Assembly: GCA_965204215.1 (NCBI GenBank)
Contig: CBDBDZ010000013.1
Location: 1,165,606 to 1,229,605, forward strand
DNA length: 64,000 nt
Origin: Pseudomonadales bacterium
GTDB lineage: Bacteria; Pseudomonadota; Gammaproteobacteria; Pseudomonadales; GM7GCV1
Direction of reading: 5' to 3'
Within the stretch, counting starts at the first letter, position 1. Each line of letters starts with the position of its first letter. Shown piece after piece: positions 1-64,000 of this stretch. The notes beneath the pieces were generated by a model. It did not search any database, was not told where the DNA came from, and saw only the letters and a program-made list of their open reading frames with translations. The translations under genes were made by a program, and so were the position numbers.

Positions 1-10
1 AATCGTTAGC

Positions 11-628
11 ATGTGCAGAGCAACAGGTGCAAAAATTAAATGCCAGGGTTATTTAACCGTGAGTAATCAGCTCTACCCTGTATTTTTAAAACTGGATCAA
101 CTCAAAGTGCTTATTGTCGGTGGAGGCAGTATTGTTATTGAAAAAATTCATTCCATATTTGAAAGTAGTCCCAATGCCAATGTTACAGTACAGGCACAGC
201 AAATGAGTGAAGAATTACATTTTTTATTAAAAGGTCACTCCATCAAATATCAGATCAAAGCATTTAAAGCAAATGATGTTAAAAACTATTCCATAGTTAT
301 TGCAGCTACAGAAGATCCAGCATTAAATTGTATGGTTTATCGTGCAGCTAAAGCACATAATTGTTTGGTGAATGTTGCAGATACACCAACATTTTGTGAT
401 TTTTTCTTAGGTGCTATTGTCAATAAAGGCAACTTGAAAATTGCGATATCAACCAATGGTCAATCGCCGACTGTTGCAAAGCGCTTAAAACAATTATTTC
501 AAGATATTATTCCTATTGAAATTAATAGTTTAATTAACAATCTTAATATTATACGTAAACAGTTAAAGACAAACTTTGCAACCAAGGTTAAGCACCTCAA
601 TCAGCTTACCGAATCACTCGTTTCATAA
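11..628 (+). CDS. Siroheme-synthase N-terminal-type enzyme (precorrin-2 dehydrogenase / sirohydrochlorin ferrochelatase, CysG-N/Met8/SirC family)
   Basis: 205-aa ORF with Rossmann motif LKVLIVGGGSIVIEK. The stretch KIAISTNGQSPTVAKRLK resembles the CysG N-domain. The in-frame GTG at 59 (VSNQLYPVFLKL) is a more typical start. Confidence 0.75.
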   Translation: MCRATGAKIKCQGYLTVSNQLYPVFLKLDQLKVLIVGGGSIVIEKIHSIFESSPNANVTVQAQQMSEELHFLLKGHSIKYQIKAFKANDVKNYSIVIAATEDPALNCMVYRAAKAHNCLVNVADTPTFCDFFLGAIVNKGNLKIAISTNGQSPTVAKRLKQLFQDIIPIEINSLINNLNIIRKQLKTNFATKVKHLNQLTESLVS

Positions 629-653
629 TCTAAGATAATGATATCGCGAAGTC

Positions 654-1814
654 ATGTCAACTAGATTTGAAACGGATGCCATTCGCATTCAAACGCCACG
701 AAGTCAAAATAAAGAGCACTCAACACCACTATACCTGACTTCAAGTTTCGTGTTTGATGACGCCAAAGAAGCAGAGGCATTATTTAATGACTTACAAGAA
801 GGCAATGTTTACAGCCGTTTCACTAACCCCAGTGTACGCGAATTTGAATTAAAAATGGCAGCGCTTGAAAAACTGGATGATACACTGGCAACAGCATCTG
901 GAATGGCAGCTATTTTTGTATCCATAATCGGTTTGCTAGAGCAGGGGGATCATTTATTAGTATGCCGTTCTATTTTTGGTAACACTCACAAAATTGTTCG
1001 CGATATACTGCCGCGTTACGGTATTAGTAGCACCTATGTCGATATTAACCAAGCCGAAGTGTGGGAAGCAGCGATTCAACCCAATACCAAGATGATTTTT
1101 GTTGAAAGTCCATCTAACCCCAAGCTGGATATTATTGACCTCAACTGGCTTAGTCAGTTAGCCAAAAAACACAATGTACTGACTAATGTTGATAACTGTA
1201 TGGCAACACCTTATCTACAACAACCAGCAAGTTTTGGTATTGATATTGTTACCCACTCCGCAACTAAATTTATCGACGGTCAAGGTAGAGTCTTGGGTGG
1301 TGCTATTGTTAGCAACAACAAAATTATAGAAAAACTTCGCAAATTTAACCGGCCAACTGGCGCCAGCCTGTCACCTTTTAATGCCTGGGTACTATCCAAA
1401 AGCCTGGAAACATTAGCCCTAAGAATGGACAGGCACAGTGCTAATGCTTTGGCTGTGGCGCAATATCTGGAAAATCATAACGCGGTAAAGCGTGTCTATT
1501 ACCCTTTTTTGCCATCTCACCCACAATATCAATTAGCTAACAGACAAATGAACACAGGTGGCGCATTAGTAGGTTTTGAAATGAAAAATGGTAAGGCTGC
1601 TGACTTTCTCGACAACTTGAAAATGATCTCTCTGACAGGTAATTTAGGCGATACAAGAAGTATTGCAACCCATCCAGCCTCAACCACGCATTCCAGGTTA
1701 AACACTGAAGAACTACAACTAGCAGGTATTACGCATAGCTTCATTCGCATATCAGTAGGGTTAGAGCATATAAGAGATATTATTGAGGATATAGAACAGG
1801 CAATTAGTCTATAG
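654..1814 (+). CDS. metZ: O-succinylhomoserine sulfhydrylase (PLP-dependent Cys/Met metabolism family)
   Basis: 386 aa. The N-terminus (TRFETDAIR...HSTPLYLTSSFVF) and the PLP-lysine context (THSATKFIDGQGRVLGG) are typical of MetZ. Confidence 0.8.
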   Translation: MSTRFETDAIRIQTPRSQNKEHSTPLYLTSSFVFDDAKEAEALFNDLQEGNVYSRFTNPSVREFELKMAALEKLDDTLATASGMAAIFVSIIGLLEQGDHLLVCRSIFGNTHKIVRDILPRYGISSTYVDINQAEVWEAAIQPNTKMIFVESPSNPKLDIIDLNWLSQLAKKHNVLTNVDNCMATPYLQQPASFGIDIVTHSATKFIDGQGRVLGGAIVSNNKIIEKLRKFNRPTGASLSPFNAWVLSKSLETLALRMDRHSANALAVAQYLENHNAVKRVYYPFLPSHPQYQLANRQMNTGGALVGFEMKNGKAADFLDNLKMISLTGNLGDTRSIATHPASTTHSRLNTEELQLAGITHSFIRISVGLEHIRDIIEDIEQAISL

Positions 1815-1956
1815 AGAGTTTTGAGTAATACAGTGTTGTATTGTGGGACTTTTCATTTGTACAAAAAGCATGAAGTATTAAACTGATTTTTATTAAGTAG
1901 TTTGAGTTAAAGACAAAATACAGTATTATTAACGGATTTTTCTCATAATACAGAAT

Positions 1957-2148
1957 ATGCATAACCCTGACGATTTATCCAGCGAAGATATTGAGCGCGT
2001 TAACAACGTTATTAATAGTGGTTATAACGATACTCAACGTGGACCCTTTCGGTTTTGGCGCTTACTTGGTATCTTATGGGCAATCGTTACCCTGCTTGGC
2101 TTGATTGCTTTGGGGTTAGGTCGATATATGGAAAATAATTTGTTATAA
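1957..2148 (+). CDS. Small membrane protein (DUF3094-like)
   Basis: 63-aa ORF with a polar N-half and one C-terminal TM helix (FWRLLGILWAIVTLLGLIALGL). Its position between metZ and the transporter gene is free of competing ORFs. Confidence 0.55.
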   Translation: MHNPDDLSSEDIERVNNVINSGYNDTQRGPFRFWRLLGILWAIVTLLGLIALGLGRYMENNLL

Positions 2149-2156
2149 CATTAAAT

Positions 2157-3182
2157 ATGAATCAATTATCCACCGCGTCAATAACGCTCATTGTCAGCGC
2201 TAGTTTTGTTATTGTTATCGCTGGTCTTAAAATTGCCAGTCCGATTATATTGCCCTTTGTTTTAGCAGTATTTATAGCTTTGTTGATGACTCCTATGATT
2301 AATTTCTTCAATGCTAAAGGTTTACCTAATGGGTTATCTATTTTACTCGGGATAATGTTACTGATTGGTTTCGGTATGCTAATTGGTTCATTAGTTGGTA
2401 ATTCTGTTACCCAATTCATTGCCAATTCTGAAAGTTATCAACAGCGTTTAGATGTACTCTTTACCAGCGCAGCGGATTTTTTTAAACAGTTTGATATTGA
2501 TATCAGTTTTGAATTACTGCATGAACATCTAAACCCGGCAGCGATATTTCCACTGGCAACTAATTTATTGAATGCAGTAGGTGGCGTGCTTGCTAATACT
2601 TTTATTATTGTGTTGTTTTTAATTTTTATTCTGACAGAAGATATCGGGCTTTATGAGCGTCTTAAACTGGCCTTTCCAGAGCAACATGAAAGCCTAACGA
2701 CGATACAAACGATTAACAGCAAAATTACAAAATACATGGGAATTAAAACTGCCATTAGCTTAGCTACTGGTTTAACCATATATATCGGTTTGTTGATTAT
2801 TGGCGTCGACTATCCGCTACTTTGGGGGTTTTTAGCGTTTTTACTTAATTTTATTCCTAATTTTGGTTCATTAATTGCAGCAGTACCACCTATTTTGCTG
2901 GCTCTTCTGCAATTAGGGCCAGTACATGCGTTAATTACCACTGGGTTGTATTTTGTAAGCAATACGCTTTATGGTAATGTCATTGAGCCCAAAGTGCTGG
3001 GTGACGGGTTAGGTATATCACCTATTGTAGTATTGGTTTCATTAGTGTTTTGGGGGTGGATCTGGGGTCCTGTCGGTATGATTTTATCCGTGCCATTAAC
3101 CGTAATGATCATGTTGGTAATGGAATCCAGTGACAATACAAAATGGGTGTCGGTCTTATTGTCATCGCAGAAAATACCATAA
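2157..3182 (+). CDS. AI-2E family transporter (PerM/YhhT-like permease)
   Basis: 341-aa polytopic membrane protein with the conserved C-terminal core (LNFIPNFGSLIAAVPP ... VEPKVLGDGLGISP ... WGWIWGPVGMILSVPLT). Confidence 0.85.
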   Translation: MNQLSTASITLIVSASFVIVIAGLKIASPIILPFVLAVFIALLMTPMINFFNAKGLPNGLSILLGIMLLIGFGMLIGSLVGNSVTQFIANSESYQQRLDVLFTSAADFFKQFDIDISFELLHEHLNPAAIFPLATNLLNAVGGVLANTFIIVLFLIFILTEDIGLYERLKLAFPEQHESLTTIQTINSKITKYMGIKTAISLATGLTIYIGLLIIGVDYPLLWGFLAFLLNFIPNFGSLIAAVPPILLALLQLGPVHALITTGLYFVSNTLYGNVIEPKVLGDGLGISPIVVLVSLVFWGWIWGPVGMILSVPLTVMIMLVMESSDNTKWVSVLLSSQKIP

Positions 3183-3183
3183 A

Positions 3184-4563
3184 GTGCATATTTATATTTT
3201 AGGAATAGGCGGTACTTTTATGGGGAGTCTTGCGCAACTAGCCAGTGCTAGTAGCTATCAGGTATCAGGTTGTGATAAAAACGTATATTCGCCTATGTTG
3301 GAACAATTAGAGCAAGCCAATATTAAATGGAAAGAGGGTTACGACGCTAATCAAATTAATGACGATATTGATTTATATGTCATCGGTAACAACATTAGCC
3401 GAGGCAATCCGCTGTTAGAAGCTATTCTTAATCGAAACCTGCCTTATACCTCAGGCCCTCAATTGTTGTGCGATTACATACTGCGCGAAAAATGGGTGCT
3501 GGCCTGCGCTGGAACACACGGCAAAACCACTACAAGTTCAATGCTGTCCTGGGTGTTAGAATATGCAGGTATGAAACCTGGATTTCTAATAGGTGGTGTA
3601 CCATCGAATTTTGGTTATTCAGCCACTTTAGGTGACAGTGATTTTTTTGTGATTGAAGCCGATGAATACGACAGCGCTTTTTTTGATAAGCGCTCAAAGT
3701 TTATTCATTATCGACCACGCACTTTAATTGTTAATAATCTGGAATTTGACCACGCCGATATTTTTGATGATTTAGCAGCGATTCAACGTCAATGTCATCA
3801 TTTAATTCGTACCTTGCCAGAATGTGCACTTTTAATTACCCCTGAAGGTGTAACCGCAATAGAACAAGTCATAGAGCAGGGTTGTTACTCGGAACGTCAA
3901 TTAACCAGTAGCACAAATGATAGTGCCCATTGGTATGCCAAAGCGCTGAATAACGATAGCAGTCACTTTGATGTGTACCATTTAGGTACTGTTGTAGCTC
4001 AAGTTAATTGGCAATTAACAGGGGAGCATAACATAGCAAATGCTATAGCGGTATTTGCAGCGGCTATGCATGTTGGTGTGAAAGCGGAAATTACAGCAAA
4101 AGCATTAGCAACATTTAAAGGTGTAAAACGACGTATGGAATTGTTGCGTGAAAGTGTCAATGATAATCGAAAGATATATTTTTATGATGATTTTGCTCAT
4201 CACCCCACGGCGATAACTACAACTTTAGAAGGGTTGCGCAACAAAGTTGACAATGCTGTTATTGTAGCCTTAATTGAGCCACGCAGTAATACCATGAAAA
4301 TGGGAGTGCATCAACAACAATTATTAACTTCGGTTGCAACGGCAAATATTGCGCTTTGGTACCAAAATGCCCGTGTTGATTGGGCTATGAGTGAATTATT
4401 AGACCAGGGTAATAGTAGCGTAAGGTATCATATTGACGATATTGTTGAAAACTGTAAAGCCTATCTTAAAATTTATGACTCGCAAGACATTTATTTTGTG
4501 ATGATGAGTAATGGAAATTTTGATGGCATTCATCAAAAATTGATTGATGCACTGACAAATTAA
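3184..4563 (+). CDS. mpl: UDP-N-acetylmuramate:L-alanyl-gamma-D-glutamyl-meso-diaminopimelate ligase (murein peptide ligase)
   Basis: Mur-ligase family with Mpl-type N-terminus (V)HIYILGIGGTFMGSLAQLA and ATP motif GTHGKTTTSSM. The start was moved to GTG 3184, because the ORF-track start at 3130 overlaps the upstream gene with unrelated sequence. Confidence 0.9.
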   Translation: MHIYILGIGGTFMGSLAQLASASSYQVSGCDKNVYSPMLEQLEQANIKWKEGYDANQINDDIDLYVIGNNISRGNPLLEAILNRNLPYTSGPQLLCDYILREKWVLACAGTHGKTTTSSMLSWVLEYAGMKPGFLIGGVPSNFGYSATLGDSDFFVIEADEYDSAFFDKRSKFIHYRPRTLIVNNLEFDHADIFDDLAAIQRQCHHLIRTLPECALLITPEGVTAIEQVIEQGCYSERQLTSSTNDSAHWYAKALNNDSSHFDVYHLGTVVAQVNWQLTGEHNIANAIAVFAAAMHVGVKAEITAKALATFKGVKRRMELLRESVNDNRKIYFYDDFAHHPTAITTTLEGLRNKVDNAVIVALIEPRSNTMKMGVHQQQLLTSVATANIALWYQNARVDWAMSELLDQGNSSVRYHIDDIVENCKAYLKIYDSQDIYFVMMSNGNFDGIHQKLIDALTN

Positions 4564-4565
4564 CC

Positions 4566-7082
4566 ATGCTTAATTCTCTTGTCCAATTGTATTTACGTTT
4601 GGTTATACAGCGTAAATTTGTAATGCTTTTCTTCTATAGTTTGATTATTGCAATCAGTTTGGTTGGTGTACCCAAGTTTGCAATTGATGCTTCGTCAGAT
4701 TCTATTTTACTGGAAGGAGACAGTTCTCTGCAATTTTATCAACAATCGTTAAGGCGGTTTAATTCAGGTGATATTTTGGTTGTGGCATATAGCACAAAAC
4801 AGGGCGATGTATACAGCAATAAGGCTATTTCACAAATTAGCGAATTGACAAAGCGACTGAAACAAATTAACAGAGTTCAAAGTGTTATTTCCATAACTAA
4901 CGCGCCATTATTTTTTAGCCCTAAAGGCGACATTCAGGCGTTGCTTCGAACACCAAGAACCTTAACCTCAGAGGGCACAGATAAGAATTTGGCAGCCAAA
5001 GAATTTGATTTTAACCCACTGTATAAAAACACATTAGTAAGTGCTGACAGGAAGAGTACCGTTATTTTACTTAATTTATCGGTTAATCAGGATTACCTGC
5101 AATTAGTGCTAGAGCGCGATGCACTCTTAAAGCAGCAAGAGTTGAATGGCCTATCAGATGTGCAGAAGATACAATTGAAGCATCTAAAGCAATCCATTAG
5201 CAGTATGGCTACACAGAGTCAAAAGGATGACAGGCTATTTATTCAGCAAATTGAAGCGATTGCATCACACTATAAGCAAAGTGCTGATATTGAAATTGGT
5301 GGCGCTACCATGATTACGGTAAATATGATCGATTTCGTTAAACAAGATATGCAGCTATTCGGCTCACTTATTGTGTTAATGGTTGTTTTGGTATTATGGC
5401 TACTGTTTAAACAATGGCAATTGGTGTTATTGCCTTTAATCAGTTGCCTGTCTATTATCGTTATTATGATAGGTATGTTGGGATGGCTAAATTGGAAAGT
5501 AACACTAATATCTTCTAACTTTGCTATTTTTCTCTTTATCGTATCACTTGCGACTTGTATCCACTTGTTAATCCGCTTTAAAGAATTTTATCATGAAGGA
5601 GGAAGTTATAGTCTGGATGAGTCTATCATCGCTATGTTAAAGCGCATGTGGAGTCCGTGTCTGTACAATATGTTCACAACTGTATTAGCTTTTTCATCGT
5701 TAGTAGTCAGTGGTATTCGACCAGTGATAGACTTTGGCTGGATTATGGCAATTGGTGTGTTTCTGGCCTTGTTGCTTTGTTTTGTGATTATTCCGGTTGG
5801 ATTAGGGTTATTTAATCATTTACCTAGACAAAATCTTTCTCAGCGTCAAGGACAATGGCTTAATCATCTCGGTCATTGGGTAACAGAACATCATCGCAGT
5901 ATTATGGTAATGACTTTAGTTGTTACGATTATTGCAGTGACAGGACTGTTTAAATTAAGCGTTGAAAACCGTTTTATCGACTTTTTTAAAGAAGGCACGA
6001 CGGTTGCCAGAAACATGACATTCATTGACAGGCATTTTGGTGGCACAATGCCTTTGGATATTATACTCAGTGCACCAGCTAAAATGGAAATAAGCGAAAC
6101 GGTCGATAGCAGCCAATTAACAGATGATGAGCTTTTTACAGATGAGGATTTATTTGCCGAAGATGACTTGTTTAAAGATGAAGGTTCCGAACAAGAAGTG
6201 CTAATCACCTATTGGTGGAGTCGTGCAGGTATTGAACAAATTCAGAAGCTGCACAATTTTTTAGAACAACAGCCTGAAATTGGCAAGGTTTACTCACTGG
6301 CAACGGGTTACCAGTTAGCAACACAATTGTTGAATATCGAAATTGGTGATGTAGAGCTATCCATATTACGCAAGCAGCTAGGTGATGTGGAAGAGCAAAT
6401 TGTGACACCTTTTTTGGATGACGAAGTGAATCAGACACGTATCAGTATGCGTATTTTTGAAACCACAGAACATCTGAATCGCAATGAGTTAATGCAGCGT
6501 ATTCAACATTTTGCAGAAAAAGACATGCAGTTAAAACCTGAACAATTTCACTACACAGGACTTATGCATCTTTACAACAATATGTTACAGAGCTTATACA
6601 ATTCTCAAATCCTGACTCTGGCAACCGTATTTATTGCAATTTTTATGATGGTAGCTATATTATTTCGCTCATTTATTTTAGCGGCAATAGCCATTACTCC
6701 TAATATAATCGCAGCATTGCTTATTTTAGGAATGATGGGGCATACAGGAATATCGTTAGATTTTATGACCATAACCATAGCTGCCATCACCATAGGAATT
6801 GGAATTGATTACGCCATTCACTACATCTACCGCTTTAAACATGAATTAGCTGAACAGGACAACAGTGTACAGGCTATTACCAATAGTCACAGCAGTATTG
6901 GACGTTCACTTTTATTTTCAGCACTGACAATAATTTGCGGATTTTCAGTCTTACTATTCTCAAATTTTATTCCGTTGGTTTCTTTTGCTATATTAACATC
7001 CATTGCTATGTTAAGTGCTTTAATCGGCGTGATGACATTAGTTCCCAGATTGTTGTTATTACGTTATAAATCCACTGATTAG
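4566..7082 (+). CDS. MMPL/RND-superfamily exporter (two 6-TM bundles with two large periplasmic loops)
   Basis: 838 aa. Two hydrophobic blocks (about residues 255-420 and 680-830) are separated by soluble loops. The architecture is that of MMPL/hopanoid-transporter-like RND proteins. Confidence 0.8.
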   Translation: MLNSLVQLYLRLVIQRKFVMLFFYSLIIAISLVGVPKFAIDASSDSILLEGDSSLQFYQQSLRRFNSGDILVVAYSTKQGDVYSNKAISQISELTKRLKQINRVQSVISITNAPLFFSPKGDIQALLRTPRTLTSEGTDKNLAAKEFDFNPLYKNTLVSADRKSTVILLNLSVNQDYLQLVLERDALLKQQELNGLSDVQKIQLKHLKQSISSMATQSQKDDRLFIQQIEAIASHYKQSADIEIGGATMITVNMIDFVKQDMQLFGSLIVLMVVLVLWLLFKQWQLVLLPLISCLSIIVIMIGMLGWLNWKVTLISSNFAIFLFIVSLATCIHLLIRFKEFYHEGGSYSLDESIIAMLKRMWSPCLYNMFTTVLAFSSLVVSGIRPVIDFGWIMAIGVFLALLLCFVIIPVGLGLFNHLPRQNLSQRQGQWLNHLGHWVTEHHRSIMVMTLVVTIIAVTGLFKLSVENRFIDFFKEGTTVARNMTFIDRHFGGTMPLDIILSAPAKMEISETVDSSQLTDDELFTDEDLFAEDDLFKDEGSEQEVLITYWWSRAGIEQIQKLHNFLEQQPEIGKVYSLATGYQLATQLLNIEIGDVELSILRKQLGDVEEQIVTPFLDDEVNQTRISMRIFETTEHLNRNELMQRIQHFAEKDMQLKPEQFHYTGLMHLYNNMLQSLYNSQILTLATVFIAIFMMVAILFRSFILAAIAITPNIIAALLILGMMGHTGISLDFMTITIAAITIGIGIDYAIHYIYRFKHELAEQDNSVQAITNSHSSIGRSLLFSALTIICGFSVLLFSNFIPLVSFAILTSIAMLSALIGVMTLVPRLLLLRYKSTD

Positions 7083-7085
7083 TTG

Positions 7086-7676
7086 ATGCCATCACTGCGA
7101 CAAATCTTCCTGCGATCGATTGCCATTGTATTGATTATGGGGTTGGTGGGTTGTCAAACCTATCCGCCAAGTGATATTAACAACCTCTGCGTTATCTTTA
7201 AAGAAAAGCGGGCATGGTATAAACAGGCTAAAGCAGTGGAAAAACGCCGTGGTACACCCATTCCTGTTATGATGGCATTTATCCATCAGGAATCCAGTTT
7301 TAAAGCCAATGCCAGACCTGGTCGTATTGAGATATTGGGCGTTAAATTGTGGCGTAAAAGTAGCTCTTACGGCTATTCGCAGGCTAAAGATGGAACTTGG
7401 GACTGGTACCGCGACAAAGCCAACAAACCTTTGGCAAGACGCAATAATTTTGCCGATGCGTTAGATTTTATTGGTTGGTATAACTCAGTCAGCAAGCGCA
7501 GTGCAGGTACAGCATTGACAGATGCCTATAACCTGTATTTAGCCTACCACGAAGGACATGGAGGTTTTAAACGCAAAAATCACAATAAGAAAAAATGGTT
7601 ATTAGCTGTGGCAAAAAAAGTGGAAAATCGTTCTAAAATATATACCCAACAACTTGGAAGTTGCAAGTTGCGTTAA
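7086..7676 (+). CDS. Lipoprotein with lytic-transglycosylase-like (SLT-like) region
   Basis: Signal peptide with lipobox (LIMGLVGC). The motif FIHQESSFKANARP resembles the catalytic-Glu region of SLT-type transglycosylases. The ATG at 7086 is preferred over the TTG at 7083. Confidence 0.65.
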   Translation: MPSLRQIFLRSIAIVLIMGLVGCQTYPPSDINNLCVIFKEKRAWYKQAKAVEKRRGTPIPVMMAFIHQESSFKANARPGRIEILGVKLWRKSSSYGYSQAKDGTWDWYRDKANKPLARRNNFADALDFIGWYNSVSKRSAGTALTDAYNLYLAYHEGHGGFKRKNHNKKKWLLAVAKKVENRSKIYTQQLGSCKLR

Positions 7677-7694
7677 TACAAAGGGTGGCGATTA

Positions 7695-7919
7695 ATGGCT
7701 TTTTGGGCTAAATTGAAAAAACAAAGGCAATCTAAAATGCCACTATTGCTATGCATTGTATTTGTTGCTGCCTGTTATCACTACTTTCCAGTCGACTGGA
7801 ATGAAGTGACTCAAGTTCTGTTAGCCATATTGATGCTAATAGGGCTTGTTATAATAGCAGCAATTGTAACGGTAGCGTTTATCAATGGAATTAAAAAACT
7901 TTTTAACAAGTCTTCCTGA
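7695..7919 (+). CDS. Small membrane protein, hypothetical
   Basis: 74-aa ORF with two predicted TM helices. It fills the intergenic gap on the same strand as its neighbours. No recognisable family. Confidence 0.4.
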   Translation: MAFWAKLKKQRQSKMPLLLCIVFVAACYHYFPVDWNEVTQVLLAILMLIGLVIIAAIVTVAFINGIKKLFNKSS

Positions 7920-7931
7920 TAGTTAGAGTCA

Positions 7932-8888
7932 ATGCGTAAAATACTTATTACAGGTGCAAATGGCTTTATTGGAAAGCAGTTAGTCAGAGATTTAAGTGCA
8001 GACTATTCCATTATAGGAACGGTTAGAAACCAAAGTGCTGAAAGCAGCCAGCAAAATATTCAAATTAGTGCCTGTAACTTTAATGAATCTACTAACTGGG
8101 GTGTACTGTTAAAGGGTGTTGAATGCGTGATTCATTGTGCAGCAAGGGCGCACAAAATGAAGGATACGGCTGTTGACCCTTATGCAGAATTTTATAAAAC
8201 CAATACCTTATCTACCATTAATCTGGCAAAACAAGCAGCTATTAATGGTGTCAAACGCTTTATATTTATTAGCTCTGTTAAAGTTAATGGCGAGCTTACT
8301 ACGGAAAAAGCCTTTAGCAATAATGACAGTATTGATATATCCAATCCCAACCTTGATGATTATGGACGCTCAAAATATCAGGCAGAACAAAAAATAGAGT
8401 CTATTGCCCGGCAATCAGATATACAGGTTATCACTCTGCGCTTGCCACTGGTTTATGGTGTTGGAGTGAAAGGTAACCTCGATGCTTTGGTTCAGACATT
8501 GAGTAACAATCTTCCGCTACCCTTAGGTGCAATCACAAATAAGCGCAGTATGCTTTACGTAAAAAATTTAAGTGCGTTAATTGCTAAAATATTGACCACT
8601 GAAATTAACGATACTTATTCGATATGGATGGTAAGCGATAATGACGATATTTCTACCACCGAATTATTGCAATCAATGAAACAAGCCTTAAATAGCCGCT
8701 CATGGTTAATACCCATACCCCAATGGTTGCTTAAAGCCATGGGGAAAATAATCGCTAAAGAAAAATTACTGCGCCTGACATCTAACTTGCAAATAAATTG
8801 CGAACCTACATTAAATGCTTTCAATTGGCAGCCACCATATAGTGCCAGACAGGGCATATTAGATGCTTTTTCGAGTGCACAAAAATGA
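7932..8888 (+). CDS. NAD-dependent sugar epimerase/dehydratase (extended SDR, UDP-hexose 4-epimerase-like)
   Basis: Contains ILITGANGFIGKQL (GxxGxxG) and YGRSKYQAE (YxxxK). Its stop overlaps the start of the downstream glycosyl-1-phosphate transferase gene. Confidence 0.85.
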   Translation: MRKILITGANGFIGKQLVRDLSADYSIIGTVRNQSAESSQQNIQISACNFNESTNWGVLLKGVECVIHCAARAHKMKDTAVDPYAEFYKTNTLSTINLAKQAAINGVKRFIFISSVKVNGELTTEKAFSNNDSIDISNPNLDDYGRSKYQAEQKIESIARQSDIQVITLRLPLVYGVGVKGNLDALVQTLSNNLPLPLGAITNKRSMLYVKNLSALIAKILTTEINDTYSIWMVSDNDDISTTELLQSMKQALNSRSWLIPIPQWLLKAMGKIIAKEKLLRLTSNLQINCEPTLNAFNWQPPYSARQGILDAFSSAQK

Positions 8889-9913
8889 TTTACCTGTTAG
8901 TCATCCTGAGTTTTGCTCTAGCTGCCCCTTTAACTTTTTTGGCAAGGCACTACGCCATTAAGAAACAGCTAGTCGATATACCTGATGAACGTCGCAATCA
9001 CAGGCAGGCTACTCCGCGCGGTGGCGGTATTGGTTTTGTCATTAGCTTCAGTACATTGTTGATTGTAGTGACGCTAATGGATTTAATTGTAATGAATATC
9101 AGCCTTGTTATGCTTGCAAGCATTATTCTGATTACTGCTATGGGTTATATGGATGACCACAGAAATATCTCGTCAATATCACGCCTTGCCTCTCAAGTGA
9201 TTGCCGCCGTGGGTGTCATGTTGTTTCTGCCTCTGCCAGAAAGTTTTCATGTAATTGCCAACTTTTATGTAACAGGCTGGGCGTTACAGGCAGGAGTGTT
9301 TATCAGTATTATTTGGCTCATTAATGTTTATAATTTTATGGATGGCATTGATGGTATTACATCTATCGAGGTGATAAGTGTTTGTTTGTTAATGTACTTG
9401 TTATTGTTCTGGCAAAATGACTTAAACAATCAGGCATTATTGTTGTTGTTACTGCCAGCAGCAGTAACAGGCTTTTTACTTTTTAACTGGCCGCCTGCCA
9501 GTATTTTTATGGGTGATGTAGGTAGTTGTTTTCTCGGATTGGTTATGGGTATAATGTCATTGTTGCTTTGGAGTATAGGCGATGCCAATATGTGGGCATG
9601 GGTTATTCTTCAAGGTGTTTTTGTAATTGATAGTGTGGTGACATTGCTCAGGCGCGCAGCCAGAGGTGTTAAAGTGTTTGATGCCCACAGCCAACACGCC
9701 TTTCAACATGCATTTCGACGCTTTAATAGCGCTCATAAAATATTAATGGCATCGTTTATTATAAAATTACTGTGGTTAGCTCCCTGGGCTTATGCTGTTG
9801 TCAACCTTTATGTTTCGCCACTAATTGGGTTGGTGCTAGCTTATATACCATTAGTCGTTATTACTTTTTATTTTAAAGCTGGTAGCGAAAACCAAAACAC
9901 AACAACACATTAA
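8885..9913 (+). CDS. Glycosyltransferase family 4 polyprenyl-phosphate sugar-1-phosphate transferase (WecA/WbpL/MraY-like)
   Basis: 342-aa polytopic membrane protein with YMDDHRN and NFMDGIDG motifs characteristic of the MraY/WecA superfamily. Confidence 0.85.
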   Translation: MIYLLVILSFALAAPLTFLARHYAIKKQLVDIPDERRNHRQATPRGGGIGFVISFSTLLIVVTLMDLIVMNISLVMLASIILITAMGYMDDHRNISSISRLASQVIAAVGVMLFLPLPESFHVIANFYVTGWALQAGVFISIIWLINVYNFMDGIDGITSIEVISVCLLMYLLLFWQNDLNNQALLLLLLPAAVTGFLLFNWPPASIFMGDVGSCFLGLVMGIMSLLLWSIGDANMWAWVILQGVFVIDSVVTLLRRAARGVKVFDAHSQHAFQHAFRRFNSAHKILMASFIIKLLWLAPWAYAVVNLYVSPLIGLVLAYIPLVVITFYFKAGSENQNTTTH

Positions 9914-9915
9914 CT

Positions 9916-11574
9916 ATGTCCGATTACAATACAAAAAAATTACCGCTTCAACAATTTTTACATCGCGCAAAAACTTTTCCCTACAAAGCTTATTTGCATC
10001 AGCCAGTGGGCAGTAAGTGGACGACTTATACCTGGGGTGAAATTGATAGTTTGGCGCGCAAAGTAGCTGCGGCATTGCAAGCAAACGGCTTACAAGCTGG
10101 TGATAAAGTCGCTATATTGGCTAAAAACAGCGTTGAGTGGGTGGTAGTGGATTTTGCAATTGCAATGGTTGGAATGATAAGTGTACCCATTTATTCCACT
10201 GCTGGAAGCCATACGATTGAATATGTATTGGAACACAGTGAAGCCAAGTTAATGTTTGTTGGTAAATTGGATAGTTGCGCTGCTTTAAAGGTAGCAAATG
10301 TCAATATTCCTACCGTAGCTTTTCCCTACAAAGCTCTGATTGACAGTTACCAATCCAGTCATCAATGGGCTGACTTTATCAATGTCGAACCGTTAATCAA
10401 TGTATATGACCAGCAAGAAGACGATATTTACACTTTGGTTTATACCTCAGGCAGTACAGGTAAACCTAAAGGTGTGGTATTGAGTTGCTTAAATATGGCA
10501 TTGGCAACCGTTAGCTTGCGTGAATTATACAATGATGAAGATACAGCCAAAGGGGTGTCCTATTTGCCAATGGCGCACATAACCGAGCGCTCTGTGGTAA
10601 CCATGACTTCGCTTTATGTTAATTCAGAAATATATTTTGTCGAAAGTCTGGATACTTTTGTACAAGACCTAAAGCATGCTAAACCTACACATTTTGTATC
10701 AGTACCTAGGTTATGGGCAAAATTTCAAACTGGTATTTTGGAAAAAATGCCCGATAGCAAATTACAGTTATTACTTAAAATACCTTTTGTTGGTAAACGT
10801 GTAGCTGCTAAAATTCGTGAAGGTTTAGGGCTAGGAGAATGTACACAATTTTCATCTGGCTCTGCGCCGATATCTCCAAGTTTACTGAAATGGTATGCTA
10901 AATTGGGAATGCCAATCTGTGAGGGTTGGGGCATGTCAGAAACCGCAGGTGCGGCTTGTGCTAATATGCCTTATAACGAATCGCACCTGGGTACTATTGG
11001 TTTAGCCTTAGATACCATTCAACTAAAATTAGGTGACAATGACGAATTATTAATCAAAGGACCTTCCATTTTTAAATCTTATTATAAAAACCCTGAAGCA
11101 ACGGCAGAAGCGTTTAGTGATGGCTGGTTCAAAACGGGGGATAAAGCCAAACAAAACGCAGATGGCAGTTGGGTAATTACCGGCAGAGTCAAAGAGCAAT
11201 TTAAAACAGCCAAGGGCAAATATGTTGCACCGGTGCCAATAGAAAGTTTGTTGGGAGACAATTCCATTATTGAGCAATGCTGTGTCGTGGGTTTAGGCAA
11301 ACCACAGCCTATGGCGCTAGTAGTGCTTAACTGTATGGATACCATGTCCGAAGAAAAAATTTCTGAAAGTTTGTCAGTTACCATTGAAAGTGTTAACAAA
11401 CAGTTAGAATCGCATGAGCGGCTATCTCATATTCTGGTTACGCAAGAGCCCTGGTCTATTGAAAACGGTTTGTTAACACCTACTTTAAAACTGAAACGCC
11501 CTGAAATAGAACGTCACTACCAGACCTTAATTGATGGTAGCCATAGGCAGCCTGTAGTTTTTGAAAACATTTAA
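9916..11574 (+). CDS. AMP-dependent acyl-CoA synthetase (long-chain fatty acid-CoA ligase-like)
   Basis: 552 aa with the AMP-binding signature YTSGSTGKPKGV, plus GWFKTGD and the C-terminal LTPTLKLKR motif. Confidence 0.85.
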   Translation: MSDYNTKKLPLQQFLHRAKTFPYKAYLHQPVGSKWTTYTWGEIDSLARKVAAALQANGLQAGDKVAILAKNSVEWVVVDFAIAMVGMISVPIYSTAGSHTIEYVLEHSEAKLMFVGKLDSCAALKVANVNIPTVAFPYKALIDSYQSSHQWADFINVEPLINVYDQQEDDIYTLVYTSGSTGKPKGVVLSCLNMALATVSLRELYNDEDTAKGVSYLPMAHITERSVVTMTSLYVNSEIYFVESLDTFVQDLKHAKPTHFVSVPRLWAKFQTGILEKMPDSKLQLLLKIPFVGKRVAAKIREGLGLGECTQFSSGSAPISPSLLKWYAKLGMPICEGWGMSETAGAACANMPYNESHLGTIGLALDTIQLKLGDNDELLIKGPSIFKSYYKNPEATAEAFSDGWFKTGDKAKQNADGSWVITGRVKEQFKTAKGKYVAPVPIESLLGDNSIIEQCCVVGLGKPQPMALVVLNCMDTMSEEKISESLSVTIESVNKQLESHERLSHILVTQEPWSIENGLLTPTLKLKRPEIERHYQTLIDGSHRQPVVFENI

Positions 11575-11579
11575 AGAAA

Positions 11580-12584
11580 ATGGAACTTGATGTAGATATC
11601 TTAAATCAATATTTAGAAAGTAATATTGAATCATTTCGAGGTTTGCAACATATTGATAAATTTAGCGTGGGGCAATCCAACCCTACTTATCTTCTAACGG
11701 CAGACAGCGGCAAATACGTTTTAAGAAAACAACCTTCTGGCAAATTGCTAAAATCGGCCCATGCTGTGGATAGAGAATACCGAGTTATTACTGCTTTGCA
11801 TAATAACGGTTTTCCCGCACCGTTGACTTACCATCTCTGCGAAAATATTGACATTTTAGGTTGTCTCTTTTTTGTGATGGATTTTGCAGATGGTACCTTA
11901 CATGGAGATCCATCATTACCTGAAATAGAAGAAACGAGTCGTGCAAATTACCATTTTGCCGTCATTGATACTTTAGCTCAGTTACACTCCATTGACTTAG
12001 AACAAGCTAATTTGACGACTTATGGCAGGGGCACTGATTTCTTTGCAAGGCAAATAGCCTTATGGATAAAGCAATACCGTGCTGCCGAAACGCAGTTGCG
12101 CGCCGATATGGAAACCTTGATTGAGTGGCTGCCAGCTAATATGCCCGCCGATACAGACGATATTTGCTTAATTCATGGCGATTATAAATTTGACAACATG
12201 CTTTTTGTCCACAATCAACCCAAAGTGTTGGCTGTATTAGATTGGGAACTATCTACGCTGGGAAACCCTATTGTTGATTTAGCATATTTCTGTATGACAT
12301 TGCGTTTACCCGCTGTGGGAATTACTCCTGGATTAGGAGGCATCGATAGAAGCAGTATGGGCATTCCCGAAGAACAGATTTTACTCGATCGTTATTGCAC
12401 CATGATGCAACGCCCGATGATTGAAAATTGGAACTGGTACTTAGTCTTTAGCTTTTTTCGACTTGCATCTATTTCTCAAGGCGTTTATAAGCGTTCAATA
12501 GATGGCAATGCCTCGAGCTCTAAAGCTGTTATTGCAGGGGAGGCAGCACAACAATTAACGAAAATGGCTATTGAATTAATTTAA
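11580..12584 (+). CDS. Phosphotransferase-family protein (APH/ChoK-like kinase fold)
   Basis: 334 aa with the Brenner motif LIHGDYKFDNMLF followed by VLDWELS. This family is often found next to acyl-CoA metabolism genes. Confidence 0.8.
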   Translation: MELDVDILNQYLESNIESFRGLQHIDKFSVGQSNPTYLLTADSGKYVLRKQPSGKLLKSAHAVDREYRVITALHNNGFPAPLTYHLCENIDILGCLFFVMDFADGTLHGDPSLPEIEETSRANYHFAVIDTLAQLHSIDLEQANLTTYGRGTDFFARQIALWIKQYRAAETQLRADMETLIEWLPANMPADTDDICLIHGDYKFDNMLFVHNQPKVLAVLDWELSTLGNPIVDLAYFCMTLRLPAVGITPGLGGIDRSSMGIPEEQILLDRYCTMMQRPMIENWNWYLVFSFFRLASISQGVYKRSIDGNASSSKAVIAGEAAQQLTKMAIELI

Positions 12585-12587
12585 AGG

Positions 12588-12616
12588 TTGATTTTAACCA
12601 TATTTGTCAGTATCAT
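12588..12616 (+). promoter_or_regulatory. Candidate sigma70 promoter of rplM-rpsI
   Basis: TTGATT, a 17-nt spacer, then TATCAT, located 39 nt upstream of the rplM ATG. It is followed directly by a GC-rich CCGCGCCC discriminator, as expected for stringently controlled ribosomal-protein promoters. Confidence 0.5.
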
Positions 12617-12654
12617 CCGCGCCCTTATTTATATAGCACGTTTCGGACCATAAC

Positions 12655-13092
12655 ATGAAGACATACAGCGCCAAACCTGCTACCGTGAAACGCGATTGGT
12701 ACATCATTGATGCACAAGGTCTTGTATTGGGCCGCCTTGCATCAGGAGTAGCGCATCGCCTTCGTGGTAAGCACAAACCTGAATACACTCCTCATATTGA
12801 TACTGGCGATTATATCGTTGTTATCAATGCGGAAAAAATCAAAGTTACAGGTAAGAAAATTACTGATAAGCTTTATCACCATCACACCGGTTACATAGGT
12901 GGGCTTAAAACGAGCACTTATGGCAAATTGATTGCAGACTATCCCGACAGACCTTTAACCATGGCGGTTAAAGGAATGCTCCCTAAAGGACCGCTGGGTA
13001 GAACCATGTTGAAAAAACTTAAAGTTTATGCGGGTTCAGAGCATCCACATAGCGCTCAGCAACCTAAACCACTAACATTAAAAGGGGTGTAA
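12655..13092 (+). CDS. rplM: 50S ribosomal protein L13
   Basis: 145 aa starting [20 protein letters not shown], which is unmistakably L13. The conserved rplM-rpsI pairing is present. Confidence 0.97.
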
Positions 13093-13095
13093 TTT

Positions 13096-13494
13096 ATGGC
13101 TAATGAAACTCAAACATATTACGGTACAGGGCGACGTAAAACCTCAACTGCTCGTATTTTTATGCAAGAAGGCAGTGGCAATATTATTGTCAATGGTAAA
13201 AGTCTGGACGATTATTTTGGTCGTGAAGTTGCGCGTATGATTGTTCGTCAACCCATTGAACTGATAGAGGAGACTGACAAATTTGACTTTAATATCACTG
13301 TTAAAGGTGGCGGTAGCTTTGGTCAAGCGGGAGCTATTCGTCACGGTATGACCAGAGCTTTAATGCAATATAACGAAGAGCACAGGCCTGCACTGCGTGA
13401 AGCTGGTTATGTTACTCGTGACGCACGTCAAGTTGAACGTAAGAAAATTGGTTTGCACAAAGCACGCAAACGCCCACAATTCTCCAAGCGTTAA
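13096..13494 (+). CDS. rpsI: 30S ribosomal protein S9
   Basis: 132 aa starting [15 protein letters not shown] and ending [11 protein letters not shown], the canonical S9 termini. Confidence 0.97.
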
Positions 13495-13515
13495 TTTGGG
13501 GTATCAACCTCATGT

Positions 13516-13546
13516 AAAAAACCTCGCTATTGCGGGGCTTTTTTTT
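13516..13546 (+). terminator. Rho-independent terminator after rpsI (possibly bidirectional)
   Basis: Hairpin CCTCGC-TATT-GCGGGG (13522-13537) is followed by eight T. It is preceded by an A-run, so it could also terminate the convergent minus-strand gene. Confidence 0.7.
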
Positions 13547-13648
13547 GGGAAGCATGTAATTTGTTCGGTGTTATTAACCTCGCAATAAACGCTTATTTTA
13601 CTTGCGTGAGCTTATGTTTTATTGCCGTTTTTGTCTTCGTTATAATTT

Positions 13649-14755
13649 TTATACCGGCTCTGGAATAACGACAATATTGCCTACATGCTGTTTTTTAAGA
13701 AACATCTGCTGGGCTTCAACTACTTGTTGCAAAGGAAAAGAAGCTGCTAAAAGCGGTTTAATCTGATGCGATTCAAGCAATTTAATCAAGCGTTGCATGG
13801 TGCCAGGCGGAACAATGGTAGCCCCGGTAAATTGCAGGTCTTTGTATATGAGTTGTCGCAAGTCAAAATCAACTTTGGTACCAGCTATAGTACCAGAAGA
13901 GCTATAGCGACCACCTTGAGTCAAATTATCAATAAGGGGATTAAATAGTTGCCCACCTACCACATCTAAAGCCACATCAATAGTGCCATTAGCGGCTTCT
14001 TGAATAGCACCACTTATATCTGTTTCATTTCTATCAATAACGCTGGAAACACCTAAATCATATAAATAAGAGGCTTTGCCTTTACTTGCAATAGTTATAA
14101 CTTTTGCGCCGCGAAGCAAACAAAGTTGAATGGCAAGACTACCAACGCCACCAGATGCTCCAGTAATAACAACAGTTTCACCAGGCTTTAGTGCAGTACG
14201 TTGTACTAAATTTTCAGCGGTGGTCAGCGCGCAGGGCAATGTCGCTAGCTCAGTATCATTGTAACTGCTGTTAATAGCTATGGCATTACTGCTTCTGACT
14301 TTGGTAAATTGAGCGAAACCCCCATCGCATTCTGAACCAAAATAAGCCGAGTTTTGGTTATCTAACCAGTTGCCATCGGCGAGAATCCATGGATCAATGA
14401 TAACGCGCTCGCCAATTCTGTGGGTATTATTGCTGTTGCCAACATCGACAATAACCCCTGCGACATCAGCACCTTGAATACGTGGAAATTGCAGCTTTTG
14501 AGCACCCCAGCCAGAGCCATGAGATTGCTCAATATTGAAGCCTGAACTAGCACCTGTACCAACTTCAGCTTCGACAGTTTTAGAGTACCAGCCTGTGCGG
14601 GTGTTAATATCGGTATTATTTAAACCGCAGGCTCCCACTTTGACCAGCACTTCATTGTGTTCTGGCTGGGGAATAGGGTAGTCGGTTCTAAATTCGAGTT
14701 TATCAAAGCCACCATATCCAGTGAGTAGCATGGCGTGCATAGTGTTTTTTGTCAT
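13649..14755 (-). CDS. Medium-chain dehydrogenase/reductase (zinc-type ADH / quinone oxidoreductase family)
   Basis: 368 aa with a GroES-like N-domain and the nucleotide-binding motif [17 protein letters not shown]. Its start overlaps the stop of the mutase gene. Confidence 0.8.
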
Positions 14756-16893
14756 TTTAACCTGGACTCAATTGCGCCAATCGTTGCTTTAGCAGATTGT
14801 AAAATAGGCGTTCCAGGTCCAAAGATTTCGGCAACGCCAGCTTGTTTTAAAAACTCATAATCTTGTTTGGGAATGACACCTCCTGCGATAACAATAATGT
14901 CATTTACTTCTAATTTATTAAGTTCATCAATAAGTTGCGGAATAAGCGTTTTATGTCCAGCAGCTTGTGAGGAAACACCGATAGCATGAACGTCGTTTTC
15001 CAAAGCTTGCATGGCAATTTCGGCTGGGGTTGAAAACATAGGTGATAAATCAATATCAAAACCAATGTCAGCAAAGGCAGTAGCGATAACCTTGGCTCCC
15101 CGGTCATGGCCATCTTGCCCCATTTTACAGACTAACATACGAGGTCTGCGACCATGATTTTTTTCAAAATTTTGAATTTCGTTACTTAGCATATTCCAAC
15201 TCTCATTGTCTTTAAAGGCGCTACCATATATACCTGAAACGGTTTGCGATCTTGCCTGGTAACGCCCATATTCGCGCTCTAGTGCCTCAGATATTTCGCC
15301 AACAGTAGCGCGCATTCTGGCAGCATTAATAGCTAATTCCAACAGGTTTTGATTTTGGTTACCGGCAGCTTTAGTTAATTCATCTAATGCTAGTTGTACC
15401 GCATTGTTATTACGTTGGGCTTTAATATTAGCAAGTTGTACAAGCTGTGCTTCTCGCACTTTGTCATTGTCAATATCCATAATATCCAATGTGTCGCTTT
15501 GTTGTGCTTCGTTTAATTGGTATTTGTTAACACCGACAATAACTTCGCTACCACTATCGATACCCGCTTGACGGCGTGCAGCAGAGGCTTCAATTTTTAA
15601 TTTTGGCAAGCCTGTTTCAATAGCTTTAGTCATGCCACCATGTTCTTCAACTTCATTAATTAACTCTCGTACTTTTTGAGCAATTTCTTGAGTTAAGTTT
15701 TCCATCATATAAGAACCGCCCCAGGGGTCTATCACTTTGGTAATACCTGTTTCTTCCTGAATGATTAATTGAGTGTTGCGAGCAATTCGTGACGCAAAAT
15801 CAGAGGGCAGGGCAATGGCTTCATCTAATGCGTTGGTATGTAGTGATTGAGTGCCTCCGAAGACAGCAGCCATTGCTTCTATAGTGGTACGCACTACATT
15901 GTTGTATGGGTCTTGCTCAGTTAACGACCAGCCCGATGTTTGGCTGTGAGTACGCAATATTTTGGATTTGGGGTTTTGTGGATTAAACTCACTGACAATT
16001 TCAGTCCACAGTAGTCTTGCTGCACGCATTTTGGCTATTTCTATATAGAAGTTCATACCAATTCCCCAGAAAAATGAAAGGCGTGGTGCAAATTGATCGA
16101 TATCGAGTCCTGCAGCTAGTGCTGTGCGAATGTACTCTTTGCCATCGGCCAAAGTATATGCCAACTCTAGTGCTGCATCGGCACCAGCTTCTTGAATGTG
16201 GTAGCCAGAGATAGAAATACTATTAAAACGCGGCATATTTTTACTGGTAAAAGCAATAATATCACCAATAATTCGCATTGAAGGAATCGGAGGGTATATA
16301 TAGGTATTGCGTACCATGAATTCTTTGAGGATATCGTTTTGAATGGTGCCTGATAATTGCTCCATACTCACGCCCTGTTCTTCAGCGACTACTATGTAAC
16401 TGGCTAAAATAGGTAATACTGCACCATTCATTGTCATTGATACAGATATACTATCTAAAGGAATTTTATCAAATAATCGTTTCATATCTTCAACGCTATC
16501 AATAGCAACACCTGCTTTGCCTACATCACCTGTTACGCTTGGGTGGTCAGAGTCGTAACCTCTGTGCGTGGCCAAATCAAATGCCACAGAAATGCCTTGA
16601 GCACCATTGGCTAGCGCATTGCGATAGAATGCGTTTGATTCTTCAGCAGTGGAGAAACCAGCGTATTGTCTTATGGTCCATGGCCTGCCTGCGTACATTG
16701 TAGCTTGAGGCCCCCGAATAAAAGGTTCAATGCCTGGCATGGTGTCAGTATGTTGCAGCGTTTGTATATCGGCTTGCGTATAGAGAGGTTTAACGGCGAT
16801 ACCTTCGGTTGTCTTCCATGTTAATTCGTGTAACTTGCCTTTGGTCTGTTTATTAGCTAGCGCTTCCCATTGTAGTTTCAGGTTATCGTTCAT
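14752..16893 (-). CDS. scpA: Methylmalonyl-CoA mutase, single-chain form with C-terminal B12-binding domain
   Basis: 713 aa. The catalytic barrel shows [18 protein letters not shown] and [10 protein letters not shown]. The C-terminal cobalamin domain carries the DxHxxG motif ([11 protein letters not shown]). Confidence 0.95.
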
Positions 16894-16905
16894 GTTTATT
16901 TATAC

Positions 16906-17310
16906 TTATTTATCTGCTGGTTGGCTGAGTTCAATCAAAACACCGTCGCAGGATTTAGGATGGATAAATATAACCATGCAATCATGAGCACCTTTATAAG
17001 GTGCATCTGATAAAAACTGATAACCCTTAGCATTAAGCCTGGCAATATCAGCGTAAATATCATCGGTTCGGAAACATAAATGATGCAAACCAGAGCGTTT
17101 TTCCAGGAACTTGGCGACTGGCCCACTGCCATTAAGCGGATGTATCAATTCAATTTGAGTAGGGGGCAATGGAAAAAATGCAGTGGTTGTCTGTGCTGAT
17201 TCAACCGCTTCAGTGCCACTGTATTCCAGGCCAAAATCGTTCATAAAACGCTTAATAGCCTGCTCTAAGTCAGGTACTGCAATGGCTATATGGTCTAGTG
17301 CCGTAATCAT
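16906..17310 (-). CDS. mce: Methylmalonyl-CoA epimerase (VOC/glyoxalase fold)
   Basis: 134 aa. The LDHIAIAVPDLEQA start and the HHLCF and GVLIEL motifs are typical of the epimerase. It is sandwiched between the carboxylase and the mutase. Confidence 0.85.
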   Translation of the reverse strand: MITALDHIAIAVPDLEQAIKRFMNDFGLEYSGTEAVESAQTTTAFFPLPPTQIELIHPLNGSGPVAKFLEKRSGLHHLCFRTDDIYADIARLNAKGYQFLSDAPYKGAHDCMVIFIHPKSCDGVLIELSQPADK

Positions 17311-19709
17311 ATTAATTGATTGAGAAATTCATGGGTAAATTGTTTGCGTTGTAACGCAATTTGCTCATCATCATTAAGCACAATGGGTTCATCAGGTGTG
17401 ACTTCTAAAATGACTTGCCCTTTTTTGATAATACAGCCATCAGTGTCGATAGAGACTTTATCAACCGTACCAGCAAAAGGAGCCTTGACAGTATTAAACA
17501 TTTTCATTACTTCAACAATATAAAGTGAATCGCCCTGATTAAAATGGCTGCCCACTTCCACAAAAGCCTTCATATCAGGTGATGGTTTGGAATAGTACAT
17601 ACCACCGCTGACAGCTAGTATCTGATTCGCGTTGGTTTGGGGAGGTGGAGCTAGTACCAGACTCATAGCTTGTTGATAGCTTTTATCTTTAAACTTATCG
17701 GGAATGTCAATAGTTAAGTTGTTGCAAACTGTAATGCTATAACACTCAGCTTGTTTGGCTAGCCATGGCAGAACTTCTAAGGTTCGGATATTTTTTGCTG
17801 TGTCCAGCGTTTGCAGTAATTCATAATCTTCTTTCCAAATCATATTAGCAGCAGGTCTGTTTTTGCGGTAGTCCATATTCAAATAGTGATATAAATCAGC
17901 AAGGTGGTTGACAGTTAAACTCGGATTTTCAATACTGTAATTTAAGCGCTGTAAATTGATCCAGCCCATTAAGTGGTGCGGATTACTAAAGAGCTTTTGA
18001 AGCGGTCTAAGTATTAAATTATGTGCATTGCCATCAGGGGTTTCAATATTGTGATGTAACAGTTTTAAATCAATATTCTGCGCTAATTGATAAAGTTGGC
18101 CTACTAAAGTCAAGTAAGGTTGAATAAAGGCAGTAGTAGGGCGAGCGTTGATATTATTACCAATAAACCAGTTAACCAAGCCGTATTGAAACGCCAGGTT
18201 AGTGGCTAAATCTTTGCCTCGTATAGTGCTTTGGCGTAGTACTTCCGCCATTTGTTGGTAGCATTCCAAGCGATTATTTCCTGTGGTTAACAACAATGCT
18301 ATATTAGAATCATAGGCGCCTGCCAAGTAGTATTTGATAAAGGCATCAGTGTCAGGGTTTGACGTGCATATACCCTGGTCATCGCGTATTTCAGTATCAA
18401 GCGCTTTCGACCAATATTCGATAGTACCACCCGCATGAGGTTGCAATGCGTGATTGGTGGCATTAAGTCTAGCCTCTACTGCGGAGCCTTCTCTTAGAAT
18501 ACGTTTGGGTTTAGGCAATCTCTTTCCATGTGCAGCCAGCAATACCATTAACTCAACCAACGACTCCACTTCAAATTGTTCTTGCGCTGCATCAGGGTTA
18601 CTAAATATTAGTTTATAACAAAGCTCGCTAACGCGGTGTTCTACTTGAATGCGGGTATTCATTTCCATGAAAAAATGGTTTTTGCCATCGACAATACACT
18701 CAAAGGTGGATACTGAATCAAGCCCTGTAGCTTTACCAAAGCGCACAGCTTCCGATTCCATTTTTTTCAAAATATCCAGGTCTGTTTTGAGAATATCCGC
18801 TTCAATAGTGTTGCCTTGCTGTTGTGCCGATTGTATAGCTTGTTGAAGCTCTTCCACAGTGACAGACACTTCCAGTAATTTTTGTTCGTGCATTTGCAGT
18901 GAACAATCACGGCCACCTAAGGTAATACACCAGTCGCCATTGCCAATAACCTGAATTTCCTGGTGGCGAGTGGTTTCAATATTGAGCTCAATTAATATGA
19001 CATTGTCATCATCACTACATTTCATTTCAGAGAGAATTTCTCTGCTCAACATTTCGGCATCCTCTGCATTATCTAAAATACGTTGACCTTTTCCACCTCC
19101 GCCATTAGTTGCTTTTAATCGAATTCTGTAGTCAGGGTATTGGAGCATTAAATTTTCAACTTGCCGCTTGACATTGGCTAAATTAGTTGCCTGGTTTATA
19201 CCAGGCGTCACACTGACATTTGAGGCTTCTGCTGTACGCTTGGCTTCATCTTTTAAACCAGCTTTGCGAACTGTCATAGAGCAAGGACCAATGAAGGTAA
19301 GCCCTACGCGTTCTACGGCGGCTACCATGTTTTCATCTTCGGCCATAAATCCATAGCCAGCAAAAATCGCGTTGTAACCATTAGTAGTGGCAATAGTAAT
19401 GATTTCTTCAATTCGCTGCCGTCTTTCATCGGCATTGTTACCGCTGTAATCAGCAATTGGGTGAATGCGGTGTTGATTTTTGAATGCGCGAAGTTCAGGT
19501 GCCAACGCATTGGGGTAGACAATGGAATCTTTATTGGAAACCAGTATGCCGTAGTGGTTAATACCCATTTCGGTAAATACATTCATCGCCTCAAAGCGAA
19601 TAGGGCCACGGCAAATGATTAGCGGTGCAATGCGACTGCAGTTAAACTGTGCCACCCAGTCAGTGGCAACATTTCCTAAGCGGCGATCACGGTGTACTAG
19701 TGAATTCAT
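17307..19709 (-). CDS. Biotin carboxylase / biotin carboxyl-carrier fusion (propionyl-CoA carboxylase alpha-like, atypically long)
   Basis: 800 aa with the ATP-grasp glycine loop KATNGGGGKGQR, the motif EMNTRIQVEHRVSE, and a C-terminal biotinyl-lysine motif EVMKMFN. There is a long divergent linker between the BC and BCCP parts. Confidence 0.85.
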   Translation of the reverse strand: MNSLVHRDRRLGNVATDWVAQFNCSRIAPLIICRGPIRFEAMNVFTEMGINHYGILVSNKDSIVYPNALAPELRAFKNQHRIHPIADYSGNNADERRQRIEEIITIATTNGYNAIFAGYGFMAEDENMVAAVERVGLTFIGPCSMTVRKAGLKDEAKRTAEASNVSVTPGINQATNLANVKRQVENLMLQYPDYRIRLKATNGGGGKGQRILDNAEDAEMLSREILSEMKCSDDDNVILIELNIETTRHQEIQVIGNGDWCITLGGRDCSLQMHEQKLLEVSVTVEELQQAIQSAQQQGNTIEADILKTDLDILKKMESEAVRFGKATGLDSVSTFECIVDGKNHFFMEMNTRIQVEHRVSELCYKLIFSNPDAAQEQFEVESLVELMVLLAAHGKRLPKPKRILREGSAVEARLNATNHALQPHAGGTIEYWSKALDTEIRDDQGICTSNPDTDAFIKYYLAGAYDSNIALLLTTGNNRLECYQQMAEVLRQSTIRGKDLATNLAFQYGLVNWFIGNNINARPTTAFIQPYLTLVGQLYQLAQNIDLKLLHHNIETPDGNAHNLILRPLQKLFSNPHHLMGWINLQRLNYSIENPSLTVNHLADLYHYLNMDYRKNRPAANMIWKEDYELLQTLDTAKNIRTLEVLPWLAKQAECYSITVCNNLTIDIPDKFKDKSYQQAMSLVLAPPPQTNANQILAVSGGMYYSKPSPDMKAFVEVGSHFNQGDSLYIVEVMKMFNTVKAPFAGTVDKVSIDTDGCIIKKGQVILEVTPDEPIVLNDDEQIALQRKQFTHEFLNQLI

Positions 19710-19728
19710 AGCATTATGAAATTAATGA

Positions 19729-21306
19729 TTAGTGAAACTCGCGTTGTACAGATTGCAACGGTTCAGCACGATAATGACGCAGGTGAAAATGCATATTTTT
19801 TACCAACTCTTTGCGTAAATCACAAGGCATAACTATCTGTGAAATACTACCAAGACTTAGCGCTTCTTTGGGGTTCATTAACTCGCGTTCATAACGCTGT
19901 GCCAGCTCTGATTCCCGTTGGGCTAACCATCGTGCAGATTCACTCCTGGCTTGGTTTCGGATGGCTTTTAATTCTTCTTTATAAACAAATTCAACACCAG
20001 CTGGGCCCATAACTGCTACTCTTGTTGAAGGTAGAGCTAGTACCAAATCTGCACCAGTAGGGTAGTTGTTATAAGAAGCGTAAGCACCGCCAAAGGCATT
20101 GCGAATTAGTACGAGAAAACGCGGAGTGCGCAAGTCGATAATACTGTCGAGCATAGCGCGGCCTGCTTGCACAATACCTCCAGTTTCCTGCTCTCTTCCC
20201 GGTAAAAACCCTGTAGTGTCTTCCATAAAAATAACAGGAATATTGTAAAGATTGCAAAAGCGGATAAACCGCGCATTTTTATAAGCAGCCGCAATGTCAA
20301 TTTGCCCTGATGCAACGGCGCTGTTATTGGCTACAAAGCCAACCACATTGCCACCTAAACGACCCAGAGCAGTAATGGTATTACGTGCACGCTCTGACTG
20401 TATTTCCATATAATCGCCATGATCGCAAAGTTGTTCAATAATTATACTGATATCAATAGGTGTGTTATATCCCGTAGGTGATGTAAAGGCTTGATGCAAT
20501 AACGTATCAACAGTTTGGGTTGATCGGTCTGTAGGGTCAGATTGCGCTTGTTGCTTGCGAACAGGTACCATCTGTTCATGGTTATCAGGGATATAAGTAA
20601 GTATCTGTTTGACTTTTAATAAAGCACTGACTTCATCTTCTACAATAAAATCGGCAACACCGCTTTGGCTGTGAACCGAAGGTCCTCCAAGTTCTCCAGG
20701 TGTGATGTCTTCACCCAAAACTGATTTAACTACACCAGTGCCGGTTAAACCGAAAAAAGTATCTCTGGGTTGAATTACAAAACTGCCTTGACGCGGCAAA
20801 TACGAACCCCCGCCTGCATTAAAGCCAAACATACACATAATAGAAGGGACAATGCCACTAATTTTACGCAGTGCGGTAAATGCTTCGGCGTAACCATCAA
20901 GCCCGCCAACTCCTGCAGGAACAAAAGCACCTGCCGAGTCATTCATGCCTATAAGAGGTATTTTACGCTTGCCTGCCAATTCAAATAACCTGGCTAATTT
21001 TTTGCCATTGGTGGCATCCATAGAGCCTGCCCGCACACTAAAGTCATGCCCGTACACCGCAACATCTCTACCCTGTATTTGAATAACGGCGGTTACCAGC
21101 GACGCACCATCCAAATTTTTCCCCCAATTTTGAAACAGTATAGTAGGTTCGTTATCGGCGAGTATATCCAGACGCTCCCATACCGTCATACGGTTTTTGG
21201 AATGTTGCCTGGCAATGGCTTTAACTGGTGTACTGTAACGCGCTTTTAACTGAAGTGCTTTACCTTCTTCAATGTCGCGTTCATATTGATGGATAATTTC
21301 AGACAT
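19729..21306 (-). CDS. pccB: Acyl-CoA carboxylase carboxyltransferase subunit (propionyl-CoA carboxylase beta / 12S-type)
   Basis: 525 aa of the carboxyl_trans family ([27 protein letters not shown]). It is adjacent to the biotin carboxylase. Confidence 0.9.
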
Positions 21307-21469
21307 AAGACCACTATTTTAAAAAAATATCTAATTATTATATTAAGTTAGGCGATATATTTAATTGTTTATTTAATTCAATTTACAGGCAGAAAGATAC
21401 ACACAGATAATAGGGGTTGCCCGCATAAATGCCAGATTGGTTTCATATTTCAGTATGCCTTCTTTTTCG

Positions 21470-22321
21470 TTATTCAACAACAGCAGCACTCCATTCGATA
21501 GGACCGCCGAGCATTGCGCGGTGCGAAACAGGTTGTTTGCCCGCTGTATTTTTTATTTGATAACGCTCACCTAATTCGGCACTGATATGAGCGTTGCCGC
21601 TAAGTTGTAATAATTCCGGGTCTTTGTATAGTGCATCAATAATGAAGCCTTGAAACTCTGGGAGTTCAGCCATTTCCTGAAAGCCCGTGTATTTTTCAGG
21701 CTCAGCTTGTATAACGCGTTGAGTTCTTTCTGTTAACAACATGCCCATCCACAGAGAGATCGCTGCGACATTGAAGGGGCGCAAATCATGTGCCATATCC
21801 CATGTCATTTTATCAATGCCTGCCTTTTGGGCACCGTAGCAAGGGCCGTGCATATAGCAACGTGCGCCAAAAGATGAGGTATTGACGATTAGTCCACGTT
21901 GTTGCCTGGTCATAATCGGAGCGGCGTGATAGCTTGCTAAATAGGCAGATTTTAAGCCAACATCCAGAATCTCAACCATATCTATCGACTTTTCCCAAAA
22001 ACTTCCACTGGCGATGAGATCATCGTGAATAACAGTAGCATTGTTAACCAGAATATCAAGGCGTCCTTGTTCTAATTGAATTTTTTGAAATAGCGTTTCA
22101 ATTTGTTCAGGGCTTGAATGGTCGCAAATAACACCAACGCCAGAACCATTGCGATTAATTTCGCCAACAGTTTGCCAAACGCTGCCAGGCAGTGGATTGT
22201 CGCCATCTTTTGCCGTTCTTCCAGTGACATAAACGCAATATCCTGATTTCCCAAGAGCCAGCGCTATACCTTTGCCTGCACCACGACTAGCTCCTGTAAC
22301 CAGGGCGACAGGTACTTTCAT
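21470..22321 (-). CDS. Short-chain dehydrogenase/reductase
   Basis: 283 aa with TGASRGAGKGIALAL (TGxxxGxG) and YGAQKAG (YxxxK). Confidence 0.8.
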   Translation of the reverse strand: MKVPVALVTGASRGAGKGIALALGKSGYCVYVTGRTAKDGDNPLPGSVWQTVGEINRNGSGVGVICDHSSPEQIETLFQKIQLEQGRLDILVNNATVIHDDLIASGSFWEKSIDMVEILDVGLKSAYLASYHAAPIMTRQQRGLIVNTSSFGARCYMHGPCYGAQKAGIDKMTWDMAHDLRPFNVAAISLWMGMLLTERTQRVIQAEPEKYTGFQEMAELPEFQGFIIDALYKDPELLQLSGNAHISAELGERYQIKNTAGKQPVSHRAMLGGPIEWSAAVVE

Positions 22322-23085
22322 TAAACACCAATAGGAGGGGTAATTGACGAGCAGTTATCAATTAAAAAATGAGCACCGTTAACAAAGCGAGCTTCATTAG
22401 TTGCCAGATACAATACCATAGCAGCAACCTCTTCAGGAAGCGCCATAACGGGCTTCAATGTTTCTATTTGTTCTGTGCTGGCTTCTCGTGTACCAAAGGT
22501 CACGTCAGTTACCATTGGCGTGATAACGCCATCGGGATGAATTGAATTGCAGCGAATATTATTTTGTTGCTGTTTGCAATGCATTGCAACTGAACGTGTC
22601 AGTGACTCAACTGCGCCTTTACTGGCACTGTAGGCAATTGCGAAATTCATACCTTGTTTTGATGCCAGTGAAGACATATTGATAATAGAGCCACCCCCAC
22701 TTTTTTCCATAGCAGGTAATACCGTCTTGCAGCCTAGAAAAGGCCCTTCGGCATTTACAGCGTGAATTTTACGCCATAACTCTAACGATGTATCAGCAAT
22801 AGAGGCAAATTGAAGAATACCTGCATTGTTAACCAATATATGTACGCCGCCAAATGTCTTAACTGTGGTGTCCACAACTTGTTGCCATTGCTTTTCGTTT
22901 GTTACATCGTGCTGCATGTAAATAGCGTTATTACCAATGCCTTCAGCAACACTTTTAACCGTATTCAAATCGATGTCAGTTAACACGACTTTAGCACCTT
23001 CTTCAGCTAAGCGGATAGCATCAGCTTTGCCCATACCGCTACCTGCGCCAGTAATAATGGCGACTTTGTCTTGTACCCTGTTCAT
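22321..23085 (-). CDS. Short-chain dehydrogenase/reductase (classical SDR, 3-oxoacyl/hydroxysteroid dehydrogenase-like)
   Basis: 254 aa with ITGAGSGMGKA, NNAG and YSASKGAV motifs. Confidence 0.85.
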   Translation of the reverse strand: MNRVQDKVAIITGAGSGMGKADAIRLAEEGAKVVLTDIDLNTVKSVAEGIGNNAIYMQHDVTNEKQWQQVVDTTVKTFGGVHILVNNAGILQFASIADTSLELWRKIHAVNAEGPFLGCKTVLPAMEKSGGGSIINMSSLASKQGMNFAIAYSASKGAVESLTRSVAMHCKQQQNNIRCNSIHPDGVITPMVTDVTFGTREASTEQIETLKPVMALPEEVAAMVLYLATNEARFVNGAHFLIDNCSSITPPIGV

Positions 23086-23132
23086 AATAATTGATAAGTA
23101 ATGGTTAGCAGAACATATCGCTCCAGTTATGT

Positions 23133-23354
23133 TCAGGTAAACACTTTCCAGAGGATAGCCATCGTAAAAGCCAGATTAAAACCAAGCATCCAGCTATGTA
23201 ACTTTTGAGTGGCTTTAAGCTCGTAAATATCAGCTTTGGTTGCTAAATTTTCGGCGCTAAGCGCTTCAGCAGCTTGCCGTGCTTTATCTTCAGGTACGCC
23301 TGCAACGCGGAACGCTTCGTAAACTTCAGAAATCATGGTAGTCATAAGCAGCAT
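23133..23354 (-). CDS. DUF1640-like small membrane-anchored protein
   Basis: A helical N-part (AFRVAGVPEDKARQAAEAL) precedes a C-terminal TM helix. The ORF-track TTG start at 23396 overlaps the comM-tail remnant, so an ATG at 23354 or 23345 is more plausible. Confidence 0.55.
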   Translation of the reverse strand: MLLMTTMISEVYEAFRVAGVPEDKARQAAEALSAENLATKADIYELKATQKLHSWMLGFNLAFTMAILWKVFT

Positions 23355-23392
23355 TTTTTCATAAACATCGTATTCTGTAAATCGGTTCCTTA

Positions 23393-23490
23393 TCAAACCT
23401 GACGAAAACTCAATGTTTCAGTCAAATGCTGTTGCTGGATTTGCTCACTCTCCTGCATGTCCGCCAGCGTCCGCGCCACCCTGATAATAC
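23393..23490 (-). pseudogene. comM: Displaced 3'-terminal fragment of comM (about 32 codons plus stop); left island junction
   Basis: The reverse complement reads ..IIRVARTLADMQESEQIQQQHLTETLSFRQV*, against ..IIRVARTLADMQESEQIQQQHLTETLSFRKL* at the end of intact comM (56231-56328). No upstream comM sequence is attached. Confidence 0.85.
23405..23472. repeat. 68-bp direct repeat, left copy (putative attL core)
   Basis: Identical at all 68 positions to 56243-56310 (AAAACTCAATGTTTCAGTCAAATGCTG...CGCCAGCGTCC). The next 18 bp match at 13 positions. Confidence 0.85.
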
Positions 23491-23882
23491 CCGTCTTTAT
23501 CTTGTAGCGTTTTATCCTTGTTATGAATCAGTTTTAAATGCGTTGCCTGTTGCGCTTTAAGACGCTCAACTTCTTCAACAAGTCGTTGATTTTACTTCTG
23601 TAATTGCACAAAATTCATCACGCAATTATAGCAAAACCAACCCTAAAAAGCGCCCTAAATCAACCCACTACCGATAAATAATTTAAAGCACTATGACCTT
23701 GCATCCTGGTTACATCCAAACCTCGCAATAATCACTCCAATTGTTCAACAGACCACTCCAATACTTCCGATTCCAATGGTAGAAATATCAGGGCTTATAG
23801 CGATACTATAGATTTATTTGATAATTTTTAATTTTATATTTAATATCTGCATCGTGATTATGTTGACTTTTGCAAGTCGATT

Positions 23883-24127
23883 AACCTAGATTCCGTAGTT
23901 GAACCTGGAATTTACAGTTATTTTCAGGAAATAATGCAAGGCATGGCTTGCAGGTAATGGTTGTAGCCCTTACCAAAAGCCATAACGCAGCAGTGTGAAC
24001 TGAAAAGGGCTGTAAAGCCAGGTAGCGGTTTGTAATTCACTTATGAAGTGAATCGAAGAATAAGCGTTTATCAATAACATTCAAACTCTTAGAAGTGAAA
24101 TTAGCGTTCAACTGCGGAATCTAGGTT
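23883..24127. other. Unclassified 245-bp element bounded by 22-bp inverted repeats (MITE-like or structured RNA)
   Basis: AACCTAGATTCCGTAGTTGAAC (23883-23904) pairs with GTTCAACTGCGGAATCTAGGTT (24106-24127) at 21 of 22 positions. The interior has several compact hairpins, two with GNRA loops (CAGT-GTGA-ACTG at 23991-24002 and GGCT-GTAA-AGCC at 24008-24019), plus an 8-bp stem at 24035-24053. Confidence 0.45.
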
Positions 24128-24244
24128 TAAGGGTCTGGTTTTGATTATTGAACAAGGGCTATCGCTTTTGCCGATAAGTGGTGCTGTGTTTGTATTTTGT
24201 AATCGCAAACGCGACAAAATGAAAATCGTGTACCGGGACAAGAC

Positions 24245-24337
24245 AATTAGATGCCTTGCGCCAGTTTGTAACATTTTTGTCAGTTCGTCGCTAAAACTTG
24301 TTGGATTTTCGAATAAATTTAAAGTATTGTTAGTCAT
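24245..24337 (-). pseudogene. Transposase N-terminal remnant (possibly IS256/Mutator-like)
   Basis: Only about 31 codons (MTNNTLNLFENPTSFSDELTKMLQTGARHLI) resemble the N-terminus of a DDE transposase. The frame then degenerates, and the remnant abuts the IS5-like element. The family assignment is from memory and is weak. Confidence 0.3.
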
Positions 24338-24418
24338 GGTGTATCTCGTTGTAGTGGTTAAAATTAATGTTTTTATCAAACATCATTTCAACAGGATATG
24401 CAGCTTTTTTCAACTACT

Positions 24419-25931
24419 TAGTCAGTCCTGAAAAACATTTACCTATTTGATTATTATATATATTTTGTTACTATGTCAGTGTGATTTCGACCAGATATGT
24501 TAAAATGGTCTCTTATTTTTGGTCGAATTCATTTAAGCAATGCTCCCTCAATCACCGGTAATATCTCCCCAAACTGGCTTTTTTGATATAGCCAGCCAAC
24601 TCAATCCCAATCATATGCTACTGGCCTTGAGTCGTGAACTAGATTGGTCAAGTATCGAGTCATCGCTCAGCCCTTTATACAGTGCTAAAGGGCGCCGTGC
24701 TAAACCAATTCGACTTACTGAGTGGTCTGTTAATGTTAAAGCAACTGTACAATTTGAGTGATGATTCAGTCGTTGAACAGTGGCAAATGAATCCCTACTA
24801 TCAAGTATTCTGTGGAGAGACGGTGTTTCAAACATTGCCTCCTTGTCATTCAACTGAGTTGGTTAAGTTTCGTCAACGTATTGGCGAAGAGGGCGTGAAG
24901 CAACTTTTTCATAGTAGCGTACTATTGCATGGACAGGCATCGGATGAAATCACGGTATTGGTTGATAGTAGGGTACAAGAAAAAGCGATTACTTACCCAA
25001 CCGATAGTAAGTTGGCAATCAAGATTATTAATCGGTTGAATAAGTTAGCTAAAGAAGAAGGAATTCAACAACGTCGAACCTTTGTCAAAGAAGTGAAAGA
25101 ATTACGTTTATCTTGTCGTTATTTTCGTCATGTAAAACGACGTGCTAAAGCACGTAAAGCATTAAAACGTTTAAGAACTATAGCTGGTATTTTACTGCGT
25201 GAATTACAACGAAAATTACCAGCAACAGTATTGGCGTTACAGACAGAATCGTTTGAATTGTATGAGCGTGTACTAATTCAACAACCTAAAGATAAAAACA
25301 AAGTGTACTCACTACATGAACCTGACATTTACTGTGTCGGCAAAGGCAAAGACCATAAGCCCTATGAGTATGGACGTAAAGCATCAATTGTAGCCACACA
25401 GAAAAGTCAGGTCATTGTTGGCGTAGCCAGCCATGATGAAAATGAACATGACTCAAAGAATTTGAAAGCAGCTTTAGAATCTGCTCATGAGCATCGGCAA
25501 ACAACAATAGAACTAGCTGTGCTTGACCGTGGTTATCGAGGTGCAAACAAGCATGTTGATGTTGAGGTGTTATTACCCAATAAAAAGCTGAAACGAGATA
25601 CGCCGTATCAATCCCAAAAGAAGCGAATATTATGTCGGCAACGTGCAGCGATTGAACCTATTATTGGGCACCTCAAACACGATTATCGATTATCAAGGAA
25701 CTGGCTTAAAGGCAGTGAGGGCGATTCAATCAATTTACTGATGGCTGCTTGCGCCTGGAATTTGAAAAAATGGATGATATTTTTCTTTGTCTATCAAAAT
25801 GTTGATGTTAGCTATCCTGATAACGCACCAAAAGCTACTTTTATTTTCATTTTTGAAAACAATATCCTCATATTCAATACTCAATCACTATAATTGTAAT
25901 CCTCAAATTGCTAATTTTTCAGTACCGACTA
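24419..25931 (+). mobile_element. IS5/IS1182-family element, copy 1 (transposase frameshifted)
   Basis: About 1.5 kb and nearly identical to copy 2 (52398-53909). Terminal inverted repeats are TAGTCAGTCCTGAAAAA and TTTTTCAGTACCGACTA. An extra C at 24718 splits the 450-aa transposase into ORFs 24540-24761 and 24682-25893. Confidence 0.85.
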
Positions 25932-25945
25932 GGTACTTTGACTAG

Positions 25946-27530
25946 CCCGCATATTTCATAAAAAAAAGTACGGTGCTTGTTTAATGCGTTATAATTCAAT
26001 GTGTTAAGTCAAAATTATAAGCCAAGCACCGATGACAGATTGTACCTCAACTTCTACTTACTTTTCACCTTTAAATCGCCGTCAAATCGAAACTCAATTT
26101 AGTGGTGGCGATATGACCAGCAATGCTGGTGTTTTATTGCTCAGAGAGCTTGATAAACACTTATGTCTAAGCAAGCAAGTGGCATCGGTATTTCCCGATA
26201 CCCGGCACAGCAGTTATGTGAAACATTCACTGCAGAGTTTGATTCGTCAACGCTTGTATAGCTTATGCATGGGTTACGAAGACCTTAACGATCACGAGAC
26301 CTTGCGACACGATAAGGCATTACAAACGGCAACGGAAGCTGATCAAGTACTGGGAAGCCAGTCGACATTGTGTCGATTAGAACAATCATTTACTGCGCAA
26401 TCAAACATTGCCATTCATGACGTATTGTTGAACCTATTTATTGATTCGTTTGATAGTGCCCCAGAGGAATTAATTCTCGACTTCGATGCCACTGATGATC
26501 GCGTCCATGGTACGCAAGAAGGTCGCTCTTACAATGGTTATTATCGGCATTATTGTTTTTTACCCTTGTATGTATTCCTGCGGTGAACAACTGTTGGTCA
26601 GCTATCTTCGACCCAGTAATATCGATGGCGCGAAGCACAGTTGGGCGATTCTCAGTTTGTTGGTAAAACGGTTGCGTAAACAGTGGCCTAATGTCAGAAT
26701 CATTATACGTGGCGATAGTGGGTTTTGTCGGCATCAAATGATGAATTGGTGTGAGCGTCATGATGTTGGTTACGTGCTGGGCATTGCAAAAAATAGCCGA
26801 ATACTAGAGATGCTGTCACCCTGGATTGATGCGGTCAATGAACAATATGAACAATCTGGAAACCCCTTGCGCTGGTTTACTCATATCCAGTATGCAGCTC
26901 AATCATGGTCGCAGTCAACGCCGTGTCATCGCTAAAATTGAACATACTGGAAAAGGCATGAACCCGCGATTTGTGGTGACGAATTTATCGGGCGAACATC
27001 AAGCTATTTATGAGGATCTCTATTGTGCTCGTGGCGAAATGGAAAACCATATTAAAGAACAGCAACTCGATATGTTTGCTGACCGAACGAGTTGTCATCA
27101 CTGGTGGCCTAATCAATGGCGACTGTTGTTATCGTCACTGGCTTATGTGTTGATGGAGCGACTACGTCATCACTGCTTAAAAAGCACTGTTTTTGCCCAA
27201 TTACAAGTAGGAACCATACGCCCTTAAATTACTCAAAGTGGCTGCCGTTATTTTATCCAATACCAAGCGTATACGCTTACTATTACCCAGCGCATATCCT
27301 TATCAAGATATCTTCGAGTTGGTTGTCGCCCGGCTTTAAACCTGGATAAGACTGTAAAAAGTGCTGCCCCGGCACGAGAACAAACAATGGGGGTAAGGGG
27401 GAGTTATGTCTGAAATTCGGGCAAAGAGCATATTAAGCTACGTATTCAACAAACTTAAACTAAATTAAAGCAGGATAATCCAACTTCACCTTAAACTCAA
27501 AGTTATTTGTAGGTTTATGAAATATGCGGG
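25946..27530 (+). mobile_element. IS1380-like element, copy A (transposase degenerate)
   Basis: Terminal inverted repeats are CCCGCATATTTCAT and ATGAAATATGCGGG. It is flanked by CTAG on both sides (25942-25945 and 27531-27534). Several 1-nt insertions relative to copies B and C break the 437-aa ORF into 26032-26586, 26486-26935 and 26826-27227. Confidence 0.85.
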
Positions 27531-27734
27531 CTAGGAATTGTCGATGAAGCGGGCGAAATTAACTGGCATAATTTTGAGCGAACTAGTGACTTTATACAGC
27601 GCGAGAAAGCCAAAGGCGTTGTTCCTGAATTTGAAGGATAAAAGCTTATTTGAAGCCTGAAAAAATCTGATATTTTGACGGCGAGCCTTTTTTCTATCAC
27701 TATAAACGCATGGAAATTATCAATGGAACTATTA

Positions 27735-28843
27735 ACCCTGCATGAATATATCATAATTTTATGTTATAATACTAGTCATGAAACAAGTAGATTTAAGAAC
27801 CCTTAGCCCCGAGTCTCGACTAGAATTGAAAAAAATTTGTCTTCGCCTTTACAAGAAGGGAGATCGTACAAAAAAAGCCATAGCCGAAGAGCTTGGTCTT
27901 CGCTATATCACGGTATCAGAATGGCTACGTGAATATAAAGCATCAGGCGAAAAGCTCACCAAAGAAAAACCACGAGGACGCCCATTGGGAGTGGGACGGG
28001 ACTTAACACCGGAGCAAGAAAAACATATTCAGAAGTTGATTATTGACAAGACACCAGACCAGTTAAAGCTGGATTTCGCACTGTGGTCAATCAAAGCAGT
28101 TCAACAATTGATTGATGATGAATTTTCAATTGATTTAGCCTATCGAACTGTCTGTCTTTACCTTAATCGTTGGGGTTTTACCCCCCAGCGTCCAGTCAAA
28201 CGTAGTTATGAACAGCAACCTGCTCAAGTTCAACAGTGGCTTGATGAAGATTATCCTGCAATTCACCAACGCGCCCAGGATGAAGACGCAGAAATTCACT
28301 GGGGTGATGAAACAGGTATTTCGAGTCAAGAGCATTATCCTCGCGGTTATGCTCCTAAAGGGCAAACACCAGTTTTAGTATTATCTCACGCTAAGCGTGA
28401 ATGAGTTAACATGGTGTCAACCATTACTAATCAAGGAAAACTTCATTTTATGGTCTATGACGATAAGTTCACGGCTCAGGTCTTCATCAAATTTTTGAAA
28501 CAATTAATAAAGCAATCATCTAAAAAGGTTTTTTTGATTGTTGATAACTTACGCGTACATCATGCTAAATTGGTTCAAGAATGGTTAGCAGGTAATACTG
28601 AAAAAATTGAGGTCTTCTATCTGCCTAGCTATTCCCCTGAACTTAACCCCCGATGAGTATCTCAATTGTGATTTAAAGCGCTCAATGGGTGCTGATAAAC
28701 CGACTCGAAAGAAAGGGGATATTGCTAAAAATTAGATAAGCATATGAATCTGCTACAACAGCAACCCGAAAGAATTCAATCTTATTTCAAGCATCAGAAA
28801 ATTAAATATGCAGCTTAATAATTTCGAATATTTAATGCAGAGT
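27735..28843 (+). mobile_element. IS630-family element, copy 1 (transposase inactivated)
   Basis: 1109 bp flanked by TA. Relative to the intact copy 2 there are three lesions: a C-to-T nonsense change (GAACGAG to GAATGAG, stop at 28402-28404), an extra C in a C-run near 28648, and a lost A in an A-run near 28726. Confidence 0.85.
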
Positions 28844-28886
28844 TAATAACCAAGATAAAAACTGCCTAGAAGCGGCGAAGATAATC

Positions 28887-29237
28887 ATGGCACATTATCC
28901 ATTTGACCGTATCGCCACACAGGAGGAGATAGATTGGGCGTTGGCATGGTTACGGAGCGTCGAACCGTCTAACTCTGAATATGCACACTCCAAATCTGCG
29001 GCGCGAGATATGATTGCGTTGAAAGTTGCTTCGCCCAATAGCTACGAACCCAATGACCCGAAACGACTCAAGAAAATATCAGCTTTTATATGGGCAAGAG
29101 TCGGGCAACAGCCTAATTTTGGAGAGTTACTGGATTATCTTAAGACAGACGACGCGAAAATAAAAAGCCATACGGCGAAAGCATTGAAGAAGCGGAAGTT
29201 AGCGCGAAAGCGAGGTAGGGTTGGGAGAAAACGTTAA
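28887..29237 (+). CDS. Hypothetical island protein with Lys/Arg-rich tail
   Basis: 116-aa ORF with a clean ATG start and no competing ORF. The C-terminus KKRKLARKRGRVGRKR is strongly basic. No family recognised. Confidence 0.4.
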   Translation: MAHYPFDRIATQEEIDWALAWLRSVEPSNSEYAHSKSAARDMIALKVASPNSYEPNDPKRLKKISAFIWARVGQQPNFGELLDYLKTDDAKIKSHTAKALKKRKLARKRGRVGRKR

Positions 29238-30097
29238 AAATGTAAACATCATTGAAAAAATGAATCTACTCTACACATCAGTACTGTCACTATCCATGCC
29301 GCTGAATATAGCAAAATCGAAAGAGACAATCAATCAGATGTCTAGGTTCAGTACATGTGAGACAAAAGCATAAACATCAAGCAGCCTGTGTAATTTTCAG
29401 ATAATACTCCATTGGAGTATCTAATCCAACCTTTTCGTGTGGTCTATAAGTGTTATAGTAACTTTCATAATCATCTAAGGCTTGATTCATCAATCTAACA
29501 CTTAAACTCCCTTCATAAAAGGGATAAAACTCATAACGTGTTGTACCATTAGCCCGTTCAACACAGCCGTTTAAATCAGGACGCTTAGGTGGTAATACCC
29601 AAAGTTTGATACCGAGTTCACGACAGTATTCTTCAAATTCAGCCATAAATTCGCTACCACCATCCACTTGTATGGACTCAATAGTGAATGGGGCTTGTTG
29701 TTTTAAATACATGAGAAAGCGCTTAGCATTATGACTGGTTGCGGTACTGTAACAACGTAAGAATGTCATACCTGTTATCGGGCAGGTAGCTTTGAATTCT
29801 TTGACATTAAAGCCTTCGGTAAAACTAATACTCATATGGTCAATTTGAATCATCTGACCTACCTTCTTGGCTTTCATACCATATTGCCAACGTCTAGCGT
29901 GATAACTAAATTGTCGTTTCTTTTTAGGCTTCATACGCCCGCCATAATAAAACGATACAGGCAATATCTTACCGTTTTTAATAAATTTACTGATAATCCT
30001 ACCGACGCTACTTTCACTAATCGTTTGCTGATGGTCACGAACCATTATTTTCCATATTTTACGCTTACCCCAACAACGGTAACGCTGCCTAATATTA

Positions 30098-31206
30098 ACT
30101 CTGCATTAAATATTCGAAATTATTAAGCTGCATATTTAATTTTCTGATGCTTGAAATAAGATTGAATTCTTTCGGGTTGCTGTTGTAGCAGATTCATATG
30201 CTTATCTAATTTTTTAGCAATATCCCCTTTCTTTCGAGTCGGTTTATCAGCACCCATTGAGCGCTTTAAATCACAATTGAGATACTCATCGGGGTTAAGT
30301 TCAGGGGAATAGCTAGGCAGATAGAAGACCTCAATTTTTTCAGTATTACCTGCTAACCATTCTTGAACCAATTTAGCATGATGTACGCGTAAGTTATCAA
30401 CAATCAAAAAAACCTTTTTAAATGATTGCTTTATTAATTGTTTCAAAAATTTGATGAAGACCTGAGCCGTGAACTTATCGTCATAGACCATAAAACGAAG
30501 TTTTCCTTGATTAGTAATGGTTGACACCATGTTAACTCGTTCACGCTTAGCCTGAGATAATACTAAAACTGGTGTTTGCCCTTTAGGAGCATAACCGCGA
30601 GGATAATGCTCTTGACTCGAAATACCTGTTTCATCACCCCAGTGAATTTCTGCGTCTTCATCCTGGGCGCGTTGGTGAATTGCAGGATAATCTTCATCAA
30701 GCCACTGTTGAACTTGAGCAGGTTGCTGTTCATAACTACGTTTGACTGGACGCTGGGGAGTAAAGCCCCAACGATTAAGGTAAAGACAGACAGTTCGATA
30801 GGCTAAATCAATTGAAAATTCATCATCAATCAATTGTTGAACTGCTTTGATTGACCACAGTGCGAAATCCAGCTTTAACTGGTCTGGTGTCTTATCAATA
30901 ATCAACTTCTGAATATGTTTTTCTTGCTCCGGTGTTAAGTTCCGTCCCACTCCCAATGGGCGTCCTCGTGGTTTTTCTTTGGTGAGCTTTTCGCCTGATG
31001 CTTTATATTCACGTAGCCATTCTGATACCGTGATATAGCGAAGACCAAGCTCTTCGGCTATGGCTTTTTTTGTACGGTCTCCCTTCTTGTAAAGGCGAAG
31101 ACAAATTTTTTTCAACTCTAGTCGAGACTCGGGGCTAAGGGTTCTTAAATCTACTTGTTTCATGACTAGTATTATAACATAAAATTATGATATATTCATG
31201 CAGGGT
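30098..31206 (-). mobile_element. IS630-family element, copy 2 (intact)
   Basis: 1109 bp. The inverted ends are ACTCTGCATTAAATATTCGAAATT and its near-complement. A TA duplication lies at 30096-30097 and 31207-31208, inside the palindromic target ATAT-TA-ATAT. Confidence 0.9.
30123..31163 (-). CDS. IS630-family transposase (HTH plus DDE_3)
   Basis: Uninterrupted 346-aa ORF with an N-terminal HTH (ITVSEWLREYK) and the DDE region (HWGDETG ... LIVDNLRVHH ... LPSYSPELNPDEYLN). Confidence 0.9.
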   Translation of the reverse strand: MKQVDLRTLSPESRLELKKICLRLYKKGDRTKKAIAEELGLRYITVSEWLREYKASGEKLTKEKPRGRPLGVGRNLTPEQEKHIQKLIIDKTPDQLKLDFALWSIKAVQQLIDDEFSIDLAYRTVCLYLNRWGFTPQRPVKRSYEQQPAQVQQWLDEDYPAIHQRAQDEDAEIHWGDETGISSQEHYPRGYAPKGQTPVLVLSQAKRERVNMVSTITNQGKLRFMVYDDKFTAQVFIKFLKQLIKQSFKKVFLIVDNLRVHHAKLVQEWLAGNTEKIEVFYLPSYSPELNPDEYLNCDLKRSMGADKPTRKKGDIAKKLDKHMNLLQQQPERIQSYFKHQKIKYAA

Positions 31207-34200
31207 TAATATGCAAAACTATTTGCTCTTGCTGTTTTGTCCATTGTGATTGACGGCGATTATAAGGGCGACGGCTTTGTTCCACTAATCCTTCCCAACC
31301 TAGCTGATTATAACGTGCGCTCCAGCGATAATAAGTGGCTCGTGACCAGCCTATTGACTTCAAACGAAGTGCTTCGCTACAACCTTCTTGTTTCAATTGG
31401 TCATAGAGTTCTAGTCTATGGATTCTGTCAATTGCTTCAGTTGGCGCTCTATCATTAATGCGCCAACTGCGATATGATTTGATTCGTAGGCTTAAGGTCT
31501 GCATGGGTAGTCTCTCTGTAAGTTAATTTAGTCAAATTACAAAGGCTACCCGACTTTAAACCAGCTTTCAAATGACCTATTAATTTGATGGAAAAGTCTT
31601 ACGACTTTACCACAAATTAACAGGTGAAAAATTTAAAAAATAAGTCTCATATCTATCTGAACCTATACATCAGAACCGATTTACCAATATCAATGTCGAG
31701 CAATTATCAGAATAAGATAAAAGGTATGCCCACGACAAATTAGTTGTAAAAGATAGATGCCTCTTTATTTTCCTATAATTTCAAACCCTGCCAATCTTAT
31801 TGGAACGCTCTCGCGGTTCTGGAATATTTGATAATTCGATTCCCTCTTTAATCCATAAAGACCACTGTCTCAAAGCTACACCATATCTAGCTTTAGATTT
31901 TATTTTCCAGTTAAGGTTATTTTCAAAAGATATCTTCTCAGCAATTCCTTTTGCATCTATATTTGGAAACTCTTTCATTAATTCAATACATCTCAGTACA
32001 GACATTTCAGTTTTCACAGCTTCCCAAATTGCTTCTTTTCTTCCTCCTGATTTTTTTATTACATCAAGATTTAAAGTAACTAAATTATTCTTATCGGTGA
32101 CTAAATCAAGCCTCTTTAAAACCGATAGTTCATTTCTTTTTATAGCGGTTTTCAGGCAACCTGAATCAGATATATCGTTAAATGCTTTTAAAGCCGCTGA
32201 AGGAGACACTAACGCTAAAAAAACTTTACTACGTTTATTTCCCCTTTTTATCAAATCTTTCCAATCTTTTATAGCTGATCCCGCATCTTGTACGATAAAA
32301 TCAGTACTAACTGGAGATAAAAACCCACTATAAATAAGGTAAATGGCTAACCTATTTGAATAAGTACTCCAAGTTTTTTCTTCATGTTTAGCTCTAGGCA
32401 CGCATTTTTTAAGAGTTTTTCGAATAATAGATTGGTTAATAATTTTACCAGAGTACTCTTGATAAAGAGCTGTTTTTAGGGAGTGTTTACCCATTTTTTC
32501 ACGAAGTGATTTCAAAATAGCTATTTCATCATTAACACCAAGCTTATCACTTATTTTAAAAGATTCTCCTTTTCGCTCAGCTAGACCAAGTATTACTAAA
32601 TCTGCACCTATATTTAAGACAGTTCTCTTTTTTAAGCCGACCAGCCTCCCAATATCAAAAGAACTTGTAAAATTATCCACTTTCAACATTATACAAATAC
32701 TTATAAGAGAAGATGCTTCGGTTTTTGGAATGTAGTTATATGGTACAGTTGGAATTTTTTTTGTAAGTAGATAGTCTCTGAATATGTCCCAATATACATT
32801 AAGACGATCACCGCTTTTTATAACTAAATGCTTCTGTATTAAATTATTCAAAGCTGTTATTCCTGATATTTCTATAATTTCACTCCAATCAGCTGGTGCT
32901 TTTTGAGCAATGAGCTTTAAACATGCTGATGACTGTTGGGATAAATCCTTTAAATCATCATAAAATAAACGCTCTACATCAATATTAATTAATACAGCAT
33001 CTGCTCCTTTCCCTTTGACCATTCCATCATACAAATTAATATATAACCTTTTTAACAACCATGGGAATCCCTGACTAACTTGGATTATTTGATGTTTAAT
33101 TTCTTGATCAACGTTCTGTCGAATTTCTTTCTCAAACTTAGTAATTGAATTCAATATTTCTCCTTTTTCAAAAACATCTAAAGGAAATTCTTTCCGATAG
33201 TCAGATAGTTCGTGCCATGCATAATAAGCTGGATGGTCATCCTGTGAAATATTATCTGTCTTCCATGCAAATCCTAGAACAATATTACTTTTAATGCTAG
33301 CCACATCAAGCATTAGGTTTTTAGCTGCATTAAATATTCCAAATAATTCAGGTTTGGCATAAATCTCTTCAAATTGGTCAAATATTAAACAAACAACTTG
33401 TTCCTTTCTCACTAAAGATTCTAAATATAACTGGACGCTATTTGAGCTTAATGGTGAATCTGGATTGGTTAGAAACAATTCATTTTTGTCTCCAAAATCG
33501 CATTTTTGGGCTTCTCTCAAAAATTGAATCAATGATGCCAATATATAAGTGGGTTCCCGAGCTCCTCTCATGTCAACAGCATAAACAAAATATTTTTTCC
33601 GATAAAATCTATTCTTAGACTTATCTCTCAGTTTTGCAATAAGGGAGCTTTTCCCTAAACCAGAATCACCTGTTATGGCAAATACTCTTGTCCCTAAATC
33701 TTCCTTAGCTGATTCTAAGAAATTTAGTATATCTTTTTGAGTTGTATCACGACCCACAAAATCTATAGGTCTTGCTGGGCGATAATCGTTCCATGAATCT
33801 GCCGTTTGCACTTCGGCAACAAAAGGTAATTTTTTTGGCAATACATTTTCAATTGTATTACCCATATTAACTTTGAGGTCATACTCAATTAATACCGTGT
33901 CTAACAAAGATAAGTTTTGAATATTAACTCTGCATTAAATATTCGAAATTATTAAGCTGCATATTTAATTTTCTGATGCTTGAAATAAGATTGAATTCTT
34001 TCGGGTTGCTGTTGTAGCAGATTCATATGCTTATCTAATTTTTTAGCAATATCCCCTTTCTTTCGAGTCGGTTTATCAGCACCCATTGAGCGCTTTAAAT
34101 CACAATTGAGATACTCATCGGGGTTAAGTTCAGGGGAATAGCTAGGCAGATAGAAGACCTCAATTTTTTCAGTATTACCTGCTAACCATTCTTGAACCAA

Positions 34201-34415
34201 TTTAGCATGATGTACGCGTAAGTTATCAACAATCAAAAAAACCTTTTTAGATGATTGCTTTATTAATTGTTTCAAAAATTTGATGAAGACCTGAGCCGTG
34301 AACTTATCGTCATAGACCATAAAATGAAGTTTTCCTTGATTAGTAATGGTTGACACCATGTTAACTCGTTCACGCTTAGCCTGAGATAATACTAAAACTG
34401 GTGTTTGCCCTTTAG

Positions 34416-35996
34416 CCCGCATATTTCATAAACCTACAAATAACTTCGAGTTTAAGGTGAAGTTGGATTATCCTGCTTTAATTTAGTTTAAGTTTGTTGA
34501 ATACGTAGCTTAATATGCTCTTTGCCCGAATTTCAGACATAACTCCCCCTTACCCCCATTGTTTGTTCTCGTGCCGGGGCAGCACTTTTTACAGTCCTAT
34601 CCAGGTTTAAGCCGGGCGACAACCAACTCGAAGATATCTTGATAAGGATATGCGCTGGGTAATAGTAAGCGTATACGCCTGGTATTGGATAAAATAACGG
34701 CAGCCACTTTGAGTAATTTAAGGCGTATGGTTCCTACTTGTAATTGGGCAAAAACAGTGCTTTTTAAGCAGTGATGACGTAGTCGCTCCATCAACACATA
34801 AGCCAGTGACGATAACAACAGTCGCCATTGATTAGGCCACCAGTGATGACAACTCGTTCGGTCAGCAAACATATCGAGTTGCTGTTCTTTAATATGGTTT
34901 TCCATTTCGCCACGAGCACAATAGAGATCCTCATAAATAGCTTGATGTTCGCCCGATAAATTCGTCACCACAAATCGCGGGTTCATGCCTTTTCCAGTAT
35001 GTTCAATTTTAGCGATGACACGGCGTTGACGCGACCATGATTGAGCTGCATACTGGATATGAGTAAACCAGCGCAAGGGGTTTCCAGATCGTTCATATTG
35101 TTCATTGACCGCATCAATCCAGGGTGACAGCATCTCTAGTATTCGGCTATTTTTTGCAATGCCCAGCACGTAACCAACATCATGACGCTCACACCAATTC
35201 ATCATTTGATGCCGACAAAACCCACTATCGCCACGTATAATGATTCTGACATTAGGCCACTGTTTACGCAACCGTTTTACCAACAAACTGAGAATCGCCC
35301 AACTGTGCTTCGCGCCATCGATATTACTGGGTCGAAGATAGCTGACCAACAGTTGTTCACCGCAGAATACATACAAGGGTAAAAAACAATAATGCCGATA
35401 ATAACCATTGTAAGAGCGACCTTCTTGCGTACCATGGACGCGATCATCAGTGGCATCGAAGTCGAGAATTAATTCCTCTGGGGCACTATCAAACGAATCA
35501 ATAAATAGGTTCAACAATACGTCATGAATGGCAATGTTTGATTGCGCAGTAAATGATTGTTCTAATCGACACAATGTCGACTGGCTTCCCAGTACTTGAT
35601 CAGCTTCCGTTGCCGTTTGTAATGCCTTATCGTGTCGCAAGGTCTCGTGATCGTTAAGGTCTTCGTAACCCATGCATAAGCTATACAAGCGTTGACGAAT
35701 CAAACTCTGCAGTGAATGTTTCACATAACTGCTGTGCCGGGTATCGGGAAATACCGATGCCACTTGCTTGCTTAGACATAAGTGTTTATCAAGCTCTCTG
35801 AGCAATAAAACACCAGCATCGCTGGTCATATCGCCACCACTAAATTGAGTTTCGATTTGACGGCGATTTAAAGGTGAAAAGTAAGTAGAAGTTGAGGTAC
35901 AATCTGTCATCGGTGCTTGGCTTATAATTTTGACTTAACACATTGAATTATAACGCATTAAACAAGCACCGTACTTTTTTTTATGAAATATGCGGG
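34416..35996 (-). mobile_element. IS1380-like element, copy B (intact)
   Basis: 1581 bp flanked by TTAG on both sides (34412-34415 and 35997-36000). The uninterrupted IS630 copy 2 carries a single TTAG at the homologous site (30583-30586), which shows a 4-bp target duplication. Confidence 0.9.
34597..35910 (-). CDS. IS1380-family-like DDE transposase
   Basis: 437 aa, identical to the product of 46665-47978. It has an N-terminal GGDMTSDAGVLLLRELD motif, GYEDLNDHETLRHD, and the C-terminal YCARGEMENHIKEQQ signature typical of IS1380/IS4-superfamily enzymes. Confidence 0.85.
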   Translation of the reverse strand: MTDCTSTSTYFSPLNRRQIETQFSGGDMTSDAGVLLLRELDKHLCLSKQVASVFPDTRHSSYVKHSLQSLIRQRLYSLCMGYEDLNDHETLRHDKALQTATEADQVLGSQSTLCRLEQSFTAQSNIAIHDVLLNLFIDSFDSAPEELILDFDATDDRVHGTQEGRSYNGYYRHYCFLPLYVFCGEQLLVSYLRPSNIDGAKHSWAILSLLVKRLRKQWPNVRIIIRGDSGFCRHQMMNWCERHDVGYVLGIAKNSRILEMLSPWIDAVNEQYERSGNPLRWFTHIQYAAQSWSRQRRVIAKIEHTGKGMNPRFVVTNLSGEHQAIYEDLYCARGEMENHIKEQQLDMFADRTSCHHWWPNQWRLLLSSLAYVLMERLRHHCLKSTVFAQLQVGTIRLKLLKVAAVILSNTRRIRLLLPSAYPYQDIFELVVARLKPG

Positions 35997-37414
35997 TTAG
36001 GAGCATAACCGCGAGGATAATGCTCTTGACTCGAAATACCTGTTTCATCACCCCAGTGAATTTCTGCATCTTCATCCTGGGCGCGTTGGTGAATTGCAGG
36101 ATAATCTTCATCAAGCCACTGTTGAACTTGAGCAGGTTGCTGTTCATAACTACGTTTGACTGGACGCTGGGGGGTAAAACCCCAACGATTAAGGTAAAGA
36201 CAGACAGTTCGATAGGCTAAATCAATTGAAAATTCATCATCAATCAATTGTTGAACTGCTTTGATTGACCACAGTGCAAAATCCAACTTTAACTGGTCTG
36301 GTGTCTTATCAATAATCAACTTCTGAATATGTTTTTCTTGCTCCGGTGTTAAGTCCCGTCCCACTCCCAATGGGCGTCCTCGTGGTTTTTCTTTGGTGAG
36401 CTTTTCGCCTGATGCTTTATATTCACGTAGCCATTCTGATACCGTGATATAGCGAAGACCAAGCTCTTCGGCTATGGCTTTTTTTGTACGGTCTCCCTTC
36501 TTGTAAAGGCGAAGACAAATTTTTTTCAATTCTAGTCGAGACTCGGGGCTAAGGGTTCTTAAATCTACTTGTTTCATGACTAGTATTATAACATAAAATT
36601 ATGATATATTCATGCAGGGTTAATAGTATCTTCATCTTGAATATGAGCACCACTTTCAGCTCTATATATTAAAACTCCATAAGGAGTACCTCCTTTTAAA
36701 GTGTATACACACCAATATAAACCATACTTGGATATTAATAATACCCAATCACCTAAAAGTTCCTGCTCTCCAACAAAGTTTTTAGCATCCCGAATAGGAG
36801 GTTCGATTATAATTGATGAATTGACTAGTGACTCAATAATAAAGTTGGGTGTATAAAAGCTAAGCCGAGATGATTTTTCTTTATCTTTAGACTTCCATTT
36901 TTCAACAAACCCTTTCGCATCCTTAGTCAAATCTGACGTTGATATAAGCCACCCTTCTGAATATCCCTCACTCTCTACTATACCCCATAATTTATATAAA
37001 ATAGATGCAGATATTGGTTCTTTTTGAGCTTTACATTCTACGAGAATTTCTTTTCCATTGATCTTATGTTTGCATAATAAATCTAATTCGGCACTTATAG
37101 TGCGTATATTTTTAATGACATCATAGTTTTGGGTCACAAGTAGTTTTTTTGCTAATTCTTCCAAAAGGTCACCTTTATCTTTGCTACTATCGCTTCTTTT
37201 ACAAGCAACTTCTATTGTTATATTTGTCATGTTTCAACCTTCTATATATTTAACAGTGATTATAGAATAACATTGAAAAATTTTTTTCAATTGACATCCA
37301 CATATCAAGGCTATAAAAACACGAAAACTACGCAAGATAGAAAAGTGTTGGTAGCCGAAAAAAATAATTTTTTACTCTTGGCTACTGTCCTAAACATCAG
37401 TACTGTAACTATCC

Positions 37415-37924
37415 ATGTTATTGGATATAGTAGAATCAAATAGTCAGAACCGTTTTGCCAATATCGACACCAAGCAATTGTCAGAGCAAGAAGAAGTTTC
37501 CGCAGTCAATTTAGCTACCCAAATACTAGAAAGCTGTATTGAGACTAAAGAGCAGTTACAAGGCTCACAAGATGTCAAAAAATACCTGAGGTTAAAAATG
37601 GATGGTTATAAGCGAGAAGTTTTCTCGGTGTTATTTTTGGATAATCATCATCGAATTATCAGCTATGAAGAAATGTTTCTAGGCACGATTAATGCCTGCC
37701 ATGTTTACTGTCGAGAAATTGTCAAAAGGGCTTTAGATTTCAACTCAAGCGCAGTGATACTCGCACATAATCACCCGTCGGGACTCACCGAACCCAGTCA
37801 AGCCGATATTCACATCACCAAAACCATCAAAGATATTCTAAATGTCATTGATGTAAGAGTAGTCGACCATTTAATCGTCGGGGAGATGGGCGTGGTTTCG
37901 ATGACAGAGATGGGTTTGGTGTGA
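37415..37924 (+). CDS. radC: RadC-like JAB/MPN-domain protein
   Basis: 169 aa with the JAMM-type motif AHNHPSGLTEPSQADIHIT. It is the short form common on mobile elements. Confidence 0.85.
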   Translation: MLLDIVESNSQNRFANIDTKQLSEQEEVSAVNLATQILESCIETKEQLQGSQDVKKYLRLKMDGYKREVFSVLFLDNHHRIISYEEMFLGTINACHVYCREIVKRALDFNSSAVILAHNHPSGLTEPSQADIHITKTIKDILNVIDVRVVDHLIVGEMGVVSMTEMGLV

Positions 37925-38072
37925 ACTTTAAAATTTTCTGAAAAAATAACTATTGCTTTACTCGGGAGCCGTTTCTAAACTGGCTGGCGGTTGGTCTCAG
38001 TCTATTTCATAACCCTATCTAAAAATAGACAAACCAACCCGTCCCGCTTTTCGTTATTATGGTGGCAAATGG

Positions 38073-38825
38073 ATGCTCGCCCCATGGATTATTGAACAAA
38101 TTGAAAAAATACCGCATAAAGTCTATGTTGAGCCTTTTGGTGGTGCCGCGAGTGTTTTGATTCGTAAAAAGCCCAGCGACATTGAAATCTACAACGACCT
38201 CAATGACGAACTGGTCAATTTTTTCAAAATTATCCGTAACCCGTACACCGCTGAACGGCTTATCAATATGCTGGAAAATACGCCGTACTCTCGGGTAGAG
38301 TTTAATACTTCCTATTTGCCCAGTAGCTTTAATCTTGAACGCGCTCGGCGATTAGCGGTTCGGGCTTTGATGGGTTTTGGGGCGACAGGGGCTAGTCGAT
38401 TAGCCAAAACTGGTTTTCGTTACCAAATATCAGGTGACCGCAGTGCCACACGTGACTGGATGACTTATCCCGAATCTCTCAGAAAAATATCCAAACGATT
38501 GAGGTCAGTGGTCATGGAAAATATCGATGCCTTGAAGCTGATTGAACGTTTTGACTCAGAGCGTACCCTCCACTATGTCGACCCGCCGTATATTTGGAAC
38601 ACTCGAAGTAAGAACGCTAAATACCAAGGCTACAAATACGAAATGAGCTATGAGGCCCATATCGAATTACTGCAACGATTAAAAAATTTGAAAGGTTCAG
38701 TACTGCTCAGTGCCTACGAACACCCGCTTTATGACCAACATTTGAAAGGTTGGAAAAAAATCACCAAACCCAGCTTTGCACTTAATGCCGCTCCAAGAAA
38801 AGAAGTATTGTGGATTAAATCATAA
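38073..38825 (+). CDS. DNA N6-adenine methyltransferase (D12 class, Dam-like); start problematic
   Basis: Catalytic DPPY motif (HYVDPPYIW). The conserved N-terminal AdoMet motif (FRYYGGKW) lies upstream of the first ATG, at 38049-38072 in frame. No ATG, GTG or TTG occurs between it and the in-frame stop at 38010. Confidence 0.7.
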   Translation: MLAPWIIEQIEKIPHKVYVEPFGGAASVLIRKKPSDIEIYNDLNDELVNFFKIIRNPYTAERLINMLENTPYSRVEFNTSYLPSSFNLERARRLAVRALMGFGATGASRLAKTGFRYQISGDRSATRDWMTYPESLRKISKRLRSVVMENIDALKLIERFDSERTLHYVDPPYIWNTRSKNAKYQGYKYEMSYEAHIELLQRLKNLKGSVLLSAYEHPLYDQHLKGWKKITKPSFALNAAPRKEVLWIKS

Positions 38826-38913
38826 ATTAGCATTAGAATAGTCATTCTCAATGTGGTACATTTTGAATTTTTGAATATGACAGTGATTTTCTTCGGGTTA
38901 GGCTAGTTTTTCT

Positions 38914-39633
38914 ATGGATAAAGATGGGCTTTCATTTTATATCCTAGTAGGACTTATTATAGCTAGCTGTTTTGCTTTAGGTTATCAAGAACTACTTCCC
39001 AACGATCCAGACGAGCGACTTATTTACGAGTTTTTCTTTTGGGTGTTGGCAGTTATTGCTGCAATAGCTTATCTTGTTCCAGGTTTTTTGATTGAAGGTG
39101 TTGAGATACTGATAGACGCCGCGAAACACTGGGGACACTCATCAAGAATCACTGAATCAAAAGAGTATCAAATATTAAATGAAACTAATGTAGCTTGTGA
39201 CATTGAGAGCTTTAGTGAATTCATTCACAAAATGGCAGCATATTCGGATATTAAATTTTCATTATTTGCCAAAGCAAAAATCCAACAGGTTTATTTTAAA
39301 CTTCAGCAACTGGAAAATTTGGTACCTGAAGTTGTTCAAAGTTTAAAAGCGGCAGAAACAGGGAAATTTGGTGATGCCGCTCAACAAATAGAAGATTTAA
39401 CTTTCACCCTCAAAAATTACCATTCATCAATAGAAGCACTGACAGTCAAGGCAAGCAGCCAGGTAAAATACTGTCGTTATGATTCAGGTGATAAAGCTTA
39501 TGCCTTTTATAATAATGATCTTCGCCAACAAACCCAACAAAAACTTATTGAAAAACTAACCATGCACAAAAATGAAATCATTCCTGACCTCGGACATCGA
39601 TTACTGCCATTGAAACGTTATCGGATAAAATAG
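38914..39633 (+). CDS. Hypothetical membrane protein (2 TM helices plus helical cytoplasmic domain)
   Basis: 239-aa ORF with TM segments FYILVGLIIASCFALGY and FFFWVLAVIAAIAYLVPGFLI. No recognisable family. Confidence 0.5.
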   Translation: MDKDGLSFYILVGLIIASCFALGYQELLPNDPDERLIYEFFFWVLAVIAAIAYLVPGFLIEGVEILIDAAKHWGHSSRITESKEYQILNETNVACDIESFSEFIHKMAAYSDIKFSLFAKAKIQQVYFKLQQLENLVPEVVQSLKAAETGKFGDAAQQIEDLTFTLKNYHSSIEALTVKASSQVKYCRYDSGDKAYAFYNNDLRQQTQQKLIEKLTMHKNEIIPDLGHRLLPLKRYRIK

Positions 39634-39668
39634 AGTCACAAGATCAAGTCAATAATCGTTTTGATAAA

Positions 39669-40019
39669 TTGCAACTTACTAATAAAAAACAAATTAATGA
39701 AGCACTAGCAAAATTTAATAAAATATCAGGTTTAGGTCTTAAGCAGCTTGCTAAGCTAGATGAGAAGTTTGAACTAATCATGGTAATGAAAGATTTGGTT
39801 TATGAACGTGCCGAAACGCAAGAATCACATAATAAGCAGTACAAACAGTTTATTGATGATACCGTCTCTGATTTGAAAAAAGATATGACCACTCTACATG
39901 AATACTTTGGTACATTGAAAACACAGAATGAAGCTCTGATGGCAGCCAATTCAGGCGATGAGCAAGGAGCTTCTATGCAACAAATGATGCTATTACTCAA
40001 AGAGTTGAAAGATGCCTGA
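39669..40019 (+). CDS. Hypothetical coiled-coil protein
   Basis: 116-aa ORF with a TTG start, so the start is uncertain. The sequence is helical and heptad-rich. Its stop overlaps the next ORF's ATG by 8 nt. Confidence 0.45.
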   Translation: MQLTNKKQINEALAKFNKISGLGLKQLAKLDEKFELIMVMKDLVYERAETQESHNKQYKQFIDDTVSDLKKDMTTLHEYFGTLKTQNEALMAANSGDEQGASMQQMMLLLKELKDA

Positions 40020-40527
40020 TTCGTTAGAAGAAAAAAAAGAACTGCTACGATTGAAAGAAGACATGAATCGCGCTCGCCTAGAAATGTCGAGCGGGTTAGC
40101 GGTAGAGCGTCAAAAATCTCGTGAACTCAGTCACCAACAGCGACAGGAACTGGCTCTACAGGGGAACCTTGAAGCCGTTAAGCTTAATCATGAACTCGAC
40201 CCCGTTATCCGTGACCGTGATTTTGCTGACCTTGTGCGGGAAGAAAATGTTCGAGTTCAATCCCTAGGGGCTGAATTATCACTACGCTGGCAATACGATA
40301 AAGCTCAAAAGAATTTAGAGCAAAAGCAAACGATGGAGCAGATGCAGGCTGAGTTAATGCGAATGACGCTGGAATCCAAGCTGGAACAGAAAAAGATGGA
40401 AAAAGAAGAAGCCCTTGAAGAAAAGCTACTGACGTTTAAAGCAGAACTGGCTCAAGAGTTTGGGCAATTATCGGAAGAACAGATAAATAAGGCAGTTGAG
40501 AAGTTAGTGAAGCAGGGGAAGGTTTGA
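40012..40527 (+). CDS. Hypothetical coiled-coil protein (Glu/Lys/Gln-rich)
   Basis: 171-aa ORF. Its TGA overlaps the TTG start of the methyltransferase by 4 nt. Confidence 0.5.
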   Translation: MPDSLEEKKELLRLKEDMNRARLEMSSGLAVERQKSRELSHQQRQELALQGNLEAVKLNHELDPVIRDRDFADLVREENVRVQSLGAELSLRWQYDKAQKNLEQKQTMEQMQAELMRMTLESKLEQKKMEKEEALEEKLLTFKAELAQEFGQLSEEQINKAVEKLVKQGKV

Positions 40528-41774
40528 ACTTTCTTGATTTGTTCGCAGGTGCTGGAGGACTATCAGAAGGCTTTATTCGAGCAGGGTTCAATCCTATTGC
40601 CCATGTTGAATCTGATATTGCAGCTTGCTTTACTCTCAAAACCCGTGAAACCTATCATTGGTTAGTATCCCAACAAGAAGAACAACACTATATTGATTAT
40701 TTATATGGAAAAATAAATCGCTCGGATTTATACAATTTTTTACCCAAAAATCATGTAGGAACTGTTATAAACACAGAAATAGGTCAGAACCAACTCGGAA
40801 ATATATTTGATAAAATTGATTCTATATTAAACGGTAAAAAAATAGACTTAATCATTGGAGGACCTCCATGCCAAGCATATTCTGTAGTTGGAAGATCACG
40901 AGATGAAAACCGTATGAAAGGTGATTCTCGAAACTTTCTATATATTTACTATGCCCAATTTTTAAAGCAATATAAGCCCAAATTCTTTGTATTTGAAAAT
41001 GTTAAAGGATTGTTGTCCGCTAAAAACACACAGAATATAAGCTATTTTGATGAAATGCGTACACTTTTTAAAGAGTGTGGTTATGAAACTGAATTCATGA
41101 CTCTTTCAGCTGAAGAATATGGAGTCCCTCAAAAGCGAAAAAGAGTAATTTTAGTAGGTAGAAGGGGTAAGAAAAAAAATTTCTATCCGGAACCCATCAA
41201 GCTATCCCCTCAAGCTTTAGTTGAAGAAATTTTTTCTGATTTACCGTCAATAAAAGCTGGAGAAGGGAGTGTTACACCATGCAAAGCTAAGTTTTATGAT
41301 AGAACTTGGTTATACGAATCAGGAATAAAAAATGACGTCTATCCAATTACTTGGCATCAATCACGTCCTAATAAGAAACAGGATTTGGAAATATATAAAA
41401 TTGCTGTTAAGTTATGGAATAAGAATAAATATAGGCTCAATTATAATAATCTCCCCAACAGATTAAAAACTCATCAACAAAGAACTTCTTTTTTAGATAG
41501 ATTTAAAGTCGTCGCATCAAATAACCATTATGCACATACTGTAGTTGCTCATATATCAAAAGATGGACATTATTATATTCATCCTGATATAAAGCAAAAT
41601 CGTTCATTAACGCCGAGAGAAGCAGCTAGATTACAAACTTTTCCTGATAGTTATTTTTTTGAAAGTATTACTGGAAAACCTGCTAGAACTCCTGCTTTTC
41701 GCCAAATAGGTAATGCAGTACCTGTTCTTCTTGCACAAAAAATAGCTGAAAAACTTATAGAGAACTGGTCATGA
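40524..41774 (+). CDS. DNA (cytosine-5)-methyltransferase
   Basis: All canonical C5-MTase motifs are present: I (LDLFAGAGGLSEGF), IV (GGPPCQAYS), VI (ENVKGL), IX (RSLTPREAARLQTFPD) and X (QIGNAVPV). Confidence 0.95.
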   Translation: MNFLDLFAGAGGLSEGFIRAGFNPIAHVESDIAACFTLKTRETYHWLVSQQEEQHYIDYLYGKINRSDLYNFLPKNHVGTVINTEIGQNQLGNIFDKIDSILNGKKIDLIIGGPPCQAYSVVGRSRDENRMKGDSRNFLYIYYAQFLKQYKPKFFVFENVKGLLSAKNTQNISYFDEMRTLFKECGYETEFMTLSAEEYGVPQKRKRVILVGRRGKKKNFYPEPIKLSPQALVEEIFSDLPSIKAGEGSVTPCKAKFYDRTWLYESGIKNDVYPITWHQSRPNKKQDLEIYKIAVKLWNKNKYRLNYNNLPNRLKTHQQRTSFLDRFKVVASNNHYAHTVVAHISKDGHYYIHPDIKQNRSLTPREAARLQTFPDSYFFESITGKPARTPAFRQIGNAVPVLLAQKIAEKLIENWS

Positions 41775-43936
41775 CTAAAAATAATGATACTTTTAAAATC
41801 AGACCTGCTGGTCGTCACATATTAACCATTGGCAGGGATTTAATTCAAGATGTCCATTCGGCTATTATTGAACTAGTCAAAAATGCTTATGATGCTGATG
41901 CAACTAGGGTCAATATTTCACTTTCGCCAAACCCTAACGAAAAAGGATATGTAATTACTATTTCTGATAATGGGCATGGAATGAGCAGAAATGTAGTAAT
42001 CAATAAATGGATGGTTCCATCTACTGACGACAAACTCAAGAGAAAGGAAAGCCCAAATGGACGAATTATGCAAGGCCGTAAGGGCATTGGACGCTACGCA
42101 GCATCCATTTTAGGAAATGACTTGTTACTAGAGACAGTAACTCCCAGTGGAGAAAAAACAAGTCTTTACATTGAATGGGATAGTTTCTCAGAGGCTGAAT
42201 TCCTTGATAATGTTGAAATATTAATTGAGTCATCTAAATCCGTGGATAAATGTGGCACGGCGCTAACAATTAATAGTGATGATTCAAGTGGGTCTGAATT
42301 TAATGAAAAAACCTTTAAAAAACTTACCGAAGAACTACAAAAACTAATCCCTCCTTTTGAAGAAATTTCTAATGAAAAATTTGAAATCAGGATTGAAATT
42401 CAAGGCTTTGGAGAGGAAACAGATAGAAATGAAATTGTTCAATCTTTTCCAATTTTCAAGCTATTTGATTATAAAATTGTAGGATCTGTAACTAATGATG
42501 GAACAGGCATACTTAAATACTCACAACAGAACGCCAAAAACTCAGTCACTGAAGAAATAGAAATTAAGGTCGCAGAAAGGACTAACTGTGGTAACTTATA
42601 TTTCGATATTCGTGTATACGATAGAGAACCTGAAGCAATCGGCGCACTTGTTGGTAGAGGTTTGAAAGATCAATTTTCAAAGCAATACGTTGGCAAGCAA
42701 GAAGCAAAAAACATTTTAGACCTACATAATGGTATTGGAGTATATAGAAATGGCTTTAGAATAAGACCACTTGGTGATTCTGACTATGATTGGTTGAAGT
42801 TAAATAAACGAAGAGTTGATAACCCGTCTATGCGTATTGGTACTAATCAGGTAATCGGCTATGTCCTTATTGAAAGAGAAGAAAGTTCACATTTAATTGA
42901 AAAAAGTGCTAGAGATGGTCTAATCAATAATTCAGCTTTTAAAATGCTTGTAGGAGCTACAAATAAAGTTATTGGAGAGCTTGAGGCAAGACGATTTAAT
43001 TACAGGTCTAAAGCAGGGTTAAGTCGAAAAACTTTAGAAGTCGAGAAAGATATAGAGAGATTATTTTCATTTGATGAATTAAAATCAGGTATTAGAAAAT
43101 CTCTGTCTAATTCTGGTATTGAAACAAAGGCAATTCAAGAAGTATTGTCGTTAATCAATCAAAGTGAAAAACAAAAAAGCGAAGCTGTAACTAATATTCG
43201 AAAGACAGTCGCTTTCTATCAAGGTCAGGCTACTCTCGGTAAAATTATGAGCATAGTATTACATGAAGGAAGACAACCCCTTAGCTATTTTAGAACACAA
43301 ACAAGAAGTTTTAATGATTGGCTTGATAAGTATAATGAGAGTGGAGACATATCAATTTTGATTAAACTAAAGGAAAAAACTAGAGGCTTGAGTGAAAATG
43401 CAATAATTTTTTCAAAACTATTTTCTCGTTTAGACCCTCTAGCAGTTGGGAAAAGGTCCCCCCAAAAATTATTAAATATTTACTCTTCACTCAAAAAAAT
43501 TGCATCAATTTTTGAAAGCAAATTAAGTGAATCAAATATCGAGCTAATTATACAAGGGGATAAAAACATTTCTGATAACTTCTGGGAACAGGATTTGTAT
43601 TCAATTTTTACGAATCTAATCGATAATAGTATCTATTGGATTTGCGAAAAGCGGTGTTCTGTCAGAAAGATAGAAATTATTATTAAACCTCAGGCTAAAC
43701 AAACCTTCTTTATAGATTATCAGGATAGCGGTCCTGGAATTGAAGCAAGTTTGATTGAAAGTCAGGTTATCTTTGAACCACATTTTTCTACTAAACCAAA
43801 TGGTATGGGGTTAGGTCTAGCTATCGCTGGTGAATCAGCCATTAGAAATGGATACGAATTAGCGGCATTAGAATCAGATTTTGGAGCATATTTTCGAATA
43901 CAACAACAAGAGGTATTCACTGATGAGTATTTGTAA
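41771..43936 (+). CDS. Dual-GHKL protein: N-terminal MORC/MutL-like ATPase (HATPase_c_3-type) fused to a histidine-kinase core (DHp plus CA)
   Basis: The N-terminal region has IELVKNAYDADATRV, ISDNGHGMS and GRKGIGRYAASILG. The C-terminal region has an H-box (IVLHEGRQPLSYF), an N-box (IFTNLIDNSIYW), G1 (QDSGPGI) and G2 (PNGMGLGLAIA). The ATG overlaps the dcm stop (ATGA). Confidence 0.8.
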   Translation: MTKNNDTFKIRPAGRHILTIGRDLIQDVHSAIIELVKNAYDADATRVNISLSPNPNEKGYVITISDNGHGMSRNVVINKWMVPSTDDKLKRKESPNGRIMQGRKGIGRYAASILGNDLLLETVTPSGEKTSLYIEWDSFSEAEFLDNVEILIESSKSVDKCGTALTINSDDSSGSEFNEKTFKKLTEELQKLIPPFEEISNEKFEIRIEIQGFGEETDRNEIVQSFPIFKLFDYKIVGSVTNDGTGILKYSQQNAKNSVTEEIEIKVAERTNCGNLYFDIRVYDREPEAIGALVGRGLKDQFSKQYVGKQEAKNILDLHNGIGVYRNGFRIRPLGDSDYDWLKLNKRRVDNPSMRIGTNQVIGYVLIEREESSHLIEKSARDGLINNSAFKMLVGATNKVIGELEARRFNYRSKAGLSRKTLEVEKDIERLFSFDELKSGIRKSLSNSGIETKAIQEVLSLINQSEKQKSEAVTNIRKTVAFYQGQATLGKIMSIVLHEGRQPLSYFRTQTRSFNDWLDKYNESGDISILIKLKEKTRGLSENAIIFSKLFSRLDPLAVGKRSPQKLLNIYSSLKKIASIFESKLSESNIELIIQGDKNISDNFWEQDLYSIFTNLIDNSIYWICEKRCSVRKIEIIIKPQAKQTFFIDYQDSGPGIEASLIESQVIFEPHFSTKPNGMGLGLAIAGESAIRNGYELAALESDFGAYFRIQQQEVFTDEYL

Positions 43937-44927
43937 AATTATTGTTATTGAAGATGTGCAGAGTCAACTTGATCTATTCTACAGTACCATTTCTGACTTG
44001 AAGGAATTGGACTCAATAGAAATAGAACTTGAATCAGCACGAAACGTAGCAGAAGCGTTCAAAAAAATTGATGGTACTTTCGACGGAGCAATAATTGATA
44101 TGAAATTAGAAAAAGAAGAGCAAGGTGGATTAACAATAATCCAAGAAATAAAAAATAGATTTTATAGACTACCAGTAATTATTCACACAGCGACTCCAGA
44201 TTCTGTTGAAATCAGAGGTTCTGTCATTAATGTTTGTAAACGAAGTGAAATCGATATCAAAGATTTAATCTTAGAGTTATATTATTTATACAAGACAGGG
44301 ATAACTCAAATAATGGGTGGAAGGGGTCAAATTAATCGTGCCTTATCAGAAGTTTTTCAGAATAACATATTGCCTAGAAGAAGTTCTTGGGTTAACTATG
44401 CAAAAAATAATCAAAATACTGAAAAAGCTCTACTTCGCTACACTCTCAATCACTTACTACATAATCTTGATGACAAAAATGAAACATTCTTTCACGATGA
44501 AGTATATCTTTTGAGCGAAGAACTTCATACTGGAAGTATAGTAAGAAGAAAAGATATTAATACCTTGTTTGTCATATTAACCCCATCGTGTGACATGATT
44601 AAAAATCAAGATGGCATTAGAAGAACTGACACAATACTTTTAGCTGAAATTGAACCTTTTGCTTTCAATGAAAACGACAGCAGGGATGAAAAAAATAGAA
44701 AGGAGTCTAAAAGGAAAAACCAAACAAATTACTGTCACTGGCTTCCTCCTAAAGAAGGTTTACTTGATAGTGGGCTTATTAACTTTAGGAAGTTATATCA
44801 CCATGATTCTGATAGTTTTGAAAATAATTTTGTGTCAAAAAATTTACAGATATCTCAACCTTTTGTTAAGGATGTAATCTCTAGATTTTCATCATATTAT
44901 GCTAGGCAAGGACAACCCCAGTTATAA
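43923..44927 (+). CDS. Receiver (REC) domain protein with uncharacterised ~200-aa C-terminal domain
   Basis: The start was set to the ATG at 43923 (MSICKIIVIEDV), which overlaps the kinase gene by 14 nt. REC residues are present: ED in IVIEDV, the phospho-acceptor D in GAIIDMKL and T in VIIHTAT. No HTH or any known output domain is recognisable after about residue 125. Confidence 0.75.
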   Translation: MSICKIIVIEDVQSQLDLFYSTISDLKELDSIEIELESARNVAEAFKKIDGTFDGAIIDMKLEKEEQGGLTIIQEIKNRFYRLPVIIHTATPDSVEIRGSVINVCKRSEIDIKDLILELYYLYKTGITQIMGGRGQINRALSEVFQNNILPRRSSWVNYAKNNQNTEKALLRYTLNHLLHNLDDKNETFFHDEVYLLSEELHTGSIVRRKDINTLFVILTPSCDMIKNQDGIRRTDTILLAEIEPFAFNENDSRDEKNRKESKRKNQTNYCHWLPPKEGLLDSGLINFRKLYHHDSDSFENNFVSKNLQISQPFVKDVISRFSSYYARQGQPQL

Positions 44928-44968
44928 TTTATATGGCACTCAAGAATACTAAAATTAGTACACGTTGA

Positions 44969-46069
44969 GTGCCCTACCAAGTCATTAAAACCATAAAAGG
45001 TCGCTCTTATTTGTATGAGCAGGAGACTTTTCGCGAGGGACAAAAGGTCAAAACGGTTAGTCGTTATATTGGTGCTTGCGACGGTGCTGGTAAAGCAACA
45101 TCCAAGGCAGTTCAACTAGCTATCACTGTACCACCTGAAGTCAAAGAAAACGATTCCCAAGCAAAATATGTTAGCGAAGAAAAGCCTCAGCCACCAAAGT
45201 TAACACTACAAATTACTACTGATTTGAAAGGCAATCATATCAGCCAGCCAGCGTTGGAACGTAACTACGATGATATTACTCATCAGATGCAGAGACAAGA
45301 GATTAAAGCCGAACATATCAAGCCTTTGGTTTTGGTAAAAGGCTTTAGTTTCAAGTACAAAAGCCTTAGGAAGCAGAACAAAATCAGTATTCCCAAAGCT
45401 AATGTCCGCGGTACTCGTGCTAAGGTCTGGCGCAGTTTTCACCTTGCCAACGCACACTCGTATCTCGATGGGTTACAGAAAAGTGATCCACAACGCTTTA
45501 CGGGTCTTCAGCAACATTTAGAGACATCCTACCGAAAGCAGAATAAAGCCATTGCCGCCCACATTATGAACAGCAACCGCAAGGACGTCTATAATATAGG
45601 GTTAACACTACATTTTATGTATTCTAAAATGGTGAGTGCTTGGACGCAGAGAAAGTTTCAAGCGGAAAACTTTGGACTGTCGAATTACGAAGACCGTTCC
45701 AGTTGGCGCGATGATGCAGCGTTGCTGATGGCAGAGATTCAAGCTGATGGCTGGCATCACTGTTACGACAAGTATCAACAAGAATTACTGCGTACTGAGC
45801 GTGCTTTGTTTCGGCAAATAACGAACTATCGCAAAGCTACTTTTCTCGACCGACTTAGTGGCAAGCGTGCCAAGCTGAAAAGAGCTTGTCTGCGAGCTAA
45901 TGCACGTCGTCGTGCGTTGTTTGAAACCTGTAATAAAATTTCGGTACTTTCATCGTTATACCACGGTTATAAGAATCAGTATCTGAATGGCAATGAACCT
46001 TTCACTCATGAACAAAACTGGCAAATAGCTCGTCAACGATACCGAAAAAAGAATAAATCAAAGCGATAG
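44969..46069 (+). CDS. Hypothetical basic protein
   Basis: 366-aa ORF with a GTG start, 41 nt after the REC gene. The N-terminus is YQVIKTIKGRSYLYEQETFREGQKVKTVSRYIG. The remainder is helical and Arg/Lys-rich, with the tail RQRYRKKNKSKR. No family recognised. Confidence 0.5.
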   Translation: MPYQVIKTIKGRSYLYEQETFREGQKVKTVSRYIGACDGAGKATSKAVQLAITVPPEVKENDSQAKYVSEEKPQPPKLTLQITTDLKGNHISQPALERNYDDITHQMQRQEIKAEHIKPLVLVKGFSFKYKSLRKQNKISIPKANVRGTRAKVWRSFHLANAHSYLDGLQKSDPQRFTGLQQHLETSYRKQNKAIAAHIMNSNRKDVYNIGLTLHFMYSKMVSAWTQRKFQAENFGLSNYEDRSSWRDDAALLMAEIQADGWHHCYDKYQQELLRTERALFRQITNYRKATFLDRLSGKRAKLKRACLRANARRRALFETCNKISVLSSLYHGYKNQYLNGNEPFTHEQNWQIARQRYRKKNKSKR

Positions 46070-46579
46070 TAAGTCTCTATCCGAAGTCATTATTCATTAC
46101 TAAATATTGGTGGAAGCACAGCGAAAAATTTGATTTACCCTGTGCTAAATTTTTTCAGATACCCGCGTTAATTTTTTTCTCCATGCCTATTTTCTATTTG
46201 ATAGACCACACCCCCCGCGACGACGGACGGTGCAGCGAGCGAGCTGCGGAGGCCGCTGGAGCGATGACGAACGAATGATGACGGGTAGGAAGAATGAGTA
46301 AGGAAGAGTGACAGTGGAATCCGAAGTTCGATTCGATGAATCGTACGGAGGATGCTAATTAGAAATGAGGTGTTAAGTTATTGTTTTATTGAATCTATTT
46401 CGCCTTTCTAGCACAATGACGGATACAAGGTCTAATACATAGGGTGCCAGCTACGTGAAAATAGATGAAGCGTTTGAAAAATCGCTCAAAACTATTCTTA
46501 AAGATTCGGGTTCAAACCGCTCATCAGGTTTGAACATCGGTAATTTTACTATTGCCGAGAGTACCGTTTTACAACTTAG

Positions 46580-48159
46580 CCCGCATATTTCATAAAAAAA
46601 GTACGGTGCTTGTTTAATGCGTTATAATTCAATGTGTTAAGTCAAAATTATAAGCCAAGCACCGATGACAGATTGTACCTCAACTTCTACTTACTTTTCA
46701 CCTTTAAATCGCCGTCAAATCGAAACTCAATTTAGTGGTGGCGATATGACCAGCGATGCTGGTGTTTTATTGCTCAGAGAGCTTGATAAACACTTATGTC
46801 TAAGCAAGCAAGTGGCATCGGTATTTCCCGATACCCGGCACAGCAGTTATGTGAAACATTCACTGCAGAGTTTGATTCGTCAACGCTTGTATAGCTTATG
46901 CATGGGTTACGAAGACCTTAACGATCACGAGACCTTGCGACACGATAAGGCATTACAAACGGCAACGGAAGCTGATCAAGTACTGGGAAGCCAGTCGACA
47001 TTGTGTCGATTAGAACAATCATTTACTGCGCAATCAAACATTGCCATTCATGACGTATTGTTGAACCTATTTATTGATTCGTTTGATAGTGCCCCAGAGG
47101 AATTAATTCTCGACTTCGATGCCACTGATGATCGCGTCCATGGTACGCAAGAAGGTCGCTCTTACAATGGTTATTATCGGCATTATTGTTTTTTACCCTT
47201 GTATGTATTCTGCGGTGAACAACTGTTGGTCAGCTATCTTCGACCCAGTAATATCGATGGCGCGAAGCACAGTTGGGCGATTCTCAGTTTGTTGGTAAAA
47301 CGGTTGCGTAAACAGTGGCCTAATGTCAGAATCATTATACGTGGCGATAGTGGGTTTTGTCGGCATCAAATGATGAATTGGTGTGAGCGTCATGATGTTG
47401 GTTACGTGCTGGGCATTGCAAAAAATAGCCGAATACTAGAGATGCTGTCACCCTGGATTGATGCGGTCAATGAACAATATGAACGATCTGGAAACCCCTT
47501 GCGCTGGTTTACTCATATCCAGTATGCAGCTCAATCATGGTCGCGTCAACGCCGTGTCATCGCTAAAATTGAACATACTGGAAAAGGCATGAACCCGCGA
47601 TTTGTGGTGACGAATTTATCGGGCGAACATCAAGCTATTTATGAGGATCTCTATTGTGCCCGTGGCGAAATGGAAAACCATATTAAAGAACAGCAACTCG
47701 ATATGTTTGCTGACCGAACGAGTTGTCATCACTGGTGGCCTAATCAATGGCGACTGTTGTTATCGTCACTGGCTTATGTGTTGATGGAGCGACTACGTCA
47801 TCACTGCTTAAAAAGCACTGTTTTTGCCCAATTACAAGTAGGAACCATACGCCTTAAATTACTCAAAGTGGCTGCCGTTATTTTATCCAATACCAGGCGT
47901 ATACGCTTACTATTACCCAGCGCATATCCTTATCAAGATATCTTCGAGTTGGTCGTCGCCCGGCTTAAACCTGGATAAGACTGTAAAAAGTGCTGCCCCG
48001 GCACGAGAACAAACAATGGGGGTAAGGGGGAGTTATGTCTGAAATTCGGGCAAAGAGCATATTAAGCTACGTATTCAACAAACTTAAACTAAATTAAAGC
48101 AGGATAATCCAACTTCACCTTAAACTCGAAGTTATTTGTAGGTTTATGAAATATGCGGG
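46580..48159 (+). mobile_element. IS1380-like element, copy C (intact)
   Basis: 1580 bp with the same ends as copies A and B. The flanking tetranucleotides differ: TTAG at 46576-46579 versus CTAG at 48160-48163. Confidence 0.9.
46665..47978 (+). CDS. IS1380-family-like DDE transposase
   Basis: 437-aa ORF identical in sequence to the product of 34597-35910. Confidence 0.85.
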   Translation: MTDCTSTSTYFSPLNRRQIETQFSGGDMTSDAGVLLLRELDKHLCLSKQVASVFPDTRHSSYVKHSLQSLIRQRLYSLCMGYEDLNDHETLRHDKALQTATEADQVLGSQSTLCRLEQSFTAQSNIAIHDVLLNLFIDSFDSAPEELILDFDATDDRVHGTQEGRSYNGYYRHYCFLPLYVFCGEQLLVSYLRPSNIDGAKHSWAILSLLVKRLRKQWPNVRIIIRGDSGFCRHQMMNWCERHDVGYVLGIAKNSRILEMLSPWIDAVNEQYERSGNPLRWFTHIQYAAQSWSRQRRVIAKIEHTGKGMNPRFVVTNLSGEHQAIYEDLYCARGEMENHIKEQQLDMFADRTSCHHWWPNQWRLLLSSLAYVLMERLRHHCLKSTVFAQLQVGTIRLKLLKVAAVILSNTRRIRLLLPSAYPYQDIFELVVARLKPG

Positions 48160-48163
48160 CTAG

Positions 48164-48380
48164 GCAGTTTATCAACGCCAAATATACTCAGCAAAACTTC
48201 ATCATAACGAAGCCAATCAGTATGAATAAAACGACTAGCTCCAGTCCACAGACTCAACCAGAAGCCAAGAATAATATGTTTAGGATTGTAACCCCTGTTG
48301 GATTCAGGTTGTGGTAATAAATCATCGACAATTAAGTCGATAAAACCGACTTTATCGATGAATTTCTTAAGTAGTGTCAT
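48164..48380 (-). pseudogene. N-terminal remnant of another DDE transposase (IS1380/IS4-like), truncated by IS1380-like copy C
   Basis: MTLLKKFIDKVGFIDLIVDDLLPQPESNRGYNPKHIILGFWLSLWTGASRFIHTDWLRYDEVLLSIFGVDKLP resembles transposase N-termini. The last residues of the ORF-track product (SPHIS*) are read-through into the IS end. Confidence 0.4.
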
Positions 48381-48741
48381 GCCTCTAATGGTGTCACTTT
48401 CTTCGAGGAGTAAACTATTGGGAGCTCTTTATTTATATCAATAATTTCAATACTTTAATCTCTTTATTCACTCATGTATAGCCCAATTGATTTTTTCTAA
48501 TGCATAATCTGGGTTCAATTTTCTCAGTATGCTCTGTCAGCCATTCATGAACAATTTTGACATGTACCACTCAAGTTAAACTGGACAAATGATTGACAAT
48601 TCCAAAATGTAGTATTAAGCTGGTCGGCGAGGTGTTTATCTTCACCAAACATCAAAATACCTCAATTAAAATATAAAAAATATAAAACAGAGATTTCCTT
48701 AAATCTTAAATATTTATTAAAACTTCCATAGATTGCAAATT

Positions 48742-51700
48742 ATGAAACCACACATTCAACCTAAAATATCGACAAAACAAAATATATTAATTAGTTCTAT
48801 AGTCATCTCATCATGCTTGATCGGTATCCCTTTAGTCGAGGCACAATCGCAAAACCCAAATGATACCAGCTCTTCACAAATCGAAGAAATGGTAGTGACT
48901 GGTTCTAGAATTAGAAGACCAGGCTTAGATACAATAAGACCAGCAATCTCTGTAGACTCAAGTTTACTTGGAGATAGAGCTTTCACAAATATCGCTGATG
49001 CATTAAGCGAAGTACCTACTTTTGGTGCAGGAATAGACCCGAATGGGGCGCAAAACGCTTTCACTGTAGGGCAAAATTTTGTAGACCTATTTGACTTGGG
49101 GTCACAACGAACTTTAACATTAGTTGATGGAAAACGGTTTGTATCTTCAAACACCCCTAGTATATTCGGCTCTGAAAGTGGTTTTCAAGTTGACATTAAT
49201 AGCATTCCAGTCGCTTTAGTAGATAGAATTGAAGTCGTACCACTAGCTGGTGCTGCAGTATATGGTTCAGACGCTATCGGAGGAGTTGTTAATGTAATAT
49301 TAAAAGAAGATTTCGAAGGTTTTGAAGCCAGTTTTCAAACTGGTATAACAGAAGAAGGTGATGGTGAGACATATCAATACCAAATAGTAATGGGTACAAA
49401 TTTTTCTGATAATAGAGGGAATATTACATTTTCTCTAGAACATGACAGACAAGAAGGGTTACTTCTAAATGAAAGACCCAGCCTTGTAAATAACAACCCT
49501 GGATTTTTAAATTTTGGAGGTCTTGATTTAGATGGAGATGGTAACGATGATGATTTGGATGGTGATGGACTCCCTGATTCTTTCGATGTTTTCACAACTG
49601 GGGGACAAGTCGTACAATTATTATCAGCAGGAGGTGCTGTTTCTGTCCCACCTGCGTTTTTTGCTCCATCAGCAGGCATTGGAGCTCTTGCAGATGGTAA
49701 CTTTTACCAATTTCAACCAAATGGAGACCTTGAAGCATGTACTCCAGGAGAAACTCCTGCTGGTTCAATATTTTTTGCATACGGAGGTACTTGTGGTGAA
49801 GATTTTTTTGACAATGTTGCTCAAATTAGATCTCCTCTCTCTAGAAATGTAGCTACAATATTTTCCAATTATGATATATCTGAAAATGTCAAATTTAAAC
49901 AAAGTCTCATTGTTTCAAATACTGAAGCTGATGAGCTAGTCAATCAAGGAGGATTTCAAAGCTTTCCTTTTTCAGGGACTTCTGGTCCGGTATCCCTCGC
50001 AGTTAGCAATCCATTATTGAATGATCAGGCTAGAGGAATATTGCAAGCAAATGGATTAACATCATTCAATATCAACAGATTTAATAATGATTTAGTATCA
50101 AATGGCATCGACTCTACTGAAAATTTCACATGGAGAAGCACCACATCACTCGAAGGCAGTTTTGAATTTGCTGAACGAAATTTCTATTGGGATATCACCG
50201 CTGTATTTGGTCAATCTGATGTAGAAACACAAACTACGGGAATAATTGATGGACGTTTTACTAATGCTTTAAACACAGTAACTTTAAACCAAGCCAGCTT
50301 ACAACCAGTAATTGACCAACTAACTAATAGTAATACGGATCTTAATGGTGATGGTGCTATAGATGTTAATGACGCTTTAATTGAATTCATTAGTAGTGGG
50401 GGTAGTGGTGTAGCGGATTTACAATTAGGTAGCATTGTTTGCCAAGCAAATATTGATGCCACTACAGGAACGCTTGATGGTGCTAACACTCCACCCTCAT
50501 TTGGGGGAATCACTGACGAAGACTCACCATTTGTAGAAGGCTGCGTTCCCTTAAACCTTTTTGGTCAAGGTGCCGCAAGCCCCCAAGCATTGGCTTTTAT
50601 CAATGGTGGTCCAAGTATTACTTCCTCAGATATTGGGCAAACTGTATACACAGCAAACTTATCGGGAGATGCATTTGACTTACCTGCTGGTACCATACAA
50701 TTCGCTATTGGATACGAAAATAGAGAAGAAACCGCTTCTTTTGTTCCTGGTTTAGGAGCTTCAATACCCATTACTCGAAGTTCTTCTTTCCCAACAACAG
50801 CTGGTAGACTAAATACTTCTGAATTTTATGGCGAATTGTTGATTCCAGTTCTATCTCAGGAAATAGATTTGGGTTCTTTTGATTTTATTGAGCTAGCAGA
50901 ATTTTCGGCATCAATAAGAAACGTAAATAACACTATTACAGATCCTAATGGCGTAGAAAATGAAGATAATGCTAACGCATGGGAAATAGGAGGTAGAATA
51001 AAGCCCTACAAAGGATTATCTATAAGGGGAACATTAACTCAAGCTATAAGAACTCCATCGCTAGTTGAACTATTCTCCCCTCAAGTACAAGCTTTTATTA
51101 GTGGAGCTGACCCTTGTGACAATAGAGAAATTAATGCTGGGCCAAATCCAGACGTACGCCGTGCAAATTGTATCTCTGCTGGAATTACAGATCCTGACAA
51201 TTTTACTTCAAACATACAAAATTCTACTATTATGGGAGCGACTGGTGGGAATCCTAATCTAATCACAGAACGCTCTAGATCTTCATTTGTTGGTCTCGAA
51301 TACTTACCTGAATTTTCTTTTTTAGAAAATTTAACTTTTCAACTAGACTTTTTTAATATTGAAATAGAAGACAGAATTGAAAATTTCGACTTTGAAGCTC
51401 TTGCCGAAACTTGTTTTGACAGCACTTCATTTCCAAACAGCGCATGTTCTCAATTTACTAGAGATGATACTGGTCAAGTTGTTGATGTAAGCGAAAGTTT
51501 CTTAAATGCAGCTAATTCAGAAGTCAGAGGATTTGTAAGTAGAATTACATACGAATCTCCATTAAGTGATTTAATTTGGTTTAGTAACAAGGAACTTGGA
51601 ATAATTGAGTTTGATTTGAGTACGGTTAGAACTTTTAGCGATATCACTCAAGTTGTTCCAACTAGACCAGGAGATCAAGATGCAGGAGACTTTTTCGACC

Positions 51701-52065
51701 CATCATTCGAAGGTACTTTTGATGTCACTTGGGAAAAAGGACCCTACCGAGTTTTTTATCGCATTCAGTTCCAAGACGCGCCAGACCTAGATGAAACTGG
51801 TGATGACATATTTTTATCAAATTTTGATCCTGACGACCTTACAGCAACTACATTTGTCTCAGAAACAAGGCCTAGAATTTTTCAAAATATATCATTTACC
51901 TATAATTTAGAACATTTGAATATCTTAGGTGACACTACTTTACAACTAAGTATAGATAATCTAACAAATCGTCAACCAGATCCAATTGAATTAGCTATCG
52001 GCTACGTATCTGTAACTGAACAATTGGGGAGAAGGTTTAATTTTAGGATTAGAAGTACATTTTAA
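48742..52065 (+). CDS. TonB-dependent outer-membrane receptor (large, ~1100 aa)
   Basis: A signal peptide is followed by a plug-domain start (IEEMVVTGSRIRRP) with IPVALVDRIEVVPLAGAAVYGSDAIGGVVNVILK, and a beta-barrel ending in the terminal F (FNFRIRSTF). The ATG at 48742 is preferred to the TTG at 48733. Confidence 0.9.
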   Translation: MKPHIQPKISTKQNILISSIVISSCLIGIPLVEAQSQNPNDTSSSQIEEMVVTGSRIRRPGLDTIRPAISVDSSLLGDRAFTNIADALSEVPTFGAGIDPNGAQNAFTVGQNFVDLFDLGSQRTLTLVDGKRFVSSNTPSIFGSESGFQVDINSIPVALVDRIEVVPLAGAAVYGSDAIGGVVNVILKEDFEGFEASFQTGITEEGDGETYQYQIVMGTNFSDNRGNITFSLEHDRQEGLLLNERPSLVNNNPGFLNFGGLDLDGDGNDDDLDGDGLPDSFDVFTTGGQVVQLLSAGGAVSVPPAFFAPSAGIGALADGNFYQFQPNGDLEACTPGETPAGSIFFAYGGTCGEDFFDNVAQIRSPLSRNVATIFSNYDISENVKFKQSLIVSNTEADELVNQGGFQSFPFSGTSGPVSLAVSNPLLNDQARGILQANGLTSFNINRFNNDLVSNGIDSTENFTWRSTTSLEGSFEFAERNFYWDITAVFGQSDVETQTTGIIDGRFTNALNTVTLNQASLQPVIDQLTNSNTDLNGDGAIDVNDALIEFISSGGSGVADLQLGSIVCQANIDATTGTLDGANTPPSFGGITDEDSPFVEGCVPLNLFGQGAASPQALAFINGGPSITSSDIGQTVYTANLSGDAFDLPAGTIQFAIGYENREETASFVPGLGASIPITRSSSFPTTAGRLNTSEFYGELLIPVLSQEIDLGSFDFIELAEFSASIRNVNNTITDPNGVENEDNANAWEIGGRIKPYKGLSIRGTLTQAIRTPSLVELFSPQVQAFISGADPCDNREINAGPNPDVRRANCISAGITDPDNFTSNIQNSTIMGATGGNPNLITERSRSSFVGLEYLPEFSFLENLTFQLDFFNIEIEDRIENFDFEALAETCFDSTSFPNSACSQFTRDDTGQVVDVSESFLNAANSEVRGFVSRITYESPLSDLIWFSNKELGIIEFDLSTVRTFSDITQVVPTRPGDQDAGDFFDPSFEGTFDVTWEKGPYRVFYRIQFQDAPDLDETGDDIFLSNFDPDDLTATTFVSETRPRIFQNISFTYNLEHLNILGDTTLQLSIDNLTNRQPDPIELAIGYVSVTEQLGRRFNFRIRSTF

Positions 52066-52351
52066 TAATACCTTTTGACCTAATTAAATAACTAGAGAGC
52101 TTTGCATAATTTGAGTGTACTCTGAAAATTCGTTTGGAATCTCCAAATTATTTCAAGTATACTGTGACGAGAAACCAACGAATCCGAAAGTGAGGTCTCG
52201 GAGAAATTTTTCCAAGCCATAGCAACACTACTCAGGTAAAAATTACTATTATCTTACATCAGCTTATACACTAAATCCCAATTCAGCCATTGCGCGACTC
52301 ATGTAAAGCTCTCTACTACAAAATTACTTCCATTTCCATAACAAAATGAAT

Positions 52352-52376
52352 GCCACACTTTTTAATGTGGCGTTTT
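52352..52376 (+). terminator. Candidate rho-independent terminator
   Basis: GCCACA, an 8-nt loop and TGTGGC, followed by GTTTT. It lies about 290 nt downstream of the receptor stop, just before the IS5-like copy 2. Confidence 0.4.
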
Positions 52377-52397
52377 AAGTATATCGAAGAATATAAT

Positions 52398-53909
52398 TAG
52401 TCAGTCCTGAAAAACATTTATCTATTTGATTATTATATATATTTTGTTACTATGTCAGTGTGATTTCGACCAGATATGTTAAAATGGTCTCTTATTTTTG
52501 GTCGAATTCATTTAAGCAATGCTCCCTCAATCACCGGTAATATCTCCCCAAACTGGCTTTTTTGATATAGCCAGCCAACTCAATCCCAATCATATGCTAC
52601 TGGCCTTGAGTCGTGAACTAGATTGGTCAAGTATCGAGTCATCGCTCAGCCCTTTATACAGTGCTAAAGGGCGCCGTGCTAAACCAATTCGACTTATGAG
52701 TGGTCTGTTAATGTTAAAGCAACTGTACAATTTGAGTGATGATTCAGTCGTTGAACAGTGGCAAATGAATCCCTACTATCAAGTATTCTGTGGAGAGACG
52801 GTGTTTCAAACATTGCCTCCTTGTCATTCAACTGAGTTGGTTAAGTTTCGTCAACGTATTGGCGAAGAGGGCGTGAAGCAACTTTTTCATAGTAGCGTAC
52901 TATTGCATGGACAGGCATCGGATGAAATCACGGTATTGGTTGATAGTAGGGTACAAGAAAAAGCGATTACTTACCCAACCGATAGTAAGTTGGCAGTCAA
53001 GATTATTAATCGGTTGAATAAGTTAGCTAAAGAAGAAGGAATTCAACAACGTCGAACCTTTGTCAAAGAAGTGAAAGAATTACGTTTATCTTGTCGTTAT
53101 TTTCGTCATGTAAAACGACGTGCTAAAGCACGTAAAGTATTAAAACGTTTAAGAACTATAGCTGGTATTTTACTGCGTGAATTACAACGAAAATTACCAG
53201 CAACAGTATTGGCGTTACAGACAGAATCGTTTGAATTGTATGAGCGTGTACTAATTCAACAACCTAAAGATAAAAACAAAGTGTACTCACTACATGAACC
53301 TGACATTTACTGTGTCGGCAAAGGCAAAGACCATAAGCCCTATGAGTATGGACGTAAAGCATCAATTGTAGCCACACAGAAAAGTCAGGTCATTGTTGGC
53401 GTAGCCAGCCATGATGAAAATGAACATGACTCAAAGAATTTGAAAGCAGCTTTAGAATCTGCTCATGAGCATCGGCAAACAACAATAGAACTAGCTGTGC
53501 TTGACCGTGGTTATCGAGGTGCAAACAAGCATGTTGATGTTGAGGTGTTATTACCCAATAAAAAGCTGAAACGAGATACGCCGTATCAATCCCAAAAGAA
53601 GCGAATATTATGTCGGCAACGTGCAGCGATTGAACCTATTATTGGGCACCTCAAACACGATTATCGATTATCAAGGAACTGGCTTAAAGGCAGTGAGGGC
53701 GATTCAATCAATTTACTGATGGCTGCTTGCGCCTGGAATTTGAAAAAATGGATGATCTTTTTCTTTGTCTATCAAAATGTTGATGTTAGCTATCCTGATA
53801 ACGCACCAAAAGCTACTTTTATTTTCATTTTTGAAAACAATATCCTCATATTCAATACTCAATCACTATAATTGTAATCCTCAAATTGCTAATTTTTCAG
53901 TACCGACTA
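52398..53909 (+). mobile_element. IS5/IS1182-family element, copy 2 (intact)
   Basis: 1512 bp with the same termini as copy 1 and an uninterrupted transposase gene. Confidence 0.9.
52519..53871 (+). CDS. IS5/IS1182-family transposase (DUF772 N-domain plus DDE)
   Basis: 450 aa with the N-terminal InsH-type region (GRRAKPIRLMSGLLMLKQLYNLSDDSVVEQWQMNPYYQVFCG) and the DDE region (VLVDSRVQEKAITYPTD ... AVLDRGYRG ... AAIEPIIGHLK). Confidence 0.9.
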   Translation: MLPQSPVISPQTGFFDIASQLNPNHMLLALSRELDWSSIESSLSPLYSAKGRRAKPIRLMSGLLMLKQLYNLSDDSVVEQWQMNPYYQVFCGETVFQTLPPCHSTELVKFRQRIGEEGVKQLFHSSVLLHGQASDEITVLVDSRVQEKAITYPTDSKLAVKIINRLNKLAKEEGIQQRRTFVKEVKELRLSCRYFRHVKRRAKARKVLKRLRTIAGILLRELQRKLPATVLALQTESFELYERVLIQQPKDKNKVYSLHEPDIYCVGKGKDHKPYEYGRKASIVATQKSQVIVGVASHDENEHDSKNLKAALESAHEHRQTTIELAVLDRGYRGANKHVDVEVLLPNKKLKRDTPYQSQKKRILCRQRAAIEPIIGHLKHDYRLSRNWLKGSEGDSINLLMAACAWNLKKWMIFFFVYQNVDVSYPDNAPKATFIFIFENNILIFNTQSL

Positions 53910-54119
53910 CTTATACACCACTTTTGAGTATAGCTCTGACAAATGAGAAAGCTTATTAAAACATTATACTCTCAACTATGCGACCAGTTTATGATTCGAC
54001 GAAATTATGCCAAAACCTTTCAAGAGCTAGCAACACGAATACTGGTTAAAGTTACTGCACTTACTATGATTCAATGGTACATAAAAAGAAACATCAATAA
54101 CATTAAAATCGCCTTTTAG
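53910..54119 (+). pseudogene. IS982-family-like transposase C-terminal remnant
   Basis: RKLIKTLYSQLCDQFMIRRNYAKTFQELATRILVKVTALTMIQWYIKRNINNIKIAF* matches my recollection of IS982-family C-termini. It begins abruptly at the IS5-like copy 2 end, and no upstream part lies on the other side of that IS. Confidence 0.5.
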
Positions 54120-54171
54120 AATGAACCATAGGTTATTAGAGTATTATTGAATATAAATAGAAGTTTGACTT

Positions 54172-56139
54172 ATGGCAAAAAAGGCTGTTTTCAATAGAGT
54201 AGCATTTTATAGGAAAGCAGTTGAAGTTATAGTAACTATTACTTCCTTTGCCGCTCCCGTTATTTTTACTGTAAAAGGTGCTGATTTTTCATACCTTCCT
54301 AAGCAGTTATTTATTTATTGTGGTATCTGTTTAATTATTTTTTTGTTTATTTGTGGGACAATTAATAAACAAAAGTTACGCTTTAATAATTTAGTCTTCG
54401 TATTATTTAGTTTTTTAATATGGTGTTTAGCTTCAGTGTTTTACGCCTATAATTTTTATGAAGCTTTTCCAATATGGGTGTATTGGATGGCATTGGGAGT
54501 ATTACTTATTACTTTATTGCAATTAGATAGCAAAACTTTAATCGTTAATTTGATGCTGGCTTTGATTCTATCGGCAACTGTAAATAGTTTGATTGGTATT
54601 GCACAATATTATGATTATTTACAATGGATTCCTCATAAAACCCCAACATCAGCAACATTTGGTAATAAAAACATAGCATCACAATTCGTAGTCATGATTA
54701 TACCGATTGCAGTGGCTATGATGTTCTTATCAAAATCACTACTTCGATTTTTATTACTGATGCTTGCATCAATTAGTATGTCATTTTTTCTAATCATTGC
54801 TGAAAGTCGCAGTGCATGGTTAGCTAATATGGTAAGTTTAACTACATTATTTATTGGAATCATCATTTTATACTATAGAGAACTACCTGATTTATTACGT
54901 AATAATAGACAAAGAATATTGATTATTGTCACCGTTTTACCAATAACTTGGTTAACATTATTACCTAGCGGTGATTTTTTCAAAGATCGCTTTATAATCA
55001 ATATTAGCTCAATTGAACAATATAGCAGTGAACGTCATAGAGTAGATATTTGGAAAAATACCATCGCAATGATTGAAGATAAGCCTTTCATTGGCTATGG
55101 TTTAGGCAATCATCAATTATTTTATCCAAAATACCACGATGCAGTGGTTGTTGATCAACGAATAGGTGAGCGATCAAAATTAAGATATGTTCATAATGAC
55201 TGGTTACAATTATTATCAGAAACTGGTTTAATCGGATTATCACTCTTACTTGCTTTGATTTTGGTAATTGTAAAATTAACTAGAAACTCTTATGTTTTTC
55301 AAACTTCACGTCAAAATAAAATCTATGTAATCAGTATCAGTGCTGGGTTATTGGCTCTTAGTGTTACAACATTGTTCAGTTTTCCGATGTATCGAAGCAT
55401 TCCACCTTTTGTAGCTATTATCTATTTGGCAATGTTGAGTAATTTAGGTTCTCAATTCACTTTTGTTACAGTGCCTAAATATGTTGTCAGGCTTGTGTTC
55501 CTTATACCGGCTACTTTATTGTTAGTATATTTAATAATAATAATGTTTCCCAAATTTATGACTAATTATGATTATAATATTAGCAAGGAAGCACATAGGC
55601 AGGGCTATAATCAAATTGCTCTTAATACCAGTAAAAAAGTTTATGAAAAAAACCCATATAACAAGAAAGTTCTTCTCCAATACGGTTCTTCACTTCTCAA
55701 TTTAAAAAAGTATAATGATAGTATTGAAGTTTTAAAATTATATAATTCATACTATCCTTACAGTTTTGCTGGATTATTTAACTTAGGATTAAGTTATTTG
55801 CGCAATGGAGATTATCAGCAGGCAAGAGTTAGTTTTCAGAACTTGCTTGATATTTACCCTCGAAACGCTCAAGCCTATCAAAAACTGGGAAAAGTTGATG
55901 TTTTTGAAAAACAGTACCAAGCTGCTGAACAAGCTTATCTAAAAAGTCTAGAGTACGATGCTAATAATGCTGAAGTCTATAACGACCTCGCTTTTATTTA
56001 TTTACAACAAAGTCAATTAAGCAAGGTCATTTATTCTTTAGAAAAAATGATTGAACTGGACCCAAATAGAAAAGATAAGGGAAAAGTAGAAAAGGCTATC
56101 AATCAACTAAAACTTGAATTAAATAAAGGTTCTAAGTAG
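54172..56139 (+). CDS. O-antigen ligase/polymerase-like (Wzy_C) membrane protein with C-terminal TPR repeats
   Basis: 655 aa. About 12 TM helices include the loop RSAWLANMV ... HNDWLQLLSETGLIG that is typical of O-antigen ligase-like proteins. The C-terminal ~170 aa are TPR-like repeats (YQQARVSFQNLLDIYPRNAQAYQKLG...). Confidence 0.8.
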   Translation: MAKKAVFNRVAFYRKAVEVIVTITSFAAPVIFTVKGADFSYLPKQLFIYCGICLIIFLFICGTINKQKLRFNNLVFVLFSFLIWCLASVFYAYNFYEAFPIWVYWMALGVLLITLLQLDSKTLIVNLMLALILSATVNSLIGIAQYYDYLQWIPHKTPTSATFGNKNIASQFVVMIIPIAVAMMFLSKSLLRFLLLMLASISMSFFLIIAESRSAWLANMVSLTTLFIGIIILYYRELPDLLRNNRQRILIIVTVLPITWLTLLPSGDFFKDRFIINISSIEQYSSERHRVDIWKNTIAMIEDKPFIGYGLGNHQLFYPKYHDAVVVDQRIGERSKLRYVHNDWLQLLSETGLIGLSLLLALILVIVKLTRNSYVFQTSRQNKIYVISISAGLLALSVTTLFSFPMYRSIPPFVAIIYLAMLSNLGSQFTFVTVPKYVVRLVFLIPATLLLVYLIIIMFPKFMTNYDYNISKEAHRQGYNQIALNTSKKVYEKNPYNKKVLLQYGSSLLNLKKYNDSIEVLKLYNSYYPYSFAGLFNLGLSYLRNGDYQQARVSFQNLLDIYPRNAQAYQKLGKVDVFEKQYQAAEQAYLKSLEYDANNAEVYNDLAFIYLQQSQLSKVIYSLEKMIELDPNRKDKGKVEKAINQLKLELNKGSK

Positions 56140-56230
56140 CTGATTATTTTGAAACTAGCACAGATTTTCAATAGTCTTTGAAAGAGTTGTTATTGCTTAC
56201 TGCGTTAAGCCACTGATATACATAATATGA

Positions 56231-57718
56231 TTACAATTTTCTAAAACTCAATGTTTCAGTCAAATGCTGTTGCTGGATTTGCTCACTCTCCTGCATGTCC
56301 GCCAGCGTCCTTGCAACCCGAATAATACGATGTATGGCACGAGGCGATAGTTTGAGTTGTTTCATGGCTTGTTGCAAAAATTGTTGCTGATTTGAAGTAA
56401 GTGGCGCGTACTGTTCCAGCTGTTTGCCTTGTAATTGTGCATTGGCACAGCCTTGACGTTGCATTTGTATTTTACGAGTTTGAATCACTCGCTTTCTGAT
56501 ATTTTCACTACTTTCTTCATGGGCGTTAGAAAATAGAGCTTGCTCGCTAGGTCGGTAAACATTAACCCGCAAGTCAATGCGGTCGAGAATAGGGCCAGAG
56601 AGTTTATTTTGGTAGCGTTTAATTTGATTATCGGAACACTGACAACTGTTGTCAGCTGAGCCATAATAACCGCATGGGCAAGGGTTATTAGCTCCGATTA
56701 ATGAGAACAGTGATGGGTATTTTACTTTTAGTGCCGCTCTGGATATTGTGACATTGCCGTTTTCAAGAGGCTCTCTCAGAGCTTCAATCACAGAACGTGG
56801 AAATTCTGGCAATTCATCTAAAAATAATGTTCCAAAATGACAAAGACTTATTTCGCCTGGCATTAATTTTTGATGACCTCCGCCCATTATGGCAATTTTA
56901 GAGGCGCTATGATTGACTTGACGAAAAGGTGGTTGTTTAAAGTCTGTTCTTGGAAGCCCGGCCACTGAGTAAATTGCCGCTACTTCCAATGCTTGTTCCT
57001 GAGTTAACGGTGGCAGGATGGATGGCATACGCCTTGCTATCATACTTTTACCAGTACCGGGGCTTCCAGTTAATAATATATTATGGTTGCCGCTGGCAGC
57101 AATTTCCACAGCCCGCTTGACTTGATATTGCCCTTTGACATCTGCCATATCAGGGTATTTTATTTGATTGTCATCACTTACTAAATTAATTTTGGGCAAG
57201 GTTTGTTGTCCAACTAAATGATTGCACACATCAATCAATGTTGATGCAATGTAAATGTTTTCATACTGGCTATAGATAGCATCTGTTTCATTGCAACTGG
57301 GGATAATGAGTTTTTTGTTATTGGCTTTGCAGGCTATAGCTATTGGTAACAGAGCATTAACGCTGCGAAGTTTGCCAGACAAAGCTAACTCGCCAACAAA
57401 GACATAATCATCAATATCGCTAGCTTCAATTTGACCAGCAGCCACCAGGATGCCAATGGCTATGGGTAAATCAAAGCGCCCACCAGCTTTTGGAAGGTCC
57501 GCCGGTGCTAAATTGACAGTAATGCGAAAATTAGTAGGGTACTTTAACTGCGAATTGGTAATAGCGCTTCGGACCCTTTCTTTCGATTCTTTGACTGCTG
57601 TTTCCGCCAGCCCGACAATGGAAAGCTGCGGCAGTCCATTGGCGAGATGGACTTCGACCTGTACAGCAGGTGCATCAACACCAATATTGGCGTGGCTTTG
57701 AATAATAGAAAGACCCAT
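56231..57718 (-). CDS. comM: Mg-chelatase-like AAA+ protein ComM/YifB
   Basis: 495 aa with a Lon-protease-like N-domain, Walker A (LTGSPGTGKSMI), Walker B (LFLDELPEF), a zinc-ribbon insert (CPCGYYGS..CQC) and a C-terminal helical domain. Confidence 0.93.
   Translation of the reverse strand: MGLSIIQSHANIGVDAPAVQVEVHLANGLPQLSIVGLAETAVKESKERVRSAITNSQLKYPTNFRITVNLAPADLPKAGGRFDLPIAIGILVAAGQIEASDIDDYVFVGELALSGKLRSVNALLPIAIACKANNKKLIIPSCNETDAIYSQYENIYIASTLIDVCNHLVGQQTLPKINLVSDDNQIKYPDMADVKGQYQVKRAVEIAASGNHNILLTGSPGTGKSMIARRMPSILPPLTQEQALEVAAIYSVAGLPRTDFKQPPFRQVNHSASKIAIMGGGHQKLMPGEISLCHFGTLFLDELPEFPRSVIEALREPLENGNVTISRAALKVKYPSLFSLIGANNPCPCGYYGSADNSCQCSDNQIKRYQNKLSGPILDRIDLRVNVYRPSEQALFSNAHEESSENIRKRVIQTRKIQMQRQGCANAQLQGKQLEQYAPLTSNQQQFLQQAMKQLKLSPRAIHRIIRVARTLADMQESEQIQQQHLTETLSFRKL
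56243..56310. repeat. 68-bp direct repeat, right copy (putative attR core, inside the comM 3' end)
   Basis: Identical to 23405-23472 and lies within the last 27 codons of comM. Confidence 0.85.
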
Positions 57719-58049
57719 GATATATCTCCTTAATTTCCAGTTCAGTGATTGATTAATTTAATACTGCGAAGTGTATCTACATGCGATTAAAAAATCAACA
57801 AGCTGATTCACATATCAAGGCTTCTAAAACTTGAAAATCATTGCGCATGAAATTAAAGTATTAATACCTGCTATATAAAATACATACTGAGGCCTTTGCA
57901 ATAAAATTCTTTTACCTTCAAACTGCGTTACAAACGTACTCAATTGCTCATTTACAACGATTAAACTCCGCTTTTCGGTGCGTTTTTGCCTTGTTTGAAA
58001 ACAAAATTTCTTTTATTACAAAGATCTCATACTCCAACTATTTAATTTA

Positions 58050-59036
58050 ATGTCTGCGTTTACAGCCGTCACTGAATGCCCTTATTGTAAAACTGCGTTT
58101 CTAGTGGCACTGAATCAGCTCAATCAAGCCAATGGCAAAGTGCGTTGCGGCAGCTGCTTAGGGATATTTCATGCCCATAAATCTATGATAGTGGAGCAAA
58201 AAAACCTTTTTTCAATGGATGGAGAAGTGCTCAACGCAGCGGCAGTTGCAAAGCCTGTAGAGAGTGAAAAAGATATTGCTAAGTTGATGGCAAAGGAAAC
58301 TTCAGCAAAATCAATAGAGCCAACATTAACTCAAAGAGATCTTAATCAGGAAGATGATATTCGCGATGAATTTAACGAGTTGATGAGCAATAGCCAACCA
58401 CTGACACAGCCGCAAGAATCCATAGATCGCTATTTTGGCGAACCTGAAGAACCAATAGATGAAAACAACGTGGATCCTGGTGCCATGGCAAAAGAACGCC
58501 ACGAAGATATGTTTGCTAATGACCCCATCGTCAAACGTCAGCAAGCCTATAGTGCGACAGCAGCGGCGATGAACTCATCAGCTAGCAATCGTTATTTTAT
58601 AACAGGTATTGTCGTTGCAGGAATATTGCTATTATTGCAAATTGTTTGGTTATTTAGTCCTTACCCAGGCACGCAATACAGCCGCCTATATTGCATGGTT
58701 AATAGTTGTGAGGTGGATAGTGATATCAGCAAGTATTTTCAGGTAAGTGGTGAAGTGCGGCGTTCGGTTGAAAGTGATGATATTCTCATCGCCAAAGTAC
58801 AATTGCATAATCGCGATGTAACTCAGGCTCATAAACTGCCTAATATTATTATTTCATTTGAAGATGCCGATGGTAATTTACAGGCAGGAAGAGAGTTTAC
58901 GCCACAAACTTACCTGAGAAGTAATCAACAGCAATTACAGAAAATTAATGCGAACCAAAAAATTTCGTTTGAATTAAACTTTCTTCACCCTGGCCGCAAT
59001 ATTAAAAAATCGCGGTTTTCAGTGAGCGCTAATTAA
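58050..59036 (+). CDS. MJ0042-type zinc-ribbon / DUF3426 membrane protein
   Basis: An N-terminal zinc ribbon (CPYCKTAF...VRCGSCLGIFHA) is followed by an acidic linker, a single TM helix and a C-terminal DUF3426-like beta domain. Confidence 0.75.
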   Translation: MSAFTAVTECPYCKTAFLVALNQLNQANGKVRCGSCLGIFHAHKSMIVEQKNLFSMDGEVLNAAAVAKPVESEKDIAKLMAKETSAKSIEPTLTQRDLNQEDDIRDEFNELMSNSQPLTQPQESIDRYFGEPEEPIDENNVDPGAMAKERHEDMFANDPIVKRQQAYSATAAAMNSSASNRYFITGIVVAGILLLLQIVWLFSPYPGTQYSRLYCMVNSCEVDSDISKYFQVSGEVRRSVESDDILIAKVQLHNRDVTQAHKLPNIIISFEDADGNLQAGREFTPQTYLRSNQQQLQKINANQKISFELNFLHPGRNIKKSRFSVSAN

Positions 59037-59042
59037 AGCACC

Positions 59043-59267
59043 ATGCCTACAAAGCGCCGATTTATTGCGGGTGCGGTATGTCCGAAGTGTAAGCAAATCG
59101 ATAAAACTATAGTGGTTGAAAGGGCTAAAGACAGAAAAACCCGTCAGTGCATCAGTTGTGGTTTTGATGAGCCTGCACCTTCCATATCATTCTCTCAAGA
59201 ACTTCCCACGCGTTTAACTGCTTCAAAGATTGATGAACAAGTTCAACCTATTAGTCTCAAGTTGTAA
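59043..59267 (+). CDS. yheV: YheV-family zinc-ribbon protein
   Basis: 74 aa. KRRFIAGAVCPKCKQIDKT...CISCGF matches the YheV pattern of four Cys. Confidence 0.8.
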   Translation: MPTKRRFIAGAVCPKCKQIDKTIVVERAKDRKTRQCISCGFDEPAPSISFSQELPTRLTASKIDEQVQPISLKL

Positions 59268-61288
59268 TGGGGTTAAATCCTCAACAATTACAAGCAGTCG
59301 AAACTGTCAATAAGCCTGTATTGGTTCTGGCTGGCGCAGGAAGTGGTAAAACCAGTGTTATTACTCAAAAAATAGCATGGTTGATTCAACAATCTGGCTA
59401 TGCATCGCACAATATAGCAGCAGTTACCTTTACTAATAAAGCTGCCAAAGAGATGAAAGAAAGGGTAAAAAGTTTGCTAAGTGGAATAAATACCCGTGGT
59501 TTAATAATTTCAACCTTTCACTCTTTAGGGTTGACTATAATTCGCAGGGAATTAAAGCACTTAAATTTAAAGTCAGGCTTTTCAATATTTGACAGGGAAG
59601 ACAGTTTAAGAATTCTGAAAGGTATTTTGTTAGACAATGAAGCCGATAAAATCAAAGCGGAAACTGAATTCATATTAAATTTAATATCGCACTGGAAAAA
59701 TAAGAATATCGACTTTAAACAGGCAATGGAGCTGGCAAGTAATCAGGAAGAACAACGCCTGGCACTAATTTATCAACGCTATGAAGAAACCTTGCAAGCA
59801 TACAACAGCATGGATTTTGATGATTTAATTTTGAAACCATTGAGGCTGTTTAAAAATAATAACGATGTATTGACTAAGTGGCAGCGTCAGATACGCTATT
59901 TACTTGTAGATGAATTTCAAGATACGAACCATACGCAATATCAATTGGTGCAGTTGCTGACATCGCAGCACCAAGGTATGACAGCGGTGGGAGATGACGA
60001 CCAATCGATCTATGCATGGCGAGGGGCGCAGTCGGATAATTTACTGCAACTACAATCGGATTACCCGCAATTGGAATTAATTAAATTAGAGCAAAATTAC
60101 CGTTCGACCAATCGTATTCTACAAGCGGCAAACCAATTAATTGGCAATAATCCACGTCAAATTGAAAAGCGCCTATGGAGTAAACTGGGCGATGGTGACC
60201 CCATCCGTGTTGTGCGTCGCCAAGATGAATTTGATGAGTTGCAGTGGATTGTTTCAGACTTACAGTACCGTATGGTGATTGCTCATCGCAGTTACGGAGA
60301 TTTTGCCATTTTATACCGCAGCAATCATCAATCAAGGCATTTGGAAACCCAGTTGCAAACGACAGGTACTCCCTATAAGGTTAGTGGTGGTACATCATTC
60401 TACGCACGCACTGAAATTAAAGATATTATGGCGTATTTGCGTCTTGTGTTAAACCCTGATGACAATAACGCTTTATTGCGAATTATCAATACCCCTAGAA
60501 GGCAAATAGGTAGTCAAACACTGTTTAAGTTAGGTGAGCTTGCCAATCAAACCAATCAGTCCATTTATCAATTGTTAACCGATACTAACTTTAACTTGCA
60601 GTCGGTACTCAATCACAGCCAACTAACCCATTTAGAAACATTCAAGTCTCTGATTGAAAAAAACAAAAAATTATGTGAACGAGGTGAACCAATCAAGGCA
60701 GTAAAGGAATTATTAGATGATATTAACTATTTACAATGGTTGCACAACAATTCCGCTTCAGCAAAAATGGCGGAAAAGCGCTATGAAAATGTGTGCTATC
60801 TCATTAACGGAATTGAAAAGGCTATGGAATATGCAGATGATGAACACAGCGATACGAAGACTTTATTTGAGCAAGTCATTAATAAAATGTTGCTTATGGA
60901 TGTGCTGGATAATCAAGAACAGGAACAAGACGACAATCAAGTACACTTGCTTACCTTGCATGCCTGTAAAGGTCTTGAGTTTAAAGAAGTCTATTTGATG
61001 GGAGTAGAAGAGAATATTCTGCCACATTACAACTCTATTGAAGCTGCTGGTATAGAAGAAGAGCGTCGTTTATTTTATGTGGGAATGACTCGTGCGCGTG
61101 AAAACCTTTGTTTGACACTGACAAAGAGCCGTAATCAATATGGAGAAAATAAAAAGGTTACTGCAAGTCGATTTATTGACGAATTGCCCGATGATATTAA
61201 AATGATGGGAATGGGAGAGCAAAAACAAGCCAGTCAACAACAAGTTGATGAAGCTTTTAACGATATTTTAAAATTACTTAAAACCTAA
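59267..61288 (+). CDS. rep: ATP-dependent DNA helicase Rep (UvrD/Rep SF1)
   Basis: 673 aa. LNPQQLQAVE...LVLAGAGSGKTSVITQKIAWLI..AAVTFTNKAAKEMKERV is close to E. coli Rep. Also present are DEFQDTN, the QNYRST motif and VHLLTLHACKGLEF. Confidence 0.93.
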   Translation: MGLNPQQLQAVETVNKPVLVLAGAGSGKTSVITQKIAWLIQQSGYASHNIAAVTFTNKAAKEMKERVKSLLSGINTRGLIISTFHSLGLTIIRRELKHLNLKSGFSIFDREDSLRILKGILLDNEADKIKAETEFILNLISHWKNKNIDFKQAMELASNQEEQRLALIYQRYEETLQAYNSMDFDDLILKPLRLFKNNNDVLTKWQRQIRYLLVDEFQDTNHTQYQLVQLLTSQHQGMTAVGDDDQSIYAWRGAQSDNLLQLQSDYPQLELIKLEQNYRSTNRILQAANQLIGNNPRQIEKRLWSKLGDGDPIRVVRRQDEFDELQWIVSDLQYRMVIAHRSYGDFAILYRSNHQSRHLETQLQTTGTPYKVSGGTSFYARTEIKDIMAYLRLVLNPDDNNALLRIINTPRRQIGSQTLFKLGELANQTNQSIYQLLTDTNFNLQSVLNHSQLTHLETFKSLIEKNKKLCERGEPIKAVKELLDDINYLQWLHNNSASAKMAEKRYENVCYLINGIEKAMEYADDEHSDTKTLFEQVINKMLLMDVLDNQEQEQDDNQVHLLTLHACKGLEFKEVYLMGVEENILPHYNSIEAAGIEEERRLFYVGMTRARENLCLTLTKSRNQYGENKKVTASRFIDELPDDIKMMGMGEQKQASQQQVDEAFNDILKLLKT

Positions 61289-61301
61289 GTTAATATTCAC
61301 A

Positions 61302-61994
61302 ATGAATGTCCTGGTTGTTGATGATGATTCCAATATTCGCAATATGCTGGACACGGTGTTAAAAGTATCTGGCTTTAACTGTTTACATGCTCAAGACTCT
61401 TATGAAGCAAATGAAATTATTAACCAAACTTTACCTGATGTCATTTTAGTGGATTGGATGATGCCCTATATGAATGGTGTTGAATGGATCAAAACATTGC
61501 GTAAAAATCAAAATACAGCAACCATTCCAATCATGATGATTACAGCTAAAGTACAGGAATCTAACATTATCAAAGGTTTAACTGCAGGTGCTGATGACTA
61601 TATTACCAAACCGTTTTCTCCGCGAGAATTAATCGCACGTATCCAGTCTTTAATACGTCGTTCAAGTAATAGCATTGATAAATTGCAACCTGATAACTTT
61701 AATTTTTTAGTGTTTGATGAAGCAAGTAGTAGTGTCAATATTCAATACCAAAGCATAACGCTGGGGACTACGGAATATAAGTTATTGGAAATTCTTTACA
61801 AGAGCAAAAACCGCCCTTTAACACGTACTCAAATTTTAGAACAATTTGGTAAAGTTGCAGACATATCTGACGAACGCACTATTGATGTCTATATTAAAAG
61901 ATTGCGAAAATCGCTAAAAACCATAGAACGTGACAATTTAATAGAAACCATTCGAGGGCGCGGCTACCGACTCAATTGCATAATCTGGGTTTAA
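61302..61994 (+). CDS. OmpR/PhoB-family response regulator (PhoB-like)
   Basis: The REC domain (VLVVDDD...ILVDWMMP...MITAK...GADDYITKPFSPRELIARI) is followed by a winged-helix domain (RTIDVYIKRLRK...IRGRGYRL). No cognate kinase gene is adjacent. Confidence 0.85.
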   Translation: MNVLVVDDDSNIRNMLDTVLKVSGFNCLHAQDSYEANEIINQTLPDVILVDWMMPYMNGVEWIKTLRKNQNTATIPIMMITAKVQESNIIKGLTAGADDYITKPFSPRELIARIQSLIRRSSNSIDKLQPDNFNFLVFDEASSSVNIQYQSITLGTTEYKLLEILYKSKNRPLTRTQILEQFGKVADISDERTIDVYIKRLRKSLKTIERDNLIETIRGRGYRLNCIIWV

Positions 61995-61997
61995 CTA

Positions 61998-62321
61998 ATG
62001 AATGAACGCTACCTTGCCATTTATAAACAAGTGCAAGCCATACCCAAAGGCAAGGTAGCAACTTATGGGCAAATTGGTTATTTAACAGGATTAGGTAGAG
62101 CCGCAAGGCAGGTAGGCAGAGCCATGGCAATACTAGAAAAAGGGTATAGGCTTGAAGGTGAAACAATACCCTGGCATCGTGTGGTTAATTCAAAAGGTGA
62201 AATTAGCCCCAGAGCCAATCCCGACGGTGTTATTATTCAGCGTATGTTATTAGAAGAAGAAGGTATTGAGTTTTTGCTACATGGAAGGCTGTCACTGAAA
62301 CATTATCAATGGCTGGGGTAA
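61998..62321 (+). CDS. ybaZ: Alkyltransferase-like (ATL) protein, MGMT DNA-binding domain without the catalytic cysteine
   Basis: 107 aa with IPKGKVATYGQIG...AARQVGRAM...IPWHRVVNSKGEIS. The position of the PCHR cysteine is occupied by Trp, as in YbaZ/ATL proteins. Confidence 0.75.
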   Translation: MNERYLAIYKQVQAIPKGKVATYGQIGYLTGLGRAARQVGRAMAILEKGYRLEGETIPWHRVVNSKGEISPRANPDGVIIQRMLLEEEGIEFLLHGRLSLKHYQWLG

Positions 62322-62463
62322 TGATATTTTACTAATTTTGAATGATTCATCCAATGCGCTATTGATCTGATACTTTTTGTCTATATCTTGAATGAATAAG
62401 AGCATTGTTATTTGTTAAGTTAACGGCTTAAATGATGATAACAATAATTCATTGAATAACATT

Positions 62464-63234
62464 ATGAATATCGAAGGTAAAGTTGCTGTAGTAACTGGTG
62501 GAGCATCGGGCTTAGGTGAAGCTACCGCCAGGCGCTATCACGCTAAGGGCTGCAAAATCGCTATTTTTGATATGAATCAGCAGCGCGCTGAAGATATTAT
62601 CAAACAACTAGGTGACAATGCTGTTTTTTATAGTGTGGATGTAACCAGTGAACAACAAGTTGAAAAAGCCATTCAAGCTACGGTAGAGCGTTTTGCTGCA
62701 ATTCATATTTGTAATAATTTTGCGGGAATTGGCATTGGCGTTAAAACCGTAGGCAAAGATGGTGCACACTCGCTAGATAGTTTTAAAAAAGTTATTGATA
62801 TTAACCTTGTTGGTACTTTTAATGTGCTTCGCCTTGCTGCATTACAGATGACCAAACAAGAACCCGTTACGGAAGATGGTGGCCGCGGCGTAATTATTAA
62901 TACAGCCTCTATTGCTGGTTATGAAGGTCAAATGGGGCAAGCGGCGTACAGCGCATCCAAGGGTGGAATTATTGGTATGACATTGACAATTGCACGCGAT
63001 TTGGCAGATTATGGCATTCGGGTTAATACTATTGCTCCAGGGCTAATTCATACGCCATTGTTTGATACTTTGCCAGAGAAGGTCTACAAGGCACTAGAGT
63101 CAAGCGTATTATGCCCCAGGCGCTTGGGCAAAGCTGATGAAATTGCTCACTTATCCCAATATTTAGTAGAGAATGACTACATGAATGGCGAATGTGTGAG
63201 AATGGATGGAGGTATTCGTATGCAGCCGCGTTGA
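62464..63234 (+). CDS. SDR, 3-hydroxyacyl-CoA dehydrogenase type-2-like
   Basis: Contains KVAVVTGGASGLGEA, NNFAG and YSASKGGIIGMT. The ATG at 62464 is preferred to the TTG at 62452. It lies upstream of an acyl-CoA dehydrogenase gene. Confidence 0.85.
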   Translation: MNIEGKVAVVTGGASGLGEATARRYHAKGCKIAIFDMNQQRAEDIIKQLGDNAVFYSVDVTSEQQVEKAIQATVERFAAIHICNNFAGIGIGVKTVGKDGAHSLDSFKKVIDINLVGTFNVLRLAALQMTKQEPVTEDGGRGVIINTASIAGYEGQMGQAAYSASKGGIIGMTLTIARDLADYGIRVNTIAPGLIHTPLFDTLPEKVYKALESSVLCPRRLGKADEIAHLSQYLVENDYMNGECVRMDGGIRMQPR

Positions 63235-63247
63235 TATCTCTTTTACT

Positions 63248-64000
63248 ATGGAATTTGAACTCAACGAACAACAATTAGCCATTCAGGCTAGTGTTAAAAA
63301 TTTTGTTGAGCAATATATTCGACTTCAGGCAGCACAGTGGGACAAACAACAAATTTTTCCAGTTGATACTTTAAAAATCGCTGGTGATTCAGGACTGATG
63401 TCTATGTATGTGGATGACCTGGGAACAAGCCTTTCAAGGCTGGATTCCGCTATTGCTATTGAAGCCTTAGCTGAGGGTTGTCCATCAACTGCTGCTTATA
63501 TTAGTATCCATAATATGGCGACAAACATACTGGCATGTTATGGAAGCAACGCCATCAAGCAACAATGGCTGGATGCGCTGTGTAAGGGTGAAAAACTTGC
63601 TAGTTACTGTTTAACCGAAGCCAATGCAGGTTCCGATGCTGCTTCGCTGCAAACCACAGCACGTTTGAATTCGGATTGTTATTTGATAAATGGTAGCAAA
63701 GCCTTTATTTCGGGTGCGGGTGATACCGATGTATTAATGGTTATGGCACGGACAGGAGAAGCAGGCAGTAAAGGTATTAGTGCTTTTGCTTTTGACGCAA
63801 GACTTGAAGGTATTAGTTATGGTCAAAAAGAAGAGAAGTTGGGTTGGAATTCACAACCCACCAGAGCCATTTATTTTGATAATGTTGAGGTCCCGGTGGA
63901 GAGCTTACTAGGTCAAGAGGGGCAAGGCTTTAGTATCGCAATGGAGGGTTTAGATGGTGGTCGTATCAATATAGCCGCCTGTTCATTAGGTGCTGCTAAC
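63248..64000 (+). CDS. Acyl-CoA dehydrogenase (5' part; runs off the window)
   Basis: The frame is open from the ATG at 63248 to the window end (251 codons). ACAD features are YCLTEANAGSDAASL, INGSKAFISGAG and GQEGQGFSIAMEGLDGGRINIAA. It is absent from the ORF track because it has no stop. Confidence 0.85.
   Translation, partial: MEFELNEQQLAIQASVKNFVEQYIRLQAAQWDKQQIFPVDTLKIAGDSGLMSMYVDDLGTSLSRLDSAIAIEALAEGCPSTAAYISIHNMATNILACYGSNAIKQQWLDALCKGEKLASYCLTEANAGSDAASLQTTARLNSDCYLINGSKAFISGAGDTDVLMVMARTGEAGSKGISAFAFDARLEGISYGQKEEKLGWNSQPTRAIYFDNVEVPVESLLGQEGQGFSIAMEGLDGGRINIAACSLGAAN

Follow-up and report, generated by a model that had tools for sequence, protein, structure and literature searches.

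The window analyzed here, a 64,000-nt stretch of DNA, carries an intact comM (yifB) gene on the minus strand (56231 to 57718; 495 amino acids [aa]). Translation, codon comparison, and matches to Pfam and TIGR00368 identified its product as full-length YifB/ComM: it contains the ChlI, Mg_chelatase, and Mg_chelatase_C domains of Pfam and scored 593 bits against TIGR00368, for which the cut-off is 362. A second comM 3' end, comprising a stop and 31 codons (..IIRVARTLADMQESEQIQQQHLTETLSFRQV followed by the stop), lies on the same strand at 23393 to 23488, as determined by sequence read, translation, and codon comparison. The two ends share a perfect direct repeat of 68 bp, positions 23405 to 23472 being identical to 56243 to 56310, which was recovered by sequence reads, repeat finding, and pattern searching (neither copy is assigned a strand). 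The copies are spaced 32,838 bp from start to start and both fall within comM 3' coding sequence, the right one inside the functional gene. Beyond the 68 bp, the likeness runs on for 18 bases with 13 matches, giving 86 nt at 94% in all. A pattern search that tolerated up to 3 mismatches returned two matches to the repeat in the window and none in 100 shuffles; no third copy was found within the 64,000 nt, the two border copies being the only ones. These results confirm the perfect repeat and its imperfect extension, both of which had been reported in the preliminary description, as well as the two alternative endings given there: the left copy translates as a stand-alone comM C terminus ending in LSFRQV (stop at 23393 to 23395), and the functional gene ends in LSFRKL (stop at 56231 to 56233).

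Outside the repeats, the left flank consists of housekeeping genes (ribosomal proteins L13 and S9, a Mur ligase, methylmalonyl-CoA mutase, carboxylase subunits, and short-chain dehydrogenases), and the right flank contains genes for a Rep/UvrD helicase and a response regulator. A small flanking open reading frame (ORF) on the minus strand (23133 to 23345; 70 aa from its ATG) lies downstream of the displaced comM stop, at a distance of 47 bp, and is presumably the original downstream neighbor of comM. Its product had no Pfam match, even at an E value of ≤0.01, which leaves the earlier label of "DUF1640" for this gene without Pfam support.

Codon-level comparison of the two comM 3' ends

Comparing the displaced tail with comM codon by codon revealed a hybrid pattern. 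Codons 4 to 25 are identical in the two ends, codons 26 to 30 differ by one base each, with 5/5 of the differences synonymous, and codon 31 is again identical; the likeness stops at codon 32. The outer part of the displaced tail (23473 to 23488, minus strand), in which codons 26 to 31 encode RAVRII as in comM, would be an element-borne comM-like arm. On the other side of the shared block, codon 3 reads CGT versus AGA, two bases apart and encoding arginine in both ends. The probability that all five mismatches fall by chance within the last 18 of the 86 positions is 2.5e-4. Synonymous-only divergence to either side of the 68-bp identity supports the view that two diverged comM 3' ends recombined inside it, an event that would generate hybrid attL and attR sites. 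Both such att-like sites have been kept, identical over 68 bp, and the displaced tail would be the hybrid site on the border far from comM. This is the arrangement expected when a chromosomal comM 3' end and one carried by an element recombine reciprocally, in line with the earlier reading of the locus as bearing an integration signature.

The sequences of ComM relatives bear on which of the two ends is original. The three closest relatives end in SFRQLW, SFRQLSS, and GFRQS; the displaced tail, SFRQV, matches these FRQ endings, but the present comM end, SFRKL, does not, suggesting that the present end is probably the one supplied by the element. The last codons of comM, R-K-L-stop (56231 to 56242), would then be of element origin. 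The preliminary description had proposed that the element supplied a replacement 3' end, and the full-length comM, the tail 32.8 kb away, and the endings of the relatives all support this: the target gene is kept intact by a replacement end, and its original end is displaced. The nearest ComM relatives are 63% and 55% identical and have no gene order in common with this locus. The lineage is a singleton, without a close relative, in every collection searched, so that no empty site could be found; the same collections yielded no attP form or related element, and nothing usable emerged when the core sequence and ComM served as queries.

Content and composition of the 32.8-kb island

About 38% of the island consists of IS5, IS1380, IS630, or IS481-like sequence, partly nested. 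The DNA next to the left att site (23489 to 24418, no strand assigned) is noncoding or degraded, and its only recognizable remnant is an IS66 TnpB fragment (about 24141 to 24270, plus strand) found by profile search of ORFs and intergenic translations. This stretch is followed by an IS5-family copy (A1; 24419 to 25931, plus strand), for which the listed transposase ORF begins at an internal GTG and no target duplication was recognizable. A second IS5 copy (A2; 52398 to 53909, plus strand; 450-aa transposase) is in direct orientation with the first. Of the IS1380-family copies, B1 (25946 to 27530, plus strand) has a frameshifted transposase and B3 (46580 to 48159, plus strand) an intact one of 437 aa, each with the 4-bp target duplication CTAG; copy B2 (34416 to 35996) is nested in an IS630 copy (C3; 33924 to 36623) that itself splits a defense-type gene. 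The other IS630 copies are C1 (27732 to 28846, plus strand), which has a disrupted transposase and a TA duplication and splits a 149-aa ORF without assigned function (27671 to 29234), and C2 (30095 to 31209, minus strand), a nested insertion that interrupts an IS481-like transposase gene (29380 to 31522, minus strand; 342 aa once repaired). The two direct IS5 copies enclose 26.5 kb, and a direct pair of IS1380 copies encloses 19 kb. IS target duplications in the window are 2 to 4 bp long; each IS copy with a readable duplication is a simple insertion, and no trace of IS-mediated deletion is visible among these copies.

The cargo was assigned by Pfam and other profile searches and consists mainly of defense and DNA modification genes, plus two envelope genes. 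A former 916-aa defense-type gene (31781 to 37230, minus strand) is split by IS630 copy C3 into an N-terminal Mrr_cat/NACHT-associated REase part (36610 to 37230) and a STAND NTPase part (31781 to 33907). It is followed on the plus strand by radC (37415 to 37924), a Dam-type N6-adenine methylase gene (38073 to 38825), three ORFs without assigned function (38914 to 39633, 39669 to 40019, and 40012 to 40527), and a three-gene cassette (40524 to 44927) encoding a C5-cytosine methylase of 416 aa, a GHKL/paraMORC-type ATPase fused to a histidine kinase (721 aa), and a receiver-like protein of 348 aa. The next plus-strand gene (44969 to 46069) encodes a 366-aa protein of an uncharacterized family with the conserved N-terminal motif KGxxYxYxQ..R..GKV.T.SRYIG, which had no tblastn match among phage or plasmid records. 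The envelope genes, also on the plus strand, encode a TonB-dependent receptor of 1110 aa in which only the Plug domain was recognized (48733 to 52065) and a Wzy_C (O-antigen-ligase-like) membrane protein with C-terminal TPR repeats (54172 to 56139; GC content, 30.6%). The Wzy_C-TPR gene is convergent with comM and ends 91 bp from the comM stop. The inventory in the preliminary description, namely, IS elements, defense-type genes, radC, methylases, a TonB receptor, and an O-antigen-ligase-like gene, was borne out, the methylases being of the Dam and Dcm types.

In both composition and gene content, the island is distinct from the core genome. Third-position GC content (GC3) ranges from 0.310 to 0.382 in the flanking genes (n = 19), and all 13 of the 13 cargo genes fall outside this range, consistent with the earlier claim that the content between the repeats is accessory; overall GC content also differs between cargo and flanking genes (Mann-Whitney P = 0.016). 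Cargo GC3 forms two groups, one at 0.21 to 0.31 (STAND/Mrr, the methylase-kinase cassette, the TonB-dependent receptor, and Wzy) and one at 0.41 to 0.44 (radC, dam, and two ORFs without assigned function). The cargo is therefore a mosaic with at least two compositional sources, part of which may postdate the founding event.

Mobility genes were sought with Pfam in all ORFs of at least 80 aa across the window and in six-frame translations of the island intergenic DNA. As previously noted, this search returned no integrase, excisionase, relaxase, transfer, or phage gene. Phage_integrase, Resolvase, and Recombinase had no match in either set, and the rve/DDE matches were to IS transposases only. 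Integrase genes usually adjoin the stop of their target gene; here, no recombinase lies beside the att site, and the 91-bp gap between the comM stop and the Wzy_C-TPR gene leaves no room for an integrase remnant. Lacking any recombinase, excisionase, relaxase, or transfer gene and made up of approximately 38% IS sequence, the island cannot move by itself. No ORF matched a relaxase, coupling-protein, or type IV secretion system family, which speaks against an integrative and conjugative or mobilizable element (ICE or IME). A prophage or phage satellite is likewise not supported, since PHROGs matches were limited to the methylases and RadC. Plasmid records contained no near DNA match to the whole island.

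Origin of the island

The most probable interpretation, which we hold with good confidence, is that the 32.8-kb block is the decayed remnant of an integrative island at the comM 3' end, of the kind known as a cis-mobilizable element (CIME). An integrative element, with an att site that itself included the final ~31 codons of a comM gene, would have inserted into the chromosome at the very 3' end of comM by site-specific recombination. Crossover within the 68-bp block, where the element copy equaled the host gene, would have left comM intact with the element-supplied end FRKL and displaced the host's own end, FRQV, by 32.8 kb, still 47 bp upstream of its old downstream neighbor. The mobility genes would have been lost later, and IS5, IS1380, IS630, and IS481-like sequence now occupies about 38% of the island. 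The recombination mechanism is read from the junctions alone, because neither an integrase gene nor a fragment of one is present; we infer that these junctions were made by an integrase, whose gene disappeared once the element had integrated, and likewise which of the two copies is ancestral. Also weighing against this reading are the Wzy_C-TPR gene at the place where an integrase gene would be expected, the failure to recover an empty site, an attP form, or a related element, the lack of shared gene order in the nearest ComM relatives, and the bimodal GC3 of the cargo. The earlier suggestion that this decay was IS mediated is plausible: the IS load, the nesting, and the split cargo gene favor it, but the readable IS copies are all simple insertions. 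IS-mediated decay may have caused the loss of the integrase.

An unlikely alternative is an accretion hotspot, in which the repeats stem from a small founder or from several elements at the same site and most of the 32.8 kb was added later by IS transposition, IS-flanked composites, or independent insertions. The bimodal GC3 of the cargo and the direct IS5 and IS1380 pairs fit such a history, and tandem accretion at att sites that take in a target-gene end is documented (PMC5704250). However, the window holds only two att-like repeat copies, with no internal att site to mark a tandem array, and the IS1380 and IS630 copies are flanked by target duplications of their own, which makes them single insertions rather than the ends of composite transposons. 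Accretion, moreover, bears on the history of the cargo and not on the origin of the borders. Somewhat less probable still is that the island is the first known representative of an undescribed integrative family that, unlike Tn6022 and Tsy with their Walker B target, inserts at the extreme comM 3' end with a 31-codon replacement end. It would perhaps be mobile in trans, through a recombinase encoded elsewhere in this genome or a noncanonical one hidden among the uncharacterized proteins of the island, such as the 366-aa family.

We consider it very doubtful that the two ends are diverged copies of a ~90-bp comM 3' segment duplicated by a chromosomal rearrangement or illegitimate insertion. Such an origin would agree with the lack of a recombinase in the island and with the failure to recover an empty site or attP, but the mismatches of a decaying duplication would not be grouped as they are here (none in 68 bp and then five in 18 bp). 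In addition, the exclusively synonymous mismatches and the arginine retained at codon 3 point to two functional comM ends that evolved independently rather than to an untranslated copy in decay, and the IS target duplications in the window are far from 68 to 90 bp in length. Membership in the Tn6022/AbaR Tn7-like elements or the Tsy tyrosine-recombinase transposons, both comM specific (PMC10293859), has a negligible probability and is refuted by the insertion position, which in those families is the Walker B motif in mid-comM and splits the gene, whereas here it is the last 31 codons of an intact gene, and by the lack of any TnsA/B/C, TniQ, TnsF, tyrosine recombinase, or GIY-YIG gene.

Comparison with known systems and implications

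CIMEs are elements that have kept their att sites and lost their mobility genes (PMC5704250). The island fits this definition in having two att-like repeats that include the target 3' end, an intact target, and no mobility genes, which it presumably once possessed. It differs in that CIMEs were defined in Firmicutes, with a known parental ICE and demonstrated cis mobilization, and in that its decay comes with massive IS invasion. SGI1-type islands at trmE and the trmE island of Comamonas kerstersii likewise sit at the very 3' terminus of a housekeeping gene that is conserved and stays intact, and their cargo is dominated by restriction-modification and other defense genes. In C. kerstersii, which shows a typical intact layout, an integrase gene directly follows the trmE 3' end and precedes defense genes that include the same methylase/kinase/receiver cassette. 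These trmE islands differ in having a tyrosine integrase directly after the target, whereas the island has none and its target is comM. A precedent is iMGE6 of Acidithiobacillus ferrooxidans ATCC 23270, a 94.9-kb island with direct repeats for which comM is listed as the target (PMC10322971). By its published description, it is similarly a large comM-associated island flanked by direct repeats; it differs in having an integrase, RitABC recombinases, and a 14-bp repeat. Tn6022/AbaR and Tsy use TnsF with Tn7 proteins or with a tyrosine recombinase, and the island is without such genes.

A decayed, IS-rich genomic island is in itself ordinary biology. The codon-level comparison of att flanks illustrates how reciprocal recombination between two diverged gene ends can be revealed without an integrase or a comparator genome. 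For a poorly sampled gammaproteobacterial genome, the finding marks 32.8 kb as horizontally acquired and flags defense genes, specifically a split Mrr-STAND gene and an intact methylase/paraMORC-kinase/receiver cassette. Finally, the locus indicates that comM can serve as an integration target at its extreme end and yet escape inactivation, which complements the comM-disrupting Tn6022/AbaR and Tsy elements.

Two ends of comM at the island borders

The ~32.8-kb island is bounded by two identical 68-bp repeats derived from the 3' end of comM (23405-23472 and 56243-56310, spaced by 32,838 bp). A preliminary description had reported this repeat and its spacing, together with an intact comM and a stand-alone comM tail, and every detail was re-found by border reads, a repeat finder, a pattern search, and translation. 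The pattern search with the 68-bp repeat (up to 3 mismatches) returned 2 matches in the 64-kb window and 0 in 100 shuffles; no third copy, or anything resembling the repeat, was found elsewhere in the window. The right copy lies within comM (yifB; 56231-57718, minus strand), whose 495-aa product has complete ChlI, Mg_chelatase, and Mg_chelatase_C domains, exceeds the 362-bit cut-off of the YifB/ComM model TIGR00368 with a score of 593 bits, and ends ..LSFRKL*. The left copy is part of a comM fragment standing on its own, which reads ..IIRVARTLADMQESEQIQQQHLTETLSFRQV* and has its stop at 23393.

The two comM ends were compared at the codon level, with numbering from the stop upward. Codons 4 to 25, corresponding to the 68-bp block, are the same in both. 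Inward of the block, similarity runs for 18 more bases (13/18 matching): codons 26 to 30 (R, A, V, R, and I) carry one base change apiece, all five of them synonymous, codon 31 is the same, and the left copy lacks comM similarity from codon 32 upward. Toward the stop, codon 3 encodes arginine in both copies, by CGT on the left and AGA on the right; codons 1 and 2 give QV on the left and KL on the right, with TGA and TAA as the respective stops. Of the 86 positions, the last 18 hold all five mismatches, a clustering not expected from simple decay (P = 2.5e-4). That the mismatches are clustered and all silent indicates that the comM coding sequence to either side of the block diverged as two functional genes do. 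Judged from sequence, this pattern fits reciprocal recombination within the shared block between a chromosomal and an element-borne comM 3' end, which would have produced hybrid attL and attR sites. The island ends have no arm-type repeats in common beyond one chance 10-mer, and no tRNA or structured RNA (Rfam) was found at the borders.

The displaced tail had been proposed to be ancestral, with the current comM end brought in by the element. The three closest available ComM proteins (63%, 58%, and 55% identical) end SFRQLW, SFRQLSS, and GFRQS, and these FRQ ends are closer to the displaced tail (SFRQV*) than to the present end (SFRKL*), which lends this polarity modest support. A 70-aa gene on the same strand (23133-23345) follows the tail stop after 47 bp and is presumably the gene that once lay downstream of comM; it has no Pfam match, and its earlier label, DUF1640, lacks Pfam support.

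Collectively, these features are probably best explained by one or more site-specific integrations into the final ~31 comM codons, in which the incoming element would have supplied a replacement comM end. The mobility module would have been lost afterwards, and the island was heavily invaded by insertion sequences (ISs), leaving what now resembles a cis-mobilizable element (CIME), that is, a relic that keeps its att sites.

Composition and contents of the island

The genes flanking the island are housekeeping genes. On the left are genes for siroheme synthase-like and PLP enzymes, a Mur ligase, an MMPL transporter, and ribosomal proteins L13 and S9, as well as methylmalonyl-CoA mutase and epimerase, carboxylase subunits, and two short-chain dehydrogenases; on the right are comM and genes for a DUF3426 zinc-ribbon protein, a Rep/UvrD helicase, an OmpR-type regulator, and an MGMT-like protein. 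One left-flank product, an 800-aa biotin-carboxylase-type protein (17307-19709, minus strand), matched its Pfam domains weakly or partially (Biotin_carb_N at 53-107 of 110, CPSase_L_D2 in two stretches, and Biotin_carb_C below the cut-off) and is either unusually divergent or degenerating.

GC3 of the flanking genes is tight (0.310-0.382), and all 13 cargo genes fall outside this range, forming two groups. The Mrr/STAND gene, two unknown ORFs, a methylase-kinase-receiver cassette, a TonB-dependent receptor gene, and a Wzy_C-TPR gene lie at 0.21-0.31, and radC, dam, and two ORFs of unknown function (171 aa and 366 aa) lie at 0.41-0.44. The interior is thus foreign and a mosaic from at least two donors. 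The bimodal GC3 also speaks for an alternative in which a small founder element made the borders and later additions brought most of the content; the lack of an internal att copy speaks against tandem integration, and we regard this alternative as unlikely.

ISs, identified by self-BLAST and inspection of their ends and assigned to families with NCBIfam, total ~12.4 kb, or 38% of the island. Two IS5-family copies in direct orientation (24419-25931 and 52398-53909; 99.6% identical) bracket 26.5 kb of the island, and homologous recombination between them could delete or mobilize most of the cargo. Neither in place nor crosswise do they show a target-site duplication. Three IS1380-family copies (25946-27530, which is frameshifted, 34416-35996, and 46580-48159) each have a 4-bp CTAG or CTAA duplication, and three IS630-family copies (27732-28846, 30095-31209, and 33924-36623) each have TA flanks. 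The single IS481-like element is interrupted by an IS630 copy, and in silico IS removal restores its 342-aa transposase. Pfam scans, including a six-frame intergenic scan at E <= 1, added an IS66 TnpB fragment. The IS copies are 99-100% identical among themselves by self-BLAST, suggesting a recent expansion, and wherever a target duplication is readable, they are simple insertions. The 8 kb beside the left att site (23.5-31.5 kb) is almost wholly IS material. Two short minus-strand frames there, at 23534-23620 and 24240-24379, bear a resemblance to the N termini of IS-family transposases, one being leucine-zipper-like (MNFVQLQK.NQRLVEEVERLKAQ) and the other IS256-like (..SDELTKMLQTGARHLI); neither has Pfam support. 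Separately, removal of the IS1380 copy at 46580-48159 (B3) uncovers a 91-aa minus-strand ORF across the insertion point (46443-48428; RAPNSLLLEESDTIRGMTLLKKFIDKVGFIDL...) that has no Pfam match and may be a piece left over when B3 destroyed some other gene or mobile element.

ISs also disrupted the cargo. An "Mrr_cat" ORF (36610-37230, 206 aa) and a "STAND NTPase" ORF (31781-33907, 708 aa) fuse into 916 aa once the nested ISs are removed, reconstituting a former defense-type gene (31781-37230, minus strand) with an Mrr/NACHT-associated REase N terminus and an nSTAND1/NACHT region. This gene was killed by an IS630 insertion, into which an IS1380 copy later went. A three-gene cassette (40524-44927, plus strand) encodes a C5-cytosine methylase, a 721-aa fusion of an HATPase_c_3 (paraMORC-like) ATPase and a histidine kinase, and a receiver-like protein of ~350 aa. 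The cassette is tightly conserved, with a kinase that is 53-57% identical across distant phyla, and its gene order recurs in Bibersteinia trehalosi and in the trmE-linked defense island of Comamonas kerstersii (L006, 8742-13253; L007/L008, the Comamonas loci, 8742-13244). PADLOC recognized the methylase, plus a weak REase_II-like N terminus, and nothing else in the cassette. The association of methylase, kinase, and receiver has been described bioinformatically (PMC8011034).

The 366-aa protein that follows (44969-46069, plus strand) represents an uncharacterized family of 312 cluster representatives (E <= 0.001) with a nearly invariant N-terminal motif (K7, G11, Y14, Y16, Q18, R22, V27, and T29). 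Neither the single sequence nor a 39-member profile matched Pfam or PDB. We rejected it as a hidden recombinase given this lack of matches; a single-sequence AlphaFold model was too poor to be of use (pLDDT 47). The Wzy_C-TPR gene, which adjoins the att site, has a best homolog that is just 29% identical, and its homologs were dropped as a lead to related elements.

Mobility genes and relatives

Pfam scans covered all ORFs of at least 80 aa in the island and both flanks and, at E <= 1, six-frame translations of all island intergenic stretches as well as the IS-repaired and unknown ORFs. These scans detected no family of tyrosine or serine recombinases, excisionases, relaxases, coupling proteins, type IV secretion proteins, or phage structural proteins, so the preliminary observation that no mobility genes are visible holds. 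Nor were integrase remnants seen: the six-frame intergenic scan yielded just the IS66 TnpB fragment, and the IS-removed ORFs contained no recombinase. "Integrase core" (rve) and DDE matches in the island belong exclusively to IS transposases, and PHROGs matched the methylases and RadC and nothing else. Because the position after comM is filled by the Wzy_C-TPR gene, with just 91 bp between its end and the comM stop, no integrase remnant is possible there; the opposite end of the island is IS debris. IS-mediated decay is a reasonable inference for the absence of mobility genes, not a demonstrated event, since the readable ISs are all simple insertions and the IS5 copies lack a duplication.

The host is a very poorly sampled gammaproteobacterial lineage. 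Searches for an island-free site or a related element yielded neither. A ComM search of genome contigs returned just 41-44%-identical ComM genes from unrelated MAGs, and one of metagenome contigs returned no match. An exact scan of metagenome and viral contigs with 50 nt of the core and a megablast of the whole island against plasmid records were likewise negative. In exact-protein look-ups, all island proteins and ComM were singletons in a 15-billion-protein collection, on one 1.24-Mb contig. Outside the host genome, the closest match to ComM (63% identical) comes from an ENA metagenome contig, and the next named matches (52-55%) are from Cellvibrionales, Methylococcales, and Oceanospirillales-type bacteria. 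Gene order in the window is not shared by the loci of the closest ComM relatives (L005, L010, and L011; one 63% and two 55% identical). In L011, a Wzy_C gene lies two genes beyond comM on its downstream side, but this was rejected as conserved synteny, as 24% identity over 119 aa to the Wzy_C gene of the window indicates family-level similarity only. Phage-borne comM 3' fragments were likewise rejected as attP precedents; the tblastn matches were bacterial contigs mislabeled as phage. The "Acinetobacter phage MD-2021a" records of the phage collection (e.g., L009, CAKLQH020000037.1) are ordinary Acinetobacter chromosomal contigs, which start with the 3' part of an AbaR-split comM and carry parC, creBC, cysK, and similar genes.

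Relation to known elements

Decayed genomic islands bounded by a duplicated target-gene 3' end are textbook. Integration at the very 3' end of comM is less familiar, and the island could be assigned to none of the described families. There is a slim chance that the island is the relic of an undescribed integrative-element family specific for this site, possibly mobilizable in trans or by an unrecognized recombinase. Duplication of the comM end by a process that is not site specific is improbable and conflicts with the differences between the two ends, which are clustered and purely synonymous. A Tn6022- or Tsy-type element is refuted by insertion position and gene content: the well-studied elements Tn6022/AbaR and Tsy are comM specific and insert at the Walker B motif, splitting the gene (PMC10293859), whereas comM in the window is not split.

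A 94.9-kb integrase-bearing island of Acidithiobacillus ferrooxidans is listed with comM as its target (PMC10322971). The present state of the locus looks exactly like a CIME as defined previously (PMC5704250). Intact islands of this type have their integrase immediately behind the target gene, as in the trmE-linked island of C. kerstersii, whereas here the Wzy_C-TPR gene occupies that place. The probable CIME-like relic could still be lost or moved if the 68-bp repeats, or the direct IS5 copies of 1.5 kb, underwent homologous recombination, if an integrase were supplied in trans, or if transformation or transduction carried the region whole.

Follow-up and report, generated by a model that had tools for sequence, protein, structure and literature searches.

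Introduction

Avs4 (PDB 8dgf) is an antiviral STAND protein with a Mrr-like nuclease at its N-terminus, reportedly described by Gao et al. in 2022. A census of defence STANDs covering Avs7-Avs24 was published by Lee et al. (Nature 2026, PMC13581612). In its main text, 198/589 prokaryotic STAND clades are defence-associated by effector or context, 684 sensor clusters are distinguished, and nSTAND clades appear in the tree. Mrr proteins were among the search seeds, Avs4 is discussed, and sensors common to STAND and non-STAND effectors are described (Avs7 and Dsr1). The nSTAND1 clade was introduced by Kaur, Burroughs, Iyer and Aravind (eLife 2021, PMC8195603), whose text, in the part drawn on here, places this then new STAND clade in predicted counter-invader systems and counts REase as one effector class of conflict systems. 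The Mrr–nSTAND1 family has been predicted computationally before. A third group, type IV enzymes that combine winged-helix and nuclease domains, includes DpnI-like PD-(D/E)xK-wH and wH-NTPase fusions according to the available part of PMC11037411.

Here we describe a gene of a marine gammaproteobacterium that combines a nuclease with an nSTAND1 NTPase and is divided by two nested insertion sequences. The window, meaning the whole stretch of DNA that was analysed, is 64,000 nucleotides long. An earlier note on this DNA had proposed an inactivated defence-type gene, and its claims are taken up below where the results bear on them.

Results

Two ORFs are halves of one interrupted gene

The ORF list contains two minus-strand ORFs of 206 aa (36610-37230) and 708 aa (31781-33907, TTG start), exactly where the earlier note had placed them. 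Together they make up one gene, which an IS630-family element broke at a TA where codon 203 meets codon 204, parting the nuclease from the NTPase and sensor. In silico removal of the element plus one TA gives 915 codons, or 2748 nt including the stop, with the junction …DEDTIQNLSLLDTV…. The 917 codons and the junction …DTINIQN… proposed before are wrong. The 915-codon junction (…DEDTIQNLSLLDT…) aligns gap-free with intact homologues of 907-930 aa, which are 50-66% identical over 99% of the length and read …DEDTIQNLSTLDT… at this place. Because the intact homologues show no gap at the junction, the 915-codon version is the true pre-insertion sequence.

The restored frame contains the terminal stop only, in agreement with the claim that joining the halves leaves no internal stop, while the other two frames contain 87 and 107 stops. 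Among 2000 base shuffles the mean was 78 stops and the minimum 53, and 0/2000 were stop-free. The gene has a GC content of ~32%, against ~40% in the flanks, and the region holds one horizontally acquired gene. The 5' fragment contains the Mrr_cat nuclease and most of a small middle domain, and the 206-aa ORF closes with three IS-derived codons (N-P-A-stop). In public data the 3' fragment is the 708-aa ORF read from an internal TTG (database entry P0001, 100% identical). A tentative promoter (TTGATA…AAAAAT at 37308-37280) and the sequence GAAGGT, 6 nt upstream of the ATG, precede the gene; the consensus scan of this upstream region gave 9/12 matches, which is not above shuffled sequence.

Features of the interrupted gene and of the elements within it. 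Coordinates are those of the window.
Feature	Coordinates	Strand	Basis
Upstream region, putative promoter and ribosome-binding site (tentative)	37231..37310	-	sequence
5' fragment of the defence-type gene, codons 1-203	36624..37230	-	ORF list, junction, homologue alignment
Mrr_cat PD-(D/E)xK nuclease, residues 23-111	36898..37164	-	Pfam Mrr_cat
IS630-family element copy 3 (TTAAC…GTTAA), 2700 bp including nested element	33924..36623	-	flanks of three copies
IS1380-family element copy B, 1581 bp, inside the IS630 element	34416..35996	-	inverted repeats, NCBIfam
3' fragment, codons 204-915 plus stop, STAND NTPase and C-terminal putative sensor	31781..33923	-	ORF list, junction
nSTAND1 NTPase core, residues 256-429	33242..33763	-	Pfam nSTAND1
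NTPase core end, then putative helical and winged-helix STAND subdomains, residues ~430-595	32744..33241	-	AF2, conservation
Putative sensor, residues 596-915, ~four tandem winged-helix domains	31784..32743	-	AF2, Foldseek

Nested insertion sequences and the age of the inactivation

The window holds three IS630 copies, and a comparison of their flanks set the ends of the element. These ends read TTAAC[T/C]CTGCAT in inverted orientation, with TA on both sides of 3/3 copies. The ends given before (33927-36620) were 3 nt off on each side. The target duplication of copy 3 is TA at 33922-33923 and 36624-36625. Its transposase (NCBIfam NF033545, 228.6 bits with the cutoff at 100) is broken into two ORFs, 198 aa and 156 aa long, and removal of the nested element restores a 353-codon open stretch across the transposase gene. 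Without the nested element, copy 3 is identical to the intact copy 1 (30095-31209, 1115 bp) at 1106/1115 nt. The DDE transposase, inverted repeats and TA duplication are those of the IS630 family.

The nested element has the features of the IS1380 family, namely the transposase, inverted repeats that start with CC (CCCGCATATTTCAT / ATGAAATATGCGGG) and a 4-bp target duplication, TTAG at 34412-34415 and 35997-36000. Its transposase is intact (437 aa, 34597-35910; NCBIfam NF033539, 413.6 bits against a cutoff of 180), and it differs from copy C (46580-48159) by three substitutions and one poly-A indel. Against their sister copies, the two elements show 99.2-99.7% identity. The sizes add up exactly (1115 + 1581 + 4 = 2700 bp) and both target duplications were found, which bears out the double nesting that had been proposed. 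The IS630 element must have entered the defence-type gene first, and the IS1380 element later entered the IS630 transposase gene.

The 64-kb window carries members of at least four IS families, and two separate IS-in-IS nestings adjoin each other.

The gene is dead in the present genome through insertion. All residues that are invariant in the 61 other family members, catalytic ones included, are kept in the window copy. At the ~98 positions where 90% or more of the family agree, it shows three differences, all conservative. Since the coding sequence is without secondary damage both insertions are recent, and since every family-invariant catalytic residue is kept the inactivation is recent too, as the earlier note had held. 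The locus is a defence-type STAND gene that became a pseudogene recently and in an ordinary way.

Nuclease and NTPase domains

An N-terminal Mrr-type PD-(D/E)xK nuclease had been claimed, and Pfam Mrr_cat (PF04471) matches above its gathering score (E 1.3e-10, 41.9 bits against 21). The nuclease motif ELDLL…VECK was checked by translation, which placed D50 at 37081-37083 and E65-C-K67 at 37030-37038. E48, D50 and K67 are present in 61/61 other members and E65 in 60/61. A Pfam match to NA-iREase1, an 'inactive' REase family, fell below threshold (25.7 bits against 27).

The central nSTAND-type NTPase was also recovered. Pfam nSTAND1 (PF20703) matches with 35.0 bits against a gathering score of 27.1, and the homologues carry the same precomputed annotation. 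Walker A is GDSGLGKSS (residues 287-295, at 33644-33670), Walker B is CLIFDQFEE (residues 380-388, at 33365-33391), and the family signature GFAWKTD occupies residues 419-425. G290-x-GKSS295, D384-Q-F-E387 and GFAWKTD are found in 61/61 other members and E388 in 56/61. The profile and the Walker motifs assign the predicted protein to the nSTAND1 clade of the STAND NTPase superfamily. Between the core and the C-terminal module lie an invariant G487-x-P489-W490 (GxP/GLPL-like) and a Y579-W-D581 motif, which by analogy with other STANDs may mark HD1 and WHD. In the AF2 model residues 475-590 are helical, at a pLDDT of only 46-75.

C-terminal module

A helical C-terminal sensor had been expected. 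The AF2 model of this module, with a pLDDT of 84, instead contains four helix-helix-helix-strand-strand units, and Foldseek with this model gave weak matches, all of them to tandem winged-helix proteins (RPC62, SelB WH2-4, the N.BspD6I recognition domain, DtxR/IdeR and YcaQ). The module is thus modelled as ~four tandem winged-helix domains rather than a TPR-like helical repeat. It is strongly basic, with a net charge of +22 and a pI of 9.8 in the window copy and a median pI of 9.4 across the family, while all other domains are acidic or neutral. It is also the most variable and fastest-evolving part of the protein, with a mean pairwise identity of 0.25 against 0.43-0.47 for the nuclease and NTPase, and 2.8% of its positions conserved at 90% or more. 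The same module occurs in HEPN_RiboL-PSP fusions without an NTPase, and 312 representative clusters at 50% identity have it in common. The modelled sensor has the look of a protein that binds nucleic acid and differs from the TPR-type sensors known from characterised Avs proteins.

Family distribution and genomic context

The proposal that both halves belong to one gene was confirmed by the homologues: 61/77 homologous loci hold a single uninterrupted ORF of 851-1031 aa, database homologues span 99% of the length, and a search of uninterrupted loci for the halves as separate genes did not find them. The 61 intact ORFs come from phyla that include Pseudomonadota, Campylobacterota, Bacillota, Acidobacteriota, Actinomycetota and Poribacteria. 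The family is also present in Vibrio cholerae, V. parahaemolyticus, Acinetobacter baumannii, Pseudomonas and gut Clostridia, and some homologues are plasmid-borne. Intact examples are Vibrio WP_029808477.1 and a V. cholerae protein of 913 aa. Homologues are routinely annotated just 'restriction endonuclease', and every source that names one says so. The literature searched contained no experimental test of the Mrr–nSTAND1–winged-helix family.

No neighbour gene is conserved across the homologous loci, which marks a stand-alone gene. Neighbours of the homologues match PglX, PglZ, BrxH, type I REase, DpdF, mad2/3, PtuA, AriA and many methyltransferases (E ≤ 1e-10), and the defence models matched are BREX, type I R-M, Dpd, MADS, Septu and PARIS. 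Copies of the gene often lie within or next to loci of the BREX, type I R-M, Septu or PARIS systems. It lies between pglX and pglZ in three loci (L026, L031 and L032), and in L028 the same neighbour gene families surround the match. The window copy adjoins RadC, a Dam-like methylase and a Dcm/GHKL cluster. As a qualitative association, the family sits in defence islands.

When the full-length model was compared with the PDB by Foldseek, the top match was Avs4 (8dgf_B, E 3.4e-6, probability 0.99), with the NLR/Apaf-type STANDs NRC2, Roq1 and CED-4 ranking next, along with ORC. The model is moderate (pLDDT 72, pTM 0.39); given its low global TM-score to Avs4, the match reflects local similarity. 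A profile search against PDB sequences retrieved no Avs3 or Avs4 chain and only AfsR (E 0.025-0.027). PADLOC-DB v2.0.0 yielded no matching defence model, only a weak PDC-S02 match in the Mrr region (E 3.8e-4). The label 'defence-type' agrees with the fold match and the neighbourhoods, and a match to a housekeeping ATPase family was looked for and not found. The label 'Avs-like' holds for the effector–STAND–sensor layout; with no Avs model of PADLOC v2 matched, it describes architecture only, not membership of Avs1-5.

Discussion

The intact gene probably encoded a 915-aa single-protein defence system of effector–STAND–sensor layout, here killed by IS insertion, that would work as Avs3 and Avs4 do. 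The Mrr-type nuclease would be the effector, followed by the small middle domain, the nSTAND1 switch and the basic winged-helix sensor. By analogy to Avs3 and Avs4, the NTPase would keep the protein at rest as an inactive monomer. Binding of an infection-specific ligand by the C-terminal module would lead to ATP-dependent oligomerisation, the gathered Mrr domains would cut DNA, and phage replication would halt, probably at the expense of the cell. The Avs analogy may fail at the sensing step because the sensor is not TPR-like and known Avs triggers are phage proteins.

The family may instead be a STAND immune receptor whose sensor, a basic and hypervariable set of four winged-helix domains, recognises nucleic acid itself (phage DNA or RNA, for instance, or a modified base or unusual structure) where helical repeats would bind a phage protein. 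The sensor cassette would then be portable, also wired to HEPN RNases without an NTPase. We regard this proposal as doubtful. If it is true, the bacterial NLR-like repertoire, to our knowledge made up almost entirely of protein sensors so far, would gain a branch that senses nucleic acids.

The predicted sensor could also belong to an NTP-dependent restriction enzyme that reads DNA directly, in a type IV-like or modification-dependent manner, instead of to a receptor that answers phage proteins by abortive infection. DNA with a foreign feature (a modified base or unusual structure, for instance) would be bound by the winged-helix array, the STAND NTPase would license the enzyme or assemble it on DNA, and Mrr would cut the invading DNA. 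Mrr is itself a type IV enzyme, the lack of a cognate methylase conserved alongside the homologues fits a type IV-like enzyme, and the invariable database name 'restriction endonuclease' points the same way. The basic charge of the C-terminal module alone among the domains, and its fold matches to nucleic-acid-binding modules including those of N.BspD6I and YcaQ, are consistent with DNA reading, and nuclease–winged-helix fusions, some with an NTPase, are documented 6mA DNA readers in the available part of PMC11037411. However, the NTPase is of the STAND switch class (nSTAND1, GxP motif) and not a translocase or McrB-type GTPase, and the best structural relative is Avs4. The hypervariability of the array is more like an arms-race sensor than a reader of a single mark, and winged-helix arrays also mediate protein-protein contacts. 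We consider a restriction enzyme unlikely.

Far less probable is a non-immune STAND with a Mrr-like domain, for example a MalT/AfsR-type regulator with a promoter-binding array, or a factor in the maintenance of, or addiction to, a mobile element. The AfsR regulator NTPase was the sole PDB sequence match, C-terminal winged-helix domains would suit a DNA-binding regulator, plasmid-borne homologues exist, and Pfam gave the sub-threshold match to the 'inactive' family NA-iREase1. Yet the AfsR match is not significant, the near-complete conservation of the four catalytic residues would be unexpected in an inactive or structural domain, neither a regulated operon nor a partner gene is conserved alongside, and the neighbourhoods are defence islands. 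That the 708-aa ORF functions from an IS-outward promoter, alone or as a two-part system with the 206-aa nuclease fragment, is barely credible: its in-frame TTG lies 17 nt from the IS end and promoter-like hexamers occur near the IS ends, but such matches number 21 against 21.6 expected from shuffles, the TTG is inside conserved coding sequence (…NLSLLDT…) with no evident ribosome-binding site, the break falls within a folded domain of the AF2 model (helix 200-207), and 0/61 full-length homologous loci have two genes.

For the present genome, the locus means the recent loss of yet another gene from a defence island swamped by ISs, an ordinary event. Of wider value is the gene family, which is widespread, compact (~915 aa) and annotated only as 'restriction endonuclease'. 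An intact homologue could reveal whether bacterial STAND receptors sense nucleic acids besides proteins, and the exact in-silico repair provides a defined sequence for synthesis.

Comparison with known systems

Avs4 has the same order in a single polypeptide, with a Mrr-type PD-(D/E)xK nuclease, a STAND NTPase and a C-terminal sensor, and it is likewise a stand-alone gene in defence islands. Of the features of Avs1-5, the tripartite layout in one protein is present and the large TPR-like sensor is absent: where Avs4 grips the portal protein with a large TPR-like solenoid, the present protein has a ~320-aa basic winged-helix array. The 8dgf_B chain has 1534 residues compared with 915 aa, the NTPase of the present protein is of the nSTAND1 clade, and neither the PADLOC Avs models nor the PDB profile search detected a sequence relationship.

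The enzymes in the available part of PMC11037411 likewise join a PD-(D/E)xK/Mrr nuclease to winged-helix DNA readers, sometimes with an NTPase, and require no cognate methylase. Their domain order is different, their NTPase is McrB-like rather than STAND, and a single winged-helix domain reads 6mA where the present family has four hypervariable ones. No similarity to DpnI was detected in the present family.

The nSTAND1 conflict systems, as presented in the part of PMC8195603 drawn on here, centre on multi-domain proteins of multicellular bacteria with death-like or effector-associated adaptor domains, and the compact Mrr–nSTAND1–4×winged-helix architecture is absent from that text. The sensors analysed in the main text of PMC13581612 have a length of 400 aa or more and are for the most part TPR-like, the exceptions being WD40 and FGE-sulfatase; a winged-helix-array sensor is not mentioned there. 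The sharing of one sensor by Avs7 and Dsr1 in that text parallels the HEPN fusions of the present family.

Nested insertions split a single reading frame

The 206 aa and 708 aa ORFs of the broken gene are separated by two transposase fragments (198 and 156 aa) and an intact 437 aa transposase. The junctions were read, and the sequences bordering each of the window's three IS630-type copies were compared; this set the ends of the IS630 element, defining it as TTAAC…GTTAA with TA at either side. The lengths are exact: 1115 bp for the intact IS630 copy 1, 1581 bp for the nested element and 4 bp add up to 2700 bp. With the nested element removed in silico, copy 3 is identical to copy 1 at 1106/1115 positions and regains a 353-codon open stretch across its transposase gene. 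NCBIfam scores were 228.6 bits for the IS630 transposase (cutoff 100) and 413.6 bits for that of the nested element as IS1380 (cutoff 180). Since the boundaries and transposase families are fixed and the IS1380-family element lies within IS630, the order of events is unambiguous. The insertion of IS630 into the gene came before that of the IS1380-family element into IS630.

Features of the broken gene and its surroundings (positions in the window)
Feature	Position	Strand	Remarks
IS5-family element, first copy	24415-25893		
IS1380-family copy A	25946-27530		
IS481-family element	29377-31504	minus	split by IS630 copy 1; adjoins broken gene
IS481, integrase-core part	29377-30045		
IS630 copy 1	30095-31209		
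IS481, HTH part	31196-31504		
3' ORF of broken gene	31781-33907	minus	708 aa
IS630 copy 3	33924-36623		TA at 33922-33923 and 36624-36625
IS1380-family copy B	34416-35996		within IS630 copy 3; inverted repeats CCCGCATATTTCAT…ATGAAATATGCGGG; TTAG both sides
5' ORF of broken gene	36610-37230	minus	206 aa
RadC-like JAB-domain protein and D12-class (Dam-like) N6-adenine methyltransferase	37415-38825	plus	divergent from broken gene
Two ORFs after the Dam-like methylase	38914-39633, 40012-40527		without family match
Unusual methylase-linked cluster	40524-46069	plus	opened by Dcm-type C5 methylase (PADLOC DrmMII, 2e-167)
IS1380-family copy C	46580-48159		
IS5-family element, second copy	52394-53871		

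Excision of IS630 copy 3 together with one TA generates a 2748 nt frame of 915 codons plus a stop. The earlier note had proposed a 917-codon repair (…DTINIQN…) because each IS end was placed 3 nt too far inside; the extra 'NI' is found in none of the 19 full-length homologues aligned. Where these homologues read …DEDTIQNLSTLDT…, the 915-codon repair reads …DEDTIQNLSLLDT…, gap-free. The other two frames of the repaired gene contain 87 and 107 stops, and the fewest stops in 2000 shuffles of the gene was 53. The open repaired frame is no chance product of AT-rich DNA.

Identity of the repaired protein

Pfam identified Mrr_cat at residues 23-111 (41.9 bits; gathering score 21) and nSTAND1 at residues 256-429 (35.0 bits against 27.1), with weaker matches to AAA_16, AAA_22, NACHT and NPHP3_N over the same NTPase. 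The window protein is classed within the STAND superfamily (nSTAND1), with an Mrr effector. A database search generated 755 relatives. The best full-length ones have 907-930 aa, the same Pfam pair and 50-66% identity across 99% of the repaired protein. Named relatives are called 'restriction endonuclease' and, in one case, 'restriction endonuclease/conflict system STAND superfamily ATPase'. Intact homologues include V. parahaemolyticus WP_029808477.1 and P0073, a 913 aa protein of V. cholerae.

Scanning one genome per species produced 77 loci, none of them from the genome that the window belongs to, and 61/77 carry the homologue as one unbroken ORF (851-1031 aa). The hosts of these 61 ORFs include Gammaproteobacteria among the Pseudomonadota, as well as Campylobacterota, Desulfobacterota, Poribacteria, Latescibacterota, Verrucomicrobiota, Planctomycetota, Acidobacteriota, Bacillota and Actinomycetota. 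The two halves are therefore one gene, as the earlier note had held, and, judged by the database relatives and the 77 loci, the family is no housekeeping ATPase. That note's interpretation of the broken gene was essentially right, and the nested insertions it described are real.

PADLOC v2 has no model for this family. Among described systems, Upx (PMC13601566) was ruled out as the identity, having no STAND NTPase and a C-terminal nuclease. Neither the Vibrio integron-cassette systems nor the descriptions of BREX core components fit the window protein.

Conservation and recency of inactivation

The window protein was aligned with 61 further members of its family. In the nuclease, residues E48, D50 and K67 are present in 61/61 and E65 in 60/61. 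Also found in all 61 are Walker A G290-x-G-K-S-S295, Walker B D384-Q-F-E387, the signature G419-F-A-W-K-T-D425, G487-x-P489-W490, and Y579 and D581; W580 is found in 60/61 and Walker B E388 in 56/61. All of these are kept in the window copy, which deviates at 3 of ~98 positions that are at least 90% conserved (G243A, K494R and L516I, all conservative). Eighteen changes unique to the window copy, at columns invariant in the 19 closest relatives, were considered as secondary decay; this was dropped because those columns (e.g. 426-430) vary across the wider family. No sign of post-insertion decay was found in the window coding sequence in the alignment with the 61 members; consistent with this, the IS copies are nearly identical to their sister copies. 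IS630 copy 3 has 99.2% identity to its sister copy, and IS1380-family copies B and C are separated by 3 substitutions and a single poly-A indel. The claim that the inactivation is recent is borne out.

Predicted structure and the C-terminal module

AlphaFold2 modelled the full-length protein with moderate confidence (pLDDT 72, pTM 0.39). The model's top PDB match is Avs4 with phage portal (8dgf_B, E 3.4e-6, probability 0.99), followed by plant NLR NRC2, ORC, the NRC1 NB-ARC domain, Roq1 and CED-4, and MspJI is a structural match of the nuclease domain. The family profile produced nothing significant against PDB sequences, with AfsR at E 0.025-0.027.

A separate model of the last 320 residues (pLDDT 84) contains four successive helix-helix-helix-strand-strand units, which are tandem winged-helix domains as modelled. 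The only fold matches are tandem winged-helix proteins, all weak (E ≥ 1.4e-3): RPC62, SelB WH2-4, the N.BspD6I DNA-recognition domain, DtxR/IdeR, TFIIIC τB and YcaQ. Here the model departs from the helical C-terminal sensor expected by the earlier note; unlike Avs proteins, which typically have a helical-repeat sensor, the window family is predicted to have a winged-helix array.

Within the family this module varies most, with a mean pairwise identity of 0.25 versus 0.43-0.47 for the nuclease and NTPase, and with 2.8% of positions at least 90% conserved versus ~19% in the NTPase. It is basic across the family (median pI 9.4, other domains 4.8-7.9; net charge +22 for the module of the window copy). 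Charge and modelled fold together suggest a nucleic acid as ligand.

A profile of the module identified 312 representative clusters (E ≤ 1e-3) among 1.84 billion proteins, most with the same ~900 aa layout or fragments of it. In P0351 (654 aa) and P0367 (599 aa), two representative-library proteins known as sequences alone, an N-terminal HEPN_RiboL-PSP RNase domain is placed directly on the module without an NTPase. Using hhalign, the window-family module matched the HEPN proteins at 98% probability (E 1.3e-13, 292 columns). The module thus appears to be portable. Fast evolution and reuse with another effector are the behaviour expected of a sensor. P0351 and P0367 are themselves a possible sister defence protein with the same sensor.

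Genomic context

Clustering of ~1000 ORFs flanking the 77 loci generated no conserved neighbour or partner gene, and the system therefore consists of one gene. When 119 proteins encoded in the flanks, each 200 aa or longer, were compared with PADLOC (E ≤ 1e-10), the matches included type I restriction enzymes, PglX, PglZ, BrxH, DpdF, mad2/mad3, PtuA, AriA, a type IIG enzyme, PDC-M01A and many methyltransferases. In qualitative terms, the family is associated with defence islands. At three loci (L026, L031 and L032) the homologue lies between pglX and pglZ, and at L028 it is surrounded by the same neighbour gene families. These four loci (~5000-15700 in each) are from MAGs of Verrucomicrobia, Deltaproteobacteria and Latescibacterota and carry an intact homologue within a BREX gene set. 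The placement at L026, L031 and L032 is similar to that of other BREX-embedded accessory nucleases.

The V. cholerae homologue adjoins a prophage integrase and a PRTase-CE/NADAR pair. A few family copies are on plasmids or megaplasmids, near-identical DNA of the window gene was not found on plasmids, and tblastn of phage genomes produced no match, leaving phage carriage unsupported. One plasmid locus, L081 (Psychrobacter sp. SIT plasmid pSIT2, 4007-4777), encodes a 256 aa 'hypothetical protein' matching only residues 644-905 (36.7% identity), which is probably what is left of a homologue's sensor end; its neighbours are an IS66 element and a type I S-subunit fragment.

The window gene has ~32% GC versus ~40% in its flanks and adjoins RadC, the Dam-like methylase and the Dcm-GHKL cluster. 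RadC and an orphan methylase together are the kind of cargo typical of integrative mobile elements. In the cluster, the second gene (721 aa) has an N-terminal MutL/BbrUII-like GHKL ATPase (HATPase_c_3) and a C-terminal histidine-kinase-type HATPase_c, and is followed by a receiver-domain protein (348 aa) and a 366 aa ORF. The cluster may be a restriction/defence system coupled to two-component signalling. Promoter and terminator scans at the locus gave matches no better than shuffled sequence.

Removal of IS630 copy 1 and one TA regains a 342 aa IS481 transposase ORF. IS1380-family copy A has four single-base indels, and its transposase gene is broken. Copy C is flanked by TTAG and CTAG, an inexact 4-bp duplication that could be a point change or an inter-copy rearrangement. 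The two IS5-family copies are near-identical (99-100% over the stretches compared). At least four IS families (IS630, IS1380, IS481 and IS5) share the 64-kb window with housekeeping genes, including propionyl-CoA carboxylase and a methylmalonyl-CoA mutase with 75-78% identity to Halieaceae, Spongiibacter and Oceanicoccus enzymes, which suggests a genome in IS expansion. The host, a marine gammaproteobacterium, can be placed only approximately from this mutase. Losing a defence gene to nested IS insertions, as happened recently in this IS-rich island, is ordinary.

Proposed mechanism and comparison with known systems

By analogy, the reading with the best support is an Avs-like defence system contained in one protein. 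Infection would be sensed by the winged-helix array, the nSTAND1 NTPase would act as a switch and oligomerise, and the clustered Mrr domains would then cut DNA. The parts list is established; the activation mechanism is borrowed from Avs3, Avs4 and Avs7. The window protein would be Avs-like in its working and is not a demonstrated member of Avs1-5. The Avs activation model is that of PMC13581612 and, reportedly, of Gao et al. 2022.

In the main rival the parts are the same, and the protein would be a type IV-like restriction enzyme that itself reads DNA. The basic winged-helix array and the absence of a cognate methylase favour it, and winged-helix-nuclease fusions that read 6mA are a precedent (PMC11037411); we felt that it was rather improbable. 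The break falls inside a modelled helix and none of the homologous loci is split, which makes a working two-gene system unlikely. Because conservation of the nuclease catalytic residues is nearly universal, a regulatory or mobile-element function is also unlikely.

The literature searched produced no experimental report on this family, and the remaining interest lies in the family itself and its predicted winged-helix sensor. On computational grounds, PMC8195603 delineated nSTAND1 as a new clade of STANDs belonging to predicted counter-invader systems. In a 2026 prokaryotic STAND census (PMC13581612), 198/589 clades are classed as defence-associated and Avs7-24 are characterised. The sensors analysed there, of at least 400 aa, are mostly TPR-like, with WD40 and FGE-sulfatase as exceptions; the sensor type predicted for the window family differs from these. 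The census also describes one sensor common to Avs7 and Dsr1, which parallels the reuse of the window-family module with a HEPN effector.

Follow-up and report, generated by a model that had tools for sequence, protein, structure and literature searches.

Layout and products of the locus

Five ORFs of the same strand, first proposed on inspection of the sequence, were confirmed at positions 39669-44927 (+) of the window (the whole stretch of 64,000 nt that was analysed), where they overlap by 8, 4, 4 and 14 nt (Table 1). The 8-nt junction reads ATGCCTGA and the two 4-nt junctions read TTGA and ATGA, the last one being that of 14 nt. An alternative TTG start at position 43881 would extend the receiver protein to 348 aa; the ATG at 43923 is favoured because homologues begin at the same position. 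Consensus scans for promoters and terminators in the locus region gave scores no better than those of shuffled sequence, so that the operon boundaries are not fixed by them.

Table 1. Genes, domains and predicted functional residues of the locus (positions in the window).
Feature	Position	Strand	Remarks
Coiled-coil ORF	39669-40019	+	116 aa, TTG start; co-oriented with and overlapping the next gene
Coiled-coil ORF	40012-40527	+	171 aa; 4-nt overlap with the methylase start
C5 cytosine DNA methyltransferase	40524-41774	+	416 aa, TTG start; modification component of the triad
ParaMORC-like GHKL ATPase/histidine-kinase fusion	41771-43936	+	721 aa, soluble; presumed sensor and kinase
MORC/MutL-type GHKL ATP-binding domain, N-terminal	41852-42229	+	residues 28-153, HATPase_c_3; Bergerat motifs intact
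His498 codon, predicted phospho-acceptor of the H-box IVLHEGRQPL	43262-43264	+	from conservation
Catalytic ATP-binding (CA) domain	43589-43864	+	residues 607-698, HATPase_c; N and G1 boxes conserved
Response-regulator-like receiver protein	43923-44927	+	334 aa from ATG
Divergent REC domain	43923-44273	+	Response_reg 1e-5; Asp59 codon 44097-44099
Conserved helical hairpin between REC and barrel	44274-44492	+	residues 118-190; motifs TG.T.IMGGRG, ALLRYTLNHL
Beta-barrel and terminal helix, predicted MazF/PemK-like fold, presumed effector	44493-44927	+	residues 191-334

The third ORF encodes a C5 methylase of the Dcm type, as the sequence-only reading had it (Pfam DNA_methylase, 2e-61; TIGR00675 dcm, 1.7e-51), which, judging from its enzyme family, would mark the host DNA. 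In a PADLOC search, a check proposed along with that reading, the methylase matched the DrmMII model over its full length (555 bits) and the N-terminus of the kinase matched REase_II (7e-10), whereas the Detocs models found no match among the genes of 36610-46069.

The assignment of the 721-aa protein to a MORC-type GHKL ATPase joined to a complete kinase core was confirmed. Pfam recognises HATPase_c_3 near its N-terminus (2.5e-22) and HATPase_c towards its end (1.4e-17), and the DHp and CA kinase core of FixL aligns with residues 473-710. Among 77 homologues at least 98% conservation was found for the N-terminal Bergerat motifs (ELVKNAYDA, DNGHGM and GRKGIGRY), for His498 and Glu499, and for the N (FTNLIDNS), G1 (DSGPG) and G2 boxes of the kinase. 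The N-terminus further resembles restriction enzymes of the BbrUII/HgiDII family (NCBIfam, 1e-16), and its GHKL domain gave weak matches to HtpG and MORC3 in the PDB. Neither the kinase core nor the receiver has a model in PADLOC v2, hence no defence role is catalogued for either.

The receiver domain had been described as canonical, which proved too strong, since its Pfam Response_reg match (26 bits) lies under the cut-off of 30.2. Its AlphaFold2 model superposes on the receivers of PhoB, PhoP and DrrD (Foldseek TM 0.75-0.79, target-normalised), and 54 homologues all share residues E10, D11, D54, D59 and T89; the REC domain is real but divergent. It is followed by a hairpin with modelled helices at 136-159 and 163-183, in which G126, G133, G135, R172 and H177 are invariant among homologues.

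Conservation of a three-gene unit

The linkage of methylase, kinase and receiver genes claimed by the sequence-only reading was borne out by the neighbourhoods of 84 related loci, drawn from one archaeon as well as many phyla. In 83 of them the kinase gene has the receiver gene as its neighbour, the two mostly overlapping by 4 nt, and a methylase 57-69% identical to the window copy lies immediately upstream of the kinase in 56. We conclude that the conserved unit is formed by the last three ORFs only (40524-44927) and not by all five. This triad belongs to the HEF_HK/Response_reg_2 family, a widespread three-gene module that was described computationally in 2021 (Bellieny-Rabelo, Pretorius and Moleleki; PMC8011034), where the kinase-like and receiver-like genes were 91.6% linked in 644 regions, C5 methylases were noted upstream and Vsr downstream of the pair in many phyla, the relation to paraMORCs was drawn and a role in regulating restriction-modification (R-M) systems was speculated. 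The triad is thus not an undescribed combination, as had first been suggested, because the same pair with C5 methylases was reported there; experimental data on a member of the family were not found in the literature. As in that family, we find a soluble protein with HATPase_c_3, DHp (His-Glu) and HATPase_c, a neighbouring divergent receiver protein free of other Pfam domains and a C5 methylase upstream. The window differs in that it holds no Vsr gene, often present downstream in the family, and in that the triad stands behind an unrelated coiled-coil pair.

The coiled-coil genes had been counted as members of the system. None of the 84 loci holds a homologue of the 116-aa or the 171-aa protein, and among 5.8 billion proteins the 171-aa protein has one relative (63% identity), whose gene shares the same 8-nt overlap with an upstream gene and is followed by an SLFN_AlbA_2 gene instead of a methylase; the 116-aa protein is 41% identical to the product of that upstream gene. 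This absence and the different company of the only relative place the two genes outside the triad system. One five-gene system with the coiled-coil proteins as functional partners, possibly effectors, would account for the start and stop codons that overlap at each junction in this genome; the overlaps 5' of the methylase are not conserved in other loci, and given the distribution just described we regard such a system as extremely improbable. The surrounding island was recognised in part: radC and dam are present and look, together with ORF366, like the remnant of a conjugative element, whereas the supposed nuclease-NTPase is a STAND gene disrupted by nested IS insertions. The triad is probably cargo of this IS-ridden remnant, where it has come to lie behind an unrelated coiled-coil pair.

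Elsewhere too the triad is co-inherited and tied to R-M and mobile or defence regions, in keeping with the original proposal. The kinase-receiver pair is found on conjugative plasmids, and distant plasmid versions retain the linkage to dcm in altered gene order (dcm is convergent in a Campylobacter plasmid and downstream in a Bacillus plasmid). R-M genes of types I, II and III all occur beside the pair; one subclade, first recognised in this analysis, lacks a C5 methylase directly upstream and lies mostly among type I genes, and in the two loci examined along their whole length (L001 and L002) the pair is embedded in a type I operon. The window copy is the most divergent member seen (receiver at most 46% and kinase at most 56% identical) and lacks about 15 C-terminal residues that most homologues have. 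In 35 of the 60 methylase-containing loci no other recurrent R-M gene except Vsr was found within three genes, so that any restricting or toxic activity should lie in the kinase-receiver pair itself. It is newly noted here that by pairwise identity the target-recognition region of the methylase (residues 215-355; mean 63%) is conserved to the same degree as the catalytic core (65%), as would suit a sensor co-adapted to a single, invariable target.

The gene found most often directly 3' of the receiver is that for Vsr (33/67; 41 loci), and E. coli MutL is known to stimulate Vsr. Both points speak for an accessory role in very-short-patch repair or epigenetic maintenance, in which the MutL-like ATPase, Dcm and Vsr would act on T:G mismatches under a phosphorelay checkpoint. 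Such mismatches are the product of 5-methylcytosine deamination. We hold this role to be very unlikely, because Vsr accompanies many C5 methylases irrespective of their partners and is missing from the window, the pair also occurs among type I R-M genes without Dcm or Vsr, and a toxin-like output carried on conjugative plasmids is hard to fit to repair.

A predicted MazF-like barrel at the end of the receiver protein

The receiver tail had been thought to lack a recognisable fold. AlphaFold2 predicts for it a barrel with a terminal helix (barrel pLDDT ~85-95), and where an ordinary DNA-binding output had been named as the contrary case, Foldseek on this model gave a MazF-like barrel instead. 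The top 37 PDB matches were all MazF-family toxins (best E a modest 2e-3; TM 0.55-0.74, target-normalised), the 38th was CptN, and BFVD matches were led by PemK-like proteins. The domain occurs almost exclusively behind REC (504 clusters, nearly all at residues ~118-345). The order of secondary-structure elements is that of MazF, and the local pattern TGSIV...FVVLSPACD is similar to GD(I/V)...RPxVV(L/I)S of MazF. A sequence link to MazF was found neither by HMM search of PDB sequences nor by Pfam scan, and hhalign gave no match to a small, approximate MazF alignment. At the level of fold, the tail is thus predicted to consist of a helical hairpin and, after it, a barrel like that of MazF/PemK, an assignment that is new here: PMC8011034, a purely computational study, left the tail unassigned, and a published assignment was not found in the literature. 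MazF has a catalytic Arg-Pro ahead of strand 2 which the tail lacks, so that an RNase activity of the tail is putative.

The MazF-like fold also includes the gyrase poison CcdB, and the tail could be a non-enzymatic binding module. With the missing catalytic Arg and the variety of R-M types beside the pair, this agrees with a regulatory two-component pair that tunes neighbouring R-M systems, its tail being not a toxin but a protein-binding adaptor modulating the methylase or restriction enzyme. We consider this unlikely, since in the 35 methylase loci mentioned above there is nothing nearby to regulate but the methylase and Vsr, and since the tail keeps E193, Y195, G204, P221, C223, D224, K316, D317, R328, Q329, G330 and P332 invariant even in plasmid homologues of 25-29% identity; so many unchanging polar residues are out of the ordinary and point to catalysis or to a target of high specificity.

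A true restriction system could likewise be imagined, in which the tail would be a novel DNA endonuclease, licensed by phosphorylation on unmethylated DNA located by a GHKL clamp. The same N-terminal GHKL module heads HgiDII/BbrUII-type restriction enzymes, likewise paired with C5 methylases, and the triad is self-contained, with a dedicated methylase of conserved recognition region. Against this, sequence profiles found no PD-(D/E)xK, HNH, GIY-YIG or PLD signature, in agreement with the earlier statement that no classical nuclease is detectable, and a RE_XamI match in 3 of 56 members (E 0.018) was rejected as noise. As the characterised enzymatic members of the predicted MazF-like fold are RNases, we judge an endonuclease rather improbable. 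The likeliest effector of the module remains the receiver C-terminal domain, one of the places where the sequence-only reading had looked for it.

Proposed mechanism and known relatives

We propose, with about an even chance of being right, a phosphorelay under the control of methylation by which a toxin-like effector is turned on, for defence or addiction. The GHKL module would monitor DNA for an unmethylated target, or the state of a partner R-M system, and would then control autophosphorylation at His498. Phosphotransfer to Asp59 would alter the receiver and relieve the toxin-like barrel of the hairpin's inhibition, the predicted barrel and hairpin taking the place of a DNA-binding domain. 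The freed effector would arrest growth, most likely through MazF-like RNA cleavage. Receiver phosphorylation could either activate or silence the effector. If the proposal is correct, phage-infected cells would undergo abortive infection or cells losing the methylase would be killed (addiction), and the R arm of R-M would in effect be replaced by a kinase-gated toxin. Overall, the initial interpretation of the locus is partly supported.

ParaMORCs are found again and again in association with R-M systems (Iyer, Abhiman and Aravind 2008, PMC2292703). The N-terminal MORC/MutL-type GHKL module beside cytosine methylases and Vsr is shared with them and with HgiDII/BbrUII; there the partner of GHKL, whether in the same polypeptide or separate, is a nuclease or helicase, whereas the window protein joins GHKL to a histidine-kinase core and would signal to a separate receiver protein. 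ParaMORC-HEPN fusions in R-M loci have been proposed as PrrC/RloC analogues acting in second-line defence (PMC3710099). With PrrC/EcoprrI, RloC and paraMORC-HEPN (Ymh) the triad would have in common an ATPase-coupled latent RNA-targeting toxin in an R-M locus. Their effector is HEPN, coupled by fusion, whereas that of the triad is predicted to be MazF-like and coupled by His-Asp phosphotransfer, and no link to tRNA cleavage is known for it. In the prr operon, prrC lies between hsdS and hsdR, the very position occupied by the pair in L001 and L002.

That an antiphage effector can be driven by a phosphorelay is known from Detocs. Its DtcABC proteins likewise pair a histidine kinase with a receiver-effector protein for defence rather than transcription; they differ in a buffering Hpt protein and an ATP-depleting nucleoside-phosphorylase effector, and have neither methylase nor GHKL/MORC sensor. 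The likeness to DISARM class 2 lies in the full-length DrmMII match, and no other gene of 36610-46069 matched a Drm model of PADLOC. In MADS, too, methylation goes together with genes annotated as kinases, in an eight-gene operon with an N6 methylase and a specificity subunit. Finally, the predicted barrel and C-terminal helix resemble MazF/PemK/Kid, CcdB and ToxN/CptN; in comparison with MazF the tail carries an insertion of 20-30 residues, and whereas MazF toxins are paired with an antitoxin gene, the receiver barrel is fused behind REC and the hairpin.

Linkage of the methylase, kinase and receiver genes

The five co-oriented ORFs of the locus overlap at their four junctions by 8, 4, 4 and 14 nt (ATGCCTGA, TTGA, ATGA and ATGAGTATTTGTAA), and ORF coordinates and junction sequences together confirm the arrangement originally read from the sequence. 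TTG serves as the start codon in two of the five; for the receiver-protein gene an alternative TTG start lies at 43881 and the starts of its homologues coincide with the ATG at 43923. Promoter and terminator scans of the locus were uninformative. Pfam bore out the third gene as a C5 methylase.

Features of the locus, its surroundings and two distant triads
Feature	Coordinates	Strand	Remarks
Coiled-coil ORF, 116 aa	39669-40019	same for all five genes of the locus	
Coiled-coil ORF, 171 aa	40012-40527	same for all five genes of the locus	
C5 methylase gene	40524-41774	same for all five genes of the locus	Pfam 2e-61
Kinase gene	41771-43936	same for all five genes of the locus	HATPase_c_3 and HATPase_c
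Receiver-protein gene	43923-44927	same for all five genes of the locus	divergent REC domain and tail
ORF366	44969-46069		32-member family, no Pfam domain
IS copies, 1569 nt	34413-35981, 46594-48162	inverted to each other	100% identical
Mrr_cat/NA-iREase1 ORF	31781-33907	(-)	
nSTAND1/NACHT NTPase ORF	36610-37230	(-)	
DUF772/DDE_Tnp_1 transposase genes	24682-25893, 52519-53871		
IS630-like fragments	28000-28853, 30091-30940, 33917-34415, 35997-36355	direct and inverted	near-identical
Campylobacter distant triad (L089)	4795-9248 of Campylobacter coli plasmid NZ_CP109818.1		receiver 25-29% identical
Bacillus distant triad (L090)	4768-10736 of Bacillus plasmid CP095861.1		dcm two genes downstream

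A receiver-protein alignment was scanned against one genome per species and returned 169 relatives, from which 80 loci were kept and combined with four loci from metagenome contigs. The resulting 84 loci include Poribacteria, Chloroflexota, Bacteroidota, Desulfobacterota, Chlorobiaceae, Yersinia and one Methanoperedenaceae archaeon, and all their ORFs were compared with the window proteins by BLASTP. The kinase was found in 83 of the 84, nearly always directly 5' of the receiver gene and overlapping it by 4 nt (14 nt in the window), and in 56 the gene immediately upstream of it encoded a methylase 57-69% identical to that of the window, so that the linkage asked about for the kinase homologues is kept. 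The same search found the coiled-coil pair, a 239-aa membrane protein, ORF366, radC, dam and the Mrr-like gene in none of the 84 loci. Only methylase, kinase and receiver are thus conserved, and the five-gene unit put forward in the sequence-only reading did not hold: the five genes are juxtaposed only locally. That all five genes form one system, as their uninterrupted overlaps might be taken to indicate, is very improbable given the absence of the coiled-coil genes from every related locus.

The 171-aa coiled-coil protein has a single relative among 5.8 billion proteins. On its contig (L085, 2-962) the relative's gene again overlaps a homologue of the 116-aa ORF (41% identity) by 8 nt, and the pair is followed by an SLFN_AlbA_2 gene, with no methylase. 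With a different gene downstream in L085, the coiled-coil pair is thus an independent cassette, and we note that in the window (39669-40527) it may be a small cassette travelling with varied defence-like cargo.

The first gene 3' of the receiver gene (n = 67) encoded Vsr in 33 cases, a type III Mod methylase in 10 and type I HsdR in five. The kinase and receiver pair could accordingly be pictured as an accessory of Vsr repair; Vsr was not found in the whole window, and we consider this reading quite improbable. Setting Vsr aside, 35 of the 60 methylase-bearing loci have no other recurrent restriction-modification (R-M) gene within three genes, which makes the triad self-contained. Where no C5 methylase is adjacent, the loci mostly fall in one kinase subclade (11 of 12 members), most of which sits among type I R-M genes; in L001 and L002, two such loci whose full gene order was read, hsdS and hsdR flank the pair. 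Among loci embedded in type I genes we also observed that a conserved protein of 332-513 aa without Pfam domain precedes the kinase in six (L001 6572-7597 and relatives), and that an AAA_15/AAA_21 ATPase and a DUF4276 protein can separate the receiver gene from hsdR (L002 9104-10940).

Distant relatives (25-30% identity) keep the kinase architecture and the linkage to dcm in differing gene orders. The family is widespread, occurring in many bacterial phyla, in one archaeon and on 39 Campylobacter plasmid records, the majority of which are typed as conjugative; dcm is convergent on the receiver gene in the Campylobacter triads. On an Enterobacter mori plasmid (L088, NZ_CP119171.1, 4852-8074) the pair is found without an intact upstream methylase ORF, with a gene for an AbiJ-NTD4 domain nearby. 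Neither the locus nor the first 12 kb of the window had a Megablast match among plasmids, and a Yersinia kinase-receiver DNA query found none among complete E. coli genomes.

Across 57 loci the target-recognition region of the methylase is as conserved as the catalytic core (63% versus 65% mean pairwise identity), which is unusual for R-M methylases. This suggests that the triad methylases may share one target and be co-adapted with the sensor.

Kinase, receiver domain and predicted fold of the tail

The claim of a GHKL ATPase joined to a kinase core in the fourth gene was upheld. Pfam places HATPase_c_3 at the N-terminus of the protein and HATPase_c at its C-terminus, residues 473-710 align with the DHp and CA core of FixL, and the alignment of 77 homologues shows conservation of His498-Glu499, of the Bergerat motifs in the N-terminal GHKL module and of the N, G1 and G2 boxes in the C-terminal one. 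Hydrophobic segments were not visible on inspection of the sequence. The GHKL head resembles that of HgiDII/BbrUII-type restriction enzymes, the sole restriction-enzyme similarity in the triad, and this suggests that the kinase may descend from a restriction enzyme of the GHKL-nuclease type in which a kinase core took the place of the nuclease. The triad proteins matched no nuclease family, in keeping with what had been noted before.

The receiver domain, earlier called canonical, is real but divergent: at 26 bits it falls below the Pfam cut-off of 30.2, whereas its (beta-alpha)5 fold superposes on the receivers of PhoB, PhoP and DrrD, and its acidic pair (E10, D11), D54, phospho-acceptor D59 and T89 are invariant in 54 homologues. 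The protein has no other known Pfam domain, and scans with PADLOC, PHROGs and NCBIfam assigned neither the kinase core nor the receiver to a named system.

Over its full length the receiver protein has 46 invariant positions (54 sequences, about 40% identity), and in the strongly conserved tail, the residues after REC, 26 positions stay invariant when the 25-29% identical plasmid homologues are added. This tail had been described as lacking a recognisable fold, a view that structure prediction overturned. AlphaFold2 models were made of the whole receiver protein and of residues 118-334 alone (mean pLDDT 79; about 85-95 in the barrel), and show two long helices forming a hairpin, then a small beta-barrel and a C-terminal helix. 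When the tail model was compared with the PDB by Foldseek, the top 37 hits were exclusively MazF-family toxins and rank 38 was CptN (best E 2e-3, probability about 1.0 for the best hits, target-normalised TM 0.55-0.74); among BFVD viral models PemK-like proteins ranked first. MazF is built of strand, strand, short helix, strand, strand, long hairpin, strand and C-terminal helix, and we take the order of elements in the tail to be the same. By sequence, neither a PDB HMM search nor a Pfam scan of each member (E up to 10) related the tail to MazF, and hhalign gave a probability of 0.3%, a weak test with a MazF alignment of only five sequences. The catalytic Arg-Pro that precedes strand 2 in MazF is absent from all aligned members. 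The assignment of the tail to a MazF-like barrel with C-terminal helix is therefore moderately secure as a predicted fold, but an enzymatic activity is not. The tail could also be a new kind of DNA endonuclease; with only MazF-family toxins among the 37 best structural matches and no triad protein assigned to a nuclease family, we hold this to be unlikely.

The tail domain forms 504 clusters at 50% identity among 1.84 billion representative proteins and nearly always stands behind the receiver, at residues ~118-345. One exception, P0187 (571 aa), fuses the N-terminal half of a C5 methylase directly to the tail domain, with no kinase or REC between; it may have arisen by deletion, result from chimeric assembly or represent a genuine short-circuit variant. 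The surroundings of the pair contain no conserved antitoxin gene, and we infer that the hairpin and REC may play this role.

The most likely mechanism for the triad is a kinase-gated toxin. The methylase would mark self DNA, and the GHKL module would sense unmethylated target DNA or the state of a partner R-M system. The kinase core would then autophosphorylate on His498 and pass the phosphate to Asp59 of the receiver, which would free the MazF-like barrel from the hairpin. Growth arrest would follow, most plausibly by RNA cleavage, and would result in abortive infection or post-segregational killing. We tentatively propose that the triad could be an R-M system with its restriction arm replaced, in which a MORC-like clamp reads C5 methylation at a fixed target and His-Asp phosphotransfer frees a MazF-fold toxin, leading to abortive infection or addiction with no cutting of DNA; the tail would represent a new branch of the MazF/CcdB fold that is gated by a kinase. 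Should the toxin-like output be real, an ATPase of the MORC type, which is related to the chromatin silencers of eukaryotes, would turn a DNA-state signal into a cellular response via a phosphorelay, and a kinase-gated toxin would join the methylation-based means by which bacteria tell self from non-self.

A decayed mobile element around the locus

The two identical IS copies, each encoding a 437-aa DDE_Tnp_1_4 transposase, bracket a 10.6-kb segment (35982-46593) that contains the locus, and their terminal inverted repeats AGCCCGCATATTTCATA reach about 17 nt past the identical stretch. A composite transposon was considered and rejected: the left copy represents a simple insertion that split an IS630-like element, and because the halves of the latter (33952-34422 and 35981-36577) keep their orientation, the bracketed segment has neither moved nor been inverted as a whole. 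The split element lies between the Mrr_cat/NA-iREase1 and nSTAND1/NACHT ORFs, which look like halves of one STAND-type defence gene, a join read from gene order only. The neighbouring 'nuclease-NTPase' noticed earlier comprises these two parts, apparently as a STAND gene that nested IS insertions have disrupted. Members of the ORF366 family (contigs L086 and L087) stand among the DUF87 ATPase, TraG coupling protein, relaxase, RadC and resolvases of conjugative elements. The stretch from ~24.6 to 54 kb is unusually IS-dense, with housekeeping genes on both flanks of the window. From the island genes, the ISs and these flanks we therefore conclude that the triad is cargo of a decayed mobile element in an IS-rich chromosomal island.

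Relation to the published family and to known systems

The combination had been thought undescribed, but PMC8011034 (Genome Biol Evol 2021) reports the same pair with C5 methylases upstream. This computational study describes soluble HATPase_c_3, DHp-like and HATPase_c proteins beside receiver-like proteins without other known domain (linkage 91.6%; 644 regions in 628 strains), with Vsr downstream, frequently though not obligatorily, and R-M domains enriched nearby; its authors propose descent from paraMORCs, name the Pfam families PF19191 (HEF_HK) and PF19192 (Response_reg_2) and offer only speculation on R-M regulation. Because a Pfam scan of the window proteins and 54 homologues returned neither family, the models being probably absent from the release used, membership was judged on the features that define the family in PMC8011034. 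The window matches every one except the optional Vsr: its kinase has HATPase_c_3, a His-acidic H-box and a C-terminal HATPase_c, its pair overlaps by 14 nt where a distance within three genes suffices, and its upstream C5 methylase is present and orthologous. To judge from these shared features, the locus is a divergent new member of the published family. The first interpretation is partly supported and the observation behind it confirmed. That the pair merely regulates R-M, with no toxin activity, would agree with that speculation and with the loci embedded among type I genes; set against the self-contained triads and the unusually many invariant polar residues of the tail, we find it conceivable but doubtful.

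What the present analysis adds is the fold assignment of the tail, the self-containment of the triad, the recognition region conserved across phyla, the kinase subclade that lacks a neighbouring C5 methylase and lies mostly among type I R-M genes, and the exclusion of the coiled-coil genes; the window locus itself, as one divergent member, is of more modest practical weight. In the part of the literature covered, we found neither an experimental follow-up of the family nor a mechanism proposed for it, and no receiver-MazF effector or HATPase_c_3 protein with a response regulator in phage defence.

Among named systems, Detocs consists of the hybrid kinase DtcA, the Hpt buffer DtcB and the REC-PNP effector DtcC; it was ruled out, as no protein had a PADLOC match to it and the locus has no Hpt-only gene and no PNP domain. 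The best PADLOC match of the methylase is the DrmMII model of DISARM (555 bits, full length), and triad methylases could be mistaken for DISARM components in automated annotation. DISARM class 2 was rejected, since drmA, drmB and drmC are unmatched and only the methylase of ten tested genes (36610-46069) matches a DISARM model. A classical type II R-M system was excluded by the lack of a recognisable endonuclease partner in the triad, MADS by its N6 methylase with specificity subunit and its eight-gene operon, and WonAB and VcSduA (V. cholerae) by their different architecture. The tail shares with MazF, Kid and CcdB the barrel-plus-C-terminal-helix fold, by prediction only, and differs from MazF/PemK toxins in having neither profile similarity nor the catalytic Arg before strand 2. 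For a toxin in an R-M locus PrrC/RloC provide a precedent, and prrC lies between hsdS and hsdR in the prr operon, as does the pair in L001 and L002. ParaMORC-HEPN fusions have likewise been proposed as PrrC/RloC analogues (PMC3710099).

Follow-up and report, generated by a model that had tools for sequence, protein, structure and literature searches.

A candidate phosphorelay-gated, methylation-linked defence cassette containing a soluble GHKL-ATPase/histidine kinase

Three overlapping genes lie on the forward strand of the window, by which we mean the whole stretch of 64,000 nucleotides that was analysed. The first (40524..41774, +, TTG start) encodes a C5 cytosine DNA methyltransferase of 416 aa, the second (41771..43936, +, ATG start) a soluble GHKL-ATPase/histidine-kinase fusion of 721 aa, and the third (43923..44927, +, from ATG 43923) the cognate response regulator of 334 aa, identical to a protein called in public data (P0121). 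The methylase stop overlaps the kinase start (ATGA), and the first 14 nt of the regulator gene are also the last 14 of the kinase gene, so that the kinase is coupled in translation to both neighbours. The original prediction dealt with the kinase open reading frame only, and the methylase-kinase-regulator cassette, the actual functional unit, was absent from it.

The cassette is in a 10.6-kb segment flanked by two copies of an IS of 1569 nt with a DDE_Tnp_1_4 transposase (Pfam), the left copy at 34413..35981 on the reverse strand and its inverted twin at 46594..48162 on the forward strand, with arms that are 100% complementary. A Mrr-like/STAND gene, RadC, a Dam-like methylase and many IS elements are also present in the window, and the GC content of the cassette is 0.34-0.36 as against about 0.39 in the surroundings. 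The setting is that of a defence island or mobile element. The methylase is well supported by Pfam (DNA_methylase, 2.1e-61), NCBIfam (TIGR00675 dcm, 1.7e-51) and PADLOC (DrmMII-type MTase, 2.2e-167) and has the GGPPCQ and FENV motifs; its putative TRD region is not hypervariable.

The kinase has more than 3800 homologues, and the top 120 are all of about 720 aa with both HATPase_c_3 and HATPase_c in each, so that it is no chance ORF. In the window protein the Pfam match to HATPase_c_3 covers aa 28-153 (E 2.5e-22; 79.8 bits, cutoff 25) and that to HATPase_c covers aa 607-698 (E 1.4e-17; 64.6 bits, cutoff 26.4), and the maximum Kyte-Doolittle mean over 19 residues is 0.98, giving no TM segment. 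The original prediction of two Bergerat-fold modules in a single soluble polypeptide, one of them in the usual input position of a kinase, thus holds: the domain order is HATPase_c_3, middle domain, DHp, CA, and the protein is confirmed as a soluble histidine kinase with a second, MORC/MutL-type ATPase at the sensor position. Catalytic residues are intact in both ATPase modules, in the H-box and in the receiver of the regulator.

The N-terminal GHKL module (aa 28-190; 42340 being the last and 41852 the first nucleotide, +) is of the MORC/MutL/paraMORC type, and its fold is supported by profiles. The HATPase_c_3-type motifs ELVKNAYDADA, DNGHGM and GRKGIGRYA are found where they had been claimed, at aa 34, 66 and 102, and the residues of motifs I (E34/N38/D41), II (D66-x-G68-x-G70), III (G102-x-K104-G105-x-G107) and IV (G162-T163) are all invariant in 40 homologues. 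NCBIfam matches the N-terminus to the BbrUII/HgiDII restriction enzymes (9.6e-17) and MutL (4e-7), a PDB profile search finds HtpG (1e-5) and MORC3 (7e-3), and the AF2 model has a pLDDT of about 80 for the module.

It is followed by a family-specific middle domain (aa 195-385, 42353..42925, +), fold unassigned, which is a possible transducer. Only the ATP motifs and the H-box of the kinase are as well conserved as this domain. Its signatures, RVYDRE (281-286), GVYRNGFRIRPLGD..DWL (323-342), NQVIGY (359-364) and EKSARDGL (377-384), are kept in Campylobacter and Bacillus plasmid relatives (25-37% identity) and in AbrB of the Ambrosia system. The domain has no Pfam match and no PDB match by sequence, and a profile of aa 195-415 did not find MORC, MutL, GyrB or Hsp90 chains in the PDB; neither this search nor the AF2 model supports a DNA-binding or transducer fold. 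The string GVYRNGFRIRPLGDSDYDWLKLN, quoted in the original prediction for the region at aa ~323-345, does begin at aa 323, and that region is the most conserved stretch, but the S5-like transducer label given to it found no PDB profile match and stays an unconfirmed suggestion; the AF2 model is of low confidence at aa 284-360, with pLDDT below 50 around aa ~323-345.

A long helical linker (aa 388-483, 42932..43219, +), with AF2 helices at 388-414, 420-447, 452-463 and 466-483, leads to a DHp-like helical hairpin (aa 484-554, 43220..43432, +) in which helices 488-524 and 527-554 pair in the AF2 model. The HisKA-type H-box is YQGQATLGKI..L-H498-E-G-R-Q-P-L, with the H498 codon at 43262-43264; H498, E499 and G500 are invariant in the 40 homologues. 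The CA (HATPase_c) catalytic domain (aa 566-712, 43466..43906, +) has N (N615/D618/N619), G1 (D652-x-G654-P-G656), F (I667-F668-E-P) and G2 (G678-x-G680-x-G682) boxes that are likewise invariant, a pLDDT of about 82, and PDB matches to the CA domains of ThkA, PhoQ, CckA and others. The predicted C-terminal DHp/CA core is substantiated in two ways: a PDB profile search matches aa 491-710 to DHp+CA of ZraS, H498 falling on the phospho-histidine (AHEIRNPL), and Foldseek aligns about 240-255 columns of the AF2 model with DHp+CA of HK853, CpxA and LOV-HK chimeras. Both ATPase halves were found by Pfam, but HisKA was not detected in the DHp region, nor was HEF_HK.

With regard to the regulator, aa 1-120 (43923..44282, +) form a receiver with an acidic pair E10-D11, phospho-acceptor D59 (codon 44097-44099), T89 and a basic residue at 107. 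The Pfam Response_reg match (1e-5) is below cutoff, and all PDB profile and Foldseek matches are to receivers (TM about 0.7-0.8 to target). D59 is kept in 120 of 120 representatives, all of which also have K or R at 107. The remainder (aa 122-334, 44286..44924, +) is an uncharacterised output domain with a helical part at 127-183 and then an alpha/beta part at 190-334 in the AF2 model, for which the overall pLDDT is 84. The domain has 1121 representatives at E<=1e-3, nearly all with an N-terminal extension of receiver length (about 120 aa), for only one of which Pfam confirms a receiver, and its conservation (median identity 38%) exceeds that of the receiver (29%). R172, E193, C223-D224 (PxCD), H272 (HWLP), N287, K316-D317, R321, R328 and a C-terminal ARQGQP are near-invariant, C223 being conserved in 100%, and this set of Cys, Asp, His, Asn, Glu and Arg suggests an enzyme. 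It has no match in Pfam, PHROGs, NCBIfam, PADLOC or a PDB sequence search, to a nuclease or any other known family. PF19192 (Response_reg_2) does not match the window regulator, and neither kinase nor regulator is covered by a model in PADLOC 2.0.

We surveyed gene order at 84 kinase loci from other sources. A regulator homologue was directly downstream of the kinase in 70/70, and an orthologous methylase (58-71% identity) directly upstream in 53/67; most of the loci that deviate have another dcm/vsr or EcoRII-like set nearby. The triad of overlapping genes is present also in Yersinia, Marispirochaeta, Comamonas, Bibersteinia and Pectobacterium, usually with type I R-M, GmrSD, Mrr, Vsr and integrase genes as neighbours, and the cassette is carried by conjugative plasmids and IMG/VR contigs. 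Its spread is patchy across phyla, with horizontal transfer, at about 55% identity. Related kinases on Bacillus and P. aeruginosa (Ambrosia) elements have as partners not a regulator with the 210-aa domain but a short one, together with an N6 methylase and an HNH nuclease that is a separate protein.

The kinase architecture is not new. A kinase with HATPase_c_3, DHp and HATPase_c, a partner regulator and methylase linkage was described in 2021, together with the argument that HATPase_c_3 takes the place of the sensor (Bellieny-Rabelo, Pretorius & Moleleki, GBE 13:evab024; PMC8011034), and the HK-like/RR-like "TCS-like" pair of that paper corresponds to Pfam HEF_HK PF19191 and Response_reg_2 PF19192. 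By sequence comparison the window protein is an orthologue, about 55% identical, of their HK-like group 1, with which it shares the three-part architecture, the lack of TM segments, the adjacent regulator and the C5 methylase upstream; group 1 loci often have Vsr downstream. In Pectobacterium brasiliense, the discovery species of the family, the triad is also present, and the window kinase is about 55% and the regulator about 41% identical. Pfam HEF_HK nevertheless misses the window kinase and all 40 close homologues, including Pectobacterium, Yersinia and Serratia members, and the H-box has HEG where HEF_HK has HEF. The 2021 paper includes no experiments and no analysis of the 210-aa C-terminal domain of the regulator (PMC8011034).

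The cassette, widespread as it is, is also related by homology to a validated anti-phage system. Ambrosia is a P. aeruginosa phage-defence system, AbrR-AbrA-AbrB-AbrC-AbrD (bioRxiv 10.1101/2025.09.30.679545, 2025 preprint), and has in common with the window cassette a DNA methylase and a kinase-regulator pair. AbrB, itself HATPase_c_3 plus HATPase_c, is 30% identical to the window kinase over aa 14-384 (BLASTP, E 4e-36), with an identical ELVKNAYDADA and the same middle-domain signature, and the AbrC receiver is homologous to that of the window regulator. Defence is lost in AbrB N40A, in the N-terminal GHKL, and in AbrC D60A (bioRxiv 10.1101/2025.09.30.679545); these residues correspond to kinase N38 and regulator D59. 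Ambrosia has five genes, including an XRE regulator, an N6-adenine methylase and a separate HNH nuclease, whereas the window cassette has three, with a C5 methylase and neither XRE nor HNH. AbrC, at 209 aa, is a receiver with a short helical tail, while the 210-aa domain of the window regulator is distinct and has no relationship to AbrD.

In the case of other known systems, the MORC/paraMORC GHKL+S5 ATPases encoded in restriction-modification operons, including paraMORC3/Shedu VcSduA, have an N-terminal HATPase_c_3 GHKL with all four ATP motifs, as does the window kinase, and share with the window genes the association with cytosine methylase, Vsr and nuclease and a sporadic, laterally mobile distribution (Iyer, Abhiman & Aravind 2008). 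That paper, in which the word "receiver" does not occur, describes none with a DHp+CA core or receiver partner. In VcSduA the catalytic Glu of the GHKL is required for defence. The S5 domain and basic finger of MORC/paraMORC have no support in the window kinase (PDB profile search; low-confidence AF2 model), and GIGVYRNGFRI is no more than an approximation, shifted by one residue, to the MORC-specific motif GhXhhpXXRhl. Classical HisKA kinases (ZraS, HK853, CpxA, PhoR, AtoS) have an H-E-x-R-x-P-L H-box, its histidine aligned with that of the window kinase, and share the DHp hairpin, the N, G1, F and G2 boxes and the presence of a gene for the cognate receiver directly downstream. The window kinase differs from them in its 480-aa ATPase-containing input, without TM, PAS, HAMP or GAF, and the window regulator differs from the classical partners in having no DNA-binding output of known type.

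We suggest, with a probability of roughly 55%, that this is a mobile three-gene cassette of C5 methylase, paraMORC-type-GHKL/histidine kinase and receiver-effector regulator for phosphorelay-gated, methylation-linked defence. The kinase would be a soluble dimer, with the GHKL ATPase and the conserved Arg-rich middle domain forming an ATP-driven sensor or clamp for a cytoplasmic cue. A DNA-related signal, as originally predicted, is plausible because the kinase gene is welded to that for a C5 DNA methylase, and the likeliest cue would be DNA without the m5C mark of the cassette methylase, or some other state of DNA that goes with infection. The N-terminal module would close in an ATP-dependent way, and this closure could be passed through the helical linker, of about 100 residues, to the DHp; the CA domain would then phosphorylate H498 and the phosphoryl group would go to D59 of the regulator. 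Phosphorylation of D59 would release or activate the putative enzymatic domain (C223-D224, H272, N287, E193, R328) for restriction or abortive infection, and the methylase would stop the host genome from acting as trigger or target. That the output domain acts as an effector is supported by modular swaps in which a short regulator, an HNH nuclease and an N6 methylase stand in place of a regulator with the 210-aa domain. A simple model of unmethylated DNA as non-self may be wrong for the family, as AbrA methylation leaves phage unprotected (bioRxiv 10.1101/2025.09.30.679545).

The most serious competitor, to which we give a distinctly smaller chance, is a purely regulatory two-component system, in which infection or an NTP/DNA cue is sensed by the kinase and the phospho-regulator, by binding DNA, turns on transcription of the linked methylase and/or of unlinked restriction genes. 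The C-domain of the regulator would in that case be a DNA-binding or RNAP-contacting module and not an enzyme. Transcriptional control by the regulator is favoured by the authors of the Ambrosia work, who found reporter fusions induced upon infection and state that AbrC bears a wHTH (bioRxiv 10.1101/2025.09.30.679545), and the same proposal was made by Bellieny-Rabelo et al. (PMC8011034). Some pairs adjoin complete EcoRII-like/Vsr/Dcm sets or type I systems, which are possible targets, and the EcoRII-like/Vsr/Dcm case fits a regulatory add-on equally well as an autonomous effector. The C-domain also begins with the helical part (aa 127-183), but no HTH or wHTH was detected in the 210-aa domain by family or fold search, the fold searches with the regulator being swamped by receiver matches so that the output domain was not isolated. 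Its most conserved residues, C223, D224, H272, N287, E193 and R328, form a pattern that usually marks a metal or catalytic site and not a DNA-reading helix; its absence from HNH-containing variants is as expected of a nuclease substitute; and the Bibersteinia triad stands alone with housekeeping genes on either side and no nuclease to control.

That restriction is carried out by the kinase polypeptide, as an ATP-dependent endonuclease of the BbrUII/HgiDII kind whose nuclease lies in the middle domain, with DHp/CA and regulator only tuning it, seems to us quite unlikely. Those type II enzymes (NCBIfam NF050001) have in common with the window kinase the GHKL ATPase of its N-terminal ~190 residues and the pairing with a C5 methylase. 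In favour, the N-terminal 190 residues do match them and the PADLOC REase_II models, the middle domain is conserved like catalytic motifs with many invariant D, E, R and K, and GHKL+nuclease fusions such as paraMORC3 are known (Iyer et al. 2008). However the match is confined to the GHKL, where aa 20-209 align with positions 13-199 of the 659 in the model, and its 60.7 bits fall far short of the family cutoff of 550, the remainder of the window protein being kinase core and not nuclease; aa 195-415 contain no recognised nuclease family or motif, and this reading gives no account of the 70/70 linkage to a regulator that has its own conserved, enzyme-like domain. We would give as little weight to non-defensive epigenetic or physiological signalling, with the GHKL sensing NTP levels or stress and m5C methylation or host expression being adjusted. 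The Pectobacterium genes were found through up-regulation in planta, with speculation on NTP sensing (Bellieny-Rabelo et al., PMC8011034), and no restriction enzyme was identified in the cassette. Against this are the horizontal spread through defence islands, integrase loci, conjugative plasmids and viral contigs, and the homology to phage-blocking Ambrosia; a passive nucleotide sensor is disfavoured because the N-terminal ATPase has kept all its catalytic residues.

PADLOC gives no Detocs-related match to the cassette. Detocs, a defensive two-component system, reportedly uses a cytoplasmic kinase-like sensor to phosphorylate, for phage defence, a protein in which a receiver is joined to an enzymatic effector, and is said to have a TPR-type sensor, an extra buffer receiver protein, a nucleoside phosphorylase effector and no methylase. 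The window sensor is GHKL and not TPR-type, and the likeness is one of functional analogy only. In bifunctional HisKA kinases the residue at H+4 is N or T. It is Q in the window kinase and R in most homologues, and a phosphatase activity of the kinase may therefore be absent.

The functional unit in the window is a three-gene cassette, all on the forward strand, comprising genes for a C5 cytosine methylase (40524-41774), a histidine kinase (41771-43936) and a response regulator (43923-44927), and we commit to the view that it is probably a phosphorelay-gated, methylation-linked defence system. The cassette is compact, spanning 4.4 kb, with the methylase stop and kinase start overlapping as ATGA, and the regulator ATG at 43923, from which 334 aa are encoded, overlapping the kinase stop by 14 nt. 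The methylase was recognised by its Pfam match (2.1e-61) and its PPCQ and ENV motifs, and the PADLOC profile for DrmMII of DISARM covers it end to end (2e-167). A scan for promoters and terminators gave a result no better than that for shuffled sequence.

The order methylase-kinase-regulator with overlapping ends was present in all of the genomes that we looked up, from Yersinia, Marispirochaeta, Comamonas, Bibersteinia and Pectobacterium, with a methylase of 420 aa, a kinase of about 720 aa and a regulator of 363-365 aa. The usual neighbours are type I restriction-modification (R-M), GmrSD, Mrr, Vsr and integrase genes; the Bibersteinia cassette stands alone, flanked by housekeeping genes. 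Linkage was counted in 80 metagenome and 4 IMG/VR loci. All of the 70 loci with enough sequence have a regulator homologue downstream of the kinase gene and in the same orientation, and an orthologous methylase gene (58-71% identity) lies upstream in 53 of 67, the exceptions having a convergent downstream methylase gene, a different dcm and vsr pair, or an adjacent EcoRII-like/Vsr/Dcm set or type I system. Across the homologous loci L016-L099 the methylase is the best conserved protein (58-71% identity in 57 orthologues), followed by the kinase (50-55%) and the regulator (33-43%). A hypervariable target-recognition region was sought in the methylase alignment and none was found, so the family probably shares one specificity. 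Lack of such a region is unusual among R-M methylases.

With regard to the exceptions, some metagenome loci, L059 (3436-4650) and L075 (8270-9469, minus strand), have a kinase-regulator pair without its own methylase, beside Vsr, Dcm and an enzyme that we take to be EcoRII-like from its N-terminal motif LSANDTGA..HQ.G.Y.P. These neighbours hint at a CCWGG-type methylation context. Conjugative plasmids of Campylobacter carry the kinase and regulator genes with a convergent dcm gene.

The kinase had been predicted to combine a MORC/MutL-like ATPase module at the N-terminus with a histidine-kinase core at the C-terminus. The open reading frame exists and encodes 721 aa, and every sequence string quoted for it in the original prediction lies where it was placed. 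Pfam HATPase_c_3 (PF13589) matches aa 28-153 with 79.8 bits against a curated cutoff of 25 (E 2.5e-22), and also matches 40 of 40 homologues. The four GHKL motifs, I (ExxxNxxD), II (DxGxG), III (GxxGxG) and IV (GT), are all present, with E34/N38/D41, D66/G68/G70, G102/K104/G105/G107 and G162/T163 respectively, all invariant in an alignment of the 40 homologues, so that judged on its motifs this ATPase should be catalytically competent. The predicted lack of transmembrane segments also holds, the highest 19-residue Kyte-Doolittle mean being 0.98. Among 5.8 billion clustered proteins more than 3800 homologues were found. Each of the best 120 has a length of about 720 aa, is 53-57% identical and has both HATPase_c_3 and HATPase_c. 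It is thus not a chance reading frame. These 120 come from Enterobacterales, Pasteurellaceae, Comamonas, Aeromonas, spirochaetes, Kiritimatiellae and Desulfobacula. A scan of genome contigs with the kinase protein gave a single match, to an unrelated histidine kinase locus (L001).

In the C-terminal half HATPase_c (PF02518) matches aa 607-698 with 64.6 bits against a cutoff of 26.4 (E 1.4e-17), and the N, G1, F and G2 boxes of the CA domain are complete and invariant in the 40 homologues (N615/N619, D652/G654/G656, F668 and G678/G680/G682). In a PDB profile search the H-box L-H498-E-G-R-Q-P-L aligned with the phospho-accepting AHEIRNPL of ZraS, and H498, E499 and G500 are invariant in the same alignment. 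The AlphaFold2 model has a mean pLDDT of 66, with both ATPase domains at about 80, and places helices at 488-524 and 527-554 as a hairpin (pLDDT 42-82), with a helical linker of about 100 residues before it. Foldseek aligned some 240-255 columns of this model to the DHp and CA domains of HK853, CpxA and LOV-kinase chimeras. The two features on which the original prediction had been staked, the N-terminal GHKL fold and a DHp-like hairpin in the model, were both looked for and found. Of the three Pfam domains expected, HATPase_c_3 and HATPase_c are there and HisKA (PF00512) is not, with no match in the kinase even at E<=10 on the isolated segment aa 468-600. In bifunctional HisKA kinases the residue four after the phospho-accepting histidine is N or T. 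Here it is Q or R, and the kinase may for that reason lack phosphatase activity.

In the case of the middle domain (aa 195-385) the label of S5-like transducer is putative, and this is the sole exception to an otherwise supported interpretation. The domain has the motifs RVYDRE, GVYRNGFRIRPLGD..DWL, NQVIGY and EKSARDGL, which are as well conserved in the kinase alignment as the catalytic sites and are retained even where relatives are just 25-37% identical. In Iyer et al. (2008) the S5-fold transducer follows the GHKL domain and supplies a basic finger. None of the MORC, MutL, GyrB or Hsp90 structures in the PDB was matched by a profile of aa 195-415, and Foldseek with the kinase model found DHp and CA kinases as its sole matches and none for the middle domain, in which the model is of low confidence (pLDDT below 50 across aa 284-360). 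Residues 322-414 are predicted to form strand-strand-helix-strand-helix, with K378 and R381 invariant, which is compatible with S5 and not diagnostic of it. The MORC-specific S5 motif GhXhhpXXRhl (Iyer et al. 2008) has no match, the nearest being G321-I-G-V-Y-R-N-G-F-R-I with the Arg off by one residue, and the kinase is thus at most a paraMORC-like relative and not MORC proper.

This kinase architecture is already in the literature, and the window protein adds another member. Bellieny-Rabelo, Pretorius and Moleleki (PMC8011034), in a computational study of 2021, placed 174 of 222 sequences in a group 1 with HATPase_c_3, HEF_HK and HATPase_c, and stated explicitly that HATPase_c_3 is in the position of a classical sensor. 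They reported an adjacent Response_reg_2 regulator (91.6% linkage) and an upstream C5 methylase gene, often with Vsr, and proposed descent from paraMORCs; the C-terminal domain of the regulator was outside their analysis. Our kinase is like their group 1 in being a soluble protein with HATPase_c_3, a DHp-like region and HATPase_c, and the cassette is like their system in having an adjoining RR-like gene and a C5 methylase gene nearby. The orthologue at the founder locus, P0083 from Pectobacterium brasiliense (719 aa), is 55% identical to the kinase over 98% of the query, and its locus has the order methylase-kinase-regulator (365 aa). None of 40 close homologues of the kinase, including proteins of Pectobacterium, from which genus the family was defined, matched PF19191 (HEF_HK) at E<=10, and the regulator did not match PF19192 (Response_reg_2). 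PF19191 was present in the Pfam set that we used, as it gave a weak match to a Paraburkholderia relative. The two models appear to be narrower than the family that PMC8011034 describes, and because they miss this subfamily its members are annotated in public databases just as sensor histidine kinase or ATP-binding protein. With regard to earlier work, Iyer et al. (2008) defined the MORC and paraMORC GHKL+S5 ATPases in R-M operons and did not report a link to kinases or receivers. VcSduA (paraMORC3/Shedu) is a related GHKL defence protein, in which the catalytic Glu of GHKL is likewise required.

The regulator has a receiver domain in its first 120 aa, with E10-D11, D59, T89 and a basic residue at 107, and all of 120 representatives have D59. 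The remainder (aa 122-334, about 210 aa) is an output domain that is modelled confidently (pLDDT 84) as a helical part (aa 127-183) and an alpha/beta part (aa 190-334). Searches of Pfam, PHROGs, NCBIfam, PADLOC and PDB sequences gave no match to this domain, and fold searches with the regulator against PDB and BFVD gave receiver domains as the sole matches. A profile of the output domain found 1121 cluster representatives among 1.84 billion, and nearly all of the best 150 have an N-terminal extension of about 120 aa, the length of a receiver, before it; almost no alternative architectures were found. One protein of another kind, P0288 (571 aa), has the N-terminal half of a C5 methylase (Pfam match aa 105-244) joined to the output domain (aa 343-567), without kinase or receiver, and probably arose by a deletion that fused parts of a cassette.

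In 119 diverse representatives, 28-42% identical to the window regulator, the conserved polar residues of the output domain are R172, E193, C223 (100%), D224, H272, N287 (N/D), K316, D317, R321, R328 (100%) and a terminal RQGQP, and median identity is 38% for this domain against 29% for the receiver. As a pattern of conserved residues this looks enzymatic. C223 is at the N-terminus of a helix, H272 on a strand and N/D287 on the strand after that. Given also the spacings, which are 49 and 15 residues, we infer that this arrangement may be reminiscent of papain-like and NlpC-P60 triads. A reading as PD-(D/E)xK (E193 ... P-x-C-D224 ... E242-x-E244) was set aside because E242 is conserved in just 61 of 120, and the similarity of one member to YaeQ (E 0.09) is not counted as evidence.

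A homologous system with experimental support is Ambrosia, a validated five-gene defence system of P. aeruginosa (bioRxiv 10.1101/2025.09.30.679545; sequences from its Table S1) comprising an XRE protein (AbrR), an N6 methylase (AbrA), a HATPase (AbrB), a REC protein (AbrC) and an HNH protein (AbrD). AbrB is 30% identical to the window kinase over aa 14-384 (BLASTP E 4e-36), sharing an identical ELVKNAYDADA and the middle-domain signature, and the AbrC receiver is homologous to that of the regulator (hhalign E 9.5e-5). Defence was abolished by AbrB N40A and AbrC D60A in that study, and the residues correspond to N38 of the kinase and D59 of the regulator. These mutants are the sole experimental evidence on the family and show that the N-terminal ATPase is important, as is the phospho-acceptor Asp. 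The AbrC D60A phenotype and the conservation of D59 give indirect support for the predicted autophosphorylation of the kinase and phosphotransfer to the receiver Asp.

The cassette differs from Ambrosia in several respects. It has a C5 methylase gene whereas AbrA is an N6-adenine methylase, no HNH or XRE gene was found among the ORFs flanking it, and no similarity was found between the output domain of the regulator and AbrD. Without counterparts of AbrA, AbrD and AbrR it is a sister system and not a member of Ambrosia. A more distantly related variant is in locus L014 on a Paraburkholderia plasmid (3322-8954), which has an XRE-HTH gene, an Eco57I-type methylase gene and a kinase gene with HATPase_c_3, a weak HEF_HK and HATPase_c, followed by genes for two unannotated proteins of 355 and 225 aa. 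This is the order of the first three Ambrosia genes with different downstream partners. Compared by hhalign, the protein of 355 aa and the window regulator are unrelated (probability 0.2%), and the 225-aa protein has no Pfam match.

We suggest that the module of GHKL and middle domains would sense a cytoplasmic DNA-related cue, probably tied to the state that the cognate methylase sets, and that the helical linker would carry ATP-driven closure to the DHp domain. The CA domain would then phosphorylate H498, the phosphoryl group would pass to D59, and the C-terminal domain of the regulator would act as effector. The main rival, a plausible one, is the model of the Ambrosia authors, in which the regulator controls transcription. 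What speaks most strongly for an effector role is that the layouts without the C-terminal domain are exactly those with a separate HNH nuclease, namely Ambrosia and a Bacillus plasmid that has a full-length homologous kinase (hhalign E 4e-41), a 215-aa regulator, an HNH nuclease and an N6 methylase. In a classical type II R-M system the methylase is paired with a cognate restriction endonuclease. No recognisable nuclease domain was found in the cassette with Pfam, NCBIfam, PADLOC or PHROGs, and for its restriction nuclease the C-terminal domain of the regulator is only a candidate.

If the phosphorelay-gated mechanism holds, a two-component phosphorelay has been recruited to innate immunity with a DNA-handling ATPase as sensor, and MORC-type ATPases are linked in bacteria to a signalling output coupled to methylation. 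The usual inputs of bacterial signalling kinases are small molecules and membrane events, and eukaryotic MORC-type ATPases act on methylated chromatin. A bolder form, which we advance tentatively and think unlikely at roughly one chance in four, is self-contained immunity in which a MORC-like ATP-driven DNA clamp as kinase input reads whether DNA has the fixed m5C mark of the cassette, and the 210-aa domain is a new family of enzymatic effectors activated by Asp phosphorylation, its residue spacing being reminiscent of papain-like and NlpC-P60 hydrolases and not of a known restriction nuclease. If true, no two-component system before it would have been shown to have DNA modification state as a direct input. 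The cassette family has an extremely wide distribution, its thousands of homologues being spread over many phyla and found on plasmids and prophage-like contigs, and as the regulator bears a conserved output domain the cassette is a tractable experimental target.

The region around the cassette is riddled with insertion sequences (IS) and defence-flavoured. Two copies of a 1569-nt IS with a 437-aa DDE_Tnp_1_4 transposase, at 34413-35981 (-) and 46594-48162 (+), are 100% identical and inverted, bracketing 10.6 kb in which the cassette is accompanied by an Mrr-like fragment, RadC, a Dam-like methylase, three coiled-coil ORFs and a basic 366-aa ORF; a third, frameshifted copy is at about 25942-27535. 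The bracketing pair looks like a composite transposon, and as the left copy sits inside another IS, independent insertions or substrates for inversion are equally likely. GC content is 0.34-0.36 in the cassette against about 0.39 in the surroundings. A 708-aa STAND NTPase (nSTAND1/NACHT; 31781-33907) and a 206-aa ORF with Mrr_cat / 'NACHT-associated inactive REase 1' (36610-37230), both on the minus strand, look like the two parts of a single Avs/NACHT-type defence gene that transposition has divided. Between them is about 2.7 kb of nested IS, in which an IS630-like element is interrupted by the 1569-nt IS. The STAND region has a GC content of 0.32, the second-lowest of the window.

Upstream of the methylase gene, at 38914-40527 (+), are three Glu/Lys/Gln-rich, apparently coiled-coil ORFs of 239, 116 and 171 aa with no family match. 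The second and third overlap, and the third overlaps the methylase start (TTGA), giving apparent co-transcription with the cassette in the window. Their presence ahead of the cassette is not conserved in other genomes, and small upstream ORFs were rejected as part of the cassette, a 104-aa upstream ORF in Yersinia being unrelated to them. Directly 3' of the regulator gene is the very basic 366-aa ORF (44969-46069, +, GTG start), which has no match in Pfam, NCBIfam or PADLOC and no homologue in 84 related loci, and is thus probably unrelated cargo. Just upstream of the coiled-coil ORFs a RadC-like JAB gene adjoins a gene for a D12-class N6-adenine (Dam-like) methylase (37415-38825, +), and such a pairing is characteristic of mobile elements, in their anti-restriction or leading regions.
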